From the IMG/VR virus record IMGVR_UViG_3300027708_000026, positions 80,908-144,907 of that record: DNA of 64,000 nucleotides; one strand, 5' to 3'. The notes beneath the pieces were generated by a model. It worked only from the letters and a program-made list of their open reading frames with translations, did no database searches and was not told the origin of the DNA. Source of the stretch: a virus. The translations under genes were made by a program, and so were the position numbers. Below are positions 1-64,000 of the stretch, one piece after another. How positions within the stretch are numbered: the first letter of the stretch is position 1; every line of letters starts with the position of its first letter.

Positions 1-2163
1 CTGACCGTAGCAGGTGGTGTTGGCATAGGCGGTGCTGTTTATATTGGGACATCTTCCTATATTGCTGGCGCACAGATCATTACCACTGCCACTATTGGAA
101 ATTACGCTAGCGGCGGCAGTACTAGTTCAAGTGGTATATCAATATACGATGAAGGTATTCAAATAGCATCGACAGTGACTGCTCTTAACTTTGTTGGAGA
201 CGGCGTTATAGCTACAACTTCAACTGCTGGAGCTATAAAGTTTGTTGGAAATACTCAATGGTTAAGTATTCCATCTGTCGCAGGATTAAATTTAGGCGAT
301 CCTAGTTACCCCGGCGCCCTAGACGGGCCAAACTTTACAATTGAATTTTGGATGTACGCCACTAGTTCTGCTACCGATGTGTACATAATGGATAAAGATG
401 GGATTGCAGGCCTATCATATGCTGAATACGGATTTAAGTTATCGACCTTAAGAGTAGTAACATTTTATGTTGGGCATGGTGATAATGCCGGCACCCAGTA
501 TGGTGGGGAGCAAAATTTCACAGTAGGCACAGTCGCATTGAATACCTGGTATCATGTGGCTGCAACACAATCGGCCACAAATCAAATTAAAACATTCCTT
601 AATGGCACATTAACTGGCACTACTACAAGAAATCAAAGGATGGTTGATGGCGGTAAAGCGTTATTAATAGGCTGGTGTCAAGATCAAGCAACTAATACTC
701 GATTTACTGGATATCTAACTAACATTCGAATTGTCAAAGGCACAGCACTTTATACGAATACCTTTCCATTGCCCGCCGCCGCACTGACCACAGTCACAAG
801 CACTGCACTTTTATTAAATGCCGCCAGTCCTGCATCTTTTCTCGCAGATGGTAGCACAAATAACGCCAGCATAACCAACAACGGAACAGTCTCGTTTGTC
901 AGCAGCTCGCCACTCTTTGCAGGTGTAACAGTTACTATACCAAGTTTTTCAGTATCGAGTGTTTCGTCAAATACACCAAGATATCTAACATTCGTCTCCA
1001 CTACCACTGGATCTGCAAGTGCAGAAACAACAGCTACCGGATTATTATATGTTGCAAATAGAGGTATAGCTATTGGCACAAGCACAATAACAGCATTAGC
1101 TGATCCAATGGGATTGGCCGGAGGTTATATTAGGGGCAAAGTTTTAGATCTCTACGGTGGTTTATATATTAGACAAGTGGGCTCTAGCATTATTTCGTCA
1201 AATTATCTGGGTCAAGGTGTTTACGACAATACCACTTACATTAATGCAGGCGGCACTAACAATAATTTTATTTGGCAGATAAATGGCGGCCAAAAGATGT
1301 ACCTATCAAATGCTGGATATTTTGGCATTGGGACATCTCCAATATCCGATTTACATTTACAAGGCTCACAATTTAGACACAATGATGTCAGCGGGTGGAA
1401 CACTTATACATTTACTGTATTACCAGGAGTGGTACAACTAGCATCGACTGCCAGTATTTCAATTCAGTCAGCTAATGTTTCCATCACTTCAACTGCATCA
1501 AGCACCGGTACTACAACAGGAGCATTACAAGTTGTGGGCGGCGTTGGCATTGGTGGAGATTTATATTTTGGTGGAATAATTTCTGGAGGTGGAGTTAGAA
1601 CAAGTACTACCACAACTACACCAAATCCTGCAAGCGTAGGAGACGTTTGGTATTATCAAGGCACTGATGTAGTTTATAGATACCAATATGATGGAACAAC
1701 CAGTACATGGGTAGATGTAACTGGACCTAATCTCATTGGATTGTATCAATATCAAGGCAATGCTGCATCAACTCCTGCCTATCTATCTGCTGCTTCAGGT
1801 AATAATTTTATAACACCATCAGTAGCATGGGCAGCAGCAGCACCTGTAGCATTAACTGATGCAGCGACAATACCTGTGGATTTAAGTGCGGGAATGAATT
1901 TTACCTGCCTGTTAACCAGCGGAGTTGGCACAACAAGAAAGTTAGATAATTTTGTAAATCCTAAACCAGGACAAACTGGATGGATAATGTTTACACAGGG
2001 TGCAACTGGAAACAATAATGTCACATTTGGTAATAACTGGCATTGGCCTCTAGGAACCACTGGAACATTTTCTACATCAACTGCCAACGCCGTAGATATT
2101 TTATTTTATACAGTTCTAACACCAACATACTATTTAGGTAATATGGCCAATAGGGTGGTATAA
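1..2163 (+). CDS. Tail-fibre/adhesin protein with LamG (concanavalin-like) domain; 5' end lies outside the window
   Basis: The frame is open from base 1 (LTVAGGVGIGGAVYIG...), upstream of the track start at 175. LamG motifs FTIEFW, WYHVA, FTGYLTNIRIVKG. TGALQVVGGVGIGG fibre repeat. Confidence 0.75.
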   Translation: MTVAGGVGIGGAVYIGTSSYIAGAQIITTATIGNYASGGSTSSSGISIYDEGIQIASTVTALNFVGDGVIATTSTAGAIKFVGNTQWLSIPSVAGLNLGDPSYPGALDGPNFTIEFWMYATSSATDVYIMDKDGIAGLSYAEYGFKLSTLRVVTFYVGHGDNAGTQYGGEQNFTVGTVALNTWYHVAATQSATNQIKTFLNGTLTGTTTRNQRMVDGGKALLIGWCQDQATNTRFTGYLTNIRIVKGTALYTNTFPLPAAALTTVTSTALLLNAASPASFLADGSTNNASITNNGTVSFVSSSPLFAGVTVTIPSFSVSSVSSNTPRYLTFVSTTTGSASAETTATGLLYVANRGIAIGTSTITALADPMGLAGGYIRGKVLDLYGGLYIRQVGSSIISSNYLGQGVYDNTTYINAGGTNNNFIWQINGGQKMYLSNAGYFGIGTSPISDLHLQGSQFRHNDVSGWNTYTFTVLPGVVQLASTASISIQSANVSITSTASSTGTTTGALQVVGGVGIGGDLYFGGIISGGGVRTSTTTTTPNPASVGDVWYYQGTDVVYRYQYDGTTSTWVDVTGPNLIGLYQYQGNAASTPAYLSAASGNNFITPSVAWAAAAPVALTDAATIPVDLSAGMNFTCLLTSGVGTTRKLDNFVNPKPGQTGWIMFTQGATGNNNVTFGNNWHWPLGTTGTFSTSTANAVDILFYTVLTPTYYLGNMANRVV

Positions 2164-2164
2164 C

Positions 2165-4147
2165 GTGTTTCCCGGAATCAATCCTAATGCAGTATCTGGT
2201 AGCAAGCGGCCCGGCGCTCCTTGTAGTCCAATTGTAACCTCTGTAGTATTCACTGCAACTAGTGCCACAGTCACAGTTTCTCCCCCGGATCATAATGGCG
2301 GAGCATATATTAGATCATATGTAGTCGTTAGCAATCCGGGAAATTTAATAGGAGCCGGTTCAAATCCTAATAATATCATAGTTTCAGGCCTGACTCCAAA
2401 TACAAATTATAATTTCACAGCATATGCGGTAAATGAAATTAGTTCAGGGACTGTTTCTATTCCTTCGGGAACAATAAAAACTTTGACTGATATACCGACA
2501 GCCCCAACAGGAATAATTGCTGCTGCCTCCGGCAGTACTAGTGCGACTGTAAGTTATACACAATCTTCTAGAGATAATGGTTTAACTATAACCTCATATA
2601 CTGCGGTCAGCACACCTGGAGGAATTACAGCATCAACCAGCACATCTGTATCAAGCACGATATATGTTACCGGACTAAATGTTACTACCGGATATACATT
2701 TCAAGTGTATGCAACTAACAGCAAAGGCAACAGCCCATATAGTGCCGCAAGCAATTCGATAACAACATTTGCAGTGGTGCCAAATGCACCAACTATCGGT
2801 ACAGCAAGTATTGTAAGTGGTAATCAAATCAGTGTAAGTTATACGCCGCCCGCATACAATGGCGGATCTGCAATCACATCGTATACTGCAATTAGCAACC
2901 CCGGTGGCGTCACAGCATCTGCTGCTTCTGGAAATATTGTGTTCAGTATCAGTAATCTAATCAAGGTAACTACATATACCTTTACGGTGTATGCAACAAA
3001 CGCCATTGGCAACAGTGCAGTCAGTGGGGCTAGTAATTCAGTAACAACCCCTGCAGCAGTGCCAGGAGCACCTACCATCTCATCGGTATCATTGACTGCT
3101 CCCACATCTATCACTGTGGCATATAATGCTCCGGCTGACGATGGTGGGGCAGCAATTACTTCTTATACCGCAATCAGCACACCTGGATCAATCTCGGCAA
3201 CAGCTGCTCGCGCTGGAGGGGGTACGATTGTGGTCACCGGACTGTCCTATAATACCAGCTATTATTTTAGGGTATATGCTACTAATAGTATTGGGGCAGG
3301 CGCAAACAGTTCAACATCAAGTTATGTAGCCACATGGGGAAGTGCAATATATGCTACGTCAGGTAAGAGTGATCTACCTAATACATACAGCTGGGTTGCT
3401 CCCCAGGGCGTTGCTTCAGTGAGCGTAGTTGCTGTGGGCGCAGGTGGTGGCGGCAGGCTGCGAATTGATGGAAATAGTTGGTTCTGCAATGTTGATCTTG
3501 TCTCGGGCAAAGGGCCAGCAACGGGTACCAGTTTAGGAAGTTCCCGTTATCAGGATAACGGCGGCACCTATGTTGGTGACGGCGGCGGCCGTGGCGGAGT
3601 CGGTGGCTCTTATACAATTAATGCCAATCTCTTCCACGAGGGAGCAGGTGGTGGCGCAGGCGGATATACTGCTGCTGGCGGAGCTGGTGCAAATGGGCGC
3701 AGCGGCTGCATCGGCGGCACTGGCTCTGACGCTGTCAGCGGAGGTGGCGGAGGTGGTGGAGGTGCAAATAACTATCCATCAGGCCGGAGAGATGGTGGCG
3801 GCGGCGTTGGATTATATGGACTGGGTCTCACCGGCGCCGCCGGCGGCAAGGGTGGTAGTGGCGGGGGAGATACATATGGTACTTGTCTACAGGGATGCGG
3901 TGGTAATTACGGAGGCGGTGGTGGAGCATCTTTTGGCAAATTCGGCTGCGGCGCCGGTGGGGGTGGTGGACTAGGTTGGAAAAATAATATTACAGTGACA
4001 CCGGGACAAACATACACAGTCCAAGTCGGCGCTCGGGGCGCGGACGGACGGTGCAGGGGCGGAGCCGGTGCAGTACGCATAGTGTGGCCTGCTTCGAGTT
4101 CTGGCGGAAATCGCGAATTCCCGTCAACCAACGTGTCAGCTCCATAA
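2165..4147 (+). CDS. Four FN3-like repeats followed by a Gly-rich (polyglycine) domain; putative virion adhesin/decoration protein
   Basis: Repeats of P.AP...SY....NGG..ITSYT..S.PG...GL...T.Y.F.VYATN..G. The C-terminal Gly-rich module ends VRIVWP...FPSTNV. GTG start. Confidence 0.7.
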   Translation: MFPGINPNAVSGSKRPGAPCSPIVTSVVFTATSATVTVSPPDHNGGAYIRSYVVVSNPGNLIGAGSNPNNIIVSGLTPNTNYNFTAYAVNEISSGTVSIPSGTIKTLTDIPTAPTGIIAAASGSTSATVSYTQSSRDNGLTITSYTAVSTPGGITASTSTSVSSTIYVTGLNVTTGYTFQVYATNSKGNSPYSAASNSITTFAVVPNAPTIGTASIVSGNQISVSYTPPAYNGGSAITSYTAISNPGGVTASAASGNIVFSISNLIKVTTYTFTVYATNAIGNSAVSGASNSVTTPAAVPGAPTISSVSLTAPTSITVAYNAPADDGGAAITSYTAISTPGSISATAARAGGGTIVVTGLSYNTSYYFRVYATNSIGAGANSSTSSYVATWGSAIYATSGKSDLPNTYSWVAPQGVASVSVVAVGAGGGGRLRIDGNSWFCNVDLVSGKGPATGTSLGSSRYQDNGGTYVGDGGGRGGVGGSYTINANLFHEGAGGGAGGYTAAGGAGANGRSGCIGGTGSDAVSGGGGGGGGANNYPSGRRDGGGGVGLYGLGLTGAAGGKGGSGGGDTYGTCLQGCGGNYGGGGGASFGKFGCGAGGGGGLGWKNNITVTPGQTYTVQVGARGADGRCRGGAGAVRIVWPASSSGGNREFPSTNVSAP

Positions 4148-4175
4148 TAAATAGTATGGTAATCAAAGGATTTAA

Positions 4176-7100
4176 ATGTCATTCCCAGTAAACCCAACCA
4201 GTGGACAGATCGCTGTAGTTAATAATATTGTATATTCTTATAACTCTTCAGGTACCGGTTATTGGACTAGAGTAGCAGCAAATACCAGTACACTTGCGAT
4301 CACTGTTGCATCTTTAAACATTGCAAATACATCTAGCAGCACGTCAACTACAACCGGAGCATTGATAGTTTCTGGCGGCGTGGGCATTGGTGGCGCCGTT
4401 TATATCGGAACATCTTCTTATATTGCTGGCGCACAGATCATTACCACTGCTACCATTGGATTGTATGCTGCGGCATCCTCAGCCAGTACTGGTACAACTA
4501 GCACATTCACTATTTTAAGTACAGCAAATAGTTTTAGTACCACTACAGGCGCATTGCAGGTGCGTGGCGGTGCAGGCATTGGCGGTAACTTATATGTCGG
4601 CGGAGCACTAAATGTTGTTGGAGTCAGCACATTAACTGGCAATTTATACACGTCAATCATTTATGATATTGCTGATACAAATTACCAAACATATCTATGG
4701 CCCACTGATACCAGTAAAATAGTCGGACTTTCAGCCAGGGGATCTGAGGTGGGCACCGGAAATGACACGCAGATTGGTTCTATATCAGTAACTCGAGGAG
4801 CAATTACTGCCGCGAATACTGCAACATTCTATGGGTTGTATAATAGGTCACTCAGTTATGCCGCAGGTATTGGTATAGATTTCAACGGCAATTTATGGTT
4901 TGGTAAAGTATCTGGTGGCGGTTCTGCATCCACTAGACAAAGCAATTTATTTTATAGTGATAATTCCGGCAACGTATATGCAGGCAATTCTTTTAGATCA
5001 AATGTATTTTATGCCAACAACACTGCATACTTTTTAGATTTTGCCACCACTGCTACTAAACATACTATACTATCAAATGCAGTCAGCACTGATTTGATTG
5101 GCTACGATCCTGCTATAGGAGTTTACATTGGCGGCACTGACAATAGGTACCTAACCAATGGTACGACATCGTCTGGCGGTCCACTATGGGTGATGACCGG
5201 CACCACTTATAATCTAATACATTCAGGAAATATTTCACAATATGCAGGAGCTTCAAGTACTACAACATTTACTAACCCTGTAATAATTAGATTAAACACT
5301 GTTGATACCATTGGCTCTACAGCTTCTACTCATTTAACATTAATTAACCCCAATACCGGCGCTGCCAGTTCTGGAATTTATTGGAGATTTGCCAATCAGT
5401 CTGAGATACGTGCTAGCCTGCGTGTGAATGACTCTGGCGATATTATACATAATTCTTTGAGCGGGAATTATAGATTCCAGCAAGATTCTGGTTCAAGTGC
5501 AACTAATTTTTTAAATTCTACAACATCATTTATGAGCGTCGATGGCGCAGGAAATGTATCGTTCCCTAAAAATATCACTGCTGCAAAATTAATCGACTAC
5601 GATGATAATACATATTATCTAGATCCTAACTCTACTTCAACTATCAATCAGTTAACAATGAAAGGATTGTTTACAGCCACTGTTGTAGGCACAGCTAATA
5701 CCTGGACTGATGTAGTTCTTGCCACTTCAAATCAAGGCGGAACATATATCACTGCCAATAGACCAACTGTAGCCACTGGGGATGTGGGATATAAATGGTC
5801 AACTGGAAACTCTGCAATTTGGACCAATTACATACCAGCAAACGATGCGTATACATTGACATGGGGATTGCTCGGCGTCAAACAGTTCACTATGAATAGT
5901 GCTGGCAACATGTCAACACAGGTTCAAGGAGCAGCAATAGGGTCTCCTCAATTTTATGATGCCAACAATTCCAGTTACTATATAAAACCTTCGGGATATT
6001 CATACTTAAACTCTTTAAACTTAGGCGGCTTGATCACCGGAATTAGCACAGGTACGGGCATACGTGTATTCAACAACGGTTCAAATAGTTTCACCAGCAC
6101 GGTATTCTGGGGAGTCCCAACGTTAAATTATTATTGGAACTGGCAAACCGACGCCGGCGGCAATGCAGCGTTATGGGGTTATCCATTTAACAATACTTCT
6201 ACAAGAGTATTAACAGTAACTCCATCAGGCAATTGGGGATTCAATCAATCGACATTACCTGGTGATGTTGACATGATCGGCGGTATATCAGTCACTGGTA
6301 CTGGAACTACGCAAGTCAGTGTTATGAAAGGTTCGACGTCCGGATTCTCATTGAGAGTTTCAGATACAGTCTTTGGTGATTTTTCACTTTATGATAAGGC
6401 CCAGGGTAGTTGGAAATTGGCAATCAATGCGGCCAGGGGATCGGTTGGTGTTAATGCCACTGCCAATGCCGCATATGGATTGAATGTCGGCGGTGATATT
6501 AACATCGGCGGCAACATTTATCAAAACGGATCTGCCCTTACCAACAATGTCAACACTGGCACATTTTCTGCAAATCAATATGCATGGTATGGAACTACTG
6601 GTGCAGGTGTTAGTCTTACACAAAATAATACATTTGAGACCAGTGCTATTTTTGGTGCGGATCATGTATTGGGTAGCGGATCTTTATATGATTTATTAGC
6701 ATGGAATCCACCGAACACCACTGAATATTATAATTTTAATGGATTTACATTTGCATGGATCTCTGATGCAACAGATGTTAAACCTCTGTTCAACGGACAA
6801 AACTCTCAGATATCAGTCAGTAATAACTATACGCTTACCGGCGCAACTAAACAAGGTGTTAGATTTACTTGGAGTACCTTTAGTAATAGATTCTGGGATG
6901 CATTATTGATCACTGGAAATACCGCAGGTGTAGCCTTAGATGTAACTATAGAAAGTTCTAATGACGGCGGGACAACCATCGTTACTCATGTTAGTCGAGC
7001 ATCTATCGGATCTACAGCAGTAAATGGTATGCACTACTTGAGAAATCAAGCAACCAATGCTAGTACTGGACAATGGTTTAGATTGACCATTAGAGAAACA

Positions 7101-10052
7101 ACTGCTGTCACGGCTAGTGTTAATTTATACAACATAAGTCTTCTAGGAACTAAAGGCGCTGCTAACAGATTACTCAACTGGGATAATCAAAGAAATATAA
7201 CTACCTACGGTAATTTAACAACCAATGTAGTTTATGATACAAATAATACTAGTTATTATCTCTCTCCTTCCAAGACTTCTAATCTGTTTACTGCAACACT
7301 GGCAGGTGACTTACTGACACAGGGACAGGGTAGATTTACTGGCTGGCAAAATAATGTCGCCACTGCCACTAGAACTGCTGGATTAGGCGTTGAAGTGGGA
7401 GTTAATGCAGGTGCTGCATCGATATCAGCGTACAATAGAACTTCTGGGTTATATGACACACTGGGGATTTACGGAAGTCCGATCAAAATAATTCCCCAAA
7501 CAACTGCTTCAGTATATATTGGCGGAACATGGTACGATAACGATGATCCTAGATATTATGTTAAACCTGCCACCGGCACCGTAATCACCAATTTGAAAGC
7601 ATTTGGATTGGTACAGGTTGTCAATACGGGCGGCAGCAGTTATAATGAGAATATTAGACTACCTAGGGCAGCCGATGGTATTGCCATGGTTTCGATGGCC
7701 ACCGATCTTTCTGGAACTGGAAATATTTTAGGCCAATGGAATATTGTTGTACAACCGACTACTGGCGGTGTTAATCAAGGTCAATTTAGCATACTCAACG
7801 GAAGTACAGCGTCATTCAGCATTGCCACTGCAACCAGCACAGCAACATTTGCGGCCAATGTGTATGCTCCAAAATATCTACAGGTAGGTGCAGATCAAAC
7901 CTTTTTTATACAACAGGGACAAACATCCTATTTAAATGCACTACAGGTTGGTCCAATTGGCGGGTTGTTTGATGTATTGACAAAAGGTCCGTTGGATGAT
8001 TACGCAAATACATTCACGTATGTGCATACTTCCTTAGGGGGAATTGGTGACCCTTTAAGAGATTTCAACACCGCAACATTGAGCTATGCATCTTATTCGG
8101 GATCTTTTTACGCAAATGCCAATACACCGGCATCGACTAATAACTGGTATACACTGTATCAAGCTGCCCATCGCGGAGGATCAGCTCCTAATGGTCCAGA
8201 TTATAGTAGTCAAATCGCACTGCCAATGACCAGTGCGGATGCTCGTGATTATACTAGAATGTTTTTTAGGGTAAAAAATAATACCTCTTGGAAATCTTGG
8301 GCAGAAGTTTTTACTGTGGGCGCAACAAATCAGTCACAGGGATATACAATATACGCTCAAACGCTTTATGATTATGCCGATACTCGTTACAGTATATCCC
8401 CTAGTGGAACGTCGACGCTGTTAAATCTAAAGACTTATGGGTCTATCTCTGGATACCTATCAGGTACACCTACCGCTGCTAGTTCTGGCGTCGTAGGCCC
8501 TCCCGATACTCGCGTGCCTGCACTACCTAGATTGGGATCTGCTGAATGGATATTCCCTAGCACTACAGATGCCAATATTGGAACAAGTATAGGTGATTCT
8601 GGGTTGCCGGCCGGAAATAGAACCGTATATAGAGAGGGCTTATATACTTGGAAAAGTGCAACTAGTGCATTGGGTCCCACTGGATCGACCACTCCGTACT
8701 ATGCAGCAGTTGGATTTGGCGCCGGCAGTAATGGTGCAGCAGAAATTGCAGCGTATCTGATATCCGGCGGTGCAGCCAACGATCAAGCAGTTGGACTACA
8801 CTTTAGGACCTTGCGTGATAATGGTGCTGCTCCTTGGTCCAAGTGGACACAAATATTAAATTCGACCACGCACGTATACGCAGCCAATTTAAATCAAAAT
8901 TTAAGAACCACTGACAGCCCAACATTTAGTAGCATAACATTAACCAATACTCCAACATTTAACCAAATAAAAGCTGGTTCTTACTGGATCACCGGTGGCG
9001 ACAATAATCAAGCCAAGTTCATAATGCCATGGAATGGCAATAATCAAGGCGGCATTGGTCCTTACTATGCTCCGGCCAACCCTCCAATAACAACTAGTCC
9101 TAGCGATCTTCAGAGTTTTAGATTTGATGAAGTATCATTATCTGGAACTTCACCTACTTATCAATCAGCATATCAAGGCAGTACAGCAGTTTGTATATAT
9201 TTAGGCGCTAAAAAGATATTTGGCTCGTCCGGTGCCGCCGCCTGGCACGATACTGTAACTGGACTGAATGATTCCAATTTCCTCCTCAGCCTCATAGCCT
9301 CCGGTGTTACTAGACTCGGTGCAGCAGAATTTAAAAACGGTATCACACTAACTGGCGATAATATAACCGCAAATCAAAGCGGCCGACTTAATCTCACACC
9401 GGGTCGCGGTATATTTGATGCGAGCTACTCATTTAATAAATCGACTGTAAACGTATCTTCATTCGGTACTGTTGCAACTTTTGGACCTGGTTTATTTGGT
9501 TGGGATGGGTACGTAATTGGCGGAAATGCTTCTGCATATGATGCATCTTTTATTAAGCAAAGTACAGGTCCAGAATTTGCTCTACGCGGCGGCGGTAGCC
9601 ATTGGGCGATATATGCAAATGGTGCGGATGCCGGCGGCATAAGACGGATATCTTTGAATTCTGATACTGGAGGATTGATAAATGGTTCCTATTCAGTATC
9701 TGTTGGAGGAACACTCTATTGTACGCAGAACATATACGCTTACTCAGATAGGCGTAAAAAAACTAATATTGCCACTATTGACAACGCCTTGGGTAAAGTG
9801 CTGCAACTTAGGGGAGTCTACTATAATAGAATTGACCCTGAACCTGAAGACATTGGTCGAAGAGATATAGGGGTTATCGCACAGGAAGTATTAGAAGTAT
9901 TGCCAGAAGCTGTAAAACATTCTGAGCACACTGATGAATACAGCGTTAACTACGGTAATATGGCAGGAATTTTCATCGAGGCTATAAAAGATCTTAAGAA
10001 AGAACTTGATGAATTAAAAGCAGAATTAAATATGCTCAAGGGCAATAAATAA
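4176..10052 (+). CDS. Long tail fibre (1958 aa) with C-terminal intramolecular chaperone (peptidase S74-type)
   Basis: C-terminal YSDRRKKTNI...LRGVYY...IGVIAQEV..VLPEAV...VNYG...IEAIKDL coiled coil. Internal YD..N..YY..P...S repeats and knob-like W..W motifs. Confidence 0.85.
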   Translation: MSFPVNPTSGQIAVVNNIVYSYNSSGTGYWTRVAANTSTLAITVASLNIANTSSSTSTTTGALIVSGGVGIGGAVYIGTSSYIAGAQIITTATIGLYAAASSASTGTTSTFTILSTANSFSTTTGALQVRGGAGIGGNLYVGGALNVVGVSTLTGNLYTSIIYDIADTNYQTYLWPTDTSKIVGLSARGSEVGTGNDTQIGSISVTRGAITAANTATFYGLYNRSLSYAAGIGIDFNGNLWFGKVSGGGSASTRQSNLFYSDNSGNVYAGNSFRSNVFYANNTAYFLDFATTATKHTILSNAVSTDLIGYDPAIGVYIGGTDNRYLTNGTTSSGGPLWVMTGTTYNLIHSGNISQYAGASSTTTFTNPVIIRLNTVDTIGSTASTHLTLINPNTGAASSGIYWRFANQSEIRASLRVNDSGDIIHNSLSGNYRFQQDSGSSATNFLNSTTSFMSVDGAGNVSFPKNITAAKLIDYDDNTYYLDPNSTSTINQLTMKGLFTATVVGTANTWTDVVLATSNQGGTYITANRPTVATGDVGYKWSTGNSAIWTNYIPANDAYTLTWGLLGVKQFTMNSAGNMSTQVQGAAIGSPQFYDANNSSYYIKPSGYSYLNSLNLGGLITGISTGTGIRVFNNGSNSFTSTVFWGVPTLNYYWNWQTDAGGNAALWGYPFNNTSTRVLTVTPSGNWGFNQSTLPGDVDMIGGISVTGTGTTQVSVMKGSTSGFSLRVSDTVFGDFSLYDKAQGSWKLAINAARGSVGVNATANAAYGLNVGGDINIGGNIYQNGSALTNNVNTGTFSANQYAWYGTTGAGVSLTQNNTFETSAIFGADHVLGSGSLYDLLAWNPPNTTEYYNFNGFTFAWISDATDVKPLFNGQNSQISVSNNYTLTGATKQGVRFTWSTFSNRFWDALLITGNTAGVALDVTIESSNDGGTTIVTHVSRASIGSTAVNGMHYLRNQATNASTGQWFRLTIRETTAVTASVNLYNISLLGTKGAANRLLNWDNQRNITTYGNLTTNVVYDTNNTSYYLSPSKTSNLFTATLAGDLLTQGQGRFTGWQNNVATATRTAGLGVEVGVNAGAASISAYNRTSGLYDTLGIYGSPIKIIPQTTASVYIGGTWYDNDDPRYYVKPATGTVITNLKAFGLVQVVNTGGSSYNENIRLPRAADGIAMVSMATDLSGTGNILGQWNIVVQPTTGGVNQGQFSILNGSTASFSIATATSTATFAANVYAPKYLQVGADQTFFIQQGQTSYLNALQVGPIGGLFDVLTKGPLDDYANTFTYVHTSLGGIGDPLRDFNTATLSYASYSGSFYANANTPASTNNWYTLYQAAHRGGSAPNGPDYSSQIALPMTSADARDYTRMFFRVKNNTSWKSWAEVFTVGATNQSQGYTIYAQTLYDYADTRYSISPSGTSTLLNLKTYGSISGYLSGTPTAASSGVVGPPDTRVPALPRLGSAEWIFPSTTDANIGTSIGDSGLPAGNRTVYREGLYTWKSATSALGPTGSTTPYYAAVGFGAGSNGAAEIAAYLISGGAANDQAVGLHFRTLRDNGAAPWSKWTQILNSTTHVYAANLNQNLRTTDSPTFSSITLTNTPTFNQIKAGSYWITGGDNNQAKFIMPWNGNNQGGIGPYYAPANPPITTSPSDLQSFRFDEVSLSGTSPTYQSAYQGSTAVCIYLGAKKIFGSSGAAAWHDTVTGLNDSNFLLSLIASGVTRLGAAEFKNGITLTGDNITANQSGRLNLTPGRGIFDASYSFNKSTVNVSSFGTVATFGPGLFGWDGYVIGGNASAYDASFIKQSTGPEFALRGGGSHWAIYANGADAGGIRRISLNSDTGGLINGSYSVSVGGTLYCTQNIYAYSDRRKKTNIATIDNALGKVLQLRGVYYNRIDPEPEDIGRRDIGVIAQEVLEVLPEAVKHSEHTDEYSVNYGNMAGIFIEAIKDLKKELDELKAELNMLKGNK

Positions 10053-10068
10053 AGTTAGGAGAATAACA

Positions 10069-10464
10069 ATGTCAACATCCATTCCAGAACGAGTAGGAGT
10101 AGTCTATACAGACGGCACACCTACTGAGATTACATTTACTTGGAGAATCAAAAGCCTTAGTACCAAGAAAGAAGGCAGTTATAATAATGCGGTGGTGCAA
10201 ACCTACTGGAATGTCATCGGCACAGATAGTCAAAATAAAACGGGGATATTTGATGGGGCAACACCATTTACTACATCGGGACAATCTGGATTCATCGAAT
10301 TTGCAGATTTACAAGAAGCTGATGTATTAGGTTGGATCAAGGACCAAGTGGTTGGTTCGTATGCTGATCATATTATGGAGCAAATACATCAGAAGCTTGA
10401 TGCTCAGTATAATAGCATTTCTGATGCTGCTCTGCCATGGGCGCCCCCGGCTGAAACTGTCTAA
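10069..10464 (+). CDS. Small tail-fibre-associated hypothetical protein
   Basis: Follows the fibre gene with an AGGAG Shine-Dalgarno site; FIEFADL.E.DVLGW..., ending LPW. Confidence 0.55.
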   Translation: MSTSIPERVGVVYTDGTPTEITFTWRIKSLSTKKEGSYNNAVVQTYWNVIGTDSQNKTGIFDGATPFTTSGQSGFIEFADLQEADVLGWIKDQVVGSYADHIMEQIHQKLDAQYNSISDAALPWAPPAETV

Positions 10465-10916
10465 TTAGTTTTAAAAATATCTAATAAAACTTCTAATTTA
10501 GCCTTGACGACTTTATTGTTAAGGCTATTTTTTACGCCCTGATGAAGTGGTTTGGGCCAGCAGTCATAATTACACCATGCGTATCCGCTATGTTCAAAAT
10601 TTAATACAGGGATAAACTCTTTTTCCACGATTAGAACATAGGTATTGTACTGGAAATTATTGTCATTGGATATAAAGAGTTCTAGGGGAATGACCTTTTT
10701 TATTTTAGGTGTAGCACCAACTTCTTCCTGAATTTCTCGATACAGTGAATCTACTACAGTAGTATCAGTGGGTTCTTTTTTGCCGCCCACTAGTCCCCAA
10801 GTGCCTAAAGTTTTTTCGTGTGTACGCATCAGCAGTAAAAATCTGCGGGTATCTTCGGCTAAAAATAATCCGCCACTGCAAATGATTTGATTTATAGGAC
10901 TAAACGCCATGACCAA
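10461..10916 (-). CDS. Nudix hydrolase
   Basis: Nudix box GGKKEPTDTTVVDSLYREIQEEVG, then LNFEHSGYAW and PLHQG. Exact start uncertain. Confidence 0.85.
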   Translation of the reverse strand: MVMAFSPINQIICSGGLFLAEDTRRFLLLMRTHEKTLGTWGLVGGKKEPTDTTVVDSLYREIQEEVGATPKIKKVIPLELFISNDNNFQYNTYVLIVEKEFIPVLNFEHSGYAWCNYDCWPKPLHQGVKNSLNNKVVKAKLEVLLDIFKTN

Positions 10917-12277
10917 TTACTATACAATCCTTCAAAACTCTTACTCCAATTTCCGTTATCCCACTTATACTGGATACCTGTATATGAATTAGTTATGTAG
11001 GTTGTTGTGTCAACTGATGAAGAACTGAATATTACAGACCAATCAGTTCCGTTGTATTCAATAATATCGTTAGCATAAGCAATGAAGTCAGTACCGGTAC
11101 TATTTTTCCAAGCAGTAGGCCCACTGTAGTTGGGTAATGCATGATCCGGATTTATGTCTTCCAATATTAGATATCTTGTGCCGCTGACTTTACCAGATGG
11201 ATTGAATGTGTCTGGGTTAATGATAGCATCAACCGTGCCACGGCCATTAATTACATCATTGCCGGGAATAGTATCAACATCGAAGGTCAACATCATTTGC
11301 GTTTCGTTGTTTGGGTCAAGTCTCATAAATGCGACGATTTCATTACCGTTAGGTGTAGTTAACCGTAACTGGCTTAATCCGGCAGTGAATTTTCCTGGAT
11401 ATCTATCTAAAATAGCCAACCAAGATACTGGTGGTTGATTGACATCATCCCCCTGTGACTCATACGATAACGCTTCTAACTTTGCAACACCGTTCAATAC
11501 CAGCAAATTAAAGTTATTAAGAGTGACCACTACTTCAGTAGTTGGCTCAGTAAATATTTGGGCAGCATATCCAGATTTTAAATCATCGAGAGCAGTGTCA
11601 GTAGTGATGGGTAAAAACACATTAGTGATAATTTTAGTGATCACATTCATCTGTTTGACCTTGGCCGGCGGTGTGATCCAAACTGGAGCCTCAAATATTA
11701 GGCTGGCAATTTCCAAGTTTTCATCCATGCCTTGCGGAACAGTCCTAGTACTCCACTGACCCTGATCTGTCAGCGACAGCATACTTAAACTGGTCCAGTC
11801 GATATAGTTGTCAGTAGTCTGTAGATCTAAAGCAGGATTAAAAATATAAGCAATCTGTTCTACTATCTGAAATTTTTGATCGCTGTTCATGGTCCATATA
11901 TCTGCAGAGAATGTTATTTTATATGGACTAGGCATGATACGCTCTACAGTATAATTGCCGCCCTGTGTATTAAGTAAATTTCCGTTGGCATCAACATCGC
12001 GTTCTCTTATCTGAACCTTACTGACAAAAGTAGGATCTTGTAATCTAGAACGATCGTATCTAAAATCTTTTATATAACAGGCAATAAATGGTGCAGACGA
12101 TAGGACATTTTCGCTGCCTTTCTTCAATATTTGTGCAGTCTGTCTACTGAGATCTCCGTACCTAACTGGAATTTGTATTAAGTTTCCCTTGCCGTCCTTG
12201 TAGCTAAAGTTACTCATGACTCGTATAAACTGAGTCACGTACCTTCTTATTTGACCGTCGTAAAAATAATCACTCAT
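10892..12277 (-). CDS. Tail terminator / sheath stabiliser (T4 gp15-like) with C-terminal extension
   Basis: YFYDGQIRRY...IPVRYG...PSPY......IW....QKFQIVEQI...FNP pattern; next to neck genes. Confidence 0.65.
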   Translation of the reverse strand: MSDYFYDGQIRRYVTQFIRVMSNFSYKDGKGNLIQIPVRYGDLSRQTAQILKKGSENVLSSAPFIACYIKDFRYDRSRLQDPTFVSKVQIRERDVDANGNLLNTQGGNYTVERIMPSPYKITFSADIWTMNSDQKFQIVEQIAYIFNPALDLQTTDNYIDWTSLSMLSLTDQGQWSTRTVPQGMDENLEIASLIFEAPVWITPPAKVKQMNVITKIITNVFLPITTDTALDDLKSGYAAQIFTEPTTEVVVTLNNFNLLVLNGVAKLEALSYESQGDDVNQPPVSWLAILDRYPGKFTAGLSQLRLTTPNGNEIVAFMRLDPNNETQMMLTFDVDTIPGNDVINGRGTVDAIINPDTFNPSGKVSGTRYLILEDINPDHALPNYSGPTAWKNSTGTDFIAYANDIIEYNGTDWSVIFSSSSVDTTTYITNSYTGIQYKWDNGNWSKSFEGLYSNWSWRLVL

Positions 12278-12278
12278 A

Positions 12279-13493
12279 TTAGTTGTCCGCGTTGGGTTTT
12301 AAGGCTTTGCTCAATGCTTGGCGTTCATTTATAATCTTACCGCCCACTGTTGATGTTGTATTATTGTTAATGAAGCCAGTTTTTTGAGTTTTTCTAACCT
12401 GGGCACCCATTGTTATTGCAGCATAGTCATTAGCACCGGTGTTATCCATGGTCATCCTAACATTTTGTTCAAACATTTTCCAGTGTGTGCCTTCATATCT
12501 GAATAGTCTATTAGGCAAGTAGTCAGTACGCAAATAAAACTGTCCGTTCAAAGGGCTTGGTGGAAACGTAATACCTTGACTGAACGGAGAACCATTTGCA
12601 GGTATCCCGTCACCAGTTAGATAGCCTACATATAAATCTCTAGAAGGACTTTGTAATACAATACTGGCATCGAATGTGGCATTGTCAATGCTAACATCCA
12701 TTCTATCATCAGATACATCAGCAATATTCATCAGCCCGTCATCTTTTAAAGGTAACACATAATATCCTGTGGTATCATATCCGCTTTTTGGTGCATCCAG
12801 CTCTGCCTGTGCGATGACCTGATTATTAATCTCAATACTTTTAGAATAGGTACTGAGTAAATCTCTGAGTGTGCTTCCATCTCCGTTACCGCTATCAACA
12901 TCTAGAATCTCTGCAAATTCTTGGCTATCAACTAGTGGTGAACATTTTGCTTTTAATAAATGAGGATACCAAGTAGGGCTAAATCCCGCTGCCGGCCTAG
13001 TTACTTCCTGTACTACATAAAATCTTTTTAGAGCTGTAATATTATTCTGATCTAATCCATAGTCATCTTGCAAGTGTGGCAACTCCAACACATCTCCAGC
13101 CATGAGTTTTCGACTGAGTGCATCAACACTAGTTTTTATATGGAAATGCATCATGATATTATCGTTATTCAGCATTATGCCAAACTGTGTGAGATTGAAA
13201 TCTAAATCCTGCATGGTATAAATTCCACGAATTATGTACACATCGGGATCATATTTCCTATCTCGATTCTCCATCAATAATACATCTTGGATACCTAATT
13301 CTGGAACAGTATTTCCGCTAGTATTAGGTTGAGCAGGTGAGGCTTCTCCCCCAACTTCGTCTGGGCTAACTGGACCTAAATATTTGTGGACATATATATC
13401 AGTGCCGCCAACTTGGAATTGTTCACCGATTATTCTATCTATGAATTTAAAATCATTGCCCTTTTCGGGTTTGTATAAACTGAGTCTTGGCAT
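12279..13493 (-). CDS. Neck/head-closure protein (T4 gp14-like)
   Basis: EQFQVGG.DIYVHKY, LLMENRDRKYD, LTQFG, GDVLELPH; divergent from the gp13-like gene. Confidence 0.6.
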   Translation of the reverse strand: MPRLSLYKPEKGNDFKFIDRIIGEQFQVGGTDIYVHKYLGPVSPDEVGGEASPAQPNTSGNTVPELGIQDVLLMENRDRKYDPDVYIIRGIYTMQDLDFNLTQFGIMLNNDNIMMHFHIKTSVDALSRKLMAGDVLELPHLQDDYGLDQNNITALKRFYVVQEVTRPAAGFSPTWYPHLLKAKCSPLVDSQEFAEILDVDSGNGDGSTLRDLLSTYSKSIEINNQVIAQAELDAPKSGYDTTGYYVLPLKDDGLMNIADVSDDRMDVSIDNATFDASIVLQSPSRDLYVGYLTGDGIPANGSPFSQGITFPPSPLNGQFYLRTDYLPNRLFRYEGTHWKMFEQNVRMTMDNTGANDYAAITMGAQVRKTQKTGFINNNTTSTVGGKIINERQALSKALKPNADN

Positions 13494-13501
13494 AGTACTT
13501 G

Positions 13502-13515
13502 TATTTAACTAAATA
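13502..13515. promoter_or_regulatory. Back-to-back TAAATA late-promoter-like motifs for the divergent neck genes
   Basis: TATTTA at 13502-13507 and TAAATA at 13510-13515 in a 27-bp gap, 8 and 5 nt from the two ATGs; resembles the T4 late promoter TATAAATA. Confidence 0.65.
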
Positions 13516-13520
13516 ATCGT

Positions 13521-14279
13521 ATGACTGATACCGAAACCGCCCGACAAATAATCGTAGAATATGTTAAAACCATGCTAGGGTCTGGCATGATTGACGTGGA
13601 ATTAGACCCAGTTCATTACAATGTTGCTATTGATAAGTCACTAGCAAAATATCGCCAACGCAGTAGCAATGCTGTAGAGGAAAGTTTTGGATTTTTGACC
13701 CTAAACACCGATAATAATGAATATGTAATGCCCAAAGAAGTTGTCGAAGTTAGACAGCTATTTCGCAGAAGCATTGGCAGCAGAACTGGTGGGGGAGACG
13801 GCGGCAGTTTGTTCGAGCCATTTAACCTAGCCTATAGTAATACATATTTGTTAGCTTCTACTAATATGGGCGGCCTTGCAACTTATTATGCATTTGCCAG
13901 CTATCAAAAACAAGTCGGAAAAATGTTTGGCGGTGAGATCAATTTCACTTACAATAAAACCAGTAAAGTATTGAATATAATGCAACGCCCTAGAGCGGGT
14001 GAAGAAGTGCTAGTTTGGATGTACAACTATCGTCCAGATTTTAATCTGTTGGATGATATGTATGCCGGACAGTGGATCAAAGATTATGCTTTGGCCAATG
14101 CTAAGGTAATCCTAGGCGAAGCAAGGGAGAAATTTGGGACTATTGCTAGCCCACAAGGCGGAACACAGTTAAATGGCACCACCTTGAAAACCGAAGGCAA
14201 AGCTGAAATGGAAATTTTAGAGCAAGATCTAATCAATTACAAAGAGGGCGGAACACCGCTAACCTGGGTAACTGGATAA
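13521..14279 (+). CDS. Neck protein / head-tail adaptor (T4 gp13-like)
   Basis: LG..MIDVELD..H...AI, WIKDYALA..K..LGEAR.KF...PQGG..LNG..LK.EG. Confidence 0.75.
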   Translation: MTDTETARQIIVEYVKTMLGSGMIDVELDPVHYNVAIDKSLAKYRQRSSNAVEESFGFLTLNTDNNEYVMPKEVVEVRQLFRRSIGSRTGGGDGGSLFEPFNLAYSNTYLLASTNMGGLATYYAFASYQKQVGKMFGGEINFTYNKTSKVLNIMQRPRAGEEVLVWMYNYRPDFNLLDDMYAGQWIKDYALANAKVILGEAREKFGTIASPQGGTQLNGTTLKTEGKAEMEILEQDLINYKEGGTPLTWVTG

Positions 14280-14282
14280 AGG

Positions 14283-14311
14283 TTGACTTACAGGCAAAGA
14301 TCCTGTAGACT
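14283..14311 (+). promoter_or_regulatory. sigma70-type promoter
   Basis: TTGACT-17 nt-TAGACT, 6 nt before ATG 14318. Confidence 0.55.
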
Positions 14312-14317
14312 TTATCT

Positions 14318-15091
14318 ATGCGTCAAATTGAAGTATTCTATCATGTATTAATCCCTTCAGATATAAGGGCAGCTCATTGGCCCTGGTTGATAGATTTGCA
14401 ATTATCTTTGATAAGAGATAGTCAGTTGTCATCTATTGCTAAAATTAACATGGCCATTACAATGCCCAAGCATTGGGCATTTATTCATTCACCCTCATTA
14501 ACTTTTAGAAAAAACAAAGAGATAACTGCTGAAATTAGTTTTGAACACAAAGTCAGAGAATATATAAATCTAAGATATCCATTTGTTAGCATATTAGACA
14601 TTCGTGACAGTGGGGAACCTAATTTATGTGAGGGTCAGACGCTAAAACTATTATGGGATAGGTGCAATGATGTCGATGTAGATGTGCTCTACATTCACGG
14701 TAAAGGAGTAATTAGTTCATCCGCACCTGTAGCAAATTGGCGAGATATTCTAAACCATTATTTTATTACTAAATGGCCCAAAGCTATCGTAAATTTATCC
14801 CATTCAGATGTAGTGGGTATTAGAGATGCCACTCCGGAGACTGAAAGACTCATGACCAGCGGTAATTTTTGGTGGTCAAAATCTAGTCATATTCGAACTC
14901 TACCTGACCCAACCCAATCACAGCATTACATGTCAGACCCAGTATTTCATCCCGGCGGTCCAAGTTACAGATGGGCTATGGAATATTGGGTTAGATTAAA
15001 CGATCCATCGTTTCATTGTTTAGTAGATACTAAAACTTGTCATTTTGATGATTATTGCTTCTTGGAAGATTTATTAAAATTAAATCCTTGA
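14318..15091 (+). CDS. Hypothetical protein, possibly glycosyltransferase-like
   Basis: YIHGKG, WR.IL..YF...W, SGNFWWSKS.HIR.LP and R..ME.W motifs; function inferred only. Confidence 0.4.
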   Translation: MRQIEVFYHVLIPSDIRAAHWPWLIDLQLSLIRDSQLSSIAKINMAITMPKHWAFIHSPSLTFRKNKEITAEISFEHKVREYINLRYPFVSILDIRDSGEPNLCEGQTLKLLWDRCNDVDVDVLYIHGKGVISSSAPVANWRDILNHYFITKWPKAIVNLSHSDVVGIRDATPETERLMTSGNFWWSKSSHIRTLPDPTQSQHYMSDPVFHPGGPSYRWAMEYWVRLNDPSFHCLVDTKTCHFDDYCFLEDLLKLNP

Positions 15092-15136
15092 CACTGTAAT
15101 TTGATTGTAATAAACTAATACTGTTCAGGAGAGATT

Positions 15137-15787
15137 ATGATTATCGGAGTTTGTGGGTTTATTGGTTCGGGAAAAGATACTGTGGCAGACTATCTAACTA
15201 ACTTTCACGGTTTTAGACGAGAGAGTTTTGCTAATAGTCTCAAAGATGCAGTGGCGCATGTATTTGGTTGGGATAGGACCATGTTAGAAGGGCGTACTAA
15301 ACAAGCTCGTGAATGGCGAGAACAATTGGACCTGTGGTGGAGTGAACGATTGGGAATACCTGAACTAACTCCACGTTGGGTGCTACAAAATTGGGGTACA
15401 GAGGTTTGTCGCAAAGGATTCCACGATGATATCTGGATTGCCAGTTTAGAAAACAAATTGCGTAACAGCAAAGACGATATTGTTATTAGTGATTGTCGCT
15501 TTCCTAATGAGATTAAATCCATTAAAAATGCTGGTGGAATAGTAGTTCGCGTAATACGTGGGCCGGAGCCCAAATGGTATGATGCGGCATTAAGTGCGAA
15601 TAAAGGTGAACAAGGTAACACTTCCTGGTCCCTAAGTAAGAAGAAATTAGAACAACTCAAAATACACGCCAGTGAAACTGCTTGGGTTGGTACTAAATTT
15701 GATGCGATATTAGACAATAATCATAGCATTGATGACCTATATGCCCAAGTTATAAGTCTGGTACCAAATCCCCTTGCCGCCACTTGA
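15137..15787 (+). CDS. Deoxynucleoside monophosphate kinase (T4 gp1-like)
   Basis: IIGVCGFIGSGKDT P-loop, FA..LKD, PRWVLQ.WGTE, ISDCRFPNE, HASE. Upstream TTGACA-17-TAAACT and AGGAG SD. Confidence 0.9.
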   Translation: MIIGVCGFIGSGKDTVADYLTNFHGFRRESFANSLKDAVAHVFGWDRTMLEGRTKQAREWREQLDLWWSERLGIPELTPRWVLQNWGTEVCRKGFHDDIWIASLENKLRNSKDDIVISDCRFPNEIKSIKNAGGIVVRVIRGPEPKWYDAALSANKGEQGNTSWSLSKKKLEQLKIHASETAWVGTKFDAILDNNHSIDDLYAQVISLVPNPLAAT

Positions 15788-16085
15788 CGCCATCCTTGTG
15801 TAATGTGCGTTGACAGTTGGCACATATCGTCTTTAGATTTGAATGACGGTGGTTTGTTAAATTGCCGTCGATGTAAAACACATTAAACTGCTCGGGAAAT
15901 TTCGAAGTAAAACTGCACTTTTCACAAGTTAATTTTTTCTTGTATCCAGCCAAGGCCCATAGGGGCCTTGTTTCTTTTCTACCCTTGCTACAATGGTCGC
16001 ATTTGGACCTATAAAAAGGCAGTCCTTCCTTATAGTAGTTAATAGCTGCCGGTCTCTGTCCACATTCTTTACATAATTTTCTCAT
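15750..16085 (-). CDS. Zn-binding HNH-like protein (probable start MRKLC at 16085)
   Basis: Four CxxC pairs and V.YIDGN..N....NL..ICANC (HNH-like; the canonical His appears replaced). Confidence 0.6.
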   Translation of the reverse strand: MRKLCKECGQRPAAINYYKEGLPFYRSKCDHCSKGRKETRPLWALAGYKKKLTCEKCSFTSKFPEQFNVFYIDGNLTNHRHSNLKTICANCQRTLHKDGVKWRQGDLVPDL

Positions 16086-16185
16086 ATCCGCCCTTTTTGG
16101 TACCTTTTCATACCAGTATTTAACCGCTATTTTTTTGGGTATACTGCTAAATAAAACAAAGTAATCCATTAAGGAGATTTTACTC

Positions 16186-19100
16186 ATGGCAAATTTAAGT
16201 TCACCAGGAATTCAAGTTAAAGTTATCGACGAGAGTTTTTATACTCCTGCTGCGCCTGGAAGCACACCGCTTATTTTCATTGCGTCGGCTGAAAATAAAT
16301 CCAATGCATCCGCGACTGGTACTGCACAAGGTACGCTAAAAGCCAATGCGGGATCTGTGTATGTAATCACAAGTCAACGAGACTTAACAAATACTTTCGG
16401 AAGTCCAACTTTCCAAGCAGACAATTCCGGAAATCCAATACACGGCGACGAAAGAAACGAATACGGCTTACAAGCTGCTTATAGTCTGCTAGGCATTAGT
16501 TCACGTGCGTATGTAACACGTGCCGATGTAGACTTGGCACAATTGGTTCCAACATCGGTGATTCCTACAGGTACACCAGAAGCAGGTGCTTACTGGATCG
16601 TTCCTAGTCAAAGCAAGTTTGGAATCAATGTTTGGTCCACTGCAACTAGCCAATTTACGCTAGCAACTCCACTAATTATCAATGATGATAATATGGATAC
16701 AGCGATGAATGCTCTTGCTACAGCTCCAGCAGATGCATTTGGTCAACAAGGCGATTATGCAGTAGTTGTAACAAAATACAACGGCTGGGACTCAACACCC
16801 AACGCAGTCTATTATAAAACTACAGCAGGAACAAATTCTTGGGTAGCAGTTGAGGGCGGATTTGATGGCGGCAAACAGGTAAAAATGTCCGCACACACTG
16901 ACTACCCAGATTTCACTGCAAGTGGAACTTCTGCAAAAACTGGCAGTGTTTGGATTAAAACAACTAGTCCCGGCAATGGAGCAAATTGGACTGTAAAATT
17001 CTATAATGGTGGTACTAAATCATGGACTACGAAACTAGCACCAATTTATAACAGCACCGTACAAGCCCTTTACTCATATGATTCTGCTGGCGGCGGCGCA
17101 AACATTGCAACTGGCACACTATTCGTAGAATCGGATCCCGATCACTACGGAATCACCACTGCCACAAATGCTGCCGCAGAGTTCCGTGTTTGGAGATATA
17201 ATGGAGCAGGATCTACCAGTATCACTGGTGCTGCATCAAACACTATCAGCTCTAGTACAGCGTCAACATTCTATATCAGAGAAACAGTCAAAGGCAGCAA
17301 TGCATGGGGTACTACAAAACTAGTGACTGTAGCTGCTGATCCATTAAACCCAATAGCTGCTGGCGTTCCAGCAGCATTGAGCGCAGCTGGACTCACTAAC
17401 GTGACTGGATCATTTGATGCTGTTACTAAAGAATTGACAATCAAACATAAAACAGGCGGTGATTTTGAATTGGCTGCGGGAACAGGTCCAGGAACATTTA
17501 CAGCATTGGGATTCAGTGCTCACACATATGACCCAGCAACGGAGATGTCCAGCGGTATTACAAATCTCTATACTGCACCTAAAGCTGACTACAGTGGCCG
17601 AGCGTTTGATTTTATTGCATCTAGCTGGATGCCGTTAGACTATCATTCAACTGGAACTACACCATCAACGACCCCAGCTGATGGAAGACTGTGGTTCGAC
17701 AGCGATATAAAATCAGTGGATATCATGTATCACGACGGCAGCAAGTGGGTTGGCTATAGGAATCAATTTCCTGCTGCTGATCCAAACGGACCTATTATCT
17801 CCGCAACTGCTCCGCCAAAGATTGGTGGACAGAGTGATGGCACCGATCTAGTAACTGGTGATATTTGGATCAGCACAGAAAACGCAGACAATTATGGTCA
17901 GGACATTTATGTATGGGACGGTGTCACAAACGAATGGGTTAAACAGGATCCAACTGATAACCATAGTCCAAATGGATGGGTATTTGCAGATGCTCGATGG
18001 AGTGGTGCAGGTGATGATATAGTTCCTGATTCTACGAAAAAATTGTTAACATACAATTATGTAGATCCAGATGCTCCCGATCCTGCACTATATCCACGTG
18101 GTACACGCTTATGGAATACACGCCGTAGCGGTAACAACGTCAAGCAGTATCATAGATCATATATTGATAAAATGGCCACTAACCCACGCATGGGCGATGC
18201 GAGCATGAGTGGATATTTTGCAGATCGTTGGGTATCTGTCCACAACCGTAAAGAAGACGGATCAGGCAATTTTGGTCGTTATTCTCAACGTGCTCAGATT
18301 ATCGCAGCATTCAAGTCATTAATTGATACTAATAGTGCTATCCGTGATACTGAAACACTGAGATTTAATCTAATTGCTTGCCCTGGATATCCAGAGGCGA
18401 TCGCTAACATGGTCAATTTCAATACAGACATTGGACAGACAGCATTTGTTATTGGAGATACACCGTTTAGATTATCACCAACAGGTACTGCATTAAGTGC
18501 ATGGTCAAACAATTCAAACAATGCATTAGACAATGGAGATATTGGCACTGTCACTGCCGACAGTTATTTGGCATTATTCTATCCAAGCGGTTTCACAAAT
18601 GACAACACTGGAAAGAACATTGTTGTTCCTCCAAGTCACATGATGTTGAGCACTATGATCAATAGTGACAGTCTAAGCTACGAATGGTTTGCTCCGGCAG
18701 GTATCCGTAGAGGTGGCATTATCAATGCAACATCTGTAGGCTATATCAATGACATGGGTGAATTCCAAAAAGTAAGTTTATATCAAGGTTTAAGAGATGT
18801 ATGCTCACAGGTTAAATTAAATCCACTATCTACTATGGTGGGTGTTGGAACAATTAACATGGGTCAGTACACAAGGTCAGCTGGTGCAAGTGCATTAGAT
18901 AGAATCAATGTTTCTAGACTAGTAGCATATCTACGCAGACAACTAAACGTATTGGCTAAACCATACTTGTTCGAACCTAACGACACAGCAACTCGTAATG
19001 AAATACGTGGTGCCGTTGAAAGTCTACTATTAGAGCTAGTTGGTCAACGAGCACTAAATGACTTCGTTGTAGTATGCGACACTTCAAACAATACTCCTGC

Positions 19101-19248
19101 AAGAATTGATAGAAGCGAGTTATACGTGGATATTGCTATTGAGCCAGTTAAGGCAGTGGAATTCATTTACATTCCATTGCGCATACTTAACACAGGCGCA
19201 ATAGCATCTGGTAATTTGGGAGCAGGTTTCCCAGGTTCAACTAATTAA
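16186..19248 (+). CDS. Tail sheath protein (T4 gp18-like) with large insertions
   Basis: LSSPGIQV.VIDES N-terminus; WFAPAG..RG, LDRINVSRL, FEPND..TR, VCD.SNNTP..ID..EL.VDIAI.P.KAVEFIYIP C-terminus. Confidence 0.92.
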   Translation: MANLSSPGIQVKVIDESFYTPAAPGSTPLIFIASAENKSNASATGTAQGTLKANAGSVYVITSQRDLTNTFGSPTFQADNSGNPIHGDERNEYGLQAAYSLLGISSRAYVTRADVDLAQLVPTSVIPTGTPEAGAYWIVPSQSKFGINVWSTATSQFTLATPLIINDDNMDTAMNALATAPADAFGQQGDYAVVVTKYNGWDSTPNAVYYKTTAGTNSWVAVEGGFDGGKQVKMSAHTDYPDFTASGTSAKTGSVWIKTTSPGNGANWTVKFYNGGTKSWTTKLAPIYNSTVQALYSYDSAGGGANIATGTLFVESDPDHYGITTATNAAAEFRVWRYNGAGSTSITGAASNTISSSTASTFYIRETVKGSNAWGTTKLVTVAADPLNPIAAGVPAALSAAGLTNVTGSFDAVTKELTIKHKTGGDFELAAGTGPGTFTALGFSAHTYDPATEMSSGITNLYTAPKADYSGRAFDFIASSWMPLDYHSTGTTPSTTPADGRLWFDSDIKSVDIMYHDGSKWVGYRNQFPAADPNGPIISATAPPKIGGQSDGTDLVTGDIWISTENADNYGQDIYVWDGVTNEWVKQDPTDNHSPNGWVFADARWSGAGDDIVPDSTKKLLTYNYVDPDAPDPALYPRGTRLWNTRRSGNNVKQYHRSYIDKMATNPRMGDASMSGYFADRWVSVHNRKEDGSGNFGRYSQRAQIIAAFKSLIDTNSAIRDTETLRFNLIACPGYPEAIANMVNFNTDIGQTAFVIGDTPFRLSPTGTALSAWSNNSNNALDNGDIGTVTADSYLALFYPSGFTNDNTGKNIVVPPSHMMLSTMINSDSLSYEWFAPAGIRRGGIINATSVGYINDMGEFQKVSLYQGLRDVCSQVKLNPLSTMVGVGTINMGQYTRSAGASALDRINVSRLVAYLRRQLNVLAKPYLFEPNDTATRNEIRGAVESLLLELVGQRALNDFVVVCDTSNNTPARIDRSELYVDIAIEPVKAVEFIYIPLRILNTGAIASGNLGAGFPGSTN

Positions 19249-19264
19249 TCAAGGGAGCATTTAA

Positions 19265-19900
19265 ATGCCAGTTTCAAGTTTAAGTAATTTTACAGTTCCA
19301 TTATCATCCAATCAGGGATCCAGTTCCCAGGGATTGTTAATGCCAAAATTAAAGTTTCGCTTCCGCGTTACTTTAACAGGTTTTGGTGTGGCAGGAACAC
19401 CAAGTACAGAACTAACCAAACAGGTTATGAATGTAACACGTCCTGAAATTAGTTTTGAAGAAATCAAACTAGCGGTGTATAACAGCACGGTCAAGTTAGC
19501 AGGCAAGCATAGTTTTGCTGATATTAAACTTACCCTTCGTGATGATGTATCTAATGCAGTTTCTCATAAAGTTGCTGAACAGATGCAGAAGCAATTCGAC
19601 TTCTTTGAACAAGCAAGTGCAGCATCTGGCATTGACTATAAATTCAAAACTATCATTGAAATCCTAGACGGCGGCAACGGTGCTACATCAGTAGGAGTTT
19701 TAGAAATATTTGAGTTAGAAGGTTGCTGGATCAAGCAGGTAACATATCAGGGCGGCGACTATAGTAGCGCAACTGATCCGTTAGACATCGCGCTAACAAT
19801 CTGCTACGATAACGCAATGCAAATGGATCAATCAGGAAACCCAAGCGGACTAGGCGAGAATATTGGACGCACTATACGTACACTCGCACTAGGTGGTTAA
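19265..19900 (+). CDS. Tail tube protein (T4 gp19-like)
   Basis: Directly after the sheath; PKLKFRFRV, RP...FEE, LAGK, LEGCW, LTI.YDNA. Confidence 0.85.
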   Translation: MPVSSLSNFTVPLSSNQGSSSQGLLMPKLKFRFRVTLTGFGVAGTPSTELTKQVMNVTRPEISFEEIKLAVYNSTVKLAGKHSFADIKLTLRDDVSNAVSHKVAEQMQKQFDFFEQASAASGIDYKFKTIIEILDGGNGATSVGVLEIFELEGCWIKQVTYQGGDYSSATDPLDIALTICYDNAMQMDQSGNPSGLGENIGRTIRTLALGG

Positions 19901-19922
19901 TCAACAACTCCGTTAAAACATT

Positions 19923-19946
19923 AAACCGGGAATTACCCGGTTTTTT
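19923..19946 (+). terminator. Intrinsic terminator
   Basis: AAACCGGG-aatta-CCCGGTTT followed by Ts, after the tube gene. Confidence 0.85.
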
Positions 19947-19963
19947 GTTGGATAAATAATCAT

Positions 19964-22900
19964 ATGAATCAGGCTTTTAATGATTTCTTAAGCAGTGTGG
20001 GCGGTGGTCTATCAGGAGACGGCGGCCCAAACATGAAAAACTACCAACATGCATCTAAGTTGTATGTTGAGGGTGGCTATGCACGAGCACCAAAATTTAA
20101 TCATTTATATTTTGTAGCATTCAACATCAACGATGGTGTGGTAAGGGATCGAAGCTGGCTACAAAATGGGTATAACACAGTGGGACTACTGGTCAAAAGT
20201 ACATCATTGCCCAAGTTCAAGATTACTTCTGAACAACTAAATCAGTACAATAGGAAAACACAAGTACAAACTAAGTTGACCTACGAGCCAGTGACCATGG
20301 AATTCCATGATGATAATAGTGAAATCACTAATGGACTTTGGAAAAATTATTATCGATATTATTACACAGATAGTATTTACGGCGGCAAGGACGACACAGT
20401 AGCACCAACGCCTAGTCAAGTGAGTTTAGGAAAAAAATTGTTTGGTGGGCTGTTGTCTCCGGGACGCAAAAGAATAAAAGCAAGGGAAAATAATATTTTT
20501 CCCGATGCATACACTGATAACAAATACAAGAAACATAATTACCCTTACGGACTAGATAATTTTCAAACGGTGCCGTTTTTTAAAAGTATCGATATTTTTG
20601 TATTGCATCAACAAAAGTTCACGCAAATAACCTTAATCAATCCTAAAATTACCAGCTGGGATCACGACGATGTTGGACAAAGTGACTCTACCAAACTCAT
20701 GAGAAGTAAAATGTCGCTGGTTTATGAAAATGTTTTGTACAACGACGGTAGGATAGGCAAGGGTAGTAAGTCTGGGGTATTCGCAGAAGCATTTTATGAT
20801 ACATCGCCAAGTCCTCTCAGTATCGCAGGTAAGGGATCAAAATCACTGTTTGGCCCCGGCGGCCTCATTGGTGGAGTCGAAGATGTATTTGGAGAGAATG
20901 GATCATTAGCCCAGGGCGATTATCTAGCGGCTGCACTACAGGCCGCAACATTGATTAAAAACGCAGGACAGATCACTGAACAGCAATTGAGCGCTGAAGG
21001 ATACAGTATGTTAGGTGCTGCTGTAGGAATCGCCGTGTCTTCTAGAAATGGTGAAATTGCACAGAATCTCGAGAATTATTTTTCAAACGGTATTGGAGTA
21101 TACACTAATCAGTATTCAAAAAACAATTTGGAAGATATCCCGACTACCCCGAATGCTCTGACTCCGGATCAATATCGAAAATTTATTTTAGATCAAGAAG
21201 CAGCCGCGTATGCTCAGGAAGTTGCCGATACACGGGCTAGGCAAGCACAACAAGAGAGAGAACTTGCCCAGCGTACCAATGCCGAATTAGATGCACTAAC
21301 TGAACAAAAAAATGCCATTGGAACACAAATATCGAATAATTTGAAAGTTGCGGAAAAAGCACTTAACACGATAAACGAGTGGAACGAAAAAATAGTCGAT
21401 CCCACTGATACAAATTTGTTATATTCTTCACCTGTATACATAGCTGCTAGAGCCCTCGGTGATTCCGAGTCAGTGGCTTTGGGAAAAGCTAAAGCCGATG
21501 CAGTAACAGCCAATGAAGGTGCTATAGCTATCATAGAGTCGGCTAATAGACAAAAAGAATCAGTCTATGCCATTAACAAGTTATTGGTCGCAAATCAAGA
21601 GTCTCTTACCCAGCAAGCTCAATTAATAAAAGATTATGGCCCTGATTACGCAGCTAAAATATCTAGGGATTCTCTAGACTATATACAGAAATATGGTGCT
21701 GTTGTTGCGCAAGAAAATACATTAGACACCAGCGCTCTTCCAAATCCTTTCTTGGATCACGAAATTGCCACAAAAACCTATCTAGCCGCACTTAATTCTG
21801 GAAGAATTTCATCCGTAAGTCAAGCTGCCGCAGATCTGCAAACCAGTGAGAATCTAGTTAAGGTGGAACGGCAAGCTGCCGTAAGCCAAGCAATTGGTAA
21901 GATCACAGAAAATTATGGTAATTTAACATTAGATAAGGCCCAAACTAATGTTGAGATAGCAGTCTTATTAGCAGAACAATCTAGGATCGATGGTGAGAGA
22001 ACTGAGTTGACTGATCGGTATCGAGCATGGCAGGTTGACCAAACCTTGGGTAATATAGTGGAAGATGCTAAGTATGTTGGATTGAAAAACATAGAGGACA
22101 TAGAAAAGCTGGTTATTGAGAAAGCGTTATTTCAGAAGGCCGCTTCTAATTTATTCACTGAGAAAAAGTTATTGCAAGCAGAATATGCCGATAAAGTTGG
22201 TGCGTATCCCGACACAGCATCAGCTAGAGAATTTTTTCTAGGATTAGCTAAAAAATATGATCCAACGAATCCAGATGCTGGTTTGATAACTAAACAAGAT
22301 TTTATCGACAAATACTCGGGTGCATCGTATATTGATCCAGAAAGTGGAAACACATATAAATGGACCGAAGATCAAGCTGTCCTTAAATATTATGCAGCAG
22401 GGGAAAAAGCCCCGGCACTGTATGAAAAAGCTATCGCTAGTTTTGATATTGCTATTAGTAAGGTAAACAACACGATAGTATTAAACAGTTTCGAATTGAG
22501 CAATATTAAAGGTCAAATTGGCGATGCTTATGTCACTTTGTTAAAGTCAAAATCTGCAACAGGTGATGAATATACAAATCTAACAACATCTATCGAGAAT
22601 AAAATCATAGATCTTGGAAAAACACAAGAAAAAATAACAGCTAGCGAACTACTATCACAGAGAATGGTTATAGTCAATACTGAACTTGCCTCAGCGCAGG
22701 CAGTTGTAGTAAAAGAATTGGCATATAATAAAAACCCCGATAAACCCTATGTTGTCATGGTCGACACTAGATCGGCCGAACAAATACAGTCCGATAGCAA
22801 ACCCGCCGCAACGAGTGAGTCTAAATCATTTATGGCCAAAACTACGATATCGATGGAGGTATCGGTGCAGCAAGCAATCCTTACATTACAGCAACAATTA

Positions 22901-23248
22901 GGGACAACTAATATTTACGGATTAACCATTGAGAAACAGGAAACTTTCGATGACATCGGTCGAAGAATATATACTGCAACAGCCACAGGTGTTGCTGTAC
23001 CGATACCGACAGATTTAGTGACTACTGTTAGGGTTACCTATAAGAATCAGTTTGGTGATATTGTTACTGATAATAGATACTACTCCGGAAGCACTTATCT
23101 CAGCCAATCACAAGCCGCTGCTGCAACACTGGCAGAATTTAAATCCATTAAAAATACAAAAGTTTTAGGCCTAGCCGTGGGTACAAGAAATAATAATACT
23201 AGCAGTACTAATACCAATGGAAAACGCTATACTGCCAACAAGAGCTAA
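19964..23248 (+). CDS. Tube-like baseplate protein (gp48/gp54-like N-terminus) with long helical C-terminal extension
   Basis: The N-terminal ~270 aa (LVKS..LPKF, NQYNRK, YEPV..EFHDDN, LINPKITSW.HD, YENV.Y) resemble a tube fold; the remainder is Ala/Gln/Glu/Lys-rich. Confidence 0.55.
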   Translation: MNQAFNDFLSSVGGGLSGDGGPNMKNYQHASKLYVEGGYARAPKFNHLYFVAFNINDGVVRDRSWLQNGYNTVGLLVKSTSLPKFKITSEQLNQYNRKTQVQTKLTYEPVTMEFHDDNSEITNGLWKNYYRYYYTDSIYGGKDDTVAPTPSQVSLGKKLFGGLLSPGRKRIKARENNIFPDAYTDNKYKKHNYPYGLDNFQTVPFFKSIDIFVLHQQKFTQITLINPKITSWDHDDVGQSDSTKLMRSKMSLVYENVLYNDGRIGKGSKSGVFAEAFYDTSPSPLSIAGKGSKSLFGPGGLIGGVEDVFGENGSLAQGDYLAAALQAATLIKNAGQITEQQLSAEGYSMLGAAVGIAVSSRNGEIAQNLENYFSNGIGVYTNQYSKNNLEDIPTTPNALTPDQYRKFILDQEAAAYAQEVADTRARQAQQERELAQRTNAELDALTEQKNAIGTQISNNLKVAEKALNTINEWNEKIVDPTDTNLLYSSPVYIAARALGDSESVALGKAKADAVTANEGAIAIIESANRQKESVYAINKLLVANQESLTQQAQLIKDYGPDYAAKISRDSLDYIQKYGAVVAQENTLDTSALPNPFLDHEIATKTYLAALNSGRISSVSQAAADLQTSENLVKVERQAAVSQAIGKITENYGNLTLDKAQTNVEIAVLLAEQSRIDGERTELTDRYRAWQVDQTLGNIVEDAKYVGLKNIEDIEKLVIEKALFQKAASNLFTEKKLLQAEYADKVGAYPDTASAREFFLGLAKKYDPTNPDAGLITKQDFIDKYSGASYIDPESGNTYKWTEDQAVLKYYAAGEKAPALYEKAIASFDIAISKVNNTIVLNSFELSNIKGQIGDAYVTLLKSKSATGDEYTNLTTSIENKIIDLGKTQEKITASELLSQRMVIVNTELASAQAVVVKELAYNKNPDKPYVVMVDTRSAEQIQSDSKPAATSESKSFMAKTTISMEVSVQQAILTLQQQLGTTNIYGLTIEKQETFDDIGRRIYTATATGVAVPIPTDLVTTVRVTYKNQFGDIVTDNRYYSGSTYLSQSQAAAATLAEFKSIKNTKVLGLAVGTRNNNTSSTNTNGKRYTANKS

Positions 23249-23260
23249 TTAAACATAATC

Positions 23261-23635
23261 ATGACCACAGCATTAACCAACATACCCTACGGCAACATTA
23301 AATCGTCTGACGCAACAGTCCAGGCATTCAATAACTATTTTGCCAATCCCATAGAGCTACATTCAGGCACACTAAATGCCATAACTGGATTTTTTACCGC
23401 AAGAGGGTTTGAACAAAATGCTGCTCAGACCATAGCAGTCATCATCATGACACAGTCAAAGAAAGATAGGTTAAACCCCATGTCTGTATTAGATACACTG
23501 GGCGGTTATGATGCAGTTGAAATCAGCGCATTTGCCACTACACTATTAAATTACAACAGATATAAAACTAGTTTCTTAGGATTTTCTCTAGCTTTTAGTC
23601 CTAAAGATGTAGCGGCAAGAAACGTTCTAGCATAG
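23261..23635 (+). CDS. Hypothetical virion-module protein
   Basis: 124-aa ORF in an operon between structural genes. Confidence 0.6.
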   Translation: MTTALTNIPYGNIKSSDATVQAFNNYFANPIELHSGTLNAITGFFTARGFEQNAAQTIAVIIMTQSKKDRLNPMSVLDTLGGYDAVEISAFATTLLNYNRYKTSFLGFSLAFSPKDVAARNVLA

Positions 23636-23636
23636 C

Positions 23637-24080
23637 ATGAGCTTAAAATTCAGTCAAGGCGTCTATAAAATAAAAAATCCCGACAAATATGTTGGACTAG
23701 GCGAGCCTAGATTTAGAAGCAGCTGGGAATTCACTTTCATGAACTTCTGTGATACTAATGAAAGCGTCAAAAAATGGTCCAGCGAACCGGTGAAAATTCC
23801 CTACAAGGATCCATTGACTGGCAAGCAGACAGTTTACATTCCGGACTTTCTAATCACTTACATTGATAAGTCCAAGAAAGAAATGGTAGAGATGATTGAG
23901 ATCAAGCCTGCCAATCAAACGCTGATAGAAAAGGTAGGAAAAAATCCCTACAATCAAGCACAGTATGTCAAGAATATAGCCAAATGGTCTGCTGCCAGCA
24001 AATGGTGCGGCGAAAAAGGTATCAAATTTCGTATCATAAATGAATCCGATATATACCACAATCCCAAAAGAAAGAAATAA
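23637..24080 (+). CDS. Head completion nuclease (T4 gp4-like, TnsA-type PD-(D/E)xK)
   Basis: NP.KY.G...FRSSWE, W.SE...IPY, YIPDF, IEIKP, N.AKW.AA. Confidence 0.85.
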   Translation: MSLKFSQGVYKIKNPDKYVGLGEPRFRSSWEFTFMNFCDTNESVKKWSSEPVKIPYKDPLTGKQTVYIPDFLITYIDKSKKEMVEMIEIKPANQTLIEKVGKNPYNQAQYVKNIAKWSAASKWCGEKGIKFRIINESDIYHNPKRKK

Positions 24081-24088
24081 GTAAGTTT

Positions 24089-24574
24089 ATGACCAAACGA
24101 CTTAATGAAATTTTTGACTTGCCTGAGGACAAAGACCCTCTAGTAATACCCAAGGTTGAGGAAACAGCCGCAACTCCTATAATCGATCTACAGGATCAGC
24201 TGGAAGAATTTGATAAAATTGCAGCAGCATTGCCTAGAGTAAAAGGACTAGGTGATATGAGTGATATGGAGCTCGACGGACTTGCCAGCAAGGCCGAACA
24301 GGCCTACGATGACTTAATGGATCTAGGCATGAATGTAGAACCAAAATACGGCGCTAGGATGTTTGAAATCGCAGCACAGATGATGACTGCTGCCATCGCT
24401 GCCAAGACCAACAAGATCGACAAGAAGTTGAAAATGGTTGATCTACAGCTGAAGAAGCTGGCAATTGAAAAGAAAAACGGTAACCAAGAGAGTGGAAATA
24501 CTGTAGAAGGGCAGGGATACATCCTAACAGATCGCAATAGTATCCTAGAAAGATTAAAGAAATTGGATAAATAA
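24089..24574 (+). CDS. Probable terminase small subunit
   Basis: Helical, A..AYDDLMDLG..VE.....RMFE.A..M pattern; near the large terminase. Confidence 0.5.
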   Translation: MTKRLNEIFDLPEDKDPLVIPKVEETAATPIIDLQDQLEEFDKIAAALPRVKGLGDMSDMELDGLASKAEQAYDDLMDLGMNVEPKYGARMFEIAAQMMTAAIAAKTNKIDKKLKMVDLQLKKLAIEKKNGNQESGNTVEGQGYILTDRNSILERLKKLDK

Positions 24575-24580
24575 AGTATC

Positions 24581-25144
24581 ATGAAAAATTTTAAAGAATA
24601 TCTATCAGAATCTATCGCTGACAAAAAATACAATTTTCGTGTCAAGGTAGCAGGCGATTTCTCTGCCGATCAAGAAACTAAATTACAGACTATGCTTGAG
24701 AAATTTCAAGTAGATGCTTTTAAAAAGTTAAGCGTGACGCCAGTACAAAAGTTTCCTCTGGACTTTCCACAAATTAGAAACTGCGAAGTTTCTATTTTTG
24801 AAGTCACAGTAAACTATCCCACTACCCCACAAGAATTGAAAGAGTATTTGGGCTCAGGATTAGCAGTCAATCCATCCATGTTGGCAGTAGTAACTCCTGG
24901 CATGCCTAGCGAAGAATACCAGCGTGAAGAACCCAAACGCGAAGGCGCACTATTAAATGACAGTGAATACAAAGAGGCACCAAATGCAAATTTTGATGAC
25001 TACTACGGTTCAAAATATAATAGTGGGTTTGTCAAAGAACTCAACGATATCTTAAAATTGCAACGCAGAGCACGCGGCGAAATCATACCAGAAACTGCTC
25101 CTGCTAGTTATATGCAAAGCGCCGAAAACGATACAAGGAAATAA
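24581..25144 (+). CDS. Hypothetical protein, probable internal head protein
   Basis: N-terminus MKNFKEYLSES resembles the T4 capsid-targeting/protease-cleaved leader type. Confidence 0.5.
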   Translation: MKNFKEYLSESIADKKYNFRVKVAGDFSADQETKLQTMLEKFQVDAFKKLSVTPVQKFPLDFPQIRNCEVSIFEVTVNYPTTPQELKEYLGSGLAVNPSMLAVVTPGMPSEEYQREEPKREGALLNDSEYKEAPNANFDDYYGSKYNSGFVKELNDILKLQRRARGEIIPETAPASYMQSAENDTRK

Positions 25145-25148
25145 AATT

Positions 25149-25939
25149 ATGCAAATGATCGACGTAATGAAGCGTTTGGCTGAACTTGATTCAACAAACC
25201 CCAATGTTATTAAAGAAAGCGCCGGTATAAAAGAATGCGGACCAATGGGCATGATGGGCAGCATGGGTGGAATGGAAAAGCCAAGCACACCTGCTAGCAT
25301 GAACATTACAGCAGGCAGCGGCGATGAACTGGCAAACATGCTAGCCACCATTATGCAATTGGCAGGTGTTAAACAAGATGCACCGGGCGAAATGGGCGAT
25401 GCACCTGGCATTGAAATCATGACTGCTGAGCCAGAAGTTAAAGTTGAGCCAATGAGCGGCGGCGATACAATGCGTTCCATGATCGACAAGCTAAATCCAA
25501 TGGATGACGAGGGCGGCGATGATGTAAGCAAAGCACACGGCGACTTTGATAATGACGGCGATCACGACATGGATGATCATGATAAAGAAAAAGACGAAGA
25601 GGAGACTGACGAAAGTTACGATAATTCTCCAAATCCAGAAACTGAAAACTACGGTGCATTCCAAGCTCATGGAGACATGGATAAGAATCCAGCAGGTGGC
25701 GGCAATGTTCCAAAAGATCACGATGCCCGTCCACGTGTACGCACACAGCCAGTTGCTACATACGAATCTTTAATGTCAGAATACGAAAAATTCGTTAGCG
25801 AAGGCGAGGGCAAGACAATGAGCCGTGCAGCTAAGGTTATGAAAAGTATGGCAAGAAAGGTATGATGGCTTTGGCCAAGGCCGGACGTGACGGGGAAGAT
25901 CTTGAGCCAATTCAAGATAAATTCAACAAGTACAAATAA
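25149..25939 (+). CDS. Acidic, Met/Gly-rich probable internal head/scaffold protein with an apparent -1 frameshift near 25835
   Basis: The track ORF ends at 25865. The -1 frame from 25835 reads GYEKYGKKGMMALAKAGRDGEDLEPIQDKFNKYK* to 25939, just before the terminator. Confidence 0.55.
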
Positions 25940-25957
25940 TTTACGATCTATTTGTCC

Positions 25958-25984
25958 AATAGCCTCTTCGGAGGCTATTTTTTT
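25958..25984 (+). terminator. Intrinsic terminator with UUCG tetraloop
   Basis: AATAGCCTC-TTCG-GAGGCTATT followed by a T tract. Confidence 0.9.
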
Positions 25985-25998
25985 CAGTAAATAAAGAT

Positions 25999-27591
25999 AT
26001 GGCAAACAAAAATCTCGACGGCGTTCTAATTAAGAAAGCCAACACGACTCAGAAGTGGACTGAAAAAGACATTGAGGATCTATTGAAATGTCAAGATCCT
26101 GTTACAGGTCCTGAATATTTTTTAAAGAATTTTTTCTTTATACAGCATGCCACACTAGGTAGAATCAAATACGACGCATACGGATATCAAGAAGAACTGC
26201 TACACAGCTATCACACCAACAGATATAGCGTTAACATGTTAGGCAGGCAGATGGGTAAGACTACTACTGCTGTGGGATACTTGTTATGGTATGCGATGTT
26301 TATGCCCGACAGCACAATACTTATTTGTGCCCACAAATACACTGGCGCACAGGAAATCATGCAGCGTCTAAGGTATGCGTATGAGACTTGCCCAGACTGG
26401 ATACGGGCAGGTGTTATTAACTACAACAAGCAAAGTATCGAATTTGAGAATGGGTCACGTATTGTAGCGCAGACAACTACTGAAACAACAGGTCGTGGTA
26501 TGTCTGTATCATTACTATACTGTGACGAGTTTGCCTATGTTGAACCTAATATTGCTGTAGAGTTTTGGACATCTATCGCTCCTACACTGGCAACTGGTGG
26601 TAAGGCCATTATTACCAGTACACCAAACAGTGACGAAGATCAGTTTGCACAAATTTGGAATGAAGCCAATAAGCGTATTGACGAGTATGGTAATACCACC
26701 AAGTTAGGCAAAAACGGGTATTATCCCTATATGGCCATATGGAATCAACATCCGGATCGTGATGAAAAATGGGCTAGCGAAATGCGCAGTCAATTGGGGG
26801 AAGATCGATTTGATCGTGAGCACGAATGCAAGTTCTTAATCTTTGATGAAACACTTATCAGCTCATCTTGTCTAATTGCCTTAGAGGGTCAAGAGCCCAC
26901 TATGAAAATGGGCCAAGCACGTTGGTATAAAAAGATCAATCCCTCAAGCACCTACATCGTCAGCTTAGATCCCAGCTTGGGAACTGGCGGAGATAACGCT
27001 GCTATCGAAGTGATAGAAGTGCCTAGCATGGATCAAGTAGCAGAGTGGCATCATAACCAAACGCCAGTGCAGTCACAGGTTAGAATATTAAGAGATATAG
27101 TGAATCACATTGAGGGGAAATGTCAAGCAGCGGGTGTAACATCTAGCATTTACTACAGTGTGGAAAATAATACCCTGGGAGAAAGCGCATTGATTGCTAT
27201 CGAAGCATTGGGCGAAGAATCATTTGCTGGCTTGTTTTTAAGCGAGCCAGTGAAGCGTGGTCATGTTAGAAGATTCCGTAAAGGATTTAATACTACTCAT
27301 AATAGTAAAATCTCAGCCTGCGCAAAATTAAAGCAGATGATCGAAACTAAAAAACTCAAAATACGTAGTAAATCCTTCATCAGCGAGTTAAAAACCTACG
27401 TAGGCGAGGGTGTTACATTCAAAGCCAAAGCCGGACATACAGATGATCTAGTGGCATCTATGCTGCTGGCCGTGAGAATGATCATGACTTTGCAGGAATG
27501 GGATCCAACAGTTTACGATAAAATGCGGGATCAAGATGGATTAGAAGCGCACGATTTGCCCATGCCCATATATATCAGCACGCCGTTCTAA
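25999..27591 (+). CDS. terL: Terminase large subunit (T4 gp17-like)
   Basis: Walker A GRQMGKTT, Walker B LLYCDE, TSTPN coupling motif, nuclease SLDP and DDLV. Confidence 0.95.
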   Translation: MANKNLDGVLIKKANTTQKWTEKDIEDLLKCQDPVTGPEYFLKNFFFIQHATLGRIKYDAYGYQEELLHSYHTNRYSVNMLGRQMGKTTTAVGYLLWYAMFMPDSTILICAHKYTGAQEIMQRLRYAYETCPDWIRAGVINYNKQSIEFENGSRIVAQTTTETTGRGMSVSLLYCDEFAYVEPNIAVEFWTSIAPTLATGGKAIITSTPNSDEDQFAQIWNEANKRIDEYGNTTKLGKNGYYPYMAIWNQHPDRDEKWASEMRSQLGEDRFDREHECKFLIFDETLISSSCLIALEGQEPTMKMGQARWYKKINPSSTYIVSLDPSLGTGGDNAAIEVIEVPSMDQVAEWHHNQTPVQSQVRILRDIVNHIEGKCQAAGVTSSIYYSVENNTLGESALIAIEALGEESFAGLFLSEPVKRGHVRRFRKGFNTTHNSKISACAKLKQMIETKKLKIRSKSFISELKTYVGEGVTFKAKAGHTDDLVASMLLAVRMIMTLQEWDPTVYDKMRDQDGLEAHDLPMPIYISTPF

Positions 27592-27615
27592 TGACTCAAA
27601 TTAACTAAATACAGT

Positions 27616-29967
27616 ATGGACGCTATTAAAATTATCTCCCAGGATCTTTTTGACAAGATCAGAAGCCGCTTCTCAAACCTAGAAATGGGCGATGATGCAG
27701 GTGGTGTTACAATTGACCCCTCGAGTGCTTACTACTTTGATTTCGATTTTGTTGTAGAAGGCACAAATTTAGGACGAGTCAGCATCAGCTTAGGTGATCT
27801 AGGCAGCTTGAAAGTATATTACAGCCAAGGTATCACTGAAAATCAAGATGATCCTGTTAAGAAATATTGGTACAGTTTCTTGCGTGAAATGAGATTTTTC
27901 GCCATGCGCAGAAAACTTAGATTTGATACAAGAGACATAACTAAAACGAATCTCGATAAAAACGATTTTCAACATTTGGCCGCTACACAAGGCCCTAAGG
28001 AAGAACCAGAAATGACCACTATGAACGAATCCCGTTGGAGCGAAAAAAGCTCACGTAAAACTAGCCGTGCTGTTCAAGGCAAGACTGAAGTTATTGTGCG
28101 CCACGCAAATCCAGTAGACGAAACATACGCAGGCGCCCGTAGTCAGCGTAAAAATATCAAAGCAATTTTTATTCAAAATTGTGATGGCGAAAGATTCAAA
28201 TATCCATTTATTCATCCGGCAGGTGCGTTTGCCATGGCACAACATGTGGACCACGGCGGTACTCCTCATGATCCAGCAGGCAAGGCCATCATCGACATGA
28301 GCGAACAAATTGCCAAGTTAGGTGAATTTCATCGTAAAGTAAACTCAGCAACCCTACATCCTGATGCAACTGGCATCACTGAGCGTGCAATGGCACACCT
28401 GTCAGAATTAAAGAACCGTGTGGGCATGTTGAGCAAGCGTCATCACTATCAACAATGGATGTCGGAATTCCAAGAGCCGCAAGATGCAGCAGTGACTGAA
28501 TTGGATGCCGTCACCATGGAAGATTACAAGAGCAAATTTACACAAACTAGTTTCCAAGAAGAACTATCGGGTTACTTCCCATTACTGCACAGAATTATGG
28601 GTGAGGCTAATACCGTTGACCTCGAAGAATTTGTCAAAGAATCTAACGAAGACACGAATAGATTAGGAATTGGCCAACAAATGGCGCGTGATGGAATAAA
28701 ATACAGTCCAGACAAAGAAAACGAACTTATTGATTTAATGGTTCAATACATGAAGAAAAATGGAATGAGTTCAAAAGAGATTCGATATCGTTTAAATTAC
28801 GATGAGGATTACATTCCTGATCAACTCAGCGACTTGCCAAAAGAAGGTAGTAGTGAAGAACCACCGTTTGAACCAGACACAACATCCAACTTCAACAAAC
28901 CAAACAATCCAAATCGTACAGGCATGGATTCTGCTCGAGCATTGGCACAGCGCGGAATGTCTCCAGCAGAAAGCATTAATGCTTTTGAAGAATGGGCAAC
29001 CGCCACAGAGAGTGGTGAGATCACCGATGACCAAATAGGACAATTGGCTGACGCAGTTGCCAAATTACCCACGGGAGATGATGGTAAGCCAGAATTGAAG
29101 TTGGGTCAGGATGGCAGCGAAGCTATCATGTTCTTTAGTGACTATGGCTTAGACAACATGGATCTTCAGACTAAATTAAAAGATGCTGCCAGTGGCGATG
29201 AGAATGCAGACCCATTCCAAGTGTTGAAATCTTGGGCTGAGGATGATCATAACTATCCGGGACTAATGCAACGCATGGGAATGACTGACACCGAACAGCC
29301 GCCCGGTCAAGAACCAGCAGCAGAGCCTGCACCAGAGCCTGAAGCAGATCCAGCAGCAGCTCCTCCTGAGCAAGGTGAAGAAGATTCGGGAGAAGAGCCG
29401 GAGCAACCACAGGGCACTATGTTTGAAGAAATTGCCAAACTAGTCAGTGGACGCTTTAATAGAGACAACATGCAAGTTGGTGCATTCAACGGCAAGGAAA
29501 ATATTGCTTTAGAAGTTAAGAAAGAAATTTCCGAAAAGTTTGGCGAGCAAGCTGGCGAAATGTCTGAACAACTGGCATTGCAGTTTATGGAAAAATTAAG
29601 TAAAGAACGAGACCACGGACCAGTGGGTGACGATGGATTGGCGCGTATTAGAGAAATCATGCGTCACATGGGCGCTAAGGTAGAAGCCATCGGTGATGTG
29701 ACCACTAACGGTCATGCTCCTGGTAACAATATTATGACATCAGCAGAGGAAGGTATCCTAAGCAAAGCTAGAGAGATTGGTAAAAAAGTGCTAGATCGAG
29801 TTGCACCCGGCGATGATGAATTACTACGCCAATTGCAAAAAAGTGCAGGCGTTCCATCACATGCTCAACACGGCAAGCCGCCGATGGCTAGTCCAAATCG
29901 TAGACAGCAACAACAAGAAAGCGCCGAATTTGCAGATATTTTGAAGCTGTCCGGATTGGCAAAATAA
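27616..29967 (+). CDS. Large acidic hypothetical protein, probably a virion internal protein
   Basis: 783 aa with low-complexity Pro/Glu linkers and recurring x-x-E-S sites; TAAATA 4 nt upstream. Confidence 0.55.
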   Translation: MDAIKIISQDLFDKIRSRFSNLEMGDDAGGVTIDPSSAYYFDFDFVVEGTNLGRVSISLGDLGSLKVYYSQGITENQDDPVKKYWYSFLREMRFFAMRRKLRFDTRDITKTNLDKNDFQHLAATQGPKEEPEMTTMNESRWSEKSSRKTSRAVQGKTEVIVRHANPVDETYAGARSQRKNIKAIFIQNCDGERFKYPFIHPAGAFAMAQHVDHGGTPHDPAGKAIIDMSEQIAKLGEFHRKVNSATLHPDATGITERAMAHLSELKNRVGMLSKRHHYQQWMSEFQEPQDAAVTELDAVTMEDYKSKFTQTSFQEELSGYFPLLHRIMGEANTVDLEEFVKESNEDTNRLGIGQQMARDGIKYSPDKENELIDLMVQYMKKNGMSSKEIRYRLNYDEDYIPDQLSDLPKEGSSEEPPFEPDTTSNFNKPNNPNRTGMDSARALAQRGMSPAESINAFEEWATATESGEITDDQIGQLADAVAKLPTGDDGKPELKLGQDGSEAIMFFSDYGLDNMDLQTKLKDAASGDENADPFQVLKSWAEDDHNYPGLMQRMGMTDTEQPPGQEPAAEPAPEPEADPAAAPPEQGEEDSGEEPEQPQGTMFEEIAKLVSGRFNRDNMQVGAFNGKENIALEVKKEISEKFGEQAGEMSEQLALQFMEKLSKERDHGPVGDDGLARIREIMRHMGAKVEAIGDVTTNGHAPGNNIMTSAEEGILSKAREIGKKVLDRVAPGDDELLRQLQKSAGVPSHAQHGKPPMASPNRRQQQQESAEFADILKLSGLAK

Positions 29968-29991
29968 CCCAAATTATTGCACCTTTTTAGG

Positions 29992-30102
29992 TTGCAGGTA
30001 TAAATAGATGTGTGTATACTTAATGGTATGCACACATTTTTCTTTTTAGTCAGTTGGCTAGAAAGAAGAGGCATAATATAACATTTATTAAGGAAAAACA
30101 TT
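29992..30102 (+). promoter_or_regulatory. Overlapping sigma70 and TATAAATA promoters plus structured ssb leader
   Basis: TTGCAG-17-TATACT (29992-30020), TATAAATA (29999-30006), hairpins at 30008-30037 and 30038-30069, AAGGA SD. Confidence 0.6.
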
Positions 30103-31098
30103 ATGGCAACTTTAGCAGAAATTCGCGCGAAGCTACAAGCTTCTTCACAACAAAATACTGGCACAGGCGGTGGAGACAATGGCATATTTGCCCATTGGAA
30201 CATTGCAGAGGGACAAACAGCAACAGTTCGTTTCCTTCCAGACGCAGATACTAACAATACTTTTTTCTGGATTGAACGTGCAATGATCAAATTGCCCTTC
30301 GCCGGAGTCAAAGGTGACACCAACAGCAAACCCGTTACTGTGCAGGTTCCTTGTATGGAAATGTGGGGAGAGCAATGCCCAGTATTGACAGAAGTCCGTC
30401 CGTGGTTCAAAGACAAATCTTTGGAAGATATGGGTCGCAAGTACTGGAAAAAGAAAAGTTACTTGTTCCAAGGACTTGTAATCAATTCACAAATGCAGGA
30501 AGACAAAGTTCCTGAAAATCCAATCCGTCGCTTTATCATGAGCAGCCAAATTTTTAACATTGTTAAGAATGCACTGATGGATAATGAGATTGAAGAAATG
30601 CCCACTGACTTTGTTCGTGGCTTGGATTTCAAGATCGCAAAAACATCTAAGGGTGGTTATGCTGACTATACAACATCCAGCTGGTCACGTCGTGAACGTG
30701 CATTGACTACTGACGAATTGGCAGCAGTCAAGCAGTATGGTTTGTTTGATTTGAAATCGTTCCTTCCTAAGAAGCCTAACGATGCAGAATTAAACTGCAT
30801 TAAAGAAATGTTCACAGCATCAGTGGATGGTGAAGCATTTGATATGGATCGTTGGGGACAATACTACAAACCCGATGGTATGAAAGGTAACTTCCAAGCA
30901 CGTAACGAAGCGGCAGCGCCAGCAGCTCGTCCTGCTCCAGTAGCAGCACCAATTGAGGATGACGATATCCCTTTTGAACCTGCGGCAGCAACACCCGCTA
31001 AAGTGGTTGCATCAGAAGCAGCCAAACCAGCAGGCGAAGCAGGTTCACGTGCAGCAGACATTATTGCAATGATTCGCAATCGTCAGCAAGCTCAATAA
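30103..31098 (+). CDS. Single-stranded DNA-binding protein (T4 gp32-like)
   Basis: VRFLP, C.....E.CPV, G.DFKI.K...GGYADY..S, DDDIPF acidic tail. Confidence 0.9.
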   Translation: MATLAEIRAKLQASSQQNTGTGGGDNGIFAHWNIAEGQTATVRFLPDADTNNTFFWIERAMIKLPFAGVKGDTNSKPVTVQVPCMEMWGEQCPVLTEVRPWFKDKSLEDMGRKYWKKKSYLFQGLVINSQMQEDKVPENPIRRFIMSSQIFNIVKNALMDNEIEEMPTDFVRGLDFKIAKTSKGGYADYTTSSWSRRERALTTDELAAVKQYGLFDLKSFLPKKPNDAELNCIKEMFTASVDGEAFDMDRWGQYYKPDGMKGNFQARNEAAAPAARPAPVAAPIEDDDIPFEPAAATPAKVVASEAAKPAGEAGSRAADIIAMIRNRQQAQ

Positions 31099-31112
31099 TT
31101 AGGAGATAGACA

Positions 31113-32168
31113 ATGGGAAAGGCTTTTGATATAAGCAAGTTCCGGAAGTCTATCACTAAGTCTATTGATGGACTTGGTATTGGATTTAACGATCCAACTG
31201 ATTGGATTTCTACCGGAAACTATGCATTAAACTATCTCATCTCGGGGGACTTCTTTAGGGGAGTTCCTTTAGGTAAGGTTACGGTGTTCGCTGGCGAAAG
31301 TGGTGCTGGAAAGAGTTATATCTGTTCTGGAAACATTATTCGACATGCCCAAGAAGCGGGTATATTTGTTATCTTAGTTGATAGCGAAAATGCGCTAGAC
31401 GAAAAATGGTTGATTGATTTAGGTGTTGATACTAATGAAGATAAACTGCTAAAACTTAACATGGCCATGATCGATGATGTAGCAAAAACTATATCTGAAT
31501 TCATGAAAGAATACAAATTGATGCCAGAAGAATCTCGTCCAAAGATTCTTTTTGTCATTGATAGTTTGGGTATGTTGTTGACTCCTACTGATGTGAATCA
31601 GTTCGAAGCAGGCGAGATGAAGGGTGATATGGGCCGCAAGCCCAAGGCACTGACAAGTCTCGTTCGTAACTGCGTGAACATGTTTGGCTCCTGGAATGTT
31701 GGTTTAGTTTGTACTAATCACACATACGCAAGTCAGGACATGTTTGATCCAGATGACAAAATCTCAGGTGGACAAGGTTTTATCTATGCTAGCTCTATTG
31801 TAGTTGCTATGCGTAAATTGAAATTGAAGACCGACGAAGATGGTAACAAAACTACCACCATAAATGGTATTCGTTCAGCCTGTAAGATTATGAAAACACG
31901 CTATGCTAAACCTTTTGAATCAGTACAAGTTGAGATTCCATATTCGACGGGTATGAGCCCATTTAGTGGTTTAGTTGATTTGTTTGAAGCCAAAGGCAAG
32001 TTGAAGAAAGAAGGCAACAGTCTTGTTTACACAACTAAGGATGGCGAAATCATCAAGCAATTCCGCAAAGCGTGGAACAGTAATGACAAAGATGGACTAA
32101 CTACAATTATGGCTGAGTGGGAAGAAACAGCAACACCAATAACTATAGAAGAAACAGAGGAAGCATAA
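31113..32168 (+). CDS. uvsX: RecA-like recombinase
   Basis: GESGAGKS Walker A, DSENA, VIDSLG, NHTY, SGGQG, KTR. Confidence 0.93.
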   Translation: MGKAFDISKFRKSITKSIDGLGIGFNDPTDWISTGNYALNYLISGDFFRGVPLGKVTVFAGESGAGKSYICSGNIIRHAQEAGIFVILVDSENALDEKWLIDLGVDTNEDKLLKLNMAMIDDVAKTISEFMKEYKLMPEESRPKILFVIDSLGMLLTPTDVNQFEAGEMKGDMGRKPKALTSLVRNCVNMFGSWNVGLVCTNHTYASQDMFDPDDKISGGQGFIYASSIVVAMRKLKLKTDEDGNKTTTINGIRSACKIMKTRYAKPFESVQVEIPYSTGMSPFSGLVDLFEAKGKLKKEGNSLVYTTKDGEIIKQFRKAWNSNDKDGLTTIMAEWEETATPITIEETEEA

Positions 32169-32410
32169 TGGAAGAAGATCTAATCATTGAAATCTGGGAT
32201 GTGTTCAAAGAATATATCTCTGATAAAAATAAGGACACCGCTGCAAATCATTTTGTAGATTTCTTATTAGGTAAGGATGTTGAAACTGATGTACTGAAAT
32301 CATTAGTGGGTTATGATTCATCCTTAGATGAAGCAATCGCATTGGTCATCGATGAGGGTGAAATCGATGATTACGAAGACGACGACGGTTACTACGAAGA
32401 AGAGGACTAA
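32168..32410 (+). CDS. Small acidic hypothetical protein (start MEEDL)
   Basis: The ATG overlaps the uvsX stop (TAATG). Confidence 0.65.
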   Translation: MEEDLIIEIWDVFKEYISDKNKDTAANHFVDFLLGKDVETDVLKSLVGYDSSLDEAIALVIDEGEIDDYEDDDGYYEEED

Positions 32411-32412
32411 CA

Positions 32413-32868
32413 ATGTCCTGGTATGCTAAAGTCAGCAAGGACATAGCACACCTTCCAGATTGTCTAGATCATTACTATAATGAAATAGAACTTGCGCGGC
32501 GAGAAGTTAAAATCCACGGCAGTGTGGAAAAAGCTTCTGCCGCCTTGCCTGGAATCGTTGAACAGAGATTTAATCAGCTTCAAGAAATTGAAGCTGTATT
32601 AGAATATCTTAACATCGAACTACGTCGAATCAAATCCAAAACTTTTAGAAAATATCTAGAAAACTATCAACGTGCGCTGAGTAGTAGAGACTGCGAAAAG
32701 TTTGCCGAAGGCGAGCCTGATGTTGTAGATATGGAAAAAGTTATCAACGAGTTTGCCATGTTGAGGAATCAATGGCTGGGCATCATCAAAGGCTTAGACA
32801 TCAAACAATGGCAATTGAGCAATATTATCAAATTAAGGGCTGCGGGTCTTGAAGATATCTCATTATGA
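32413..32868 (+). CDS. uvsY: Recombination mediator (UvsY-like)
   Basis: Helical 151 aa downstream of uvsX; C-terminal IKGLD.K.WQL.NII.LR.AG. Confidence 0.7.
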   Translation: MSWYAKVSKDIAHLPDCLDHYYNEIELARREVKIHGSVEKASAALPGIVEQRFNQLQEIEAVLEYLNIELRRIKSKTFRKYLENYQRALSSRDCEKFAEGEPDVVDMEKVINEFAMLRNQWLGIIKGLDIKQWQLSNIIKLRAAGLEDISL

Positions 32869-32883
32869 GTGTATAATAGTGCT

Positions 32884-34068
32884 ATGTACATTGAAGACTT
32901 AATCATATCTCTAATACACAATCGTGTGCCAGTGAACGCATGGGATAAGGGTGTTGTTGTCAGCTTCTACACACAGATCCACGATCTTACCGGCTTCACT
33001 GAAAAGCAGTCGGCATTGGCTTTGAGAATATGTAAAAGATATGCTTCATCTCTTTCCTTACACGCCAAACAAGATGTTACGCCATTTTTAGAAAATCCAA
33101 AATTTCGTAATACAATTAGGAAATCAGTGAACAGTCGAATTATTAAAATAGTTGATGATGAATACTTACATCGAGTTATCGAAGTTAATTTTCCCTATGA
33201 TGAGAAAATGATTGCAGAAATCAGAGAATTCAAAAATCAAAATCATGATAATCTTGTGGTATGGAGCAAGGAAAAGTCTTCATGGTCGTTCTGTTTGAAT
33301 GAGCCAAACATTAAATTCTTATCAGATCATTTTAAAAATACTGGTGCTGATATTGATATGGAATTTCAAAATTACTCCGATCAGTTAGAACCAATTGTTT
33401 CTAATCTTCAAAATCATATTCCCATGTTGACTGCTAGAGATGGGAGATTGGCTATTACTAACGCTCCTAAAACTATGCCAGAAATCAAAACTGGAAATAT
33501 ATTAGAAGCAGTATTTGCTGCTAGACAGTATGGTATTACCATGTGGGATGAAACGATTGATGATTTTATAAACAGCGATTATGTCGATGAATCCACTAGG
33601 GAATTCTTGAAATCAGATTATCGAGCTACAACTAAGTTATCAGCGGATGGAAATGGCATCTGTTGTTTAGGAAACATGGCGAGATTTTTAGGACCAATGT
33701 TGTTTATCATTCCGGGCGGAAGCGAATACCGTAAGATACAGCAAATACATACTGTGCTAAGTGATATAGGAATAACCGATAAAAAAATGAGTGTTTTGTT
33801 CAGATTAAGCAGCGAAACCGGCAGAGAATTTAATGATTTTGTTAAAAATCATTCATTAAATAACCCTATTTCTGAAGAGACACAGGTAGTGTTTGTAAGT
33901 GGTAAGTTACCTAAACCATTGATTGAATCTGGAATACGATTCAACAGCGTGGTGAATGTTGGATTTAATAATGCCCATTATACCCTAAGAGAATATGCAA
34001 AAAATCATCAAAATGTAGTATACTTTGAACTAGAAAAACAAAAGGGATCAGATTTTGGCCACATGTAA
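32884..34068 (+). CDS. Hypothetical protein (probable start MYIEDL)
   Basis: TTGAAG-17-TATAAT (32849-32877) lies 6 nt before ATG 32884; FTEKQ..LA and FPYD motifs. Confidence 0.6.
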   Translation: MYIEDLIISLIHNRVPVNAWDKGVVVSFYTQIHDLTGFTEKQSALALRICKRYASSLSLHAKQDVTPFLENPKFRNTIRKSVNSRIIKIVDDEYLHRVIEVNFPYDEKMIAEIREFKNQNHDNLVVWSKEKSSWSFCLNEPNIKFLSDHFKNTGADIDMEFQNYSDQLEPIVSNLQNHIPMLTARDGRLAITNAPKTMPEIKTGNILEAVFAARQYGITMWDETIDDFINSDYVDESTREFLKSDYRATTKLSADGNGICCLGNMARFLGPMLFIIPGGSEYRKIQQIHTVLSDIGITDKKMSVLFRLSSETGREFNDFVKNHSLNNPISEETQVVFVSGKLPKPLIESGIRFNSVVNVGFNNAHYTLREYAKNHQNVVYFELEKQKGSDFGHM

Positions 34069-35515
34069 AGTTGTTATTAAAGATGAAGTCAATGTTAAGA
34101 TAGAAAATCTAGACTTAGATACACGCAAGGCATTGGTCAAAAAATTCAAATATGAGGATCCATCTGCTCGATTTAGGCCCAGCTATAAACTAGGTAGGTG
34201 GGATGGTAGCATCAGCTTCTTTGGATTAGGCGGTACTACCTATATGAGTATGCTAGGTCCGGTGTTAGAATATCTAGAAAGCAAGAATTTTTACATCGAA
34301 GTAGAAGATCATCGAACTAGTGAGCCCTTAGAATTTCCTGAAATCTTTGAGGACTTTTGGGGAGACCAAACATGGCCCGAAGGACATAGATTTGCCGGAG
34401 AGAAGATTGTGCTGCGCGATGACCAAGTGGATGTTATCAATAAATTTTTAGCCAATCCTCAATGCATTCAAGAAATTGCCACAGGATTTGGTAAAACTAT
34501 TACTACTGCCACGCTGTCGAAGATTTGTGAAAAGTATGGACGCACTATAACTATCGTTCCAAACAAAAGTCTAGTGGAACAAACTGAAGAGGATTTTGTC
34601 AACTGTCAATTAGATGTAGGTGTGTATTACGGTGATAGGAAAGATCTAGACAAGACGCATACAATTTGTACCTGGCAGAGTTTGAACATACTAGATAAAA
34701 ATTCTAAAAATTGGGACGAAGCGGCGTGTGCTCGATTAGAAATGTTATTGGATAATGTACAATGCGTTATGGTCGATGAAGTGCATATGGCCAAAGCTGA
34801 AGTGTTAAAAAATCTACTGACTCGCAATCTTTCAAGGACACCAATTCGGTGGGGATTGACTGGCACTATACCCAAAGCCGAACATGAGTTCCAAAGCATC
34901 CGTGCAAGTTTGGGCGAGGTAGTTAATAGAGTTGCTGCACATACTCTACAAGAGGCCGGAGTGCTTAGTAACTGCCATGTCAATATTATACAAACCGCTG
35001 AATGGAAAGAGTTCGGTAGTTATGCGGAAGAACTGAAATATCTAGTAACTGATCCAACTCGCATGAATTATTTGTGCTCATTGATACAGGGAATTTCAGA
35101 AACGGGAAATACACTGGTCTTAGTCAATAGGATCGAGTCTGGCAAAACTATGGCAGAGAAATTAACTGATGCAGTATTTGTATCGGGCGAAGTTAAAACT
35201 AAAGATAGAAAAGCAGAATATGATGAAATTAAGACAGTTGACAATAAGATTATTGTGGCGACTTACGGTGTGGCCGCTGTGGGTATTAATATTCCTAGGA
35301 TTTTTAATCTGGTTCTTCTGGAGCCCGGAAAGAGCTTTGTACGAGTTATACAGTCGATTGGGCGAGGTATTCGAAAAGCAGACGACAAAGATTTCGTAAC
35401 TATCTGGGATGTAACAGCAGCCAGCAAATACGCCAAACGTCACCTGACAGAAAGAAAGAGATTTTATAAAGAAGCCAAATATCCATTTACGATTGAAAAA
35501 GTAAAATATGTATAA
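34055..35515 (+). CDS. uvsW: SF2 helicase (UvsW-like)
   Basis: ATGFGKT, VDEVH, GLTGT, GINIP, QSIGRG.R. Confidence 0.9.
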   Translation: MATCKVVIKDEVNVKIENLDLDTRKALVKKFKYEDPSARFRPSYKLGRWDGSISFFGLGGTTYMSMLGPVLEYLESKNFYIEVEDHRTSEPLEFPEIFEDFWGDQTWPEGHRFAGEKIVLRDDQVDVINKFLANPQCIQEIATGFGKTITTATLSKICEKYGRTITIVPNKSLVEQTEEDFVNCQLDVGVYYGDRKDLDKTHTICTWQSLNILDKNSKNWDEAACARLEMLLDNVQCVMVDEVHMAKAEVLKNLLTRNLSRTPIRWGLTGTIPKAEHEFQSIRASLGEVVNRVAAHTLQEAGVLSNCHVNIIQTAEWKEFGSYAEELKYLVTDPTRMNYLCSLIQGISETGNTLVLVNRIESGKTMAEKLTDAVFVSGEVKTKDRKAEYDEIKTVDNKIIVATYGVAAVGINIPRIFNLVLLEPGKSFVRVIQSIGRGIRKADDKDFVTIWDVTAASKYAKRHLTERKRFYKEAKYPFTIEKVKYV

Positions 35516-36215
35516 CATCTTTAAGAAAAAAGAAAAACTAAAAATAGACATTTACGGACCGTGTGGCCAACTGATAGATATGTTTCCACCTACCTTGATG
35601 AAGGAGTCGTTGCCAAAATGGTTTGGTAATTTGTCTAATAAACAGAAGCCATATAAAACTGTAAAGGGCTGTCCGGGGCTACATCATCTATATGGCAAGG
35701 GTATTTCATTGCCCTTGTGGTCGGACTATTCTATAGAAATTGGAGAAACTAGTATTGAAAATATTGATTGGCCAAAAAAATCCAATCAGGTGGGTGCAAC
35801 AGCGCATGACTTGGAATTACAAGCGCCCGGTGCTTGGCCCGGTTATAAGAGTATTAAATTTTCAAGCCCGTGGTTTTTCTCCTGCAAAGAACCTGTACCA
35901 TTTGTATGGGTTCAGAATGTTTGGTCGTACGAAGACCCACAACAATTTACCGTAGTGCCGGGTATGACTGAATTTAAATATACACACCAAACACATATCA
36001 ATACATTATGGAAAACTGACGGGAAACCTAGAAAAGAAATATTAAAAGCAGGAACTCCGATGGTTCAACTGGTACCTTTAACTGAGCGTCCTATCGAACT
36101 ATCATTCAACGTGATGACCGAAGAAATTTTCAACCAAAAATTTATGGTTTGGGATTTTACATTCGCTGCATTCTATGCAAAATCAAAATTTGCAATTAAC
36201 AAAAACGAAACATAA
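35508..36215 (+). CDS. Hypothetical protein
   Basis: K.CPG, LPLWSD, KF.SPW and LKAGTP..QL.P motifs. Confidence 0.55.
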   Translation: MYNIFKKKEKLKIDIYGPCGQLIDMFPPTLMKESLPKWFGNLSNKQKPYKTVKGCPGLHHLYGKGISLPLWSDYSIEIGETSIENIDWPKKSNQVGATAHDLELQAPGAWPGYKSIKFSSPWFFSCKEPVPFVWVQNVWSYEDPQQFTVVPGMTEFKYTHQTHINTLWKTDGKPRKEILKAGTPMVQLVPLTERPIELSFNVMTEEIFNQKFMVWDFTFAAFYAKSKFAINKNET

Positions 36216-36217
36216 CT

Positions 36218-36721
36218 ATGCAAATTTTAACCTTAGACAACAAGACCATGTTCTTAAACGATCTACCTAGCGAGATCGATGATGACCTTAGATTTGCTAT
36301 TCTTGATAACAGCGACAGCTCAAACCCCGATCACTTTTTTATACCTTTGATATTTTTAGAAAGTTTTACCGGTCCCGCGGTAGTCTTAAAAATAGGCCCT
36401 CACGAACTCAGCATGCCATTAGATTGGTGTACTATCGTAGGTGATCCAGAGGGTCCTGATATGGAAGTACTACCGCTGACCAGTTTGAATGATCGAGGTT
36501 TTAAAACTTTCTGTTTCAATCCTCGCGGCAGCTTCCGTCCAGAATTTTTAGATATCGACATCATTGATGTGTATCAAGATGTCAAATGGTATTTCCCTAA
36601 AATGCGTCCCGGACATTTGTTATGCACTCCATTAGAAGCCGGTGACAATCCTAGATGTGCTTATTTTGTCAAAGAAGTGAGCCGTCAAAATGAACTCGTA
36701 GATTATACTAAGTGTTGGTAA
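36218..36721 (+). CDS. Hypothetical protein
   Basis: 167-aa ORF in the replication operon. Confidence 0.65.
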   Translation: MQILTLDNKTMFLNDLPSEIDDDLRFAILDNSDSSNPDHFFIPLIFLESFTGPAVVLKIGPHELSMPLDWCTIVGDPEGPDMEVLPLTSLNDRGFKTFCFNPRGSFRPEFLDIDIIDVYQDVKWYFPKMRPGHLLCTPLEAGDNPRCAYFVKEVSRQNELVDYTKCW

Positions 36722-36988
36722 ATGACTCGAATATTTGAAAGCCCGGACAAGGGTGAAACCGTATATGCCAGAGATATGGGTTCAACTGAACGGGTCATTC
36801 ATTCAGAGAGCGAAAAGAGAAAAAGTCTTCACGATGATATAAAAGAATCTCAGCTCTGGGGAAATATTCATCGTGCGGCAAAGACCAATCCTGCTTTACA
36901 AGAAGCATTAGATCGTGTTAAAATAACATACTACCTAACAGCAGATTACGAAAAACGATATGGCAACCGCAAAAACACCAAAACCTAA
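36722..36988 (+). CDS. Hypothetical protein
   Basis: IFESPD.G.TVYAR motif; translationally coupled. Confidence 0.6.
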   Translation: MTRIFESPDKGETVYARDMGSTERVIHSESEKRKSLHDDIKESQLWGNIHRAAKTNPALQEALDRVKITYYLTADYEKRYGNRKNTKT

Positions 36989-37454
36989 AGCAAAGCCAAA
37001 ACTTGACTTAACTAAGGTACTCAACGCCGTTGATTCTAGGAACTACGGATTCTATGATACTCTGACCGAGGAAGAGGTCAAAGGATTCAGTCCATATGTG
37101 CTGATGAGATATACATCGAATGTCAGCTCTAGTGATAAAGGAGTTCATGAATGGTTTATAGAAAGGACCAATGAACGTGTAAATTTGAATCACTGGGACT
37201 TGAGTAAGAATCATGAAGCATTGTTGTGGAAGCTGTGTGCTACAGTAGGTACAGGTGAAAAATACTATCATCAATATGCCAAGGCTCCTGGCAAAGAGTC
37301 AGCTAACAAGATTGAAAAATTGTTATGCGAACTACATCCAGCGATGAAAATGTCTGACATCAAGGTTATGGCAGGTATGATGAGCGATGAGGATTGTAAA
37401 GAGCTATTCGATAAGATGGGATTTGATAAGAAACAAAGGAAGATCTACGAATAA
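36960..37454 (+). CDS. Clamp-loader small subunit-like protein (T4 gp62-like)
   Basis: EE.K.FSPYVLMRY.S...NE.VN pattern. Confidence 0.5.
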   Translation: MATAKTPKPKAKPKLDLTKVLNAVDSRNYGFYDTLTEEEVKGFSPYVLMRYTSNVSSSDKGVHEWFIERTNERVNLNHWDLSKNHEALLWKLCATVGTGEKYYHQYAKAPGKESANKIEKLLCELHPAMKMSDIKVMAGMMSDEDCKELFDKMGFDKKQRKIYE

Positions 37455-37660
37455 TGGAAAACTCTAAAGAAAATACCATGCGTGTACTAAAAGGACAGTT
37501 TCCCATACAGAAACTTCGTTGCCGTATGAATTGGCATAGGTGGACCAGTTGGGAAGTAATTACAAACCCTAATTTTGGAAATACATATGCCCACTGTCAT
37601 TGTGCAGACTGTGGTATGCCACGGCAAGAACTTCCGTACACCAAAAGTAGGAGAATATGA
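37454..37660 (+). CDS. Small Cys/His-containing hypothetical protein
   Basis: C...WH.W..W and C.C..CG; start and stop overlap neighbouring genes. Confidence 0.55.
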   Translation: MENSKENTMRVLKGQFPIQKLRCRMNWHRWTSWEVITNPNFGNTYAHCHCADCGMPRQELPYTKSRRI

Positions 37661-38352
37661 TCGCATTAGTAGAACAACCTTATAATTGTGTACATTGCGG
37701 TAAGAGTTTTATGAAAGATAAAACTCTAGTAGCGCATATGTGTGAGCGCAAACGCCGCGCACTGCAAAAAGACGAGAAGCGTGTGCAAGCAGGCTTTATG
37801 GCATTCAATCGTTTTTGGCAACTGACACAAAATGCCAAGAAGTCTAAGACATATGACAACTTTGCCGACAGCAGTTATTACAATGCATTTGTTAAATTTG
37901 GTGGATTTGTCAATAACATAAATCCCCTGTACCCAGATAAGTTTATCGACTATGTGATCAAAAGTGGAGTCAAGTTGGATCACTGGTGTAGAGATGAATT
38001 GTATGAGAAATATCTTTATGAGATGATCAAAGTCGAGCCAGTTGAAAGCGCAGTACAGCGTTCATTGAAAACAATGATGGAATGGGGAGACGAGCGCGAT
38101 ATGAATTTTTCAGAATACTTCTCTCAGGTCAGCTTAAACAAAGCAGTATATGATATACTAAACGGGAAGATAAGTCCTTGGATAATTTTAAATTGTAACG
38201 CTGGACAGTCCATGGTCAAGGGAATGAGTGATGAGCAGCTGGACATGATTGCTCCGGCATTTGATGTGCCGTACTGGTTGCGTAAATTCCGTGAACTACC
38301 AGCTGATACTGCATTGGTAAAAGAGATATGTTCAGAGGCGGGAATAAAATGA
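37657..38352 (+). CDS. Zinc-finger protein (C2H2/C2HC-like N-terminus)
   Basis: YNCVHCGKSFMKDKTLVAHMC. Confidence 0.65.
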   Translation: MIALVEQPYNCVHCGKSFMKDKTLVAHMCERKRRALQKDEKRVQAGFMAFNRFWQLTQNAKKSKTYDNFADSSYYNAFVKFGGFVNNINPLYPDKFIDYVIKSGVKLDHWCRDELYEKYLYEMIKVEPVESAVQRSLKTMMEWGDERDMNFSEYFSQVSLNKAVYDILNGKISPWIILNCNAGQSMVKGMSDEQLDMIAPAFDVPYWLRKFRELPADTALVKEICSEAGIK

Positions 38353-38738
38353 GTCAGGAAAATGTTAAAAAATTTGTAGAGCATCATCGAATCAATGTTA
38401 TTGATGATAACAAACGTGCCTATAAACATACACGCATGGATGTGAAATATTTTCAGTTTCCCGATGACTATAATAAGATGAATACGACACAGGCGATACA
38501 ATACGAAACTGTAAAACTATTAACAGTGGAAATTACCGAAGATACATTAGAAAGAATAGCAGACTTTGAAACTGAAGTATTCAATAACATGCGAGATCAA
38601 GGTCATTATAGAATGTTTGAAACCTTGATGGAACAGAAGGAAAAAGAAAAATATCTAAGGTTCACATATCCAGCAGTGAAAAAGGCTTACGAACATTATA
38701 GTCTTATGTTAAAACTAGCAGAAAGCGGGGAAATGTGA
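38349..38738 (+). CDS. Hypothetical protein (start MSQEN)
   Basis: ATGA overlap; C-terminal PAVKKAYEHY..ML.LA. Confidence 0.6.
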   Translation: MSQENVKKFVEHHRINVIDDNKRAYKHTRMDVKYFQFPDDYNKMNTTQAIQYETVKLLTVEITEDTLERIADFETEVFNNMRDQGHYRMFETLMEQKEKEKYLRFTYPAVKKAYEHYSLMLKLAESGEM

Positions 38739-39211
38739 CCAACATAGTTAAGGGTAGGACCAGTTATGACTCTACTTCTACTGGCGCCATAATTCCTTTC
38801 CTTAATAGGAATGTCACACCTTATGCTACAGAATCTAGCGGACCAACATTTGATCTAATACCAGTCACTGAACAAAAGGATCTAATGATCAATCATGCCA
38901 GGATGTATGCCCAGCAAGAATATGATCGTATCATGGAATTGGTTCGAGTACTAGAAGGTCAGGCTCGCCAAATTAAAAGAAGATTAGAAATAACAGATGC
39001 AGTACATGCATCAGAATTTCAATTTAAACTGGTCATGGGCAAGTGCTATTGGCTAGTTTGGGACAAGAGAAAAGAAAAAACTCTGTTGGTGCTGCAAGGA
39101 CCTGACGGGTGGAGCACCGGTGTGCCGGAGGATTATGTGTATCAAACCCAAGTTAAATATATGGGAGATCATACTTGGTTAGAAGTTGATGAAGAAGGGG
39201 AACCTATATGA
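38735..39211 (+). CDS. Hypothetical protein, DUF2452-like
   Basis: QA..IK.R.E....V.A....F..V.G..Y.L pattern; family assigned by eye. Confidence 0.45.
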   Translation: MTNIVKGRTSYDSTSTGAIIPFLNRNVTPYATESSGPTFDLIPVTEQKDLMINHARMYAQQEYDRIMELVRVLEGQARQIKRRLEITDAVHASEFQFKLVMGKCYWLVWDKRKEKTLLVLQGPDGWSTGVPEDYVYQTQVKYMGDHTWLEVDEEGEPI

Positions 39212-39396
39212 ATAAGCCAAAACAAGGCAGTAGATGGATTGGTAGCGGGAGTCACGAAGTATTTCGAGTACTGAATACTATTGACATGAAAGATGGACAT
39301 ACCTGGGTACACTACTGTAAAGAAAATGACGGGGATCAGAACTACAGTTGCTACTTAGAAAGTTTTTTAGAACGATTTACAGAAACCGTTAATTAA
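39208..39396 (+). CDS. Small hypothetical protein
   Basis: 62 aa, ATGA-coupled, ends C.LESFL.RF. Confidence 0.55.
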   Translation: MNKPKQGSRWIGSGSHEVFRVLNTIDMKDGHTWVHYCKENDGDQNYSCYLESFLERFTETVN

Positions 39397-39410
39397 TGCT
39401 ATAATAATGT

Positions 39411-39998
39411 ATGCCTGATATCGATGTAGACTTTGCCAATCGTGATGATATTTTAAACATTATCAAACACATACCTGCGGCTATTCGTGATAAGGACACA
39501 CTGAAAAAACATAACACTGGCGTATACTGTTCCACTATCCCCTATAATCCATTAACTGATACTGCCAGTATCGATTATAAAACTGCCGACGAACGTGGAT
39601 ATTTTAAGATAGATTTTTTAAATGTTGGAGCATATCACGGAGTCAAGAACGAAGAACATTTGAAGCAGTTGCTTGACATTGAACCGCTATGGGATTTGTT
39701 AGAATCTAAAGATGTGTGCGATCAATTATTTCACATCAACGGATATCATAACTTGTTGGCAGATTTAAAACCTAAAAGTATCGTTGAACTAGCCATGGTC
39801 CTGGCCATGATCAGACCCGGCAAAAAATATCTCGTCCCAGTATGCAAGGAACAAGGATTCCAGGCCATCAATGATGAAATATGGACTAAGACTGAGGATG
39901 CCTATTTCTTCAAGAAGGCCCACGCCATATCGTATGCGTCGGTTATTGTAGTTCAACTTAACCTCCTATGTGAGCGTATTAGCTGCGGGTACTCTTAA
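39411..39998 (+). CDS. Miniature DnaE / Pol III alpha-like (C-family) palm-fingers fragment
   Basis: MPDIDVDF, KHNTGVY, GYFKIDFL, LAMIRPG and YFFKKAHAISYA appear in the same order as DnaE MPDFDVDF, HAGGVV, GLVKFDFL, ALFRPGP and YGFNKSH..AYA. Confidence 0.8.
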   Translation: MPDIDVDFANRDDILNIIKHIPAAIRDKDTLKKHNTGVYCSTIPYNPLTDTASIDYKTADERGYFKIDFLNVGAYHGVKNEEHLKQLLDIEPLWDLLESKDVCDQLFHINGYHNLLADLKPKSIVELAMVLAMIRPGKKYLVPVCKEQGFQAINDEIWTKTEDAYFFKKAHAISYASVIVVQLNLLCERISCGYS

Positions 39999-40362
39999 CT
40001 GCCCTAACTAGTTGTATTGATTTTCTTTTTATTCTTTTTTCGGCAATTTCACTGAGATTAACAGTGGGGCCAAATACCACTTCGATATCTTTGCTGCTGA
40101 ATGTTTTTATCGTATACCTAAATGCCTGCATTTCTTTTTTTAGGAAAATATTAATAGGTATTCGACGATTGCTCTCCCACCACCATATTTCACCTAATTC
40201 TAAAAAAGCCAATCGATCTTCCTCAGTTTTAACAGTGGATATATCGTAGATACTAGTGATATAGTCATCGAAATTAATGACGATTCCCACATATTCTATG
40301 TTATTTGATTTAACACAGGAGATGAAGGGATGATTTTCTTGGAAGGTATTGGGAACAGCCAT
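39979..40362 (-). CDS. Hypothetical protein (probable start MAVPN)
   Basis: EYVGIV.N and FLELGE.WWWESNR.IPINIFL; TATAAATA on the minus strand at 40398-40405. Confidence 0.6.
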   Translation of the reverse strand: MAVPNTFQENHPFISCVKSNNIEYVGIVINFDDYITSIYDISTVKTEEDRLAFLELGEIWWWESNRRIPINIFLKKEMQAFRYTIKTFSSKDIEVVFGPTVNLSEIAEKRIKRKSIQLVRAVKSTRS

Positions 40363-40379
40363 TATCAATAAATACTTGT

Positions 40380-41216
40380 ATGCAAAGTTTACCAATCTAT
40401 TTATACGAAAATATTCTGGCTGTAACATTAGATTTGGATACAACAGTCCGGGGAGTCAATCAAGTCATGTATCAACGCGATTTACAAATACAAAAGGGCA
40501 TCAAAAACGTAGTCCGAATACAGTTCAAAAACAGCAATCAAAAGCGAGTCCCGATAACAGACGCATCTGTTTTCATATTCTCCATGTTTGATGCTGTCAA
40601 CAACCGATTGCTGGTAGAAAAGCAACTCACAATCTTAGATGACGGATCTACTCTAGCTTTAAAAGGTCTCGCAGAATTGACATTGACTGAAAGCGATACC
40701 ATGGATCTACCAGTATCCAGTTATCAATTTGTGATCAAGCATCAAGATCCAACTGACGGAACTTACTTGCCAACTTACGCAGATACCTACTATGGTGTCA
40801 GTGGCAGGCTTCATTTAAAACAAGATGCTTATCCAATTTTGCAGCCCAGTCAGGAAATCGTCAGCTTCAATCGCAGCTACAACTCATCGATTGCCAAATA
40901 CGAACACTCTTCCGGTAGTGTGTATGCTTATCCAGAGTTCAATGGAAACCAAGCACTTCATACCATGGCTATCTACATGAAGAAATTTAAAGGTACGGTT
41001 TATATTCAAGGAACACTTTCTAATATTCCGGGATTCAACTATTCAACTATTAGCACCAAAGTATACAATGGATTTAGCGGAATTGATTACGTCAATTTCA
41101 ACGGAGTATACACATACGTTCGGGCATACTATGTGCCCGCAACTGCCCCAGCAGAATCTATGAACGATAATACTGCTTTCTACGGATCACTTGACAAAAT
41201 ACTGTATAGATGCTAA
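40380..41216 (+). CDS. Beta-rich probable structural protein
   Basis: KG..N...IQFKN..QK.V and F.GTV.IQGTL; TAAATA 5 nt upstream. Confidence 0.5.
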   Translation: MQSLPIYLYENILAVTLDLDTTVRGVNQVMYQRDLQIQKGIKNVVRIQFKNSNQKRVPITDASVFIFSMFDAVNNRLLVEKQLTILDDGSTLALKGLAELTLTESDTMDLPVSSYQFVIKHQDPTDGTYLPTYADTYYGVSGRLHLKQDAYPILQPSQEIVSFNRSYNSSIAKYEHSSGSVYAYPEFNGNQALHTMAIYMKKFKGTVYIQGTLSNIPGFNYSTISTKVYNGFSGIDYVNFNGVYTYVRAYYVPATAPAESMNDNTAFYGSLDKILYRC

Positions 41217-41224
41217 AATAAAGT

Positions 41225-42229
41225 GTGAACGAAATACAGTCAACACTTCAAGCATTACTGCCTTCCAAAAAGAAATCTACCCTAAGCGGTTGGGATTCTT
41301 TTAACGCACCCTGCTGTCACAATCGCGGAGAAACTCGCGACAAACATCAGCGCGGCGGTATACGCATAGAGAAGGATGGCTTCGTTTTCCATTGCTTTAA
41401 CTGCGGATTTGCTGCTGGATGGACTCCCGGTAAATTACTGAGCAAAAATACCAAAGACTTATTCAAATGGCTGGGATTGGGTGAACTTGATATAGGCAAA
41501 CTTAATTTGGCAGCACTCAAGATCAAAGATGATCAACCAGTATTCAAAAAGCCTCTAAACTTTACATTGGAAGAACGACCTTTACCAGAAGGCGCTATGC
41601 TACTCAAAGAGTGGGCATTGGCGATTTGGCGTCCTGGCCAAGATGCAGACATGGTTCAAGTGTTTGAATACCTTGTCAGTAGAGGCATGGAACTCGATTG
41701 GTATGATTGGATGTGGACTCCTGCTGCTGGATACAAGGATCGATTACTTATACCTTTCTATCACGATGGTAAAGTAGTTGGCTACACTGGTCGTAAGATA
41801 ACTGAAGGCAAGCCAAAATATCTAACAGATGCTCAATCTGGTTATGTATTCAACTTGGATCGTCAGACTAGAGACAGGGAATTTGTCATAGTAGTTGAGG
41901 GTCAGTTTGATGCCATAGCAGTTGACGGATGTGCCATAATGCACAACGATCCCAATGACACACAGGTGACTAGGCTGAATGCCATGGGCAAAGAAGTAAT
42001 AGTCGTACCGGACAAGGATCGCCCGGGTGCAAAACTTGTCGCCGCTGCCATAAAGAATAAATGGAGTGCCAGTTTGCCCCCGTGGGAAGATGACATAAAA
42101 GATGTCGCCGATGCAGTCAAACGATATGGCAGAATATACACATTAACCACGATATTGAACTACAAGGTTAGTGGCGAGATAAATTTACATCTACTTAAGA
42201 AGAAACTAGAGTCTATAACCAATGAATAA
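41225..42229 (+). CDS. DNA primase (Zn ribbon + TOPRIM)
   Basis: PCC...HCFNC, RLLIPF...VGYTGR, VVEGQFDA, PDKD, KDVADA. TTGACA-17-TAAAAT promoter at 41191-41219. Confidence 0.9.
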   Translation: MNEIQSTLQALLPSKKKSTLSGWDSFNAPCCHNRGETRDKHQRGGIRIEKDGFVFHCFNCGFAAGWTPGKLLSKNTKDLFKWLGLGELDIGKLNLAALKIKDDQPVFKKPLNFTLEERPLPEGAMLLKEWALAIWRPGQDADMVQVFEYLVSRGMELDWYDWMWTPAAGYKDRLLIPFYHDGKVVGYTGRKITEGKPKYLTDAQSGYVFNLDRQTRDREFVIVVEGQFDAIAVDGCAIMHNDPNDTQVTRLNAMGKEVIVVPDKDRPGAKLVAAAIKNKWSASLPPWEDDIKDVADAVKRYGRIYTLTTILNYKVSGEINLHLLKKKLESITNE

Positions 42230-43676
42230 AAAAGAAAAAACACCCAAGCCAAACTATGATTTGGCCATGCAAAAATTATATATCGAAATGTTTTTGTCCG
42301 ATGGAGAAACATTCATGCGCTGTCAAAATATTTTCGATCCGTTAAACTTTGATCAAAGACTACAAACAGCAGCAGAATTTATCAACAAGTATGTCGATGA
42401 CTACAAAGTCATGCCCGAGCCCAGTATCATTAATGCTGCAACTCGCAGCACCTTTGAGGGTATAGCATTGCCCAAGGAAAATTATGAATGGCTGATGGAT
42501 GAGTTTGAAAACTTCAGCAGACATAAAGGATTAGAACGAGCAATCATTGCCAGCAGCGATTTACTTGAAGCTGGCGATTATGGTCCAGTGGAAAAGCTGA
42601 TTAAAGATGCCATACAGATCAGTTTGAATAAAGACATGGGCACTGACTATTTTGCAGATCCCAGAGCTAGACTGATGGCATTGAAAGATGGCAATGGTCA
42701 GATCAGCACAGGGTGGCCTAGTGTGGATAAGAAACTATATGGCGGATTCAATCGTGGAGAGTTGAATATCTTCTGTGCAGCATCAGGTGGTGGTAAGAGT
42801 TTGTTCTTGGCCAACCTAGGTGTGAATTGGGCACTGATGGGATTGAATGTTATCTATCTAACTTTTGAATTGAGTGAGCGATTAGTGGCCATGCGTGTGG
42901 ACAGTATGACTACTGGCATTGGTACAAGGGACATTTTTAGAAATATCGATGATGTCGAACTCAAAGTAAAGACTTTGCAAAAACGCAGTGGACATCTGCA
43001 AATTAAGTATATGCCTAGTGGCAAAAATTGCAACGATATTCGAGCCTATTTAAAGGAATATCAGGTCAAATCAGGTGTGAAACCAGACGTTATTTTAATA
43101 GATTACTTGGATTTAATGATGCCTTTGTCAGTGAAGGTAAGTCCCAGCGATTTGTTTGTTAAAGACAAATATGTGTCGGAAGAGATTAGAAATTTGGCAA
43201 TGGAAACACAATGTATCACAGTGACTGCCAGTCAGTTGAATCGTAGTGCGGTTGAGGAAATTGAATTTGATCACAGTCATATTAGTGGCGGATTGAGTAA
43301 GATTATGACGGCGGATAATGTGATTGGTATTTTTACTAGTCGTGCAATGAAAGAGCGCGGACGCTATCAGATACAGTTTATGAAGACACGCTCCAGTAGC
43401 GGTGTGGGCCAAAAAGTTGATTTAGAATTCAACTTAGAAACTTTGCGAATAAGCGATTTGGATGAGGAAGAAGACGGCGGTATTAAAAAGCCCACTTCAA
43501 ATAGTGTATTGGATGGATTGAAAAGAACTAGCGTAGTTACCACAAGCACTGATAGTAACAAGTGGGAACGTGCAACTCCCAAGGAAGGGTTCGATCTTGC
43601 CAAACCTCAACCCCCAAAAACTTCAGGCCCGTCAATTAGGACCATGCTTAATAATCTACATCCCGAAAAGGATTAG
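42222..43676 (+). CDS. Replicative helicase (T4 gp41 / DnaB-like)
   Basis: SGGGKS Walker A, TFEL, IDYLDL, TASQLNR, KTR. Confidence 0.93.
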   Translation: MNKKEKTPKPNYDLAMQKLYIEMFLSDGETFMRCQNIFDPLNFDQRLQTAAEFINKYVDDYKVMPEPSIINAATRSTFEGIALPKENYEWLMDEFENFSRHKGLERAIIASSDLLEAGDYGPVEKLIKDAIQISLNKDMGTDYFADPRARLMALKDGNGQISTGWPSVDKKLYGGFNRGELNIFCAASGGGKSLFLANLGVNWALMGLNVIYLTFELSERLVAMRVDSMTTGIGTRDIFRNIDDVELKVKTLQKRSGHLQIKYMPSGKNCNDIRAYLKEYQVKSGVKPDVILIDYLDLMMPLSVKVSPSDLFVKDKYVSEEIRNLAMETQCITVTASQLNRSAVEEIEFDHSHISGGLSKIMTADNVIGIFTSRAMKERGRYQIQFMKTRSSSGVGQKVDLEFNLETLRISDLDEEEDGGIKKPTSNSVLDGLKRTSVVTTSTDSNKWERATPKEGFDLAKPQPPKTSGPSIRTMLNNLHPEKD

Positions 43677-44245
43677 AACCATTGGGTAGATTGATAGGTA
43701 GCACTGGCTTCTAAAGTCCTAAGCCACTGTTGATCACCGGGTTGATCGAAAAATGTCAACTCAATTGATGCAGGAACGATCTCCCAAGATGTTTGGCGAA
43801 TCTTAACACTGGCGGACTTCACTCCTAAAGAATGCATTAGTTCGTCGTGACTCCAACTGAGAAAGCCGGCGCAGGCTTTAAACTGTTTGGGTCCCGCGCC
43901 CTTGCTCAATGCCATCAATATTGAAATATCATTGGTCACTGCGATATCATCAGTGACTTTTGCACTGGATATTCCCATCCAATCTGTAGTATGTATGATG
44001 TGTATTTTATCTCTACCTAAATTTCCGCCGTGCCAGATAGAATCAGATCCAGGGATCATGATACCCATCTTTCGTCCAATAGCCTGTAATGTTTGCCCAA
44101 TCGCCTCTTGATTAATTTGTATTCCTATAGATAACTGATCAGTGTGGCTAATCAGTAGTATAACCTGCTGCTGAACATCATCTCGAAACATGGCAGGACT
44201 TGACGCCAATAAATTTCCAGCGAGTTTATCGTCATATGTAATCAT
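43673..44245 (-). CDS. YqgE/AlgH (DUF179) family protein (probable start MITYDD)
   Basis: G.LL.S.P.M.......VIL...H.....G..IN, GG, AG...W...EL, W....A....F......W. Confidence 0.7.
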   Translation of the reverse strand: MITYDDKLAGNLLASSPAMFRDDVQQQVILLISHTDQLSIGIQINQEAIGQTLQAIGRKMGIMIPGSDSIWHGGNLGRDKIHIIHTTDWMGISSAKVTDDIAVTNDISILMALSKGAGPKQFKACAGFLSWSHDELMHSLGVKSASVKIRQTSWEIVPASIELTFFDQPGDQQWLRTLEASATYQSTQWF

Positions 44246-44305
44246 AATAATATTTACCGACAAACAATATCTGTTAAAGATAAACGAACGATAAATATTA
44301 TTTGT

Positions 44306-44989
44306 ATGAGAATTACCGATTTTATTAGTTATAACGACAGTCTAAATCCCAAGCTATGGGACGATAGTCATTTAAAAGAACCTGTTAGGGATGCCCTTTT
44401 GCGCATTGCCGCAGACTTTAAAGAATTCATCGATGTACCTTTTGACATAGTTGATGTTGTGATAACTGGCGGAAATGCCAATTATAATTACACAGAGCAT
44501 AGCGATATAGACCTGCATCTTATCGCCGATTTTGGATCAGTTACTTGTGATCGAGAAGCTGCCGAATTATTTGATACCAAAAGACATCTTTATAAAAAAA
44601 CATACGATGTTAACATATATGGAATTCCTGTAGAACTGTATGTTGAGGACAAGGATCATCCGGCAGTAAGCAGCGGTAGTTATAGCATACTTCACGACAA
44701 ATGGATGTCTGTACCAAATCCAGATCTTCCCGACTATGACGAAGATACTGTCGAAGAAATGGCAGAAGTATGGAAGGGTGTACTAGATCATGCTATGGAT
44801 ACTGAATCGTTGGATGCATGTAGGACCGCAGTTGATCTCTTGAGGAAATATAGAAAATTGGGGCTTGGAACAGATCAAGGAGAATTTAGTGTGCCTAACC
44901 TAGTGTATAAAAGTTTGCGCAATGACCATACGCTGGGCAACATCACTGAATTCATCGATCAATTACATGATCGAGAACTCAGCATTTAA
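44306..44989 (+). CDS. Pol-beta-superfamily nucleotidyltransferase-like protein
   Basis: hhTGGNANYNY...SDIDLH motif, a third acidic strand PVELYVED, and GEFS..NLVYK.LR. Confidence 0.7.
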   Translation: MRITDFISYNDSLNPKLWDDSHLKEPVRDALLRIAADFKEFIDVPFDIVDVVITGGNANYNYTEHSDIDLHLIADFGSVTCDREAAELFDTKRHLYKKTYDVNIYGIPVELYVEDKDHPAVSSGSYSILHDKWMSVPNPDLPDYDEDTVEEMAEVWKGVLDHAMDTESLDACRTAVDLLRKYRKLGLGTDQGEFSVPNLVYKSLRNDHTLGNITEFIDQLHDRELSI

Positions 44990-45234
44990 TTACTTACATC
45001 AGAAATAACTGCGGTGGAGGTTTCTTTGTCGATGGACATGTATCCACTACACGCAAAGTTCCAATCATCATTACCCTGTCCATCTCCGGTAGTTTCATCG
45101 TTAACTGGCACTGTAATTTTGATATGTTTGAGAATATACTCGCGCCCGTTTTCAAAAACTCGCCAAACATGATCTTTAGAGCCGCGTCCTGGCTGACCGC
45201 GACTTTTGTTGAATCTAATATGGTACTTGTTCAT
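44986..45234 (-). CDS. Small hypothetical protein
   Basis: IRFNKSRG.PGRG...HVWRVFE. Confidence 0.65.
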   Translation of the reverse strand: MNKYHIRFNKSRGQPGRGSKDHVWRVFENGREYILKHIKITVPVNDETTGDGQGNDDWNFACSGYMSIDKETSTAVISDVSN

Positions 45235-45235
45235 A

Positions 45236-45997
45236 TTATACTATAATTGGGCCATTTTCAGCATTAGTGGGTGCAGCTTGCTGTTGCGGAGGAGTTTGCC
45301 CGACACCCAGTGTAAAGTGTATAAACCTAATGGGTTTGGCAGATGCATGACGACTAAACGAATGTGGTATCCATGAATTGGCAAAAAACAGTAGTCCGGG
45401 TTCCGGCGTAAAGTTGATACTGTTACTGGCATAAGTCACATTGGCCATGTTAGCCTCTGGCAGATTAATCTGCTTTTTAGCAGGTCTCGGATCGTTGATT
45501 ACGACTTTCGAACAATCGGCTGGCGTATCTAGGAAATAAAATCCCACCAACTGCGCTCCAAAACCATGAACATGTTCGTCCATGGCACTATGCCTGTGAT
45601 GTTCTTGACACCACATCTCCATAAAGAATACATTTTTATTGGTCATATCGGAACCCTGAGATTGCAATATATTCCAACCAGTCGCACCTACATAGTTTGC
45701 AAAGTCTGCTATTCTAGGATCGTTGAATAAATTTTCAGTTTGATACAATGGATAAATCGGATCTAATTTTGGCTGTTCTTTTTTTCTTTTGGTCAGCATA
45801 TCCATAGATATAGATTTGACTGTGTGTAGAAATTCAGGCTTTTTAATCGTATATATTGTGCTGGGAAAATACGAAAACACTTCTAACTGATTTTCCGGCT
45901 TAGCTTGGGGCTCCGACGAATTTCCAACAATAGTCGGGTTATCTGATAATTCGATTCCCGAGCTCCCTACAATCACAGGGTTATTTTCTGTATTCAT
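45236..45997 (-). CDS. 2OG-Fe(II) oxygenase-like protein (TIGR02466-like)
   Basis: HVH, G.YFL, DPRP, P.PG.L.F..SW..H, R..I.F. Confidence 0.75.
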   Translation of the reverse strand: MNTENNPVIVGSSGIELSDNPTIVGNSSEPQAKPENQLEVFSYFPSTIYTIKKPEFLHTVKSISMDMLTKRKKEQPKLDPIYPLYQTENLFNDPRIADFANYVGATGWNILQSQGSDMTNKNVFFMEMWCQEHHRHSAMDEHVHGFGAQLVGFYFLDTPADCSKVVINDPRPAKKQINLPEANMANVTYASNSINFTPEPGLLFFANSWIPHSFSRHASAKPIRFIHFTLGVGQTPPQQQAAPTNAENGPIIV

Positions 45998-46005
45998 ATG
46001 TTCCT

Positions 46006-46479
46006 TTAAATTATTAGATCACCGTCTTCATCTACTCGGGGCATCATAGGCCAAGCTACATTAAACGGATCACTAGTATCTAAAGAGTTTAACAAATTTG
46101 AATAAGTTTGCCAAGCATTTTGGACATCTCCGGTAGTATTTTCAATGCGATCAGTTGCAAATAATTTTAATGATTCTAACTGTTCAGCTACTGATTTTTT
46201 CCGTGCTTTTGTAGTAACTCGCTTCTCATCATCATCCATTTCCCTAACGGTCCAGGTATCTTCATATACTCCATCACTGGCTAGTTCATAAGTGCATATA
46301 GGCACTTGAAAATTGCCCACTGGCATGACATCCGGGCCAGGCTGCTGGTGTCTTCGAAATCGTGCGAGGTTGGCGGGTAGATTATTCAAATCTATCCCGG
46401 GCCAGGCTTGTAGTACATTATCCTCCAAAAGTGGATGTTGCCAGGGTTGTCCATCTTGCATTTGTATATATAAGTTCAT
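46006..46479 (-). CDS. Tail-fibre assembly / chaperone-like protein
   Basis: W..Y..LL.....DP.NV.WP C-terminus; downstream of the adhesin cluster. Confidence 0.5.
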   Translation of the reverse strand: MNLYIQMQDGQPWQHPLLEDNVLQAWPGIDLNNLPANLARFRRHQQPGPDVMPVGNFQVPICTYELASDGVYEDTWTVREMDDDEKRVTTKARKKSVAEQLESLKLFATDRIENTTGDVQNAWQTYSNLLNSLDTSDPFNVAWPMMPRVDEDGDLII

Positions 46480-46554
46480 AAATATGATCTCCTTTAATTA
46501 AGTGTATTTAATATTTCACCGGATCCTAGATAAAAGATCTAGGGTCGTTGTATT

Positions 46555-49500
46555 TTAGAGGTTGCTCGAAGGCCCTGTTAGTGTGCTTGGGAAAGTTCGT
46601 ATATTGCCCGGCCAGATGATTCGAACAGCGCCGCCGCCGGCTTGCGCAATCGTGGCCCCGCCGCCGCCTACTATGACTGCATAAGAAGTACCCGGGGATA
46701 CATTATAATTATTCAGGTATCCTAAGCCTCCACCGCCGCCACCAGAACTGGCTCGAGGCCCGTTGGAGCCGCTGCCCCCGCCATAAGCGCCACCCAATCT
46801 GTCGCTGTCCGATGCAGTGGCACCACCTGATCCGCCGCCGCCACCACTGCCAGTACCAGAATAGCTAGAAGTTCCGCCAGCACCGGAACTGCCCTGACCG
46901 TAAACACCAACGCCGCCGCCACCGCCGTGATTGAGCGTATATTTAAAGCCACCACCACCACCAGCTCCACCAGTTCCAGCTGCACCATCAGCAGCATATA
47001 CACCAGAACTATTTGATCCAGTACCACCAGCACCACCGGCGCCGCTATATCCACCAGCGCCACCACCACCACCAGAGCCAGCGCTATTGTTGCCACTACC
47101 ACCGGCACCACCATATCCGCCACCGGTACCTGCATAGTCGCCACCAGCCCCACCGGCGTAACAATATACATATCCAGTACCTCTTCCACCGCCACCACCT
47201 CTAACAAGACTGGAGTTAATAAAGTAACTTTGGGAGCCGCCGGCACCCTGCGTACATCCGGCTGCATCGCCTCCGCCACCACCAACTGCTACTACACTGA
47301 CTGATGTGACATTTGCTGGTGCGATCCAAGAGAATGTGCCAGGAGTAGTATACAAATTCTCCCCGCTAGCAACTAGGGTTGTAACCTGTGTAGTTATACT
47401 GGCAGTACTAATACCGTAGACACTATTAGCATAAACAGATACTGTATATGTAGTTCGGGGAGTTAATCCCAATATTAGTATAATTCCAACCGATGCGGTA
47501 GTTGCACTGATACTAGTGGTGCCAGTCGTTGCCACTGCTGTGTAACTGGTTATAGGAGTAATATAATAAGACGATGGAGGTGCTGTAAAGTTTACAGTAA
47601 TACCCGTGCCGCTAGAAGCCACTGCTGAACTTAGTATAGGTGCTCCTGGTACATATGTGTTACTTATTGTTAATGCGTCAGTATCGTAACCCTGGGCCAC
47701 ATTGGTACTTGGGAATGACCTAACCTGACCGGGCCATACAACACGAACTGCGCCCTTACCACCCGCTGTATTAGTATTGGCACCACCGGCACCTACAACT
47801 ACTGTATAAGAATCTCCTGCTGTGACTGATACGTTGTTTACATAGGCCAACGCGCCGCCGCCACCGCCTGGCATAGATCCGCCACTTATAAAGGATGCAC
47901 CGCCACCTCCCCCAAAGAATCCGCCAAATCCGCCTACATTTGAAACAAATCCATTACCATATCCCCCTATGGTGCCGTTACTTCCGCCAGTACCTGGTCC
48001 GGCAGATGCAACGCCACCAGTGCCGTTACCGCATTTCCCAAACAGTCCGACACCCCCGCCACCCCCGCCTACACCAGGCTGGCCGCGTCCACCACCACCA
48101 CCACCGCCAGTGGAAGCAGCTCCGTCATTACCTGCGCCACCACCACCTGCGCCGCCAGCAGCAGTATATCCACCTGCGCCACCGCCACCGCCACTCTGGC
48201 CGGAACAACCTGCGCCACCGCCACCGCCACCAGAAAACCCCGTACCAGCAATGACTGATCCGCCAGTTTGTCCAGAACCGCCGCCGGCTGATACGTGTAC
48301 AGTATTTGGCAATGCTGCCATCGTAAAACTACTGGCCCCGCCGTTGTTATTATTCCCATCTAATCCGCGCCCTGAACTTCCACCGCCAACGCTTATTACA
48401 CTGACTGCGGTAACATTTGCAGGTACAACCAAAGTATATGTTCCGGGAATCGTATATGCTATACTTGAGCTGGCCACATATGTAGTAGTCGATATACTGT
48501 TGCTGGATGTGCTATTGCCATATACACTAGTAGCATAAACAGATACCGTGTAATTAGTGAGTGGAGTTAATCCCGATATCAATACAGTTCCAGATGATGC
48601 GGTAGTTGTAGTGATACTAGTAGTTCCAGCGGTTGCTACTGCTGTATAACTGGTTATAGGGGTGATATAATAAGGTGATCCTGCTGAGAAATTAATCAAG
48701 ATCGATGTACCATTGGATGCCACTGCTGAATTTAATGTAGGCGGCCTTGGCACATATGTGCTACTTACTGTTAATGCGTCAGTATCGTAACCCTGGGCCA
48801 CATTGGTACTTGGGAATGATCTAAATTGTCCAGGCCATACTATGCGAACTCCTCCGTTACCGCCAGCATGGTCAGGGACTGTGCCGCCAACACCGACAAC
48901 CACTGTATAGGATGCCCCGGGTGTGACTGATATATTATTTGCATAAGCAAGACCGCCACCACCGCCAGCGGCTGCATTATTACCGGGTACATATGACCCG
49001 CCACCGCCACCGCCAAATAATCCACCAAAACCTCCGGTGCCGCTACCAGTGAGATTAAAGTTAGCATATCCGCCAGTAACTCCACAACTTCCGCCTGTAC
49101 CTGGACTTGGTGGCGTGGGCGAATAGACACCGCCCGCGCCGTTACCGCATTTTCCAAAAAGTCCGACACCTCCGCCGCCGCCGCCACCAGAATTTGCACT
49201 AGTAAGGCCACCGCCACCTCCACCACCGCCACCGCCGGTAGAAGCAGCTCCATTAGCACCATGTGCGCCGCCAGTGCCGCCAGCTGCTGTATATCCACCT
49301 GCACCGCCACCACCGCCTTGTTGGGCCGACGACGCCGCTGCCCCGCCAGCGCCGCCAGCAAATCCTGTACCTGCAATGACTGACCCCCCCGTTACTCCAG
49401 AACCACCACTAGCTGATACATGTACTGTATTTGGCAATGCCACCATTGTGAAACTGCTGGCCCCGCCGAGAGCAGTATTATTGCACCTAGACGTGCCCGA

Positions 49501-52065
49501 TGCGCCACCGCCTACTGCTACAACACTAACTGAGGTAACATTTGTGGGCACTACCCAACTATATGTTCCGGGAATTACATATGCTGCGCTGCCGCTGGCT
49601 ACAGCAGTGGTAGTTGATAGACTACTGCTGGATGTGCTATTGCCATATAAATTTGTAGCGTATACAGAGAATGAATAAGAGGTAACCGGAGTTAGTCCCC
49701 TTACGAGGATACTGCCTGACCCAGATGTAGAAGTCGTGCTACGGTAATTTCCATCCGAAGATATTGCAGTATAGCTAGTTATTACATCACCGCCGACATA
49801 AGTAGGTGCTGTATAGGTAATAGCGATCGCAGTGCCACTAGTAGCGGAAATTCCAGTTATCGTAGGTGCATTTGGAACAAATTGACTGCTAGTTGAGTTT
49901 GCGTAACAAACAACTGCTGTCGAAGGGAAAGATCTTATTTGTCCGGGCCATACTATACGTACCCCGCCGTTACCACCGGTACCGCCAACATAAACACCAG
50001 AGGAATCACCTGCGCCGCCCGCACCTACGACTACTGTATAACTTTGGGCCGCATTAACTGTATAGTTATTAACATATGCTAGGCCGCCGCCTGCCCCGCC
50101 TGCACCACTATTGTTTGATCCACTGACAGCACCTCCCCCGCCTCCTCCAAAAACACCACCATACCCTTTTGTTCCTACTTGTCTCCCAGGTGTTCCTCCA
50201 GACCCGCCACCGCCACTTGGATCACACACTGCACCGGTGCTACCGGTAACTCCGTTTGAGCCTAGACCAAACAGTCCAACTCCGCCACCGCCACCTTTTT
50301 CTCCAACAGCATTAATGGCACCGCCAGCACCAGAACCGCCGCAGCCTGCGGCACGGCCAGCACCGCCACCTGTACCAGTATAGCCGCCAGCACCGCCACC
50401 CCGAGCGCTGGCGTCTGCGCCGCCAGTGCCACCTGCAAATGCCACGGCGGTATTGCCTGTTCCTGATCTACCAGTACCACCGGTACCGCCTGTATAATTT
50501 GAAGTTCCTGGAAGACCGCCATATGCACGGACAACACATGTGGCTGCAAAATAACTCGAGCCGCCTGCGACGCCTGCATAACAACTTCCATTGACACTAT
50601 TGCCAAAAGTGCCACCTCCACCACCACCTACAGTGACTACACTGACTGAGGTAACTCCGGCAGGTGTAACCCAACTGTAAGTCCCGGGGAATTTATATAT
50701 ATTCGAACCCGGAGATGCATAGGTTGTGATAACAGACGATGTACTACTAACATCACCATCGCCTACGAGATTTGTTCCATATGCCTGGAATGTATAAGAA
50801 GTTAACGGACTTAAATTTGATGCAGTTACTGAGACATATACATCAAACGGTTGAACAGTACTAGTAGTCGCACCGCTAACTGTGACGCTACGTGCATAGT
50901 AACTGTTGTCTACTATGCTAGTGGCATTTTGTAAAGTTAACATAGTCACTGTGGTTGCCGAGATGATAGCACTGATGTTAGTGCTGTTAGTTTGTGTAGT
51001 TGACAACGGTGCAGTTGGTGGAGTAAAAGCGCCTGTATAAACTGCTAGATATCTAGCAATGCGTAGATTGCTTATATAACCATTGAACCAAGTCGTATTA
51101 TATCCAGGGTTTTCAGTACCGATGTACAAATATTGTTCGTACATGTCATTCGAATATGTTCCGGATACGGCACTGGTGCCATTTACATATAATGTAACTG
51201 TTGATCCGACGCGGACAGCAGCCACGTGATACCAAGCATTAGCAGCATATGTATTAGCAGATACCATGACCCCAGGCGAACTTTGCCCTGATGATGAGTA
51301 AAAAAATTCAAACTTACTGGCCACAGCTCTACCATAAGAAATCTTCATGCCGTGATCGCCACCGAGATTTTGTGTCCAGTTGCCCAGCATCGATCCGTTG
51401 GTGGTGGCAAGAGGATACACCCACATTTCAATGGTAAAATCTGTAGTGCCAACTAGGGGATTTGGGGTGGTTGAGAATGAAAGATAGGAGCTGCTGCCAT
51501 TGAAATATCCAGAGTAACTGGTAGTGGGCAGCGTGGTAGTGGTGCCTGCTAGTGCGCCATTGGCTAATACTGAATACGAGTATGCTGGAATGACACTGGT
51601 ACCGGGTAGAAACCTGACCAAAGCCGACGGCGTCGATGTGACATTAGTCGAAGTTATTATGGCCGATATCGATGTTGGTGCTGTAGGTACCGCATAACTG
51701 GATAACATGATAGGGGACGAGTATGTACCATAGACAACATTGCTGGCAGTACTGAGTAAACTGTTACCGGCAAAGTTGGTGGCATACATGTTGAACACAT
51801 AATATGTACTCGAGCTCAATCCTGGGATGACGACGGTGTTAGTGCTTACAGATACTGTGGCGGTAAATCCTGCAGGATTGCTGACTGCTGTATAAGTTAA
51901 TATAGGACCGCTGCCCGAATAATTTGGCGCAGTAAATTTCAAACTAACTGTGTTAGTGGCCGTAGTAGTCCACGTTGCAGTTAATGCCGTAGGAGCATCG
52001 GGCACATAGTTGGCCGTGAACCGCACAAATCCTGTTATTTTGACGCCGCCTTGAATTATTGTCAT
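46555..52065 (-). CDS. Giant FN3/LamG/Gly-rich adhesin-like protein (1836 aa; four Gly-rich modules)
   Basis: Repeated units FN3 + PG(T/S)YSW..P..VTSVSVV.VGGG ... VRI(V/I)WPG..R.FPST; one LamG domain. Confidence 0.75.
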   Translation of the reverse strand: MTIIQGGVKITGFVRFTANYVPDAPTALTATWTTTATNTVSLKFTAPNYSGSGPILTYTAVSNPAGFTATVSVSTNTVVIPGLSSSTYYVFNMYATNFAGNSLLSTASNVVYGTYSSPIMLSSYAVPTAPTSISAIITSTNVTSTPSALVRFLPGTSVIPAYSYSVLANGALAGTTTTLPTTSYSGYFNGSSSYLSFSTTPNPLVGTTDFTIEMWVYPLATTNGSMLGNWTQNLGGDHGMKISYGRAVASKFEFFYSSSGQSSPGVMVSANTYAANAWYHVAAVRVGSTVTLYVNGTSAVSGTYSNDMYEQYLYIGTENPGYNTTWFNGYISNLRIARYLAVYTGAFTPPTAPLSTTQTNSTNISAIISATTVTMLTLQNATSIVDNSYYARSVTVSGATTSTVQPFDVYVSVTASNLSPLTSYTFQAYGTNLVGDGDVSSTSSVITTYASPGSNIYKFPGTYSWVTPAGVTSVSVVTVGGGGGGTFGNSVNGSCYAGVAGGSSYFAATCVVRAYGGLPGTSNYTGGTGGTGRSGTGNTAVAFAGGTGGADASARGGGAGGYTGTGGGAGRAAGCGGSGAGGAINAVGEKGGGGGVGLFGLGSNGVTGSTGAVCDPSGGGGSGGTPGRQVGTKGYGGVFGGGGGGAVSGSNNSGAGGAGGGLAYVNNYTVNAAQSYTVVVGAGGAGDSSGVYVGGTGGNGGVRIVWPGQIRSFPSTAVVCYANSTSSQFVPNAPTITGISATSGTAIAITYTAPTYVGGDVITSYTAISSDGNYRSTTSTSGSGSILVRGLTPVTSYSFSVYATNLYGNSTSSSSLSTTTAVASGSAAYVIPGTYSWVVPTNVTSVSVVAVGGGASGTSRCNNTALGGASSFTMVALPNTVHVSASGGSGVTGGSVIAGTGFAGGAGGAAASSAQQGGGGGAGGYTAAGGTGGAHGANGAASTGGGGGGGGGGLTSANSGGGGGGGVGLFGKCGNGAGGVYSPTPPSPGTGGSCGVTGGYANFNLTGSGTGGFGGLFGGGGGGSYVPGNNAAAGGGGGLAYANNISVTPGASYTVVVGVGGTVPDHAGGNGGVRIVWPGQFRSFPSTNVAQGYDTDALTVSSTYVPRPPTLNSAVASNGTSILINFSAGSPYYITPITSYTAVATAGTTSITTTTASSGTVLISGLTPLTNYTVSVYATSVYGNSTSSNSISTTTYVASSSIAYTIPGTYTLVVPANVTAVSVISVGGGSSGRGLDGNNNNGGASSFTMAALPNTVHVSAGGGSGQTGGSVIAGTGFSGGGGGGAGCSGQSGGGGGAGGYTAAGGAGGGGAGNDGAASTGGGGGGGRGQPGVGGGGGGVGLFGKCGNGTGGVASAGPGTGGSNGTIGGYGNGFVSNVGGFGGFFGGGGGASFISGGSMPGGGGGALAYVNNVSVTAGDSYTVVVGAGGANTNTAGGKGAVRVVWPGQVRSFPSTNVAQGYDTDALTISNTYVPGAPILSSAVASSGTGITVNFTAPPSSYYITPITSYTAVATTGTTSISATTASVGIILILGLTPRTTYTVSVYANSVYGISTASITTQVTTLVASGENLYTTPGTFSWIAPANVTSVSVVAVGGGGGDAAGCTQGAGGSQSYFINSSLVRGGGGGRGTGYVYCYAGGAGGDYAGTGGGYGGAGGSGNNSAGSGGGGGAGGYSGAGGAGGTGSNSSGVYAADGAAGTGGAGGGGGFKYTLNHGGGGGVGVYGQGSSGAGGTSSYSGTGSGGGGGSGGATASDSDRLGGAYGGGSGSNGPRASSGGGGGGLGYLNNYNVSPGTSYAVIVGGGGATIAQAGGGAVRIIWPGNIRTFPSTLTGPSSNL
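47668..48819. repeat. Direct repeat from a tandem module duplication (period 1101 bp)
   Basis: TGTTAATGCGTCAGTATCGTAACCCTGGGCCACATTGGTACTTGGGAATGA is identical at 47668 and 48769; SSFTM.ALPNTVHVSA is also duplicated. Confidence 0.85.
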
Positions 52066-52099
52066 TTGCTTTATTTATTAGTTGATAAATCTCTAATTT

Positions 52100-55087
52100 C
52101 TAATTGAATAGTATTGTCCCTGACGCAGTGAATATGTAGTTTCTATAGCCACCTTCTACAACATAAGTAGCGGTATTTACAACTGCCGGATTAAATGAAG
52201 TTGGATAACGGAGGATCGCTATGCCAGATCCGCCAGCAGTACCGACCGATGAACCGCCTGCACTACCGCCCCCTCCGCCGCCCCCTCCGCCAGAATACTG
52301 TTTCGCCGCAGTTCCAAGATCAGTTGTAAATGCTCCATTGCCGCCTCCGCCAAATCCACCTATACCGGTGGCGGTGCCGCCACCACCTGCACCGCCACCT
52401 GCAAAATAAACTGCATTAGTGGCAGTAATGTATTGTCCCACACCTAATGTTAACGCCAGTGTTGTAGAAATTATAGTAGTAAATGTTCCAGTACCTCCAT
52501 TGCCTGGAACACCGGAATTGTGATTAGCACCAACGCCGCCAGCGCCACCACCGCCTCCACCAGATGAGCTAGTGTTGTTAGTGTAGCTAGAACCTGCACC
52601 GCCAGCAAATCCAACTCCGTAACCGTATGTGGCGAATTGCGTGCTAGTTCCGCCGACAGTATTATTGGAAGCGCCACCACCACCAGAACCGCCTGGAAGA
52701 CCGTTAAAGCTAGGAGACCAGCCTCCACCTCCGCCGCCGCCCACTGCTGCTCTCGTAACGGCACCTCCGATAAACGATGAAGTAGAACCAGCGTTCCCAG
52801 CTATAGTCGATGCCGATGCCGCAGCACCAGCACCAATTATAACTGAGTATAACACACCAGAAGATATAGTCTGACTACTGACGTAGACGAGACCGCCAGC
52901 GCCACCACCGCCTCCTCTTCCATGAGTGCTCGTTCCACCTCCACCTCCACCACCTCCGCCCACCAACAGAATTTCTATGGGAGGCATTGTGTTAAAAATT
53001 GTACTAGTAGATCCTACACTATCACCTAAAATACTAGTTGAATATATAGTCGCTGTGCTAGGCACTGATATACCAGGGAAAGTTAATATAGCACTACCCA
53101 AAGTGGTGTAAGCTGATGCTGAAATTCCGCCTGCTTGGCCAGTGAACAGGTAAGACTTAATTCCAGTTTGTGTAAATGCATCTTGAACATATGCGATCCC
53201 AGTCCATGTGTTATTTGAAAAATATGCTGTTGATGATGTAACTACTGGATAAGGGAAATTTGTATAGGCAGTAGTCGTTGTCAATGCTGAACAGGCTGCA
53301 ACCAATGTGCTGGGAAACTGTCTATCACTAGCTGGCCACACGATACGAACTGCACCGCCTCCACCTATTGAATTTGCACTACCACTTGGTGTGGGTGCCG
53401 CCCCTACGATAACTGTATATGATAGATTATATACCACTGTGACAGTGTTGGCATATACTAATGAACCACCGGCACCACCACCGCCTGCGCTGCCACCCCC
53501 ACCACCGCCGTATACTCCCCCGCCACCATATGTTCCCGCGGAGACTGTGCTAGTGCCCGCAGAGCCGCAAGATCCACTGCCTCCACCAATGCCAGAACTT
53601 CCACTGGTAGTGCCACCGGCACCACTGGCACCTAGACCAAAGATTCCTGTGCCACCCCCACCTGCTCCCAGACTACCGGTATACCCACCGCCACCGCCGC
53701 CGCCACCGAAGCCGTTAGTACCAGAGCTACATCTACCACCAATGCCGCTGCCAGGATATGTGCCCAATGTAGTAGTTACCGAACCGACATTAGTGATGGC
53801 TAGACTTCCACCATTGTCTACTATGGTAGCATTTTGCAGAGTTAGAAACGCAGTGGTAGCTGATGATGCAATAGCAGAGATATTAGTACTGGAAGATTGT
53901 GTAGTTGCTAACGGTAACACTGGCGGAACAAAGTTACCTGTATATACAGCTTGTCTAACCACACGAAGATTGGACATAGACCCTACTAATTTATAAGGAT
54001 CAAATGTTTGTCCTATATTCATAAGAGTTCTAGTGAAGTTTGTGGCATCGGCAAATTGCAATCTATTGATACCATTGATGTATATATTTAGGTTGCCAGC
54101 AGTTCTAACTACTGCCACATGATGCCACACACCAATGACCATGCTGGCATTGCTAGAAATAGTGCTACTGACGCTGCCGATCCTAACGATAAAGGTACCA
54201 GCGTTAAAGTAAACTCCAAAGCCAGCAGTATCACTTCCAGTAGTCCTAATATCAAACATGCCGGGGAATGAATTAGTGGTAAACGATCCAGGATTTACCC
54301 ACCATTCCACAGTAAAATCAGCGGTGCCTAAAGCAGATGGCAATGTTGCTTGTAATGCTTGACTACCACTTAGACTTGCGTAGTATAAAGAATTACCAAC
54401 ATAGCCGCCCGCACCGCCACCGCCGCCACCTGCGCTACTTGCGCAATTGGCTGCAACCCCGCCAGCATTACCACCATATACGACCACTGAGTTAGCTTGC
54501 CCTGTTCCGCCCTGACTATATCCTGGGAAATTAACAGTACCTGCACTATATCCGCTCCTGCCGCCCAGCGCCGAAGCTACACTGCCACTGACAAATGTAC
54601 TAGTTCCGCCAAAGCTGTTGTCTACTACCGTACCAGCACTGGATTTTCCTGACCCCCCTGCTCCAATGGCCACCACGCTGACTGATGTTACATTAGGATT
54701 GGCATTGATCCAGCTGTAGGTTCCTGGCACCGTATACGCTTGACTACCATAAGTATATGGCAATACAATAGGTGTCAATGTCTCTGTGCCCGGGCCAACT
54801 TCTGAATTAGCATATACTGAAAATCTATAGAAAGTTCCTGAACTCAATCCGCTGACTGTTATCGTTCCTGTACCGCTAGTGTTGAGTGAACCGGTGATGA
54901 GACCTGGATAGCTAACAGCTGTCACTGAAGTAACTGTGAAACTACCTCGATTAGTTGGACCTGTAAATAAGATAGTGGCTGTATTTAGAGTGGTCATCGT
55001 TGCTGATGTTATGACAACTGGACCCGGTGCCGACAATGAAGTCATAATAATACCACCAGAAAAATTGACACCGCCACTAATTATCAT
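52100..55087 (-). CDS. FN3/Gly-rich/LamG adhesin-like protein (probable start MIISGG at 55087)
   Basis: The ATG lies 1 nt after the upstream stop, and its N-terminus matches the paralogues; LamG and two Gly-rich module types. Confidence 0.75.
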   Translation of the reverse strand: MIISGGVNFSGGIIMTSLSAPGPVVITSATMTTLNTATILFTGPTNRGSFTVTSVTAVSYPGLITGSLNTSGTGTITVSGLSSGTFYRFSVYANSEVGPGTETLTPIVLPYTYGSQAYTVPGTYSWINANPNVTSVSVVAIGAGGSGKSSAGTVVDNSFGGTSTFVSGSVASALGGRSGYSAGTVNFPGYSQGGTGQANSVVVYGGNAGGVAANCASSAGGGGGGAGGYVGNSLYYASLSGSQALQATLPSALGTADFTVEWWVNPGSFTTNSFPGMFDIRTTGSDTAGFGVYFNAGTFIVRIGSVSSTISSNASMVIGVWHHVAVVRTAGNLNIYINGINRLQFADATNFTRTLMNIGQTFDPYKLVGSMSNLRVVRQAVYTGNFVPPVLPLATTQSSSTNISAIASSATTAFLTLQNATIVDNGGSLAITNVGSVTTTLGTYPGSGIGGRCSSGTNGFGGGGGGGGYTGSLGAGGGGTGIFGLGASGAGGTTSGSSGIGGGSGSCGSAGTSTVSAGTYGGGGVYGGGGGGSAGGGGAGGSLVYANTVTVVYNLSYTVIVGAAPTPSGSANSIGGGGAVRIVWPASDRQFPSTLVAACSALTTTTAYTNFPYPVVTSSTAYFSNNTWTGIAYVQDAFTQTGIKSYLFTGQAGGISASAYTTLGSAILTFPGISVPSTATIYSTSILGDSVGSTSTIFNTMPPIEILLVGGGGGGGGGTSTHGRGGGGGAGGLVYVSSQTISSGVLYSVIIGAGAAASASTIAGNAGSTSSFIGGAVTRAAVGGGGGGGWSPSFNGLPGGSGGGGASNNTVGGTSTQFATYGYGVGFAGGAGSSYTNNTSSSGGGGGGAGGVGANHNSGVPGNGGTGTFTTIISTTLALTLGVGQYITATNAVYFAGGGAGGGGTATGIGGFGGGGNGAFTTDLGTAAKQYSGGGGGGGGGSAGGSSVGTAGGSGIAILRYPTSFNPAVVNTATYVVEGGYRNYIFTASGTILFN

Positions 55088-55088
55088 A

Positions 55089-58000
55089 TTAAAACGCTCC
55101 TGAAACGTTAGTACTAGGGAATGATCTAGTTGCACCGGACCAAACAATTCGAACCGCGCCAACCCCGCCCGGTGATTGTGGACAGTTTCCAGTTGCCCCG
55201 CCGGCGCCAACGATTACGGTATAGCTAGCGCCCGGAGTAACTGATACATTATTAGCATACGCCAGTGCTCCTGCTCCACCGCCCGCCATCGCACCACCAC
55301 CAATAACTGAGGCTCCTGTACCGCCACCATATGTGCCACCTTTACCACCAGTTCCACTAGTTTGTGCGCCACCTGCACTACCGCCAGATCCACCACCACC
55401 ACCACCTGTGCCGTTACAGCCCAGTCCATATAATCCAACGCCGCCGCCGCCCATACCTGTACCATTGCCGCCGCCGCCGCCGCCGCCAGTTGATGCAGCA
55501 CCAGCAGCGCCGCCGCCAAAGCCGCCAACTCCGCCAGCAGCGGTATATCCGCCTGCTCCGCCACCACCACCTTGTTGGCAACCATTGCCGCCGCCACCTG
55601 CACCGCCAGCAAATCCAGTACCAACACCAACGGTTCCGCCAGCGCCTCCAGTAGCACCATAACTACCGCCAGCACCGCCACCTGCAGATACATAGGTCGT
55701 GCTTGGCGATGTTAATGCGAAGCTACTGGCGCCACCGGATACTTGAGCAGCACACTTCATACGACCAGTTCCACCACCACCAACAGCTACTACACTGACT
55801 GATGTAACTCCCAATGGTGCGACCCAAGAGAAGGTGCCAGTGTTTATATATAGAGCATTGCCCCAAGGTGTACCAGTGCTTACTGCGCTGCCCGGGCCTT
55901 GACCTGCGGCATTGGAAGCATACGCTACAAAACTATAGGCAACGCCTGAAGTCAATCCTGATACAGTTACTACATTGCCTGATACAGTGGTTCCTGAGAA
56001 GCTGCCGGGACTTGCAATCACAGTATATCCGGTTATAGACAACCCACCGGTATTGACAGGGGCTGTTACAGCAACACTTACTGTAGAACTGCTGGTGCCA
56101 GTTATGGCAGCTATCGTAGGACTACCTGGAACGCCATTTGTAGTGATCGACAAGGTGTTAGTTGATGTCGTAGTTCCTGCTAGATTAGTAGCATATCCCG
56201 TGACAGTATACGTGGTATTATTAGTCAATCCACTGATGTATACGGTGCCTGTCAGCAGCCCATTAACTACTGATACAGTACCACTGGAGTTTCCAGGTGT
56301 AGTCACTGCTGTAAATTGATACGTGGGCAGTATTGCCGATGTTGATCCAGTATTGGAAACAGACACCGCTATCGTACCTAAACTGAAATTAGTCACTGTA
56401 GTCACAGTGACAAAAGCAGGCGGACTATATCCACTGGCTAGTTTAGGAGTAGTACATGCAACTGTGACATTGGTACTGGGGAAACTCCTCGTTGTTCCAG
56501 GCCAAACAATTCGAACTGCTCCACTGCCACCTAAACCACCAGAGCAACTGCTGCCCTTTGTGCCCCTAGCACCCACTACCACAGCATAGCAGGAATTAGG
56601 AGTCACTGCGATGTTATTACCATAAGCTAATGCACCGCCACTACCACCGCCGTGTCCGCAACCGCCGTTTGCACCGGCGCCGCCGCCGCCACCATATGCA
56701 CCACCAGCACCGCCTACACCAGAAACTGTGCTGGTTCCGCCAGCTACCCCACAGGAGCCACCACCACCGCCTACCGCGTTGCCTGCTGCCCAAGTGCCGC
56801 CAGCGCCGTTAGAACCTTGTCCAAATAGTCCAACTCCGCCGCCGCCGCCAGAATATTGACCTGATGCGCCGCCACCTCCGCCAGCTCCACCAGTGCCAGC
56901 ACTACCTGTACTGGCGTTCCACGCACCACCGCCACCACCATTGCCCGAATAGCCGCCAGCACCGCCGCCTGCGCCACCGTTGGCTCCGTTACAGGCAATG
57001 CCGCCCGCCCCGCCGGTGCCACCACCGGTTCTAGCTGTTCCTGAGCCAGTCCCACCTCCTATATACCCACCGGCATTGGAACCACGAAATCCGCCGCCAC
57101 CACCCGAAGCCTGGAGTGTACCAGACGCTGCAAAATAACTTGCGCCGCCTTGGCCGCCCGATGCGCCGCCTCCACCTCCGCCGCCTACAGCTACCACGCT
57201 GACGCTGCTGACTGTGGCAGGTGCTTTCCAAGTATAGCTACCCGGTGTAGTATAACTGGCTTCAGTGACTGCCTGGGAACCAAATGGGAATGTCACAGTG
57301 CTGGCAGTACTGATAGTACCGGTGCCAAGTGAATTAGTGGCATAGACTTGGAATGTATAGTAAGTGCTACTGTCCACAGTCATGACAATGGGACTTGCAG
57401 ATGCAGATTGTGTCTGCCCAAATGGTGTTGCAATCACCGTATAGGACGTTATAGGTGTGAATCCTGGATATATAGGAGTAGTCCATGCCACTGAAATAGT
57501 TCCTGTACTGGTAGCAGAGGTTATCACAGCAGTGGGTGCAGATGGGACTGCACTGATGCTGGTACCGCAATTACCCACATTGGTACTGGGGAAACTTCTT
57601 GCTGCGCCGGGCCATACGATACGAACTATTCCCCCACCTCCTATCGATGTTGTTAATGAACCAAAAGTGATGGTGCCGGAACCAACCGTCGTCCAGATAT
57701 ATGTCCTATATCCGCCCGAAACTGTAATAGTTGGATTACCTGTAGTGCTTGTTGCTGGTAGATAGATATCTGGATAACGGATGACTACTATACCTGAACC
57801 GCCATTACCACCTAATACGGTGCCGCTGGATTGAGAACTTCCTCCACCACCGCCACCAGTGTTTGGTGTTGCATTTCCTCCATTGGTATTAGTAACTAAT
57901 GCGCCATTGCCGCCGCCCCCTGTGCCTCCCAACCCACCTGTTGCGCCCGTCCTACCACCGGCACCACCACCACCTGCGTAGTATGTTGCTGTTCCAGTGA

Positions 58001-60383
58001 TGCTAGATTGTATTCCAATACCGCCTGCGCCCGCAACAGAACCAGAACCGGCGGCGCCAACGGCTCCTGCTCCACCACCACCGCCACCCGGAAACGGAGT
58101 GCTATTGACACCAGCCCCGCCGTTATTGCCTTGACTGGGGCTAGTGCTTGGTGTGTTACCCGCACCACCACCGCCGGTGCTTAAATAATTTCCGCCTCCA
58201 CCAGAGCCTCCCGAGCCGGCGGTGCCGGCAGAAGAGGCACCACCACCGCCACCACCACCAGTTGCAGTTATTGATGCAAACACAGAATCGAGACCGTTTG
58301 CACCTGTTCCTGACCCACCCGTAGCGCCTGCGCCGACTGTGACTGTGTATGCCACTCCGGTAGATACTGCATAACTGGATGAAGAAAGATAACCACCGGC
58401 ACCACCGCCACCTTGACCGCCACCGTTTGTTGTTCCACCACCGGCACCACCACCGCCAACCACTAGATATTCTACGGTAGGTGGTGGCAACATAACACCG
58501 CCAGCGCCCACAGTGACCGCATAACAGTTGCCCGCAATCACTGGATAGTTGTTGATATAGGCCAATCCGCCACCGCCACCACTTGCACCAGCAGCAGCCC
58601 CGCCACCGCCAGGATATCCGCCATTGGAACCGCAGCCACATGCGCCACCGCTGCCGCCGTAGCCATAATAATGTCCACCTGGAGAATTTGCACCCGGCGC
58701 ACCGTTCGTGCCCTGTCCAAATATTCCCGTACCACCACCACCGCCATAATTAGTACCGTCGAAAGTTCCGCCGCCCCCGCCGCCAGATATTGATGTAGTG
58801 GTGGATGTGTTTAGGACCAGCGAGAAATTTATTGTCCCCGATGCTGTGAATATATATGTCCTAAATCCACCTGACGCAACATATGTAGCACTGGTTATTG
58901 CCGCCGCAAATGTATCTGGATAACGCACGATCACTACCCCGGAACCACCGTTACCGCCAATGTTGTAACCACCGCCAGTAGTGGACCTACCAGCACCACC
59001 GCCGCCACCTGTGTATGGTGTGCCGGAAAAACCAGTGGCATTTGCACTATTACCCGCTGCGCCACCTCCGTAGCCACCCAAGGACTGCGCACAGTTGGAT
59101 ACGCCAGAACCGCCACCACCAAAATAAACACTGTTTGTGGCAGTGATATACTGACCAACTGCCAATGTTATGGCCAATGAAGTACTTATGATAGTGGTTG
59201 CAGTGCCAACACCACCAGCACCGCCGGGCGACGATGCACCATTAGCACCAACGCCTCCAGCACCGCCACCACCAGCACCTGCATATCCAGGCGCTGTATT
59301 AAGTCCGCTGCCGCCCGCAAATCCAAAACATGCACCCGTTTTGGCGCCGGGGCTGCTGCCATTATTGGCTGCACCGCCGCCGCTGCCGCCGCTGCCCCCG
59401 GCTCGGACAGTGGTTGCAACTCCAGTCCAACCACCACCATAGCCGCCGCCCAGGGCAGTCAATCCAAATGCCACAGAATCTTGACCGTTTGATCCACCTG
59501 TGGCATTGCCCGAGCCGCCTTGGCCAACAGTGATACCATAAACTGTAGCACTCACTGCCGCAGATCCTAGGCGCACACCACCGGCACCGCCACCGCCAGC
59601 GTTGTCAGTACAGGCTTTGCTGGTGCCGCCAGATCCGCCGCCAGCCACTATGAGATATTCAACTGTGGTGGGGAGACTAGATGCACCCACCATGGGATAG
59701 CCGCTGCCACCCACAGTGCCGTAGCCACCAGCACCGCCAGCACCTGACAGTGTATTGCCGCCAGCACCACCAGCGCCTACCACAAATCCTGTATAGCCAG
59801 TGCCCGTGCCGCCCGCACCCCCGCCAGCCACATCGTTGAGGTTGTAACCACCCGCACCCCCAAAAGCAGCCAAAGCACCTGTGTTGATGAATGTACTGGT
59901 ACCACCTGATGGCGCACGAGTTCCCGCAGTTACTGGCATGCCACCACCGCCACCACCTATGGCCAGGACACTGACTGAAGTGACTCCTGTGGGAGCCCGC
60001 CAGGTATAACTGCCCGGCGAGGTGTATGTGGTGCTGCTGTTGGCCACCAGTGTGGTGACGGCCACACTGGTACTGGCCGCGCTGGTGCCTGCATCAGTGA
60101 TGGCTGCTATGGAGATGTTATAGCCAGTGAATGTGCTCAGTCCCACTACTGTGATGCCAGTGGCTGTGATGGATGATATCACACCACCCACAGGCGATGT
60201 TGACACCGTGTAGCCCGTGATGGGCAAGCCACTGGTAGCGGTATTGGCAGTGTAGGTGACCAGCACAGTGGTCTGCCCAGTGGCCACAATGCTGTTGATA
60301 GTGGGCGCACCGGGAGGATAGATGTTGTTGGTAACTACAGTGGCGCCACTGAACACAACTCCACCTGTCATTACAATTCCCAT
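55089..60383 (-). CDS. Giant FN3/Gly-rich adhesin-like protein (1764 aa)
   Basis: FN3 repeats, three VRIVW-type and two VEYL...IRYP-type Gly-rich modules; TATAAATA at 60413-60420. Confidence 0.75.
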   Translation of the reverse strand: MGIVMTGGVVFSGATVVTNNIYPPGAPTINSIVATGQTTVLVTYTANTATSGLPITGYTVSTSPVGGVISSITATGITVVGLSTFTGYNISIAAITDAGTSAASTSVAVTTLVANSSTTYTSPGSYTWRAPTGVTSVSVLAIGGGGGGMPVTAGTRAPSGGTSTFINTGALAAFGGAGGYNLNDVAGGGAGGTGTGYTGFVVGAGGAGGNTLSGAGGAGGYGTVGGSGYPMVGASSLPTTVEYLIVAGGGSGGTSKACTDNAGGGGAGGVRLGSAAVSATVYGITVGQGGSGNATGGSNGQDSVAFGLTALGGGYGGGWTGVATTVRAGGSGGSGGGAANNGSSPGAKTGACFGFAGGSGLNTAPGYAGAGGGGAGGVGANGASSPGGAGGVGTATTIISTSLAITLAVGQYITATNSVYFGGGGSGVSNCAQSLGGYGGGAAGNSANATGFSGTPYTGGGGGAGRSTTGGGYNIGGNGGSGVVIVRYPDTFAAAITSATYVASGGFRTYIFTASGTINFSLVLNTSTTTSISGGGGGGTFDGTNYGGGGGTGIFGQGTNGAPGANSPGGHYYGYGGSGGACGCGSNGGYPGGGGAAAGASGGGGGLAYINNYPVIAGNCYAVTVGAGGVMLPPPTVEYLVVGGGGAGGGTTNGGGQGGGGAGGYLSSSSYAVSTGVAYTVTVGAGATGGSGTGANGLDSVFASITATGGGGGGGASSAGTAGSGGSGGGGNYLSTGGGGAGNTPSTSPSQGNNGGAGVNSTPFPGGGGGGAGAVGAAGSGSVAGAGGIGIQSSITGTATYYAGGGGAGGRTGATGGLGGTGGGGNGALVTNTNGGNATPNTGGGGGGSSQSSGTVLGGNGGSGIVVIRYPDIYLPATSTTGNPTITVSGGYRTYIWTTVGSGTITFGSLTTSIGGGGIVRIVWPGAARSFPSTNVGNCGTSISAVPSAPTAVITSATSTGTISVAWTTPIYPGFTPITSYTVIATPFGQTQSASASPIVMTVDSSTYYTFQVYATNSLGTGTISTASTVTFPFGSQAVTEASYTTPGSYTWKAPATVSSVSVVAVGGGGGGGASGGQGGASYFAASGTLQASGGGGGFRGSNAGGYIGGGTGSGTARTGGGTGGAGGIACNGANGGAGGGAGGYSGNGGGGGAWNASTGSAGTGGAGGGGGASGQYSGGGGGVGLFGQGSNGAGGTWAAGNAVGGGGGSCGVAGGTSTVSGVGGAGGAYGGGGGAGANGGCGHGGGSGGALAYGNNIAVTPNSCYAVVVGARGTKGSSCSGGLGGSGAVRIVWPGTTRSFPSTNVTVACTTPKLASGYSPPAFVTVTTVTNFSLGTIAVSVSNTGSTSAILPTYQFTAVTTPGNSSGTVSVVNGLLTGTVYISGLTNNTTYTVTGYATNLAGTTTSTNTLSITTNGVPGSPTIAAITGTSSSTVSVAVTAPVNTGGLSITGYTVIASPGSFSGTTVSGNVVTVSGLTSGVAYSFVAYASNAAGQGPGSAVSTGTPWGNALYINTGTFSWVAPLGVTSVSVVAVGGGGTGRMKCAAQVSGGASSFALTSPSTTYVSAGGGAGGSYGATGGAGGTVGVGTGFAGGAGGGGNGCQQGGGGGAGGYTAAGGVGGFGGGAAGAASTGGGGGGGNGTGMGGGGVGLYGLGCNGTGGGGGGSGGSAGGAQTSGTGGKGGTYGGGTGASVIGGGAMAGGGAGALAYANNVSVTPGASYTVIVGAGGATGNCPQSPGGVGAVRIVWSGATRSFPSTNVSGAF

Positions 60384-60543
60384 AAGCTAGCTGATTCCCT
60401 GTAAGTATATGATATTTATACATATAGAACACTAGCGAATTAAATTTTTTTAAGCGATAGGGCGAGTCAAGAGCAGCCCCCAGCAGAGCGCGAAGCGCAG
60501 AAAATTGTCAGCGACTTTTTTTTGATTATTAAATACATACATA

Positions 60544-60780
60544 ATGACAAGACAGATACGCTTTCCATCAGCTACTAGCAGTGGATCAAGACTGCTGCTG
60601 ACGCGCCATCAAGTATTGACATGGTGTGGTAAACACAGTATACTCTACAGTGAGCACTGGGACAACAGTGAATACACGGTGAGTCTAACAGACGAGAAAA
60701 TGCTAACACTGTTTATGTTAGCGTGGCAGGGTGAAGAATTCTATATAGAGACTGAAAAATTTGTCCAAAAAATTTTTTAG
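60544..60780 (+). CDS. Small hypothetical protein
   Basis: 78 aa, W...H and TLFML.W; TAAATA 8 nt upstream. Confidence 0.5.
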   Translation: MTRQIRFPSATSSGSRLLLTRHQVLTWCGKHSILYSEHWDNSEYTVSLTDEKMLTLFMLAWQGEEFYIETEKFVQKIF

Positions 60781-60856
60781 TCTAGTAGAATGCTTGACCC
60801 GAAGGCATTTTTCACTGTATAATCACGTAGACATAACCTAATGGAATGACCAATAT

Positions 60857-61117
60857 ATGAACTATAATTTTTTAAACCTAACCAATGCCAACCCCAATAA
60901 CTTGGGAGAACGAGTGGCCATACGCAGAAACCTCATAGTCAGCGTGTTTACAGCCCAAGTGGTAAGAGATGGTACGGATGTGCCCACGCCAGTGACATGT
61001 GTGTTCGCACCGCCGCACGGCACTTGGGAAGTGCAGGAAAGCTACAAGGACGTGTTCGCACAGTTGAACAAGACTGAGGATGGTGTGGGCTACACGGCAG
61101 CAGCAGCCAAGGCATAG
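60857..61117 (+). CDS. Small protein, FlbD/SwrD-like by pattern
   Basis: FL.LT.......VAI...LI.SV......T......G.W.V.ES..DV...L; TTGACC-18-TATAAT at 60794-60823. Confidence 0.45.
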   Translation: MNYNFLNLTNANPNNLGERVAIRRNLIVSVFTAQVVRDGTDVPTPVTCVFAPPHGTWEVQESYKDVFAQLNKTEDGVGYTAAAAKA

Positions 61118-61134
61118 TGTGTGATCGGGTTGGA

Positions 61135-61366
61135 AGCTGAGCTAGCGCTCAGCTGAATCGGGCCACGAAATACCGGCGCGGCCCCGATTCTATAGTGTAC
61201 CTAAAATTTTGGGGCGCAAAAAATAAAAGACCTGGAGATCTAGATCTACCGGTTTCTACTATAAGTCGGGTTTTTTACGGTGGAGATTTTAAGAATAATT
61301 GGCATGCTTGCTTGCAAAGCTGCAAGCAAGTTTGGATTATATACTCCACCACCCCACCACCCACCA
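61135..61366. other. Non-coding hairpin cluster between convergent genes
   Basis: Inverted repeats 61135-42/61147-54, 61155-62/61183-90 and 61307-16/61321-30; palindrome 61236-47; CCA-rich tract 61346-61366. Confidence 0.6.
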
Positions 61367-61369
61367 GGG

Positions 61370-61636
61370 TCAGTCTTCTTCCACCTGCTCTCGGATGTCC
61401 AACACCATGGCAGTGTCTCCGTAGAGATCAAAGCCTTCAGCAGTCAGCTCCTCCACGGCCTCCGACAAGAGCTGTTCTACCAAGCGTACCCTAGCGGCCT
61501 GTGCAGTGTCCCGACGGCGCTGTACGCCGCTGCCCACCTTGTAGACTAGTGCGTAGTGCTGCTCACAGTAGTGCTTGTCCTGTAGTGCCGGTGCTGTACA
61601 TCCCTCGCCCCCGCCGATGTATGTGCATGTGGTCAT
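61370..61636 (-). CDS. Small Cys/His protein (C...C...YC..H, GcrA-C-terminus-like Zn motif)
   Basis: CTYIG....CTAP......YCEQH...VY. Confidence 0.5.
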   Translation of the reverse strand: MTTCTYIGGGEGCTAPALQDKHYCEQHYALVYKVGSGVQRRRDTAQAARVRLVEQLLSEAVEELTAEGFDLYGDTAMVLDIREQVEED

Positions 61637-61640
61637 AGTG

Positions 61641-61889
61641 TTAGTCCTCTTCCCTTACCTTCAGCACCATGCTCAGCAGCTCATCGCGCTGTGCTTGGGT
61701 CATGTCTGCCATCATGTCCATGGTGCTGACCACACCCTGCTCCACTCCCTGATGGAAGTTGACGATGTTGCTGGCCACAGTCAAGGCTATGATGCACCAG
61801 AAGTTGACATCGTCCACATGTATGTCCATGACCCATAACACCGCTCCCAGAGCGAATGTTATGCCCCACTGTTGTAGGCTGGTGTTCAT
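61641..61889 (-). CDS. Small membrane protein (start MNTSL)
   Basis: Two hydrophobic segments; ATGA overlap with the ATPase stop. Confidence 0.55.
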   Translation of the reverse strand: MNTSLQQWGITFALGAVLWVMDIHVDDVNFWCIIALTVASNIVNFHQGVEQGVVSTMDMMADMTQAQRDELLSMVLKVREED

Positions 61890-62752
61890 GCTCGCTTCAT
61901 ACAAGTGGTCTTAGCCATCGTAGTCCAGTTAGTGGGAAAGCTCTTGCGGAGATCCGCCAGCTTCAATACCATGCGCAGGCTCAGCTCGCGCAGTCGATCC
62001 TTGTTGGCATCCACGAAGTCGATGAGTTCGTCTCGCACACAGTCGGCAAAGTCATAACGCTCCAGCATGGAGGGGGCAATCTGTTTGATGCGCAGGATCT
62101 TCTCCCGTTGTGTGTCCATCTGCAGATCCACATAGTGGCAGCGTGACTCTAGTGCATCCAAGTGTCCCCGCAGCTTCTTGCTACGGACGTGCTCGAACTT
62201 GATATTGGTGATGAATATGGCCGCACCCTTGAACTCAAAGCGGTCGGGAATGCCTTCACTACGCAGGATTCTGCTGTCTGTGTTCCAGCTGATAAAGCGG
62301 CGTGCTGAGCTGTCCAGTGCGCCTTTCAGCGTGTTCAAGCTCTGCTCTTCCATCAAGATGTCGTCACAGTCGTCGAACACCACCACATTGCCTTCCGCGG
62401 CGAACTCATATAGTTTGGCATAGAGGCCGATGGCACTCATAGCACCTTTGACGATCTCGTACTTGGCCTTGCGCTCTGCCAAGACATCTAAGAGGCCAGC
62501 CTTTTCCAGCTGGTACTCTACGCCATAGCTCTTGCCCACTCCTGGGGGACCTGATACGATCATAGCACGGATGTTGCCGTTGCGTACTGCCTTGGTCATC
62601 TCGTCCAAGATCTCAAAGCGTTCGCTCAAACGCGTCAGGATCTCTTGATCCGTCTCGCGTGCCACTGCCTGCTCTGTGCGCTTGATCGCCTCTTGATCAA
62701 ACTCCAGGATGTTGGTGCCTGCGTCGGGTTTACGTGATGCCTTTGTTGCCAT
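61886..62752 (-). CDS. AAA+ family ATPase
   Basis: GPPGVGKS, VVVFDDCD, IFITN sensor, ALESR Arg finger. Confidence 0.85.
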   Translation of the reverse strand: MATKASRKPDAGTNILEFDQEAIKRTEQAVARETDQEILTRLSERFEILDEMTKAVRNGNIRAMIVSGPPGVGKSYGVEYQLEKAGLLDVLAERKAKYEIVKGAMSAIGLYAKLYEFAAEGNVVVFDDCDDILMEEQSLNTLKGALDSSARRFISWNTDSRILRSEGIPDRFEFKGAAIFITNIKFEHVRSKKLRGHLDALESRCHYVDLQMDTQREKILRIKQIAPSMLERYDFADCVRDELIDFVDANKDRLRELSLRMVLKLADLRKSFPTNWTTMAKTTCMKRA

Positions 62753-62780
62753 AGTGTTCCTTGTTTATTAATGAGTGTGT

Positions 62781-62809
62781 ATTATAACAGGGGATCGCTC
62801 CCCTGTCTA
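62781..62809 (-). promoter_or_regulatory. sigma70-type early promoter with palindromic spacer
   Basis: TAGACA-17-TATAAT; ACAGGGGA/TCCCCTGT inverted repeat. Confidence 0.75.
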
Positions 62810-62812
62810 TAT

Positions 62813-63146
62813 TTAATCTGCCCGGCTACCTGCGTAGGCCCGCTCAATGCCCATCTTACGTAGGACTTCAGCGTAGGCGCTGGCACCTGCCTCTTTAACG
62901 CTCATGCTCTGGGTACCGTGTCCCGCCCGAGGGATTCCACAGCTGGAGTCCGCCGCCGTATGCGGGCTTGAAGCCTACACGTTTCAGCGCACGGCCCAGT
63001 TTAGTACTGCCCTTCTCGTAGACTGTGACCCAAGCAAAGCCGCAGTACCAGTCTTCGCCGTGCTGGGCGATGTAGTCCTGTGCAGCCTGCTCAGCGGCAG
63101 CAGAAGCAGTGTTGTGGATGGATTCAATATTGTCTAGTGCGATCAT
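62813..63146 (-). pseudogene. Early gene frameshifted by a 4-bp tandem duplication
   Basis: CCCG-CCCG at 62922-62929. Removing one copy gives ...WNPSGHGTQSMSVKEAGASAYAEVLRKMGIERAYAGSRAD* ending at 62813, next to the following promoter. Confidence 0.65.
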
Positions 63147-63173
63147 GCTCAGCTCCTTAGTGTGTAAGCCTGT

Positions 63174-63202
63174 ATTATACAGCCGTTTCAGCGGCTTGTC
63201 AA
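63174..63202 (-). promoter_or_regulatory. sigma70 consensus early promoter
   Basis: TTGACA-17-TATAAT; the spacer contains an AGCCG/CGGCT inverted repeat. Confidence 0.85.
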
Positions 63203-63396
63203 TCCTTTTTCTTCACATTCACTGTGAAAAATCCCTTGATGATGATAGCAGCCGCCCAAGTCTCAAGGGTGTAGGGAATGGCCAGTGAGGGGAACAATGT
63301 GTTTAATGCCCATACACCCAGCCAGGGTCCGAAGACCACAAGGGCAATGATGAGGGCGGAGAATAGCAAGATGCCAAAGATTGAATCGACTTTCAT
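63199..63396 (-). CDS. Small membrane protein
   Basis: Hydrophobic; W.LNTLFP.L.IPY..ETW.A. Confidence 0.65.
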   Translation of the reverse strand: MKVDSIFGILLFSALIIALVVFGPWLGVWALNTLFPSLAIPYTLETWAAAIIIKGFFTVNVKKKD

Positions 63397-63405
63397 TTTA
63401 TTTCC

Positions 63406-63627
63406 TTACAGTGTGAATTGGTTGAGAATTTCTTTAGCCTCTGTGACATTCACAGTGACCTCGTCAGCGAAGGCCATGACCATCAGTTGGATCAGTGTGC
63501 GGCACTCCTTGCGTTCTGCTTTAGGCAGAGTAGCGATGAATGCCTCCACAGCATCGTATTCCTCCAGGGTCCACATGATGTCGCAAAGTGCCTTTTGTTT
63601 AGGGTTCAGTCCAGGGATAGTGATCAT
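63406..63627 (-). CDS. Small hypothetical protein
   Basis: 73 aa, coupled to an upstream mini-ORF. Confidence 0.65.
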   Translation of the reverse strand: MITIPGLNPKQKALCDIMWTLEEYDAVEAFIATLPKAERKECRTLIQLMVMAFADEVTVNVTEAKEILNQFTL

Positions 63628-63716
63628 TTCATGCTCCAGAAGTAAAGGATAAAGGGAAAGCCAATTGTGGCTGCGATTAGTGTGGCCTGGGCCAGTTCTT
63701 TAAGTGCTTGTTTCAT
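63624..63716 (-). CDS. 30-aa hydrophobic peptide MKQALKELAQATLIAATIGFPFILYFWSMK (absent from the ORF track)
   Basis: The ATG is 6 nt after the -10 box, and the stop overlaps the next ATG (ATGA). Confidence 0.6.
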   Translation of the reverse strand: MKQALKELAQATLIAATIGFPFILYFWSMK

Positions 63717-63722
63717 GTGTGT

Positions 63723-63751
63723 ATTATACAATCAATCTGCCATCATGTCAA
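63723..63751 (-). promoter_or_regulatory. sigma70 consensus early promoter
   Basis: TTGACA-17-TATAAT. Confidence 0.85.
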
Positions 63752-63989
63752 CCATTCCGTATTCGCTGCGGCGGTCGATACCTTCGTGTGGGCAGTAGAT
63801 CTCGCTGAGTTGCCAGCACTCTACGAACTCTTTGTTGCGGCCCCAGGTGATATCGTCCGAGGTGTAGAACCCAGCATCCATCAGCCTATTAAAAATCTTC
63901 AAGGGAGCATCCAGTTCGAAGATACAGTGAACATCGTGTAACTTCAGGACTTCTACGACCTGATCATAGGTGATGTAGTAAGGGTTCAT
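63732..63989 (-). CDS. Small hypothetical protein
   Basis: 85-aa ORF co-oriented with the early genes. Confidence 0.5.
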   Translation of the reverse strand: MNPYYITYDQVVEVLKLHDVHCIFELDAPLKIFNRLMDAGFYTSDDITWGRNKEFVECWQLSEIYCPHEGIDRRSEYGMVDMMAD

Positions 63990-64000
63990 ATGGCTCGGAA

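Follow-up and report, generated by a model that had tools for sequence, protein, structure and literature searches.

The window analysed here, a 64,000-nucleotide stretch of phage DNA, encodes three LamG domains, and the question that it raises is whether these lie between the domains of their host proteins or inside them, and how they came to be there. An earlier note, made from the sequence alone, had described each LamG domain as splitting a host domain, and had explained all three by one portable, lectin-like cassette that repeatedly inserts into permissive loops of virion proteins. We consider it very probable that three fibre-type structural proteins each display a complete LamG domain in a loop or turn of a different module, as a result of rare recombination followed by inheritance, with the LamG domains as predicted binding heads. 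The location of the host proteins in the virion is likewise predicted.

The window is part of a record of 144,907 bases (~145 kb, ~41% of an estimated ~350 kb genome) from an uncultured freshwater jumbo myovirus, which encodes a T4-type terminase as well as a sheath and a protein similar to gp15. A megablast search with 20 kb of the window gave no match among cultured phages.

Three complete LamG domains

A six-frame search of the whole record with PF13385 (Laminin_G_3) returned exactly three matches, at the same three sites and coordinates that the earlier note had given. The cassettes, here called (a), (b) and (c), are 214–231 aa long, and each forms a complete domain of the LamG/pentraxin fold. 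When excised at these coordinates they score 60.2, 73.6 and 62.1 bits, respectively, with a Pfam gathering cut-off of 27.6 bits.

The AlphaFold model of cassette (b) has a pLDDT of 85–95 (model residues 67–295), including its last 60 residues. VIA-align superposes this model on the LamG domain of PAPP-A with a Z score of 22.2 (rmsd 2.6, 203 residues), and also on 4dqa (Z 21.6) and on residues 5–204 of serum amyloid P (Z 17.1). The fold is thus shared from first to last strand with the PAPP-A LamG-like domain and the pentraxins (PDB 8d8o, 1sac, 4dqa; Z 17–22), whereas the identity is 12–21% and those domains belong to eukaryotic or Bacteroides proteins in which they are not similarly nested. 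We also considered a circular permutant, in which the last ~55 residues (the tail, ...LTLQNAT.VDN...) would supply the N-terminal strands for a following LamG domain. In tandem LamG arrays of other phages, the copies at the end of the array stop at profile position ~171, and tail-like segments precede the first copies. For the cassettes of the window we rejected the permutant, because the modelled core and tail together align in sequential order, end to end, with whole pentraxins and LamG domains. A LamG domain whose first and last strands lie close together, as is usual for this fold, could fit whole into a loop and leave the fold of its host intact.

A split glycine-rich module in P0003

Cassette (c) lies in P0003, whose ATG, read from the translation, is 1 base past the stop of the upstream gene. 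The protein consists of an FN3 domain, the split Gly-rich module with the LamG domain, a linker region and a C-terminal Gly_rich_2 domain, and the features concerned are as follows.

52100–55087, minus strand: P0003, host of cassette (c), probable ATG start at 55087
54395–54751, minus strand: Gly-rich module, N-terminal piece, aa 154–272 (module profile hmm 3–110, 47.9 bits)
53753–54394, minus strand: LamG cassette (c), 214 aa (PF13385 62.1 bits)
53294–53752, minus strand: Gly-rich module, C-terminal piece, aa 487–639 (module profile hmm 102–269, 90.1 bits)

A profile of 271 nodes, built from six intact paralogous modules, matches P0003 in two collinear pieces, hmm 3–110 at aa 154–274 and hmm 102–269 at aa 481–639. 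The break falls directly after GGAGGYVG, which is the point of interruption that had been reported from the sequence. The earlier note had also proposed a search of related phages for homologues without the insert, and one was found: the positional orthologue of P0003 in L067 (1951–3915) carries the module unbroken (hmm 4–269, 129.7 bits), and represents the empty (c) site. Failure to find any such homologue would, by the earlier note, have refuted the idea; for (c) the outcome is in its favour. At the level of sequence, the split profile and this empty-site orthologue prove that LamG (c) is nested inside its host module; the wider claim, that all three domains are nested and not appended, is upheld as probable for (b) and (a).

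A further orthologue of P0003 (L066:6293–9694) has LamG at the (c) site with an additional insert of ~100 aa inside the LamG domain itself. Assignment of this second-order insert to the SUEL/Gal-lectin family, made by eye, had no Pfam support at E ≤0.1 and was discarded. The occupancy of the slot is polymorphic among related phages, with no LamG in L067, a LamG alone in the window and a LamG plus the second-order insert in L066. These alleles of close relatives, ranging from empty through filled to doubly filled, constitute a natural experiment on what a fibre tip tolerates and on how host recognition changes.

In the structural model of the (c) region, the two module pieces have a pLDDT of 56–94, and together they align with the fibre protein gp24 of phage Pam3 (7ypx_A; Z 9.6, rmsd 3.0, 152 residues, 20% identity) over the range 3..477, which spans the LamG insert; the LamG part of this model is of low confidence (Z ~10.6). 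A second look at the Foldseek matches listed for the model gave LamG-type folds only and added nothing for the Gly-rich part, and PDB sequences gave no match at E ≤0.1 to a profile of 28 Gly-rich modules. On a small module of P0002, PF21722 (Gly_rich_2) scores only 19.4 bits, below its cut-off of 24.3. Judged from the model, the host module of (c) resembles the TNF-like plus glycine-rich type of module found at the receptor-binding tip of Pam3 gp24. That tip (PDB 7YPX) is related to S16 gp38 and to the ligand-binding region of ALK, and contacts the host through variable distal loop tips (PMC9608196). The ~270-aa host module and its paralogues also share GGGG.GG-type stretches with gp24. The likeness is structural only. 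The loop tips of gp24 bear a few variable residues, whereas here one loop is an entire LamG domain of 214 aa, and the modules occur up to four per protein behind FN3 repeats.

A probable split FN3 repeat in P0002

Cassette (b) lies in P0002, at the following positions.

46555–52065, minus strand: P0002, 1,836 aa, host of cassette (b), with an FN3, a split FN3 with LamG, and four FN3 plus Gly-rich units
51526–51690, minus strand: split FN3, N-terminal half, aa 126–180, strands A to C' (hhalign P 3.2e-4, template columns 1–43)
50839–51525, minus strand: LamG cassette (b), aa 181–409 (PF13385 73.6 bits; AlphaFold pLDDT 85–95)
50725–50838, minus strand: split FN3, C-terminal half, aa 410–447, strands E to G (27.4 bits, hmm 56–88; hhalign 97.9%)

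The insertion point corresponds to the FN3 loop between strands C' and E. When a profile of P0002 orthologues was compared by hhalign with the profile of the phage's own FN3 repeats, both flanks matched FN3 (PF00041) collinearly: the downstream flank as the C-terminal half (97.9%, template columns 57–89) and the upstream flank in the correct register on columns 1–43, with a modest P of 3.2e-4. The joined halves score 71.0 over columns 1–89, compared with 60.9 for the C-terminal half alone. HMMER sees only the C-terminal half, since a clean profile of the phage's own FN3 repeats gives 27.4 bits to this half (hmm 56–88) and only 2.9 bits to the N-terminal half. The earlier claim that (b) splits an FN3 repeat is therefore supported by hhalign for both halves and by HMMER for the second half only.

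The low HMMER score would agree with a serial arrangement in which LamG (b) and LamG (a) are placed between domains and only (c) is truly nested; the upstream flank of (b) would then be either the leftover of an FN3 or a degenerate linker, with the closing strand of (a) only a Thr/Val-rich linker. The low confidence of AlphaFold for both FN3 flanks of (b) (pLDDT only 26–55) points the same way. Against it stand the hhalign register and the gain in score on joining the halves, and also the fact that the FN3 C-terminal half, strands E to G, is unable to fold alone, while the C-terminal strands of LamG (b) show no resemblance to FN3 by hhalign (P 0.09) and could not complete it. In addition, the N-terminal half is homologous to the N-terminal part of the corresponding FN3 in the distant orthologue P0255. 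In P0255 and in a second distant orthologue, P0243, this FN3 is itself split in another loop, at hmm ~28, by a different insert of ~205 aa, and its C-terminal part is strongly matched (48.0 bits, hmm 29–88). A SPRY-like identity of the insert in P0255 was dropped, as it had no Pfam match.

A pairing test of the two FN3 halves of (b) gave 0.42, with 0.01 for the best control, and the runs agreed in ≥92% of contacts with a partner pLDDT of ≥74. Of 80 solved complexes 58 reach the pass mark, as do two of 110 mismatched pairs, and passes at ≤0.60 comprise only seven of the 80 solved complexes together with both passing mismatches; we rate the result as weak support for a split FN3. A resemblance to FN3 structures that are already solved may account for the pass.

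Two other assignments of the flanks were rejected. With our first FN3 profile, the cassette tail plus the C-terminal half scored 61.8 bits, more than the N-terminal plus the C-terminal half (46.5 bits), but this result was circular because the tested region was in the training set; the advantage disappeared with the clean FN3 profile and was reversed by hhalign. The N-terminal half is also not another copy of the cassette tail (hhalign P 0.011, only 14 columns). Taking both flanks together, LamG (b) is probably nested in an FN3 repeat. The insert is present in all seven orthologues found (7/7), with identities down to 53%, and no empty allele of this site occurs among them; insertion (b) is old.

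A hairpin motif of the collagen-type tail fibre

Cassette (a) lies at the start of the window, in the 3' third of a tail-fibre gene. In the whole record, its open frame of ~2,095 aa could be followed back to a start that lies 4,125 bases before the window. Collagen-like repeats are part of it, and PF01391 (collagen) is present in its mosaic homologues.

1–2163, plus strand: tail-fibre gene, 3' third, host of cassette (a)
136–225, plus strand: hairpin motif, N-terminal part, ISIYDEG...LNFVGDGVIATTST (motif intact in Mic1, Pam2 and S-SSM7 fibres)
226–918, plus strand: LamG cassette (a), 231 aa (PF13385 60.2 bits alone; E 1.4e-17 six-frame)
919–942, plus strand: hairpin closing strand, AG-VTVTIP (equals the.VTV.I directly after GV.A...G in intact motifs)

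The cassette occupies the turn of a hairpin motif of ~40 aa. Its flanks, DEG...LNFVGDGVIATTSTAG and VTVTIP, resemble an uninterrupted motif in the fibres of three cultured cyanophages, Microcystis phage Mic1, Pseudanabaena phage Pam2 and Synechococcus phage S-SSM7, in which GV.A...G is followed by.VTV.I with nothing between. The matches are short, and the comparison rests on the pattern because the tblastn E-values are only 0.2–4, a range that leaves some room for the serial arrangement described above. The closing strand, however, starts at most two residues after the cassette, which is its place in the intact motifs. The reported split of the DEG...LNFVG.GV.AT / VTVTIP motif is thus matched by an intact counterpart in three cyanophage fibres, but only at these E-values, and nesting of LamG (a) is probable, as judged from the motif. 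Considering (a) and (b) jointly, we find the serial arrangement improbable.

No homologue of the (a) host was found with an intact motif at the equivalent fibre position; the related fibres have neither the motif nor LamG. The cassette most closely related to (a), at 49% identity, is that of P0226, where the fibre context differs. Cassette (a) escaped the Pfam scan of the entire 720-aa fibre fragment, probably owing to a composition filter, and was recovered by the six-frame search. This is a warning for annotation: a nested domain leaves the parts of its host too weakly matched to be detected, and the insert itself may go unnoticed when whole proteins are scanned.

Ordinary recombination or a mobile cassette

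The protein identities between cassettes are 26% (a/b), 25% (a/c) and 38% (b/c), and a tree that also includes 32 cassettes of other phages does not place (a), (b) and (c) together. By sequence, they are three diverged LamG domains and not copies of one cassette. The alignment of the three, which the earlier note had suggested, revealed DNA similarity for one pair only, b/c, which are in adjacent genes and share 70% over 168 nt. Junction microhomology, which had also been proposed as a check, is no greater at the three cassettes than in random window pairs, and no flanking repeats above background were found.

Complete LamG units also occur in other IMG/VR phages: L014 has one within a Gly_rich_2 domain, L015 has one at an N-terminus, and in L022 the unit is a free-standing ORF of 231 aa, whereas at 13 loci it is flanked by NGFYLPF and GNNWT.NN segments. 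A regex search of the fetched sequences found no empty-site version of NGFYLPF...GNNWT. The cassette boundaries are sharp and alike in at least eight host contexts. Together with the variable slot occupancy among related phages and the b/c similarity in adjacent genes, this is what would be seen with an active and still ongoing system, in which a dedicated mechanism, or one guided by repeats, copies one LamG unit again and again into permissive loops. Sharp boundaries are expected in any case, since only whole domains fold, and the divergence of the copies, their scatter in the tree and the background level of repeats and microhomology at the junctions all speak against such a system, as do the vertical inheritance of (b) across its orthologues and the lack of a reverse transcriptase (RVT_1) in the 145-kb record, ~41% of the genome. 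We regard an active system as highly improbable, and the single portable cassette of the earlier note is not borne out by these data.

The pattern looks like ordinary recombination followed by inheritance. We propose that nesting arose through rare in-frame recombination at different times and was then passed on vertically, and that between related phages the content of a slot would occasionally be lost, gained or replaced. A broader possibility, which we hold only tentatively, is that FN3 and TNF-like/glycine-rich loops are exchange hot-spots in this freshwater jumbo phage lineage, in which lectin-type domains (LamG, SPRY-like, CBM4_9-like and the second-order insert inside LamG) are swapped and host range evolves mainly by the contents of the slots. 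If true, this would be a natural loop-display platform, wider than the evolved-Dit case discussed below.

Predicted function and comparison with known systems

The nested LamG domains may act as additional or replacement heads for binding to the host surface, probably to glycans, and in that role the content of each slot would help to set what the phage attaches to. Binding of sugars or receptors by the cassettes is predicted, and receptor diversification, which the earlier note had put forward, would be reasonable to expect from their fold and context. The nesting could also be real and the LamG domains not receptor binders but structural spacers, contacts between fibres or on the virion surface, or adhesins that bind environmental polymers weakly. 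In 39 cassettes, the conserved residues look like those of the core (for example E99, W164, H166, R221 and D272), no ligand-binding residues were identified, and function does not follow from a shared fold. However, the nearest solved folds include many lectin and ligand-binding modules, and cassette (c) interrupts a module type whose solved counterpart binds the host (PMC9608196), a likeness that concerns the type of module. Moreover, in the evolved Dits of siphophages, carbohydrate-binding modules inserted in loops are shown to give host binding (PMC7291167). A role other than receptor binding therefore seems unlikely to us.

Loop variation of phage attachment proteins is already known, and the evolved Dits (PMC7291167) provide the precedent for nested binding modules. 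Both systems place one or two whole binding-type modules in loops of a host domain of the adhesion device, and in both there are relatives with and without the insert, as for (c). Here, however, a jumbo myovirus carries LamG/pentraxin inserts, whereas the siphophages carry CBMs of the BppA type; the hosts are a fibre hairpin, an FN3 repeat and a module of the TNF-like plus glycine-rich type, in contrast to the galectin domain of Dit; and the inserts of Dit add host binding, a role that is predicted for LamG. The nested modules of the window are evolved-Dit-like in their working but are not members of that group, because they lie in myovirus proteins, one a collagen-type fibre and the others of the FN3/Gly-rich type, and not in the distal tail protein (Dit) of a siphophage. 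The design with a nested binding module, known from dairy siphophages, would thereby reach jumbo myoviruses and gain three new host scaffolds, among them the type of glycine-rich receptor-binding module solved as the fibre tip of the cyanophage Pam3.

Giant proteins of uncultured phages in IMG/VR (for example L017, L027 and L002/L049) carry tandem arrays of Laminin_G_3, with units of similar size (~200–220 aa) that are 33–40% identical to the cassettes of the window. In those proteins the units are arranged in series, up to ~20 per protein, in contrast to the single nested units of the window.

LamG domains of the phage

The rightmost 64 kb of a 144,907-base IMG/VR virus record (completeness 41%, CheckV) form the window. 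Its genes for a long tail sheath, a T4 gp15-like sheath stabiliser and a large terminase of the T4 type mark the phage as a large myovirus. Megablast of 20 kb of the window against cultured phages gave no matches, and the nearest relatives come from metagenomes, on contigs of 71-195 kb. The whole record contains exactly three PF13385 matches, which confirms the three LamG modules of ~215-230 aa placed here by the earlier note:

226-918, + strand: cassette (a), in a tail-fibre gene
~50845-51519, - strand: cassette (b), in the 1,836-aa protein P0002
53753-54394, - strand: cassette (c), in the protein P0003

The excised cassettes, of 231, 225 and 214 aa, score 60.2, 73.6 and 62.1 bits, respectively, all above the cut-off of 27.6 bits. 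For P0002 aa 115-455, AlphaFold was run on an alignment of four orthologues plus 34 cassette homologues. The pLDDT is 85-95 over model residues 67-295, and this holds too for the final 60 of them, which fall beyond the extent of the Pfam model. Residues 67-295 superpose sequentially, end to end, on solved LamG and pentraxin domains (PAPP-A, Z 22.2, rmsd 2.6, 203 residues; 4dqa, Z 21.6; serum amyloid P residues 5-204, Z 17.1). This indicates that, as modelled, the ~215-230-aa unit is a single complete LamG domain; a circular permutation was dropped, as the model aligns sequentially with whole domains.

Nesting in host domains

The nesting of the cassettes inside host domains is supported by a split profile match at (c), by profile-profile comparison and weak pairing support at (b), and by a motif that is intact in cyanophages at (a). 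Against a profile of six uninterrupted paralogous Gly-rich modules from P0002 and the neighbouring protein P0004, P0003 matches in two collinear pieces, hmm 3-110 at aa 154-274 and hmm 102-269 at aa 481-639. Among the window and related contigs, site (c) is found in three states: empty in L067, with LamG in the window, and with a LamG carrying an inner insert in L066. The L067 gene, located between P0004-like and P0002-like genes, has an unbroken match to the module profile (hmm 4-269, 129.7 bits) and its alignment to P0003 continues on either side of the LamG, which corresponds to a clean gap; the 10-N scaffold gap of L067 lies elsewhere, upstream of the site. The L066 orthologue (L066:6293-9694, 48% identity) carries a LamG at this site, as the window does; ~100 aa (about aa 330-440) are inserted in it, and Pfam matches this LamG in two stretches. 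The Pfam scan gave no name for the inner insert. This orthologue presents three levels of nesting.

The fold of P0003 aa 150-645 was predicted from an alignment of 27 module homologues, with a pLDDT of 56-94 for the two module pieces; LamG (c) is poorly modelled because the alignment gave it no coverage. An all-against-representatives structure search matched the model to the cyanophage Pam3 fibre gp24 (7ypx_A; Z 9.6, rmsd 3.0, 152 residues, 20% identity) over the model range 3..477, and the insert is therefore spanned by the host-module fold match. The sequence profile of the modules found no match in the PDB, so the likeness to gp24 is one of fold only. Glycine-rich loops in gp24 form a lattice that continues the TNF-like strands; the variable distal tips of these loops are proposed receptor binders, and the domain is similar to S16 gp38 and to the ligand-binding region of ALK (PMC9608196). 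From its position after the GGGGGAGGY stretch, LamG (c) would lie at a distal loop tip of the module.

At site (b), the downstream flank (P0002 aa 410-447) is the E-F-G part of an FN3 domain (27.4 bits against a clean own-FN3 profile; hhalign 97.9%), and the upstream flank (aa 126-180), with 2.9 bits, is unrecognised by HMMER. With an 8-sequence orthologue alignment, hhalign matches FN3 columns 1-43 to the upstream flank (P 3.2e-4), and the score of the joined halves rises to 71.0 over columns 1-89. The C-terminal strands of the LamG itself were favoured as the missing FN3 half in a first profile run, but this run was circular, and profile-profile comparison found no FN3 likeness in these strands (P 0.09). 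The AlphaFold flanks have a pLDDT of 26-55. The pairing test of the two halves gave 0.42 versus 0.01 for the best control, with at least 92% of contacts agreeing between runs and a partner pLDDT of at least 74. This support is weak. Of 80 solved complexes, 58 attain the pairing mark, as do 2 of 110 mismatched pairs; at 0.60 or under, only 7 of the 80 and both mismatches do. The pass may reflect likeness to many solved FN3 structures.

Of the empty-site alleles that the earlier note proposed to look for, one was found for (c), uninterrupted in L067, and none for (b), where the insert is kept in 7/7 orthologues (53-84% identity). Two more distant P0002 orthologues, P0255 and P0243, have the N-terminus and first FN3 in common (45-48% identity), and the same second FN3 is split at profile position ~28, after strand B, by a different ~205-aa insert (about aa 167-372). 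This FN3 of the P0002 family is therefore an insertion host on more than one occasion. The ~205-aa insert has no Pfam hit; SPRY-like motifs are seen by eye (KWYTEV, a WFG..G.W stretch and an FNY..P.GF ending).

Cassette (a) lies in a tail-fibre gene whose open frame spans ~2,095 aa and includes collagen-like repeats. Its flanking motif occurs once in the record, and tblastn gave short matches (E 0.2-4) in fibre proteins of cyanophages only. In the Mic1, Pam2 and S-SSM7 fibres the motif is uninterrupted, GV.A...G being followed directly by.VTV.I; the 231-aa cassette of the window is placed exactly at this turn. The related fibres are mosaic: P0134 (2,068 aa, attributed by listing convention to the same phage record) and several homologues have neither motif nor LamG, and their similarity to the window fibre restarts at ...SSNTPRYLTF, immediately behind the cassette; P0131 and P0226 carry LamG elsewhere in the fibre, with 49% identity to (a) for P0226. 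Scanned whole with Pfam, the 720-aa fibre fragment (window 1-2163, +) gave zero families, though the excised LamG scores well; the Thr/Ser-rich composition apparently trips the HMMER bias filter. P0134, taken as this phage's own call, is likewise without a PF13385 entry.

Origin of the cassettes

The three copies had been read as one portable, repeatedly inserting cassette, which the data do not bear out. Their pairwise identities are 26% (a/b), 25% (a/c) and 38% (b/c), and they do not cluster in a tree with 32 cassettes from other phages. DNA similarity is limited to b/c (70% over 168 nt), junction microhomology does not exceed background (common words no longer than in random controls), and no reverse transcriptase was found in the 144,907-base record, itself 41% complete. 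These results fit separate, mostly old recombination events, after which LamG inserts would have been inherited, lost or replaced, rather than an active cassette. The 70% stretch is the C-terminal third of (b) and (c) (50845-51519 and 53753-54394, -), which lie in adjacent genes and stand apart in the protein tree; partial gene conversion between them is possible.

In other uncultured phages the complete unit is also repeated in tandem, with up to ~20 copies, stands alone as a 231-aa ORF, forms an N-terminal domain, or is nested in further contexts. The window LamGs share their working principle with evolved Dits, in which carbohydrate-binding modules are nested in loops of the Dit galectin domain, with documented host binding (PMC7291167), but differ in insert family, host folds and phage type. 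For the nested LamG domains we infer a binding function.

Other slots and shared termini

In an unrelated phage contig (L014:3757-6012), a complete LamG lies inside the C-terminal end of Gly_rich_2, between ...YPDTYNAP... and the closing ...YTWTASGSVTF strand, another nested context. The P0004 orthologue L064:4042-9513 has a CBM_4_9-like stretch (22.1 bits, under the 25.9 cut-off) inside Gly_rich_2 at about aa 470-620, where the window's P0004 lacks any counterpart; it appears to be a further slot, filled in one phage and empty in the other.

Giant ORFs with up to ~20 tandem LamG units occur in L017, L027, L002/L049, L043-L045 and other IMG/VR loci. In at least 14 tandem-array proteins the last unit ends at profile position ~171, the protein end, with the final two strands missing, and first units are preceded by a segment resembling these strands. 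This could reflect either strands donated from one unit to its neighbour or, in the arrays, a permuted domain phase.

The TTG start listed for the 1,036-aa ORF of P0003 overlaps the upstream gene (window 55085-55091, -). The ATG at 55087 (-), 1 base past that gene's stop, begins a conserved N-terminal motif and is more likely to be the true start. From this probable ATG, P0003 shares with P0002, P0004 and orthologues a similar motif of ~22 aa, M.II.GGV.I.G...FT.NY.P, which may be a shared docking peptide:

52000-52065, - strand: N-terminal motif of P0002
55022-55087, - strand: N-terminal motif of P0003
60318-60383, - strand: N-terminal motif of P0004

Follow-up and report, generated by a model that had tools for sequence, protein, structure and literature searches.

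Glycine-rich lattice tips of phage adhesins, such as those of gp38 and Pam3 gp24, determine host range, and the short loops between their motifs are thought to touch the receptor. The 1764-aa fibre-like protein P0001 raises the question of whether the turns of such a lattice can hold whole folded domains as well. Its gene lies in a window of 64,000 nucleotides (the whole stretch of DNA analysed here), which is the terminal part of a 144.9-kb IMG/VR jumbo-myovirus record and contains baseplate, tail-fibre, sheath and terminase genes. Two kinds of glycine-rich module, type-A and type-B, occur in the window nine and three times, respectively. The reading that we favour, at a probability of roughly 0.75, is that adjacent genes encode fibre-like adhesins and that the first type-A copy in P0001 is a host domain with two nested type-B passengers. 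The genes and modules concerned, from P0001 to its neighbours, are located as follows.

55089..60383, minus strand: ORF, gene for the 1764-aa fibre-like protein P0001
52100..55087, minus strand: neighbouring gene P0002, with FN3, a LamG-split type-A module and then the C-terminal type-B module B3
53291-54742, minus strand: type-A module of P0002 that hosts LamG
53747..54388, minus strand: LamG passenger cassette in P0002, aa ~275-488 (Pfam Laminin_G_3 at aa 282-421)
52103-52987, minus strand: B3, the free-standing C-terminal type-B module of P0002
46555..52065, minus strand: third paralogous gene P0003 (1836 aa), with FN3, LamG and four intact type-A modules with FN3 between them
46006..46479, minus strand: 157-aa ORF, Caudo_TAP-like, immediately downstream of the three fibre genes
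3362..4144, plus strand: intact type-A module of P0124, at the C-terminus of a protein with four FN3 repeats (gene 2165-4147)

The probable true start of P0002 is the ATG at 55087, corresponding to the 995-aa database protein P0255. The match of the 157-aa ORF to Caudo_TAP, a tail-fibre assembly family, falls below the cut-off (E 2.2e-4; 21.8 bits against 22.1) and covers the last 27 residues only, and the P0124 gene sits within the baseplate/tail-fibre gene cluster. From this setting we infer that the three adjacent minus-strand genes encode virion fibres that bind host surface receptors; the location of the three fibre-like proteins in the virion, their oligomeric state and their receptor binding are likewise presumptive.

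In P0001, an N-terminal motif and FN3 precede type-A copy 1 with its two type-B modules, followed by FN3, copy 2, FN3 repeats and copy 3. The gene is on the minus strand, and its parts are given here from the N-terminus to the C-terminus.

60033..60383, minus strand: N-terminal motif (M..I..GGV..G) and FN3, aa 1-117
59673..60032, minus strand: type-A copy 1, fragment 1, aa 118-237, type-A HMM columns 1 to ~113, N anchor at 40.0 bits
58824..59672, minus strand: nested type-B module B1, aa 238-520, PF21722 Gly_rich_2 / phrog_2295
58485..58823, minus strand: Ser/Thr-rich return linker and copy 1 fragment 2, aa 521-633, HMM columns ~114-234
57663..58484, minus strand: nested type-B module B2, aa 634-907, PF21722 profile positions 16-225 of 226
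57564..57662, minus strand: copy 1 fragment 3, aa 908-940, HMM columns 235-264, C anchor at 38.6 bits
56460..57260, minus strand: intact type-A copy 2, aa 1042-1308, the copy modelled with AF2
55098..55856, minus strand: intact type-A copy 3, aa 1510-1762

Fragment 1 comprises the N-terminal strands and continues into the glycine lattice as far as 16 aa past GGAGGY; fragment 2 (F anchor at 13.2 bits, H anchor at 33.0 bits) comprises what remains of this lattice together with the LAY.NN...Y.V.VGAGG hairpin; and fragment 3 comprises a return linker and the final strand, GGGGIVRIVWPG..RSFPST. Copy 1 opens with PGSYTW (aa 123), VTSVSV (134) and the homologous GGAGGY (216), after which the protein runs through the B1 motifs VEYLIV (241), VRYP (486) and GTINF (516-520), returns to LAYINN (607) and YAVTVG (621) between B1 and B2, passes the B2 motifs VEYLVV (637), IRYP (868) and GTITF (903-907), and ends the module with VRIVW (920) and FPST (931). 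Written as anchors with their positions, this architecture is N119 bN238 bH262 bC476 bT500 H602 bN634 bH658 bC858 bT885 C915, in which B1 has all four type-B anchors (bN, bH, bC and bT).

It is worth noting that the glycine-rich composition inflates all pairwise scores, and the evidence for nesting therefore rests on non-glycine anchors and controls. Plain hmmsearch, hmmalign and BLASTP of the intact copies against aa 1-1000 were uninformative, because this composition aligns everything and hmmalign opens no 280-aa inserts, and splice scans and non-glycine anchor HMMs were used instead. MAFFT (auto and E-INS-i) bridged B2 correctly and wrongly placed 30-120 residues of every type-A homologue across B1. 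Against a type-A HMM built from six intact copies, the unspliced copy 1 segment scored 44.5 bits (HMM 2-210), rising to 102.8 bits with B1 alone removed, to 79.3 bits with B2 alone removed, and to 145-149 bits across HMM columns 2-264 with both spliced out. As a control, 200 random double deletions of matching sizes in the same segment gave a mean of 79.1 bits (sd 33.9), and the best five of these (143-147 bits) all began within aa 230-263 and 629-642, at the observed sites or close to them. A grid scan of splice positions found its optimum with ~230-238..518-530 and 633-639..908-911 removed. The N, H and C anchors of copy 1 (40.0, 33.0 and 38.6 bits) stand in the correct order, and its length of 812 aa, less inserts of 280 and 271 aa, comes to 261 aa, compared with 244-258 aa in the six intact copies.

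These tests confirm, at the level of the sequence, that type-A copy 1 (aa 118-940) consists of three collinear pieces separated by two complete type-B modules. The preliminary description had proposed just this nesting, and it holds well: the fragments are complementary, they are collinear with the intact copies in both the splice and the HMM tests, the spliced copy retains 72 of the 80 invariant columns, and the limits described for the two inserts agree within 1 nt with those found here (nt 58824-59672 for B1 and 57663-58484(87) for B2).

A nested layout in the sequence would also be seen if the type-A fragments were no longer a domain, and instead formed glycine-rich linkers or decayed remnants around two type-B heads. 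The single-sequence AF2 model of the nested segment (aa 115-945) reached a pLDDT of only 30.3 and was uninformative, and copy 1 is somewhat more divergent than its relatives, with a mean identity of 0.45 to the intact copies vs 0.52 among them. Against such decay, the spliced copy keeps 28 of 31 non-glycine invariant residues, including the strand motifs, the hairpin and the VRIVWPG..RSFPST tail; retention is similar in the uninterrupted modules of P0124 (27/31, and 71/80 of all invariant columns) and P0130 (26/31 and 69/80), and the spliced length is about that of intact copies. We consider decay unlikely, and it is the strongest of the alternatives to a host domain with two nested passengers.

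In the favoured reading, these fibre-like proteins would be assembled from FN3 spacers and two related kinds of glycine-rich head, and the three host fragments of copy 1 would reunite into one fold displaying both passengers. The result may be three glycine-rich binding heads packed close together, and nesting would amount to adding or swapping binding modules with the scaffold left undisturbed.

The passengers themselves belong to a known family. P0001 matches PF21722 (Gly_rich_2) at 108.5 bits, compared with a cut-off of 24.3, in two stretches, the best of which covers aa 636-870 and profile positions 16-225 of 226; both B1 and B2 also match phrog_2295, and the Atlas clusters nearest to the type-B passengers are PF21722 (score 0.95). 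End-to-end alignments of B1, B2 and the free-standing B3 show 51-52% identity, and a protein C-terminus is where 17 of 57 type-B tails are found. By these comparisons, each insert is a complete unit of a kind that is also seen on its own.

By contrast with type-B, no Pfam family covers type-A, which gives sub-threshold local matches only to PF21722 (profile positions 23-94) and corresponds to phrog_4474, a family with no function attributed to it, among the PHROG HMMs (226.6 bits in six stretches for P0003, 33.1 bits for P0001 and 36.3 bits for P0124). The AF2 model of intact copy 2 (pLDDT 92.3, pTM 0.92) predicts a small TNF-like beta-sandwich with a projecting lattice of extended glycine-rich motifs. 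Among solved structures, the model matches the Pam3 fibre 7ypx_A best (Z 10.5, rmsd 2.6 Å over 143 residues, 33% identity), with the next unrelated entries at Z ~4-5; subsequent matches include the Bxb1 tail tip 9d93_Qa (Z 7.4), S16 gp38 6f45_D (Z 3.6) and ALK 7nx3 (Z 3.5). Foldseek found nothing in the PDB at E<=0.001 with this model, the top weak matches being the same fibre entries as those from VIA-align, and a BFVD search gave 19 matches at E<=1e-3, including phage 'glycine-rich domain-containing' proteins. Type-B has the same core elements as type-A in a different order, with the glycine block after the hairpin rather than before it. An hhalign comparison points to homology between type-A and type-B only locally (probability 41% over 38 columns), and the order of the anchors agrees with it.

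The positions of the two inserts can be read on this predicted fold. B1 sits at a turn of the glycine lattice one motif past GGAGGY, and B2 sits in the loop joining the last two sandwich strands, the same connection that bears the entire glycine block in type-B-order modules. Among 56 intact type-A sequences, with the modelled copy as reference, the longest inserts fall after model residues 118 and 237, which correspond to the B1 turn (inserts in 24 of the 56, up to 16 aa) and the B2 loop (22 of the 56, up to 21 aa). Judged from these sequences, both sites are natural indel hot spots. The LamG domain of P0002 is inserted immediately after GGAGGY-VGN, and B1 lies ~12 residues past that position, one glycine-rich motif later and in the next turn. 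The suggestion in the preliminary description of an insertion hotspot behind GGAGGY is therefore only roughly right; a single hotspot shared by LamG and B1 is ruled out, as the two occupy adjacent turns. Passengers in homologues are found at still other turns of type-A. With LamG one turn before B1, this indicates several permissive turns rather than one hotspot.

Nesting as such recurs in other proteins. A type-A module encloses LamG in P0002, P0274 and P0265 and a SPRY-like passenger in P0129, PF21722 modules enclose LamG in P0021, P0091, P0070, P0015 and P0055, and the metagenomic protein P0120 carries a type-B within a type-B module. A survey of homologues for different passengers at the two loops used in P0001, as had been suggested, thus did yield LamG and SPRY-like passengers inside type-A, at turns other than those two. 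The same double nesting was found in none of 102 type-A-order modules in database proteins. An orthologue with double nesting was likewise absent from the IMG/VR matches (76 loci, nearly all on the B2 part only) and from JGI metagenomes, where one weak locus was seen, and a megablast search against phages for close relatives of this phage returned nothing. Three homologues with a P0001-like layout (P0130, P0281 and P0282) have an intact first type-A module, at aa ~121-362, and no type-B module behind it, which we count in favour of a derived state in P0001; the N-terminus of P0001 (aa 1-117) shares 43% identity with that of P0130.

These homologues bear directly on whether any insertion took place, as copy 1 might instead be the remnant of an ancestral A-B-A-B-A tandem array, shortened by in-register deletions or by recombination between type-A paralogues, so that pieces of three type-A copies would by chance make up one. 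Repeats are indeed plentiful in these proteins, as the nine type-A and three type-B modules of the window indicate, and recombination is conceivable between module ends that are 63-78% identical (families D8 and D10). Such a history would need several precisely matched break points, since the fragments fit together exactly, with nothing duplicated or missing; it also sits poorly with the single intact module, and no type-B behind it, in the three layout homologues, and with the recurrence of nested LamG, SPRY-like and type-B passengers in unrelated proteins. We rate this origin as slightly less probable than decay of the host fragments, and the nested topology of the protein is identical whatever its history.

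A chimeric metagenome assembly across repeated glycine-rich modules is very improbable, even though this IMG/VR contig derives from a metagenome and repeats abound in the region: there are no near-identical DNA repeats at or near the junctions, an assembler is unlikely to have been misled because the best module-to-module DNA identity of 70-78% over 67 nt is too low, the 5.3-kb frame is open throughout, nesting of the same kind occurs in independent database proteins, and an identical 1764-aa protein is present in the Atlas, though maybe from the same sample.

Among known systems, the likeness to gp38 that had been drawn from the sequence is right in kind, in that the glycine block of the type-A model aligns with S16 gp38 (6F45), a weak and partial local match (Z 3.6 over 56 residues, model residues 95-196), but Pam3 gp24 is far closer (Z 10.5). 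T-even gp38 is described as having a glycine-rich core whose motifs are separated by variable segments (PMC3157838); in type-A, indels cluster between conserved glycine runs. The variable segments of gp38 are short loops, whereas domains of 214-283 aa stand at such positions here. The gp37-attachment and beta-helix domains described for gp38 (PMC9608196) were not found in the fibre-like proteins here.

Pam3 gp24 (7YPX/7YFW), like the type-A model, pairs a small beta-sandwich with extended glycine-rich motifs arranged as a lattice; it is described as a TNF-like and glycine-rich receptor-binding tip, with its gene followed by that of a TFA-like chaperone, gp25 (PMC9608196). The Caudo_TAP-like ORF downstream of the fibre genes may be a TFA-like counterpart of gp25, with a match below the Pfam cut-off. 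In contrast to Pam3 gp24, the modules here are strung on FN3 repeats with several per protein, there is no N-terminal helical docking domain, and P0001 has nested folded domains where gp24 has none. The structural match to gp24 rests on the predicted model, and searches of PDB sequences with type-A profiles (E<=1, E<=10) and with B2 (E<=1) matched no chain, gp38 included.

The 'glycine-rich domain-containing proteins' of phages and CPR bacteria (PF21722 / phrog_2295) are the relatives of the passengers, with B1, B2 and B3 all above the gathering cut-off. The host type-A module, unlike these, escapes the profile and has its glycine block on the opposite side of the hairpin. The ectodomain TG region of ALK/LTK (7NX3, 7NX1) has the same combination of TNF-like sandwich and polyglycine lattice, a resemblance also remarked on for Pam3 (PMC9608196). 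For the type-A model the scores of this match are weak (Z 3.5, Foldseek rank 5), and ALK/LTK is a eukaryotic receptor without nested passengers, unlike P0001.

Carbohydrate-binding modules are inserted in the 'evolved' Dit/Tal proteins of siphophages, and these share with P0001 an additional binding domain set within a loop of the structural domain that hosts it. P0001 differs from them in that the host fold is another one, passenger and host belong to the same superfamily, and there are two passengers per host. Nesting of the kind seen in P0001 was undescribed in the full-text literature searched, a scope that left out most papers in subscription journals.

Overall, the nested modules suggest that turns of this glycine-rich fold can carry whole extra domains. 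If so, many large 'glycine-rich domain' proteins that lack annotation in phages and CPR bacteria may be readable as hosts with passengers, not as disordered repeats, and the permissive grafting sites of the fold would already have been mapped by nature. This would help in understanding how receptor-binding modules combine, and in testing it in laboratory phages.

A more general proposal goes further, and we offer it tentatively, with the odds somewhat against it: the TNF-like sandwich with its polyglycine lattice might be a display scaffold that takes whole domains, recursively, with type-B as a mobile, permuted cassette and nesting as a driver of host range. The passengers accepted at lattice turns would be LamG, SPRY-like domains and more copies of the fold itself. 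The tail of type-B, bT, is confined to modules without the N-terminal beta0 strand (31 of 89 such modules vs none of 222 others), which lends indirect support to a reunited host fold with adjoining passenger termini. Type-B would be a self-contained and effectively circularly permuted cassette, in which bT is the counterpart of the N-terminal beta0 of type-A; we propose that the last strands (bT) come to lie next to the first one, which would let the cassette slot into a loop. Large phages would then evolve host range by nesting cassettes into existing heads, besides swapping fibre tips.

As to the linkers, a general return-linker motif after type-B tails was considered and rejected, the pattern being present in two of 57 tails, both in P0001. 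After each of the three nested type-B modules (B1, B2 and the inner one of P0120), the chain re-enters the host by way of a similar linker, rich in Ser/Thr and with TSI(S) at its end, where the likeness of the P0120 linker to those of P0001 was judged by eye; these shared linkers hint that the cassette moves together with its linker.

P0001 is best read, from its sequence and a structure model, as a genuine nested-domain protein in which a TNF/glycine-lattice head like that of cyanophage Pam3 would carry two PF21722 heads in two indel-prone loops. It is one of three large minus-strand genes arranged head to tail (P0001, P0002 and P0003), and the window genes considered here are as follows.

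55089-60383, minus strand: P0001, 1764 aa
52100-55210 as listed, minus strand: P0002, with database protein P0255 equal to its residues 42-1036
46555-52065, minus strand: P0003, 1836 aa
46006-46479, minus strand: 157-aa ORF, C-terminal match to Caudo_TAP (tail-fibre assembly protein) at 21.8 bits, just under the cut-off of 22.1
45236-45997, minus strand: 2OG-Fe(II) oxygenase (PF13759, phrog_81)
2165-4147, plus strand: P0124, four FN3 domains and a C-terminal type-A module, in the tail-fibre cluster
4176-10052, plus strand: tail fibre, 1958 aa, C-terminal domain Peptidase_S74 (intramolecular chaperone)
19964-23248, plus strand: 1094-aa ORF, tail-tube PHROGs matched over aa 40-137 only

Two kinds of glycine-rich module, type-A and type-B, recur in these proteins. 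The type-A consensus of the preliminary description holds, with intact copies in P0003 (four), P0001 (two) and at the C-terminus of P0124 (one); the six in P0003 and P0001 show 52-57% identity to the first and share 80 invariant columns. Type-A corresponds to phrog_4474, of unknown function, and to no Pfam family, while type-B is Pfam PF21722 (Gly_rich_2) and phrog_2295. Two type-B modules, B1 (aa 238-520) and B2 (aa 634-907), lie inside the first type-A copy of P0001, and align end to end with each other and with B3, the free-standing type-B at the C-terminus of P0002, at 51-52% identity.

That this first copy is one module interrupted twice, as originally proposed with coordinates correct to within one base, is borne out by motif order, motif spacing and summed length: once inserts of 280 and 271 aa are taken from its 812 aa, 261 aa remain. 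Because the glycine-rich composition defeats ordinary alignment, an HMM was built from the six intact copies and used to score the first copy with and without its inserts. The unspliced copy gave 44.5 bits (HMM columns 2-210), removal of B1 102.8 bits (columns 2-232), removal of B2 79.3 bits (columns 69-264), and removal of both 145-149 bits (columns 2-264). As a control, two segments as long as the inserts were deleted at random 200 times, for a mean of 79.1 bits (sd 33.9). In the five top-scoring cases the deletions began at aa 230-263 and 629-642, at or close to the sites observed; the optimum of a grid scan was removal of ~230-238..518-530 and 633-639..908-911. Short anchor HMMs without glycine runs (N, hairpin H and C for type-A; bN, bH, bC and tail bT for type-B) read P0001 as N119 bN238 bH262 bC476 bT500 H602 bN634 bH658 bC858 bT885 C915 and then as two plain N-H-C modules. 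The type-A fragments are thus collinear with intact copies, with a full-length spliced score, anchors in order and 72/80 invariant columns retained (28/31 of the non-glycine ones); uninterrupted modules retain the same or fewer, namely 71/80 and 27/31 in P0124 and 69/80 and 26/31 in the database homologue P0130. An assembly chimera is unlikely, as DNA identity between modules reaches at most 70-78% over 67 nt and no near-identical DNA repeats were found at the junctions.

The second, intact type-A copy of P0001 was modelled with AlphaFold2 from an alignment of 56 intact type-A modules (pLDDT 92.3, pTM 0.92). The model has strands at residues 7-12, 19-25, 41-44, 49-51, 79-81, 211-218, 224-229 and 248-252, and a long, confident stretch (residues 85-205) nearly without secondary structure, bearing isolated strand marks of 1-2 residues. 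Among 48,161 PDB representatives its top match is the Pam3 fibre 7ypx_A (Z 10.5, rmsd 2.6 Å over 143 residues, 33% identity), with further matches to the mycobacteriophage Bxb1 tail-tip chain 9d93_Qa (Z 7.4), S16 gp38 6f45_D (Z 3.6 over 56 glycine-block residues) and ALK 7nx3 (Z 3.5). Foldseek returned the same PDB entries, weakly, together with the LTK TG domain, and BFVD gave 19 matches at E<=1e-3, mainly phage "glycine-rich domain-containing" proteins. The earlier analogy with gp38 adhesins, which carry hypervariable segments between conserved glycine-rich motifs (PMC3157838), therefore holds in kind, although the closer structural relative is Pam3 gp24. According to PMC9608196, gp24 combines a helical shaft with a TNF-like sandwich and a glycine-rich domain built as a four-layer lattice of 12 glycine-rich motifs, its less conserved distal tips are the proposed receptor-binding part, and it requires the TFA-like chaperone gp25.

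On this fold, B1 is placed after HMM columns ~110-113, in the turn AWNASTGSAGT of the modelled copy (residues ~113-121), one glycine motif past GGAGGY, and B2 after column 234, in the loop joining the last two strands (residues 231-247). Relative to the modelled copy, the longest natural inserts in the 56 intact sequences fall at these same positions: 24 sequences have up to 16 aa after model residue 118, and 22 have up to 21 aa after residue 237. An insertion hotspot common to B1 and the LamG cassette of P0002 (~aa 275-488) had been suggested; the cassette's position only roughly agrees: it does directly follow GGAGGY-VGN, near B1, but it occupies a different turn, one before that of B1, in which intact homologues show no indels.

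The type-A profile matches 3515 proteins of the representative library at E<=1e-3 and 110 at E<=1e-30, and two classes of anchor order occur among 293 collected proteins. In type-A order, N is followed by ~200 glycine-rich residues, the hairpin, and C ~10 residues on; in the type-B-like order the hairpin comes ~40 residues after N, followed by ~170 glycine-rich residues and C, so that the whole glycine block is borne by the connection equivalent to the B2 loop. Profile comparison of the two types detects the hairpin region alone (type-A 199-236 against type-B 23-60; probability 41%), and PF21722 gives sub-threshold matches to the same part of type-A. On these grounds we infer that both may belong to one superfamily, each attaching its glycine block to a different connection of a common sandwich. 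The bT tail (...GGYR.Y.FT.SGTI.F) is restricted to modules without the type-A N-terminal beta0 strand (31/89 vs 0/222) and lies at the protein C-terminus in 17/57 tails, including P0002 and its duplicate P0255. This distribution fits, without proving, a permuted arrangement in which the type-B termini would lie together.

Other passengers do occur in type-A homologues, at turns other than the two loops of P0001. Type-A-order modules in database proteins comprise 99 intact and three expanded examples: P0274, with LamG after GGGGVGIYG (HMM column ~150); P0265, with a longer LamG-like passenger after GGAGGY; and P0129, with a 184-aa passenger before GGAGGY and a sub-threshold SPRY match (E 0.01). 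P0274 and P0265 share the overall layout of P0002 (FN3, a type-A module holding LamG, and type-B at the C-terminus), but LamG occupies different lattice turns, which implies independent insertions or relocation. Among anchor-bounded PF21722-type modules, 13/129 exceed 330 aa, and LamG lies between the anchors of long ones in P0021, P0091, P0070, P0015 and P0055. In P0120, a complete type-B (aa 161-449) sits within another (aa 55-159 and 449-606), and the outer module scores 157.9 bits once spliced, whereas the unspliced segment reaches 117.1 bits at its best match. P0005 (aa 777-1544), an unrelated metagenomic protein as P0120 is, likewise looks like PF21722 within PF21722. The return linker of P0120 (..TSTSTSIS) is similar to the linkers that follow B1 and B2.

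Among the proteins surveyed, type-B inside type-A, or two passengers in one host, was found only in P0001, and searches of IMG/VR and JGI metagenomes gave no close relative. The first type-A is uninterrupted (aa ~121-362) in P0130, P0281 and P0282, all with the N-terminus and layout of P0001, and by this comparison the double nesting would be a derived state. Domain insertion as a phenomenon and the fold are already known; a full-text literature search found no description of passengers in a polyglycine lattice, of a passenger from the host's own superfamily or of two passengers per host. The three type-A fragments would reunite in one fold, and nesting could be a means of multiplying or diversifying binding heads.

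The source IMG/VR virus record is linear, 144,907 bp and 41% complete (CheckV), with the window covering bases 80908-144907. PHROG matches (baseplate wedge, minor tail and tail-fibre proteins, tail sheath, large terminase, UvsX-like recombinase, helicases, primase) identify a contractile-tailed phage; its sheath protein shares 42-46% identity with the sheaths of jumbo phages Phosso and PA5oct, and no DNA-level match to any phage record was found. The remaining ~950 residues of the 1094-aa ORF gave no Pfam or PHROG match. P0124 is flanked by a baseplate-wedge-like gene and the 1958-aa tail fibre gene, and type-A heads are therefore present at two separate fibre loci. The fold's closest relatives, the FN3 spacers, type-A in the tail-fibre cluster and the possible TFA-like ORF suggest that P0001, P0002 and P0003 are virion fibres or adhesins. 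That 157-aa ORF lies, with the oxygenase ORF, directly downstream of the three genes; if it encodes a fibre chaperone, it would be a counterpart of Pam3 gp25.

Because P0255 equals residues 42-1036 of P0002, the listed TTG start is probably too far upstream and the true start the ATG at 55087, directly after the P0001 stop codon (55089-55091). A similar N-terminal motif of ~25 aa, M.I..GG(V/A)...G......NY.P.AP, precedes the first FN3 in all three proteins (starts 60383, 55087 and 52065) and recurs in the database homologues P0130 and P0275; it may be a virion-attachment peptide. G+C is 49-58% over the fibre genes (46000-60400) compared with 37-48% over bases 1-46000, a rise consistent with their load of GGN glycine codons.
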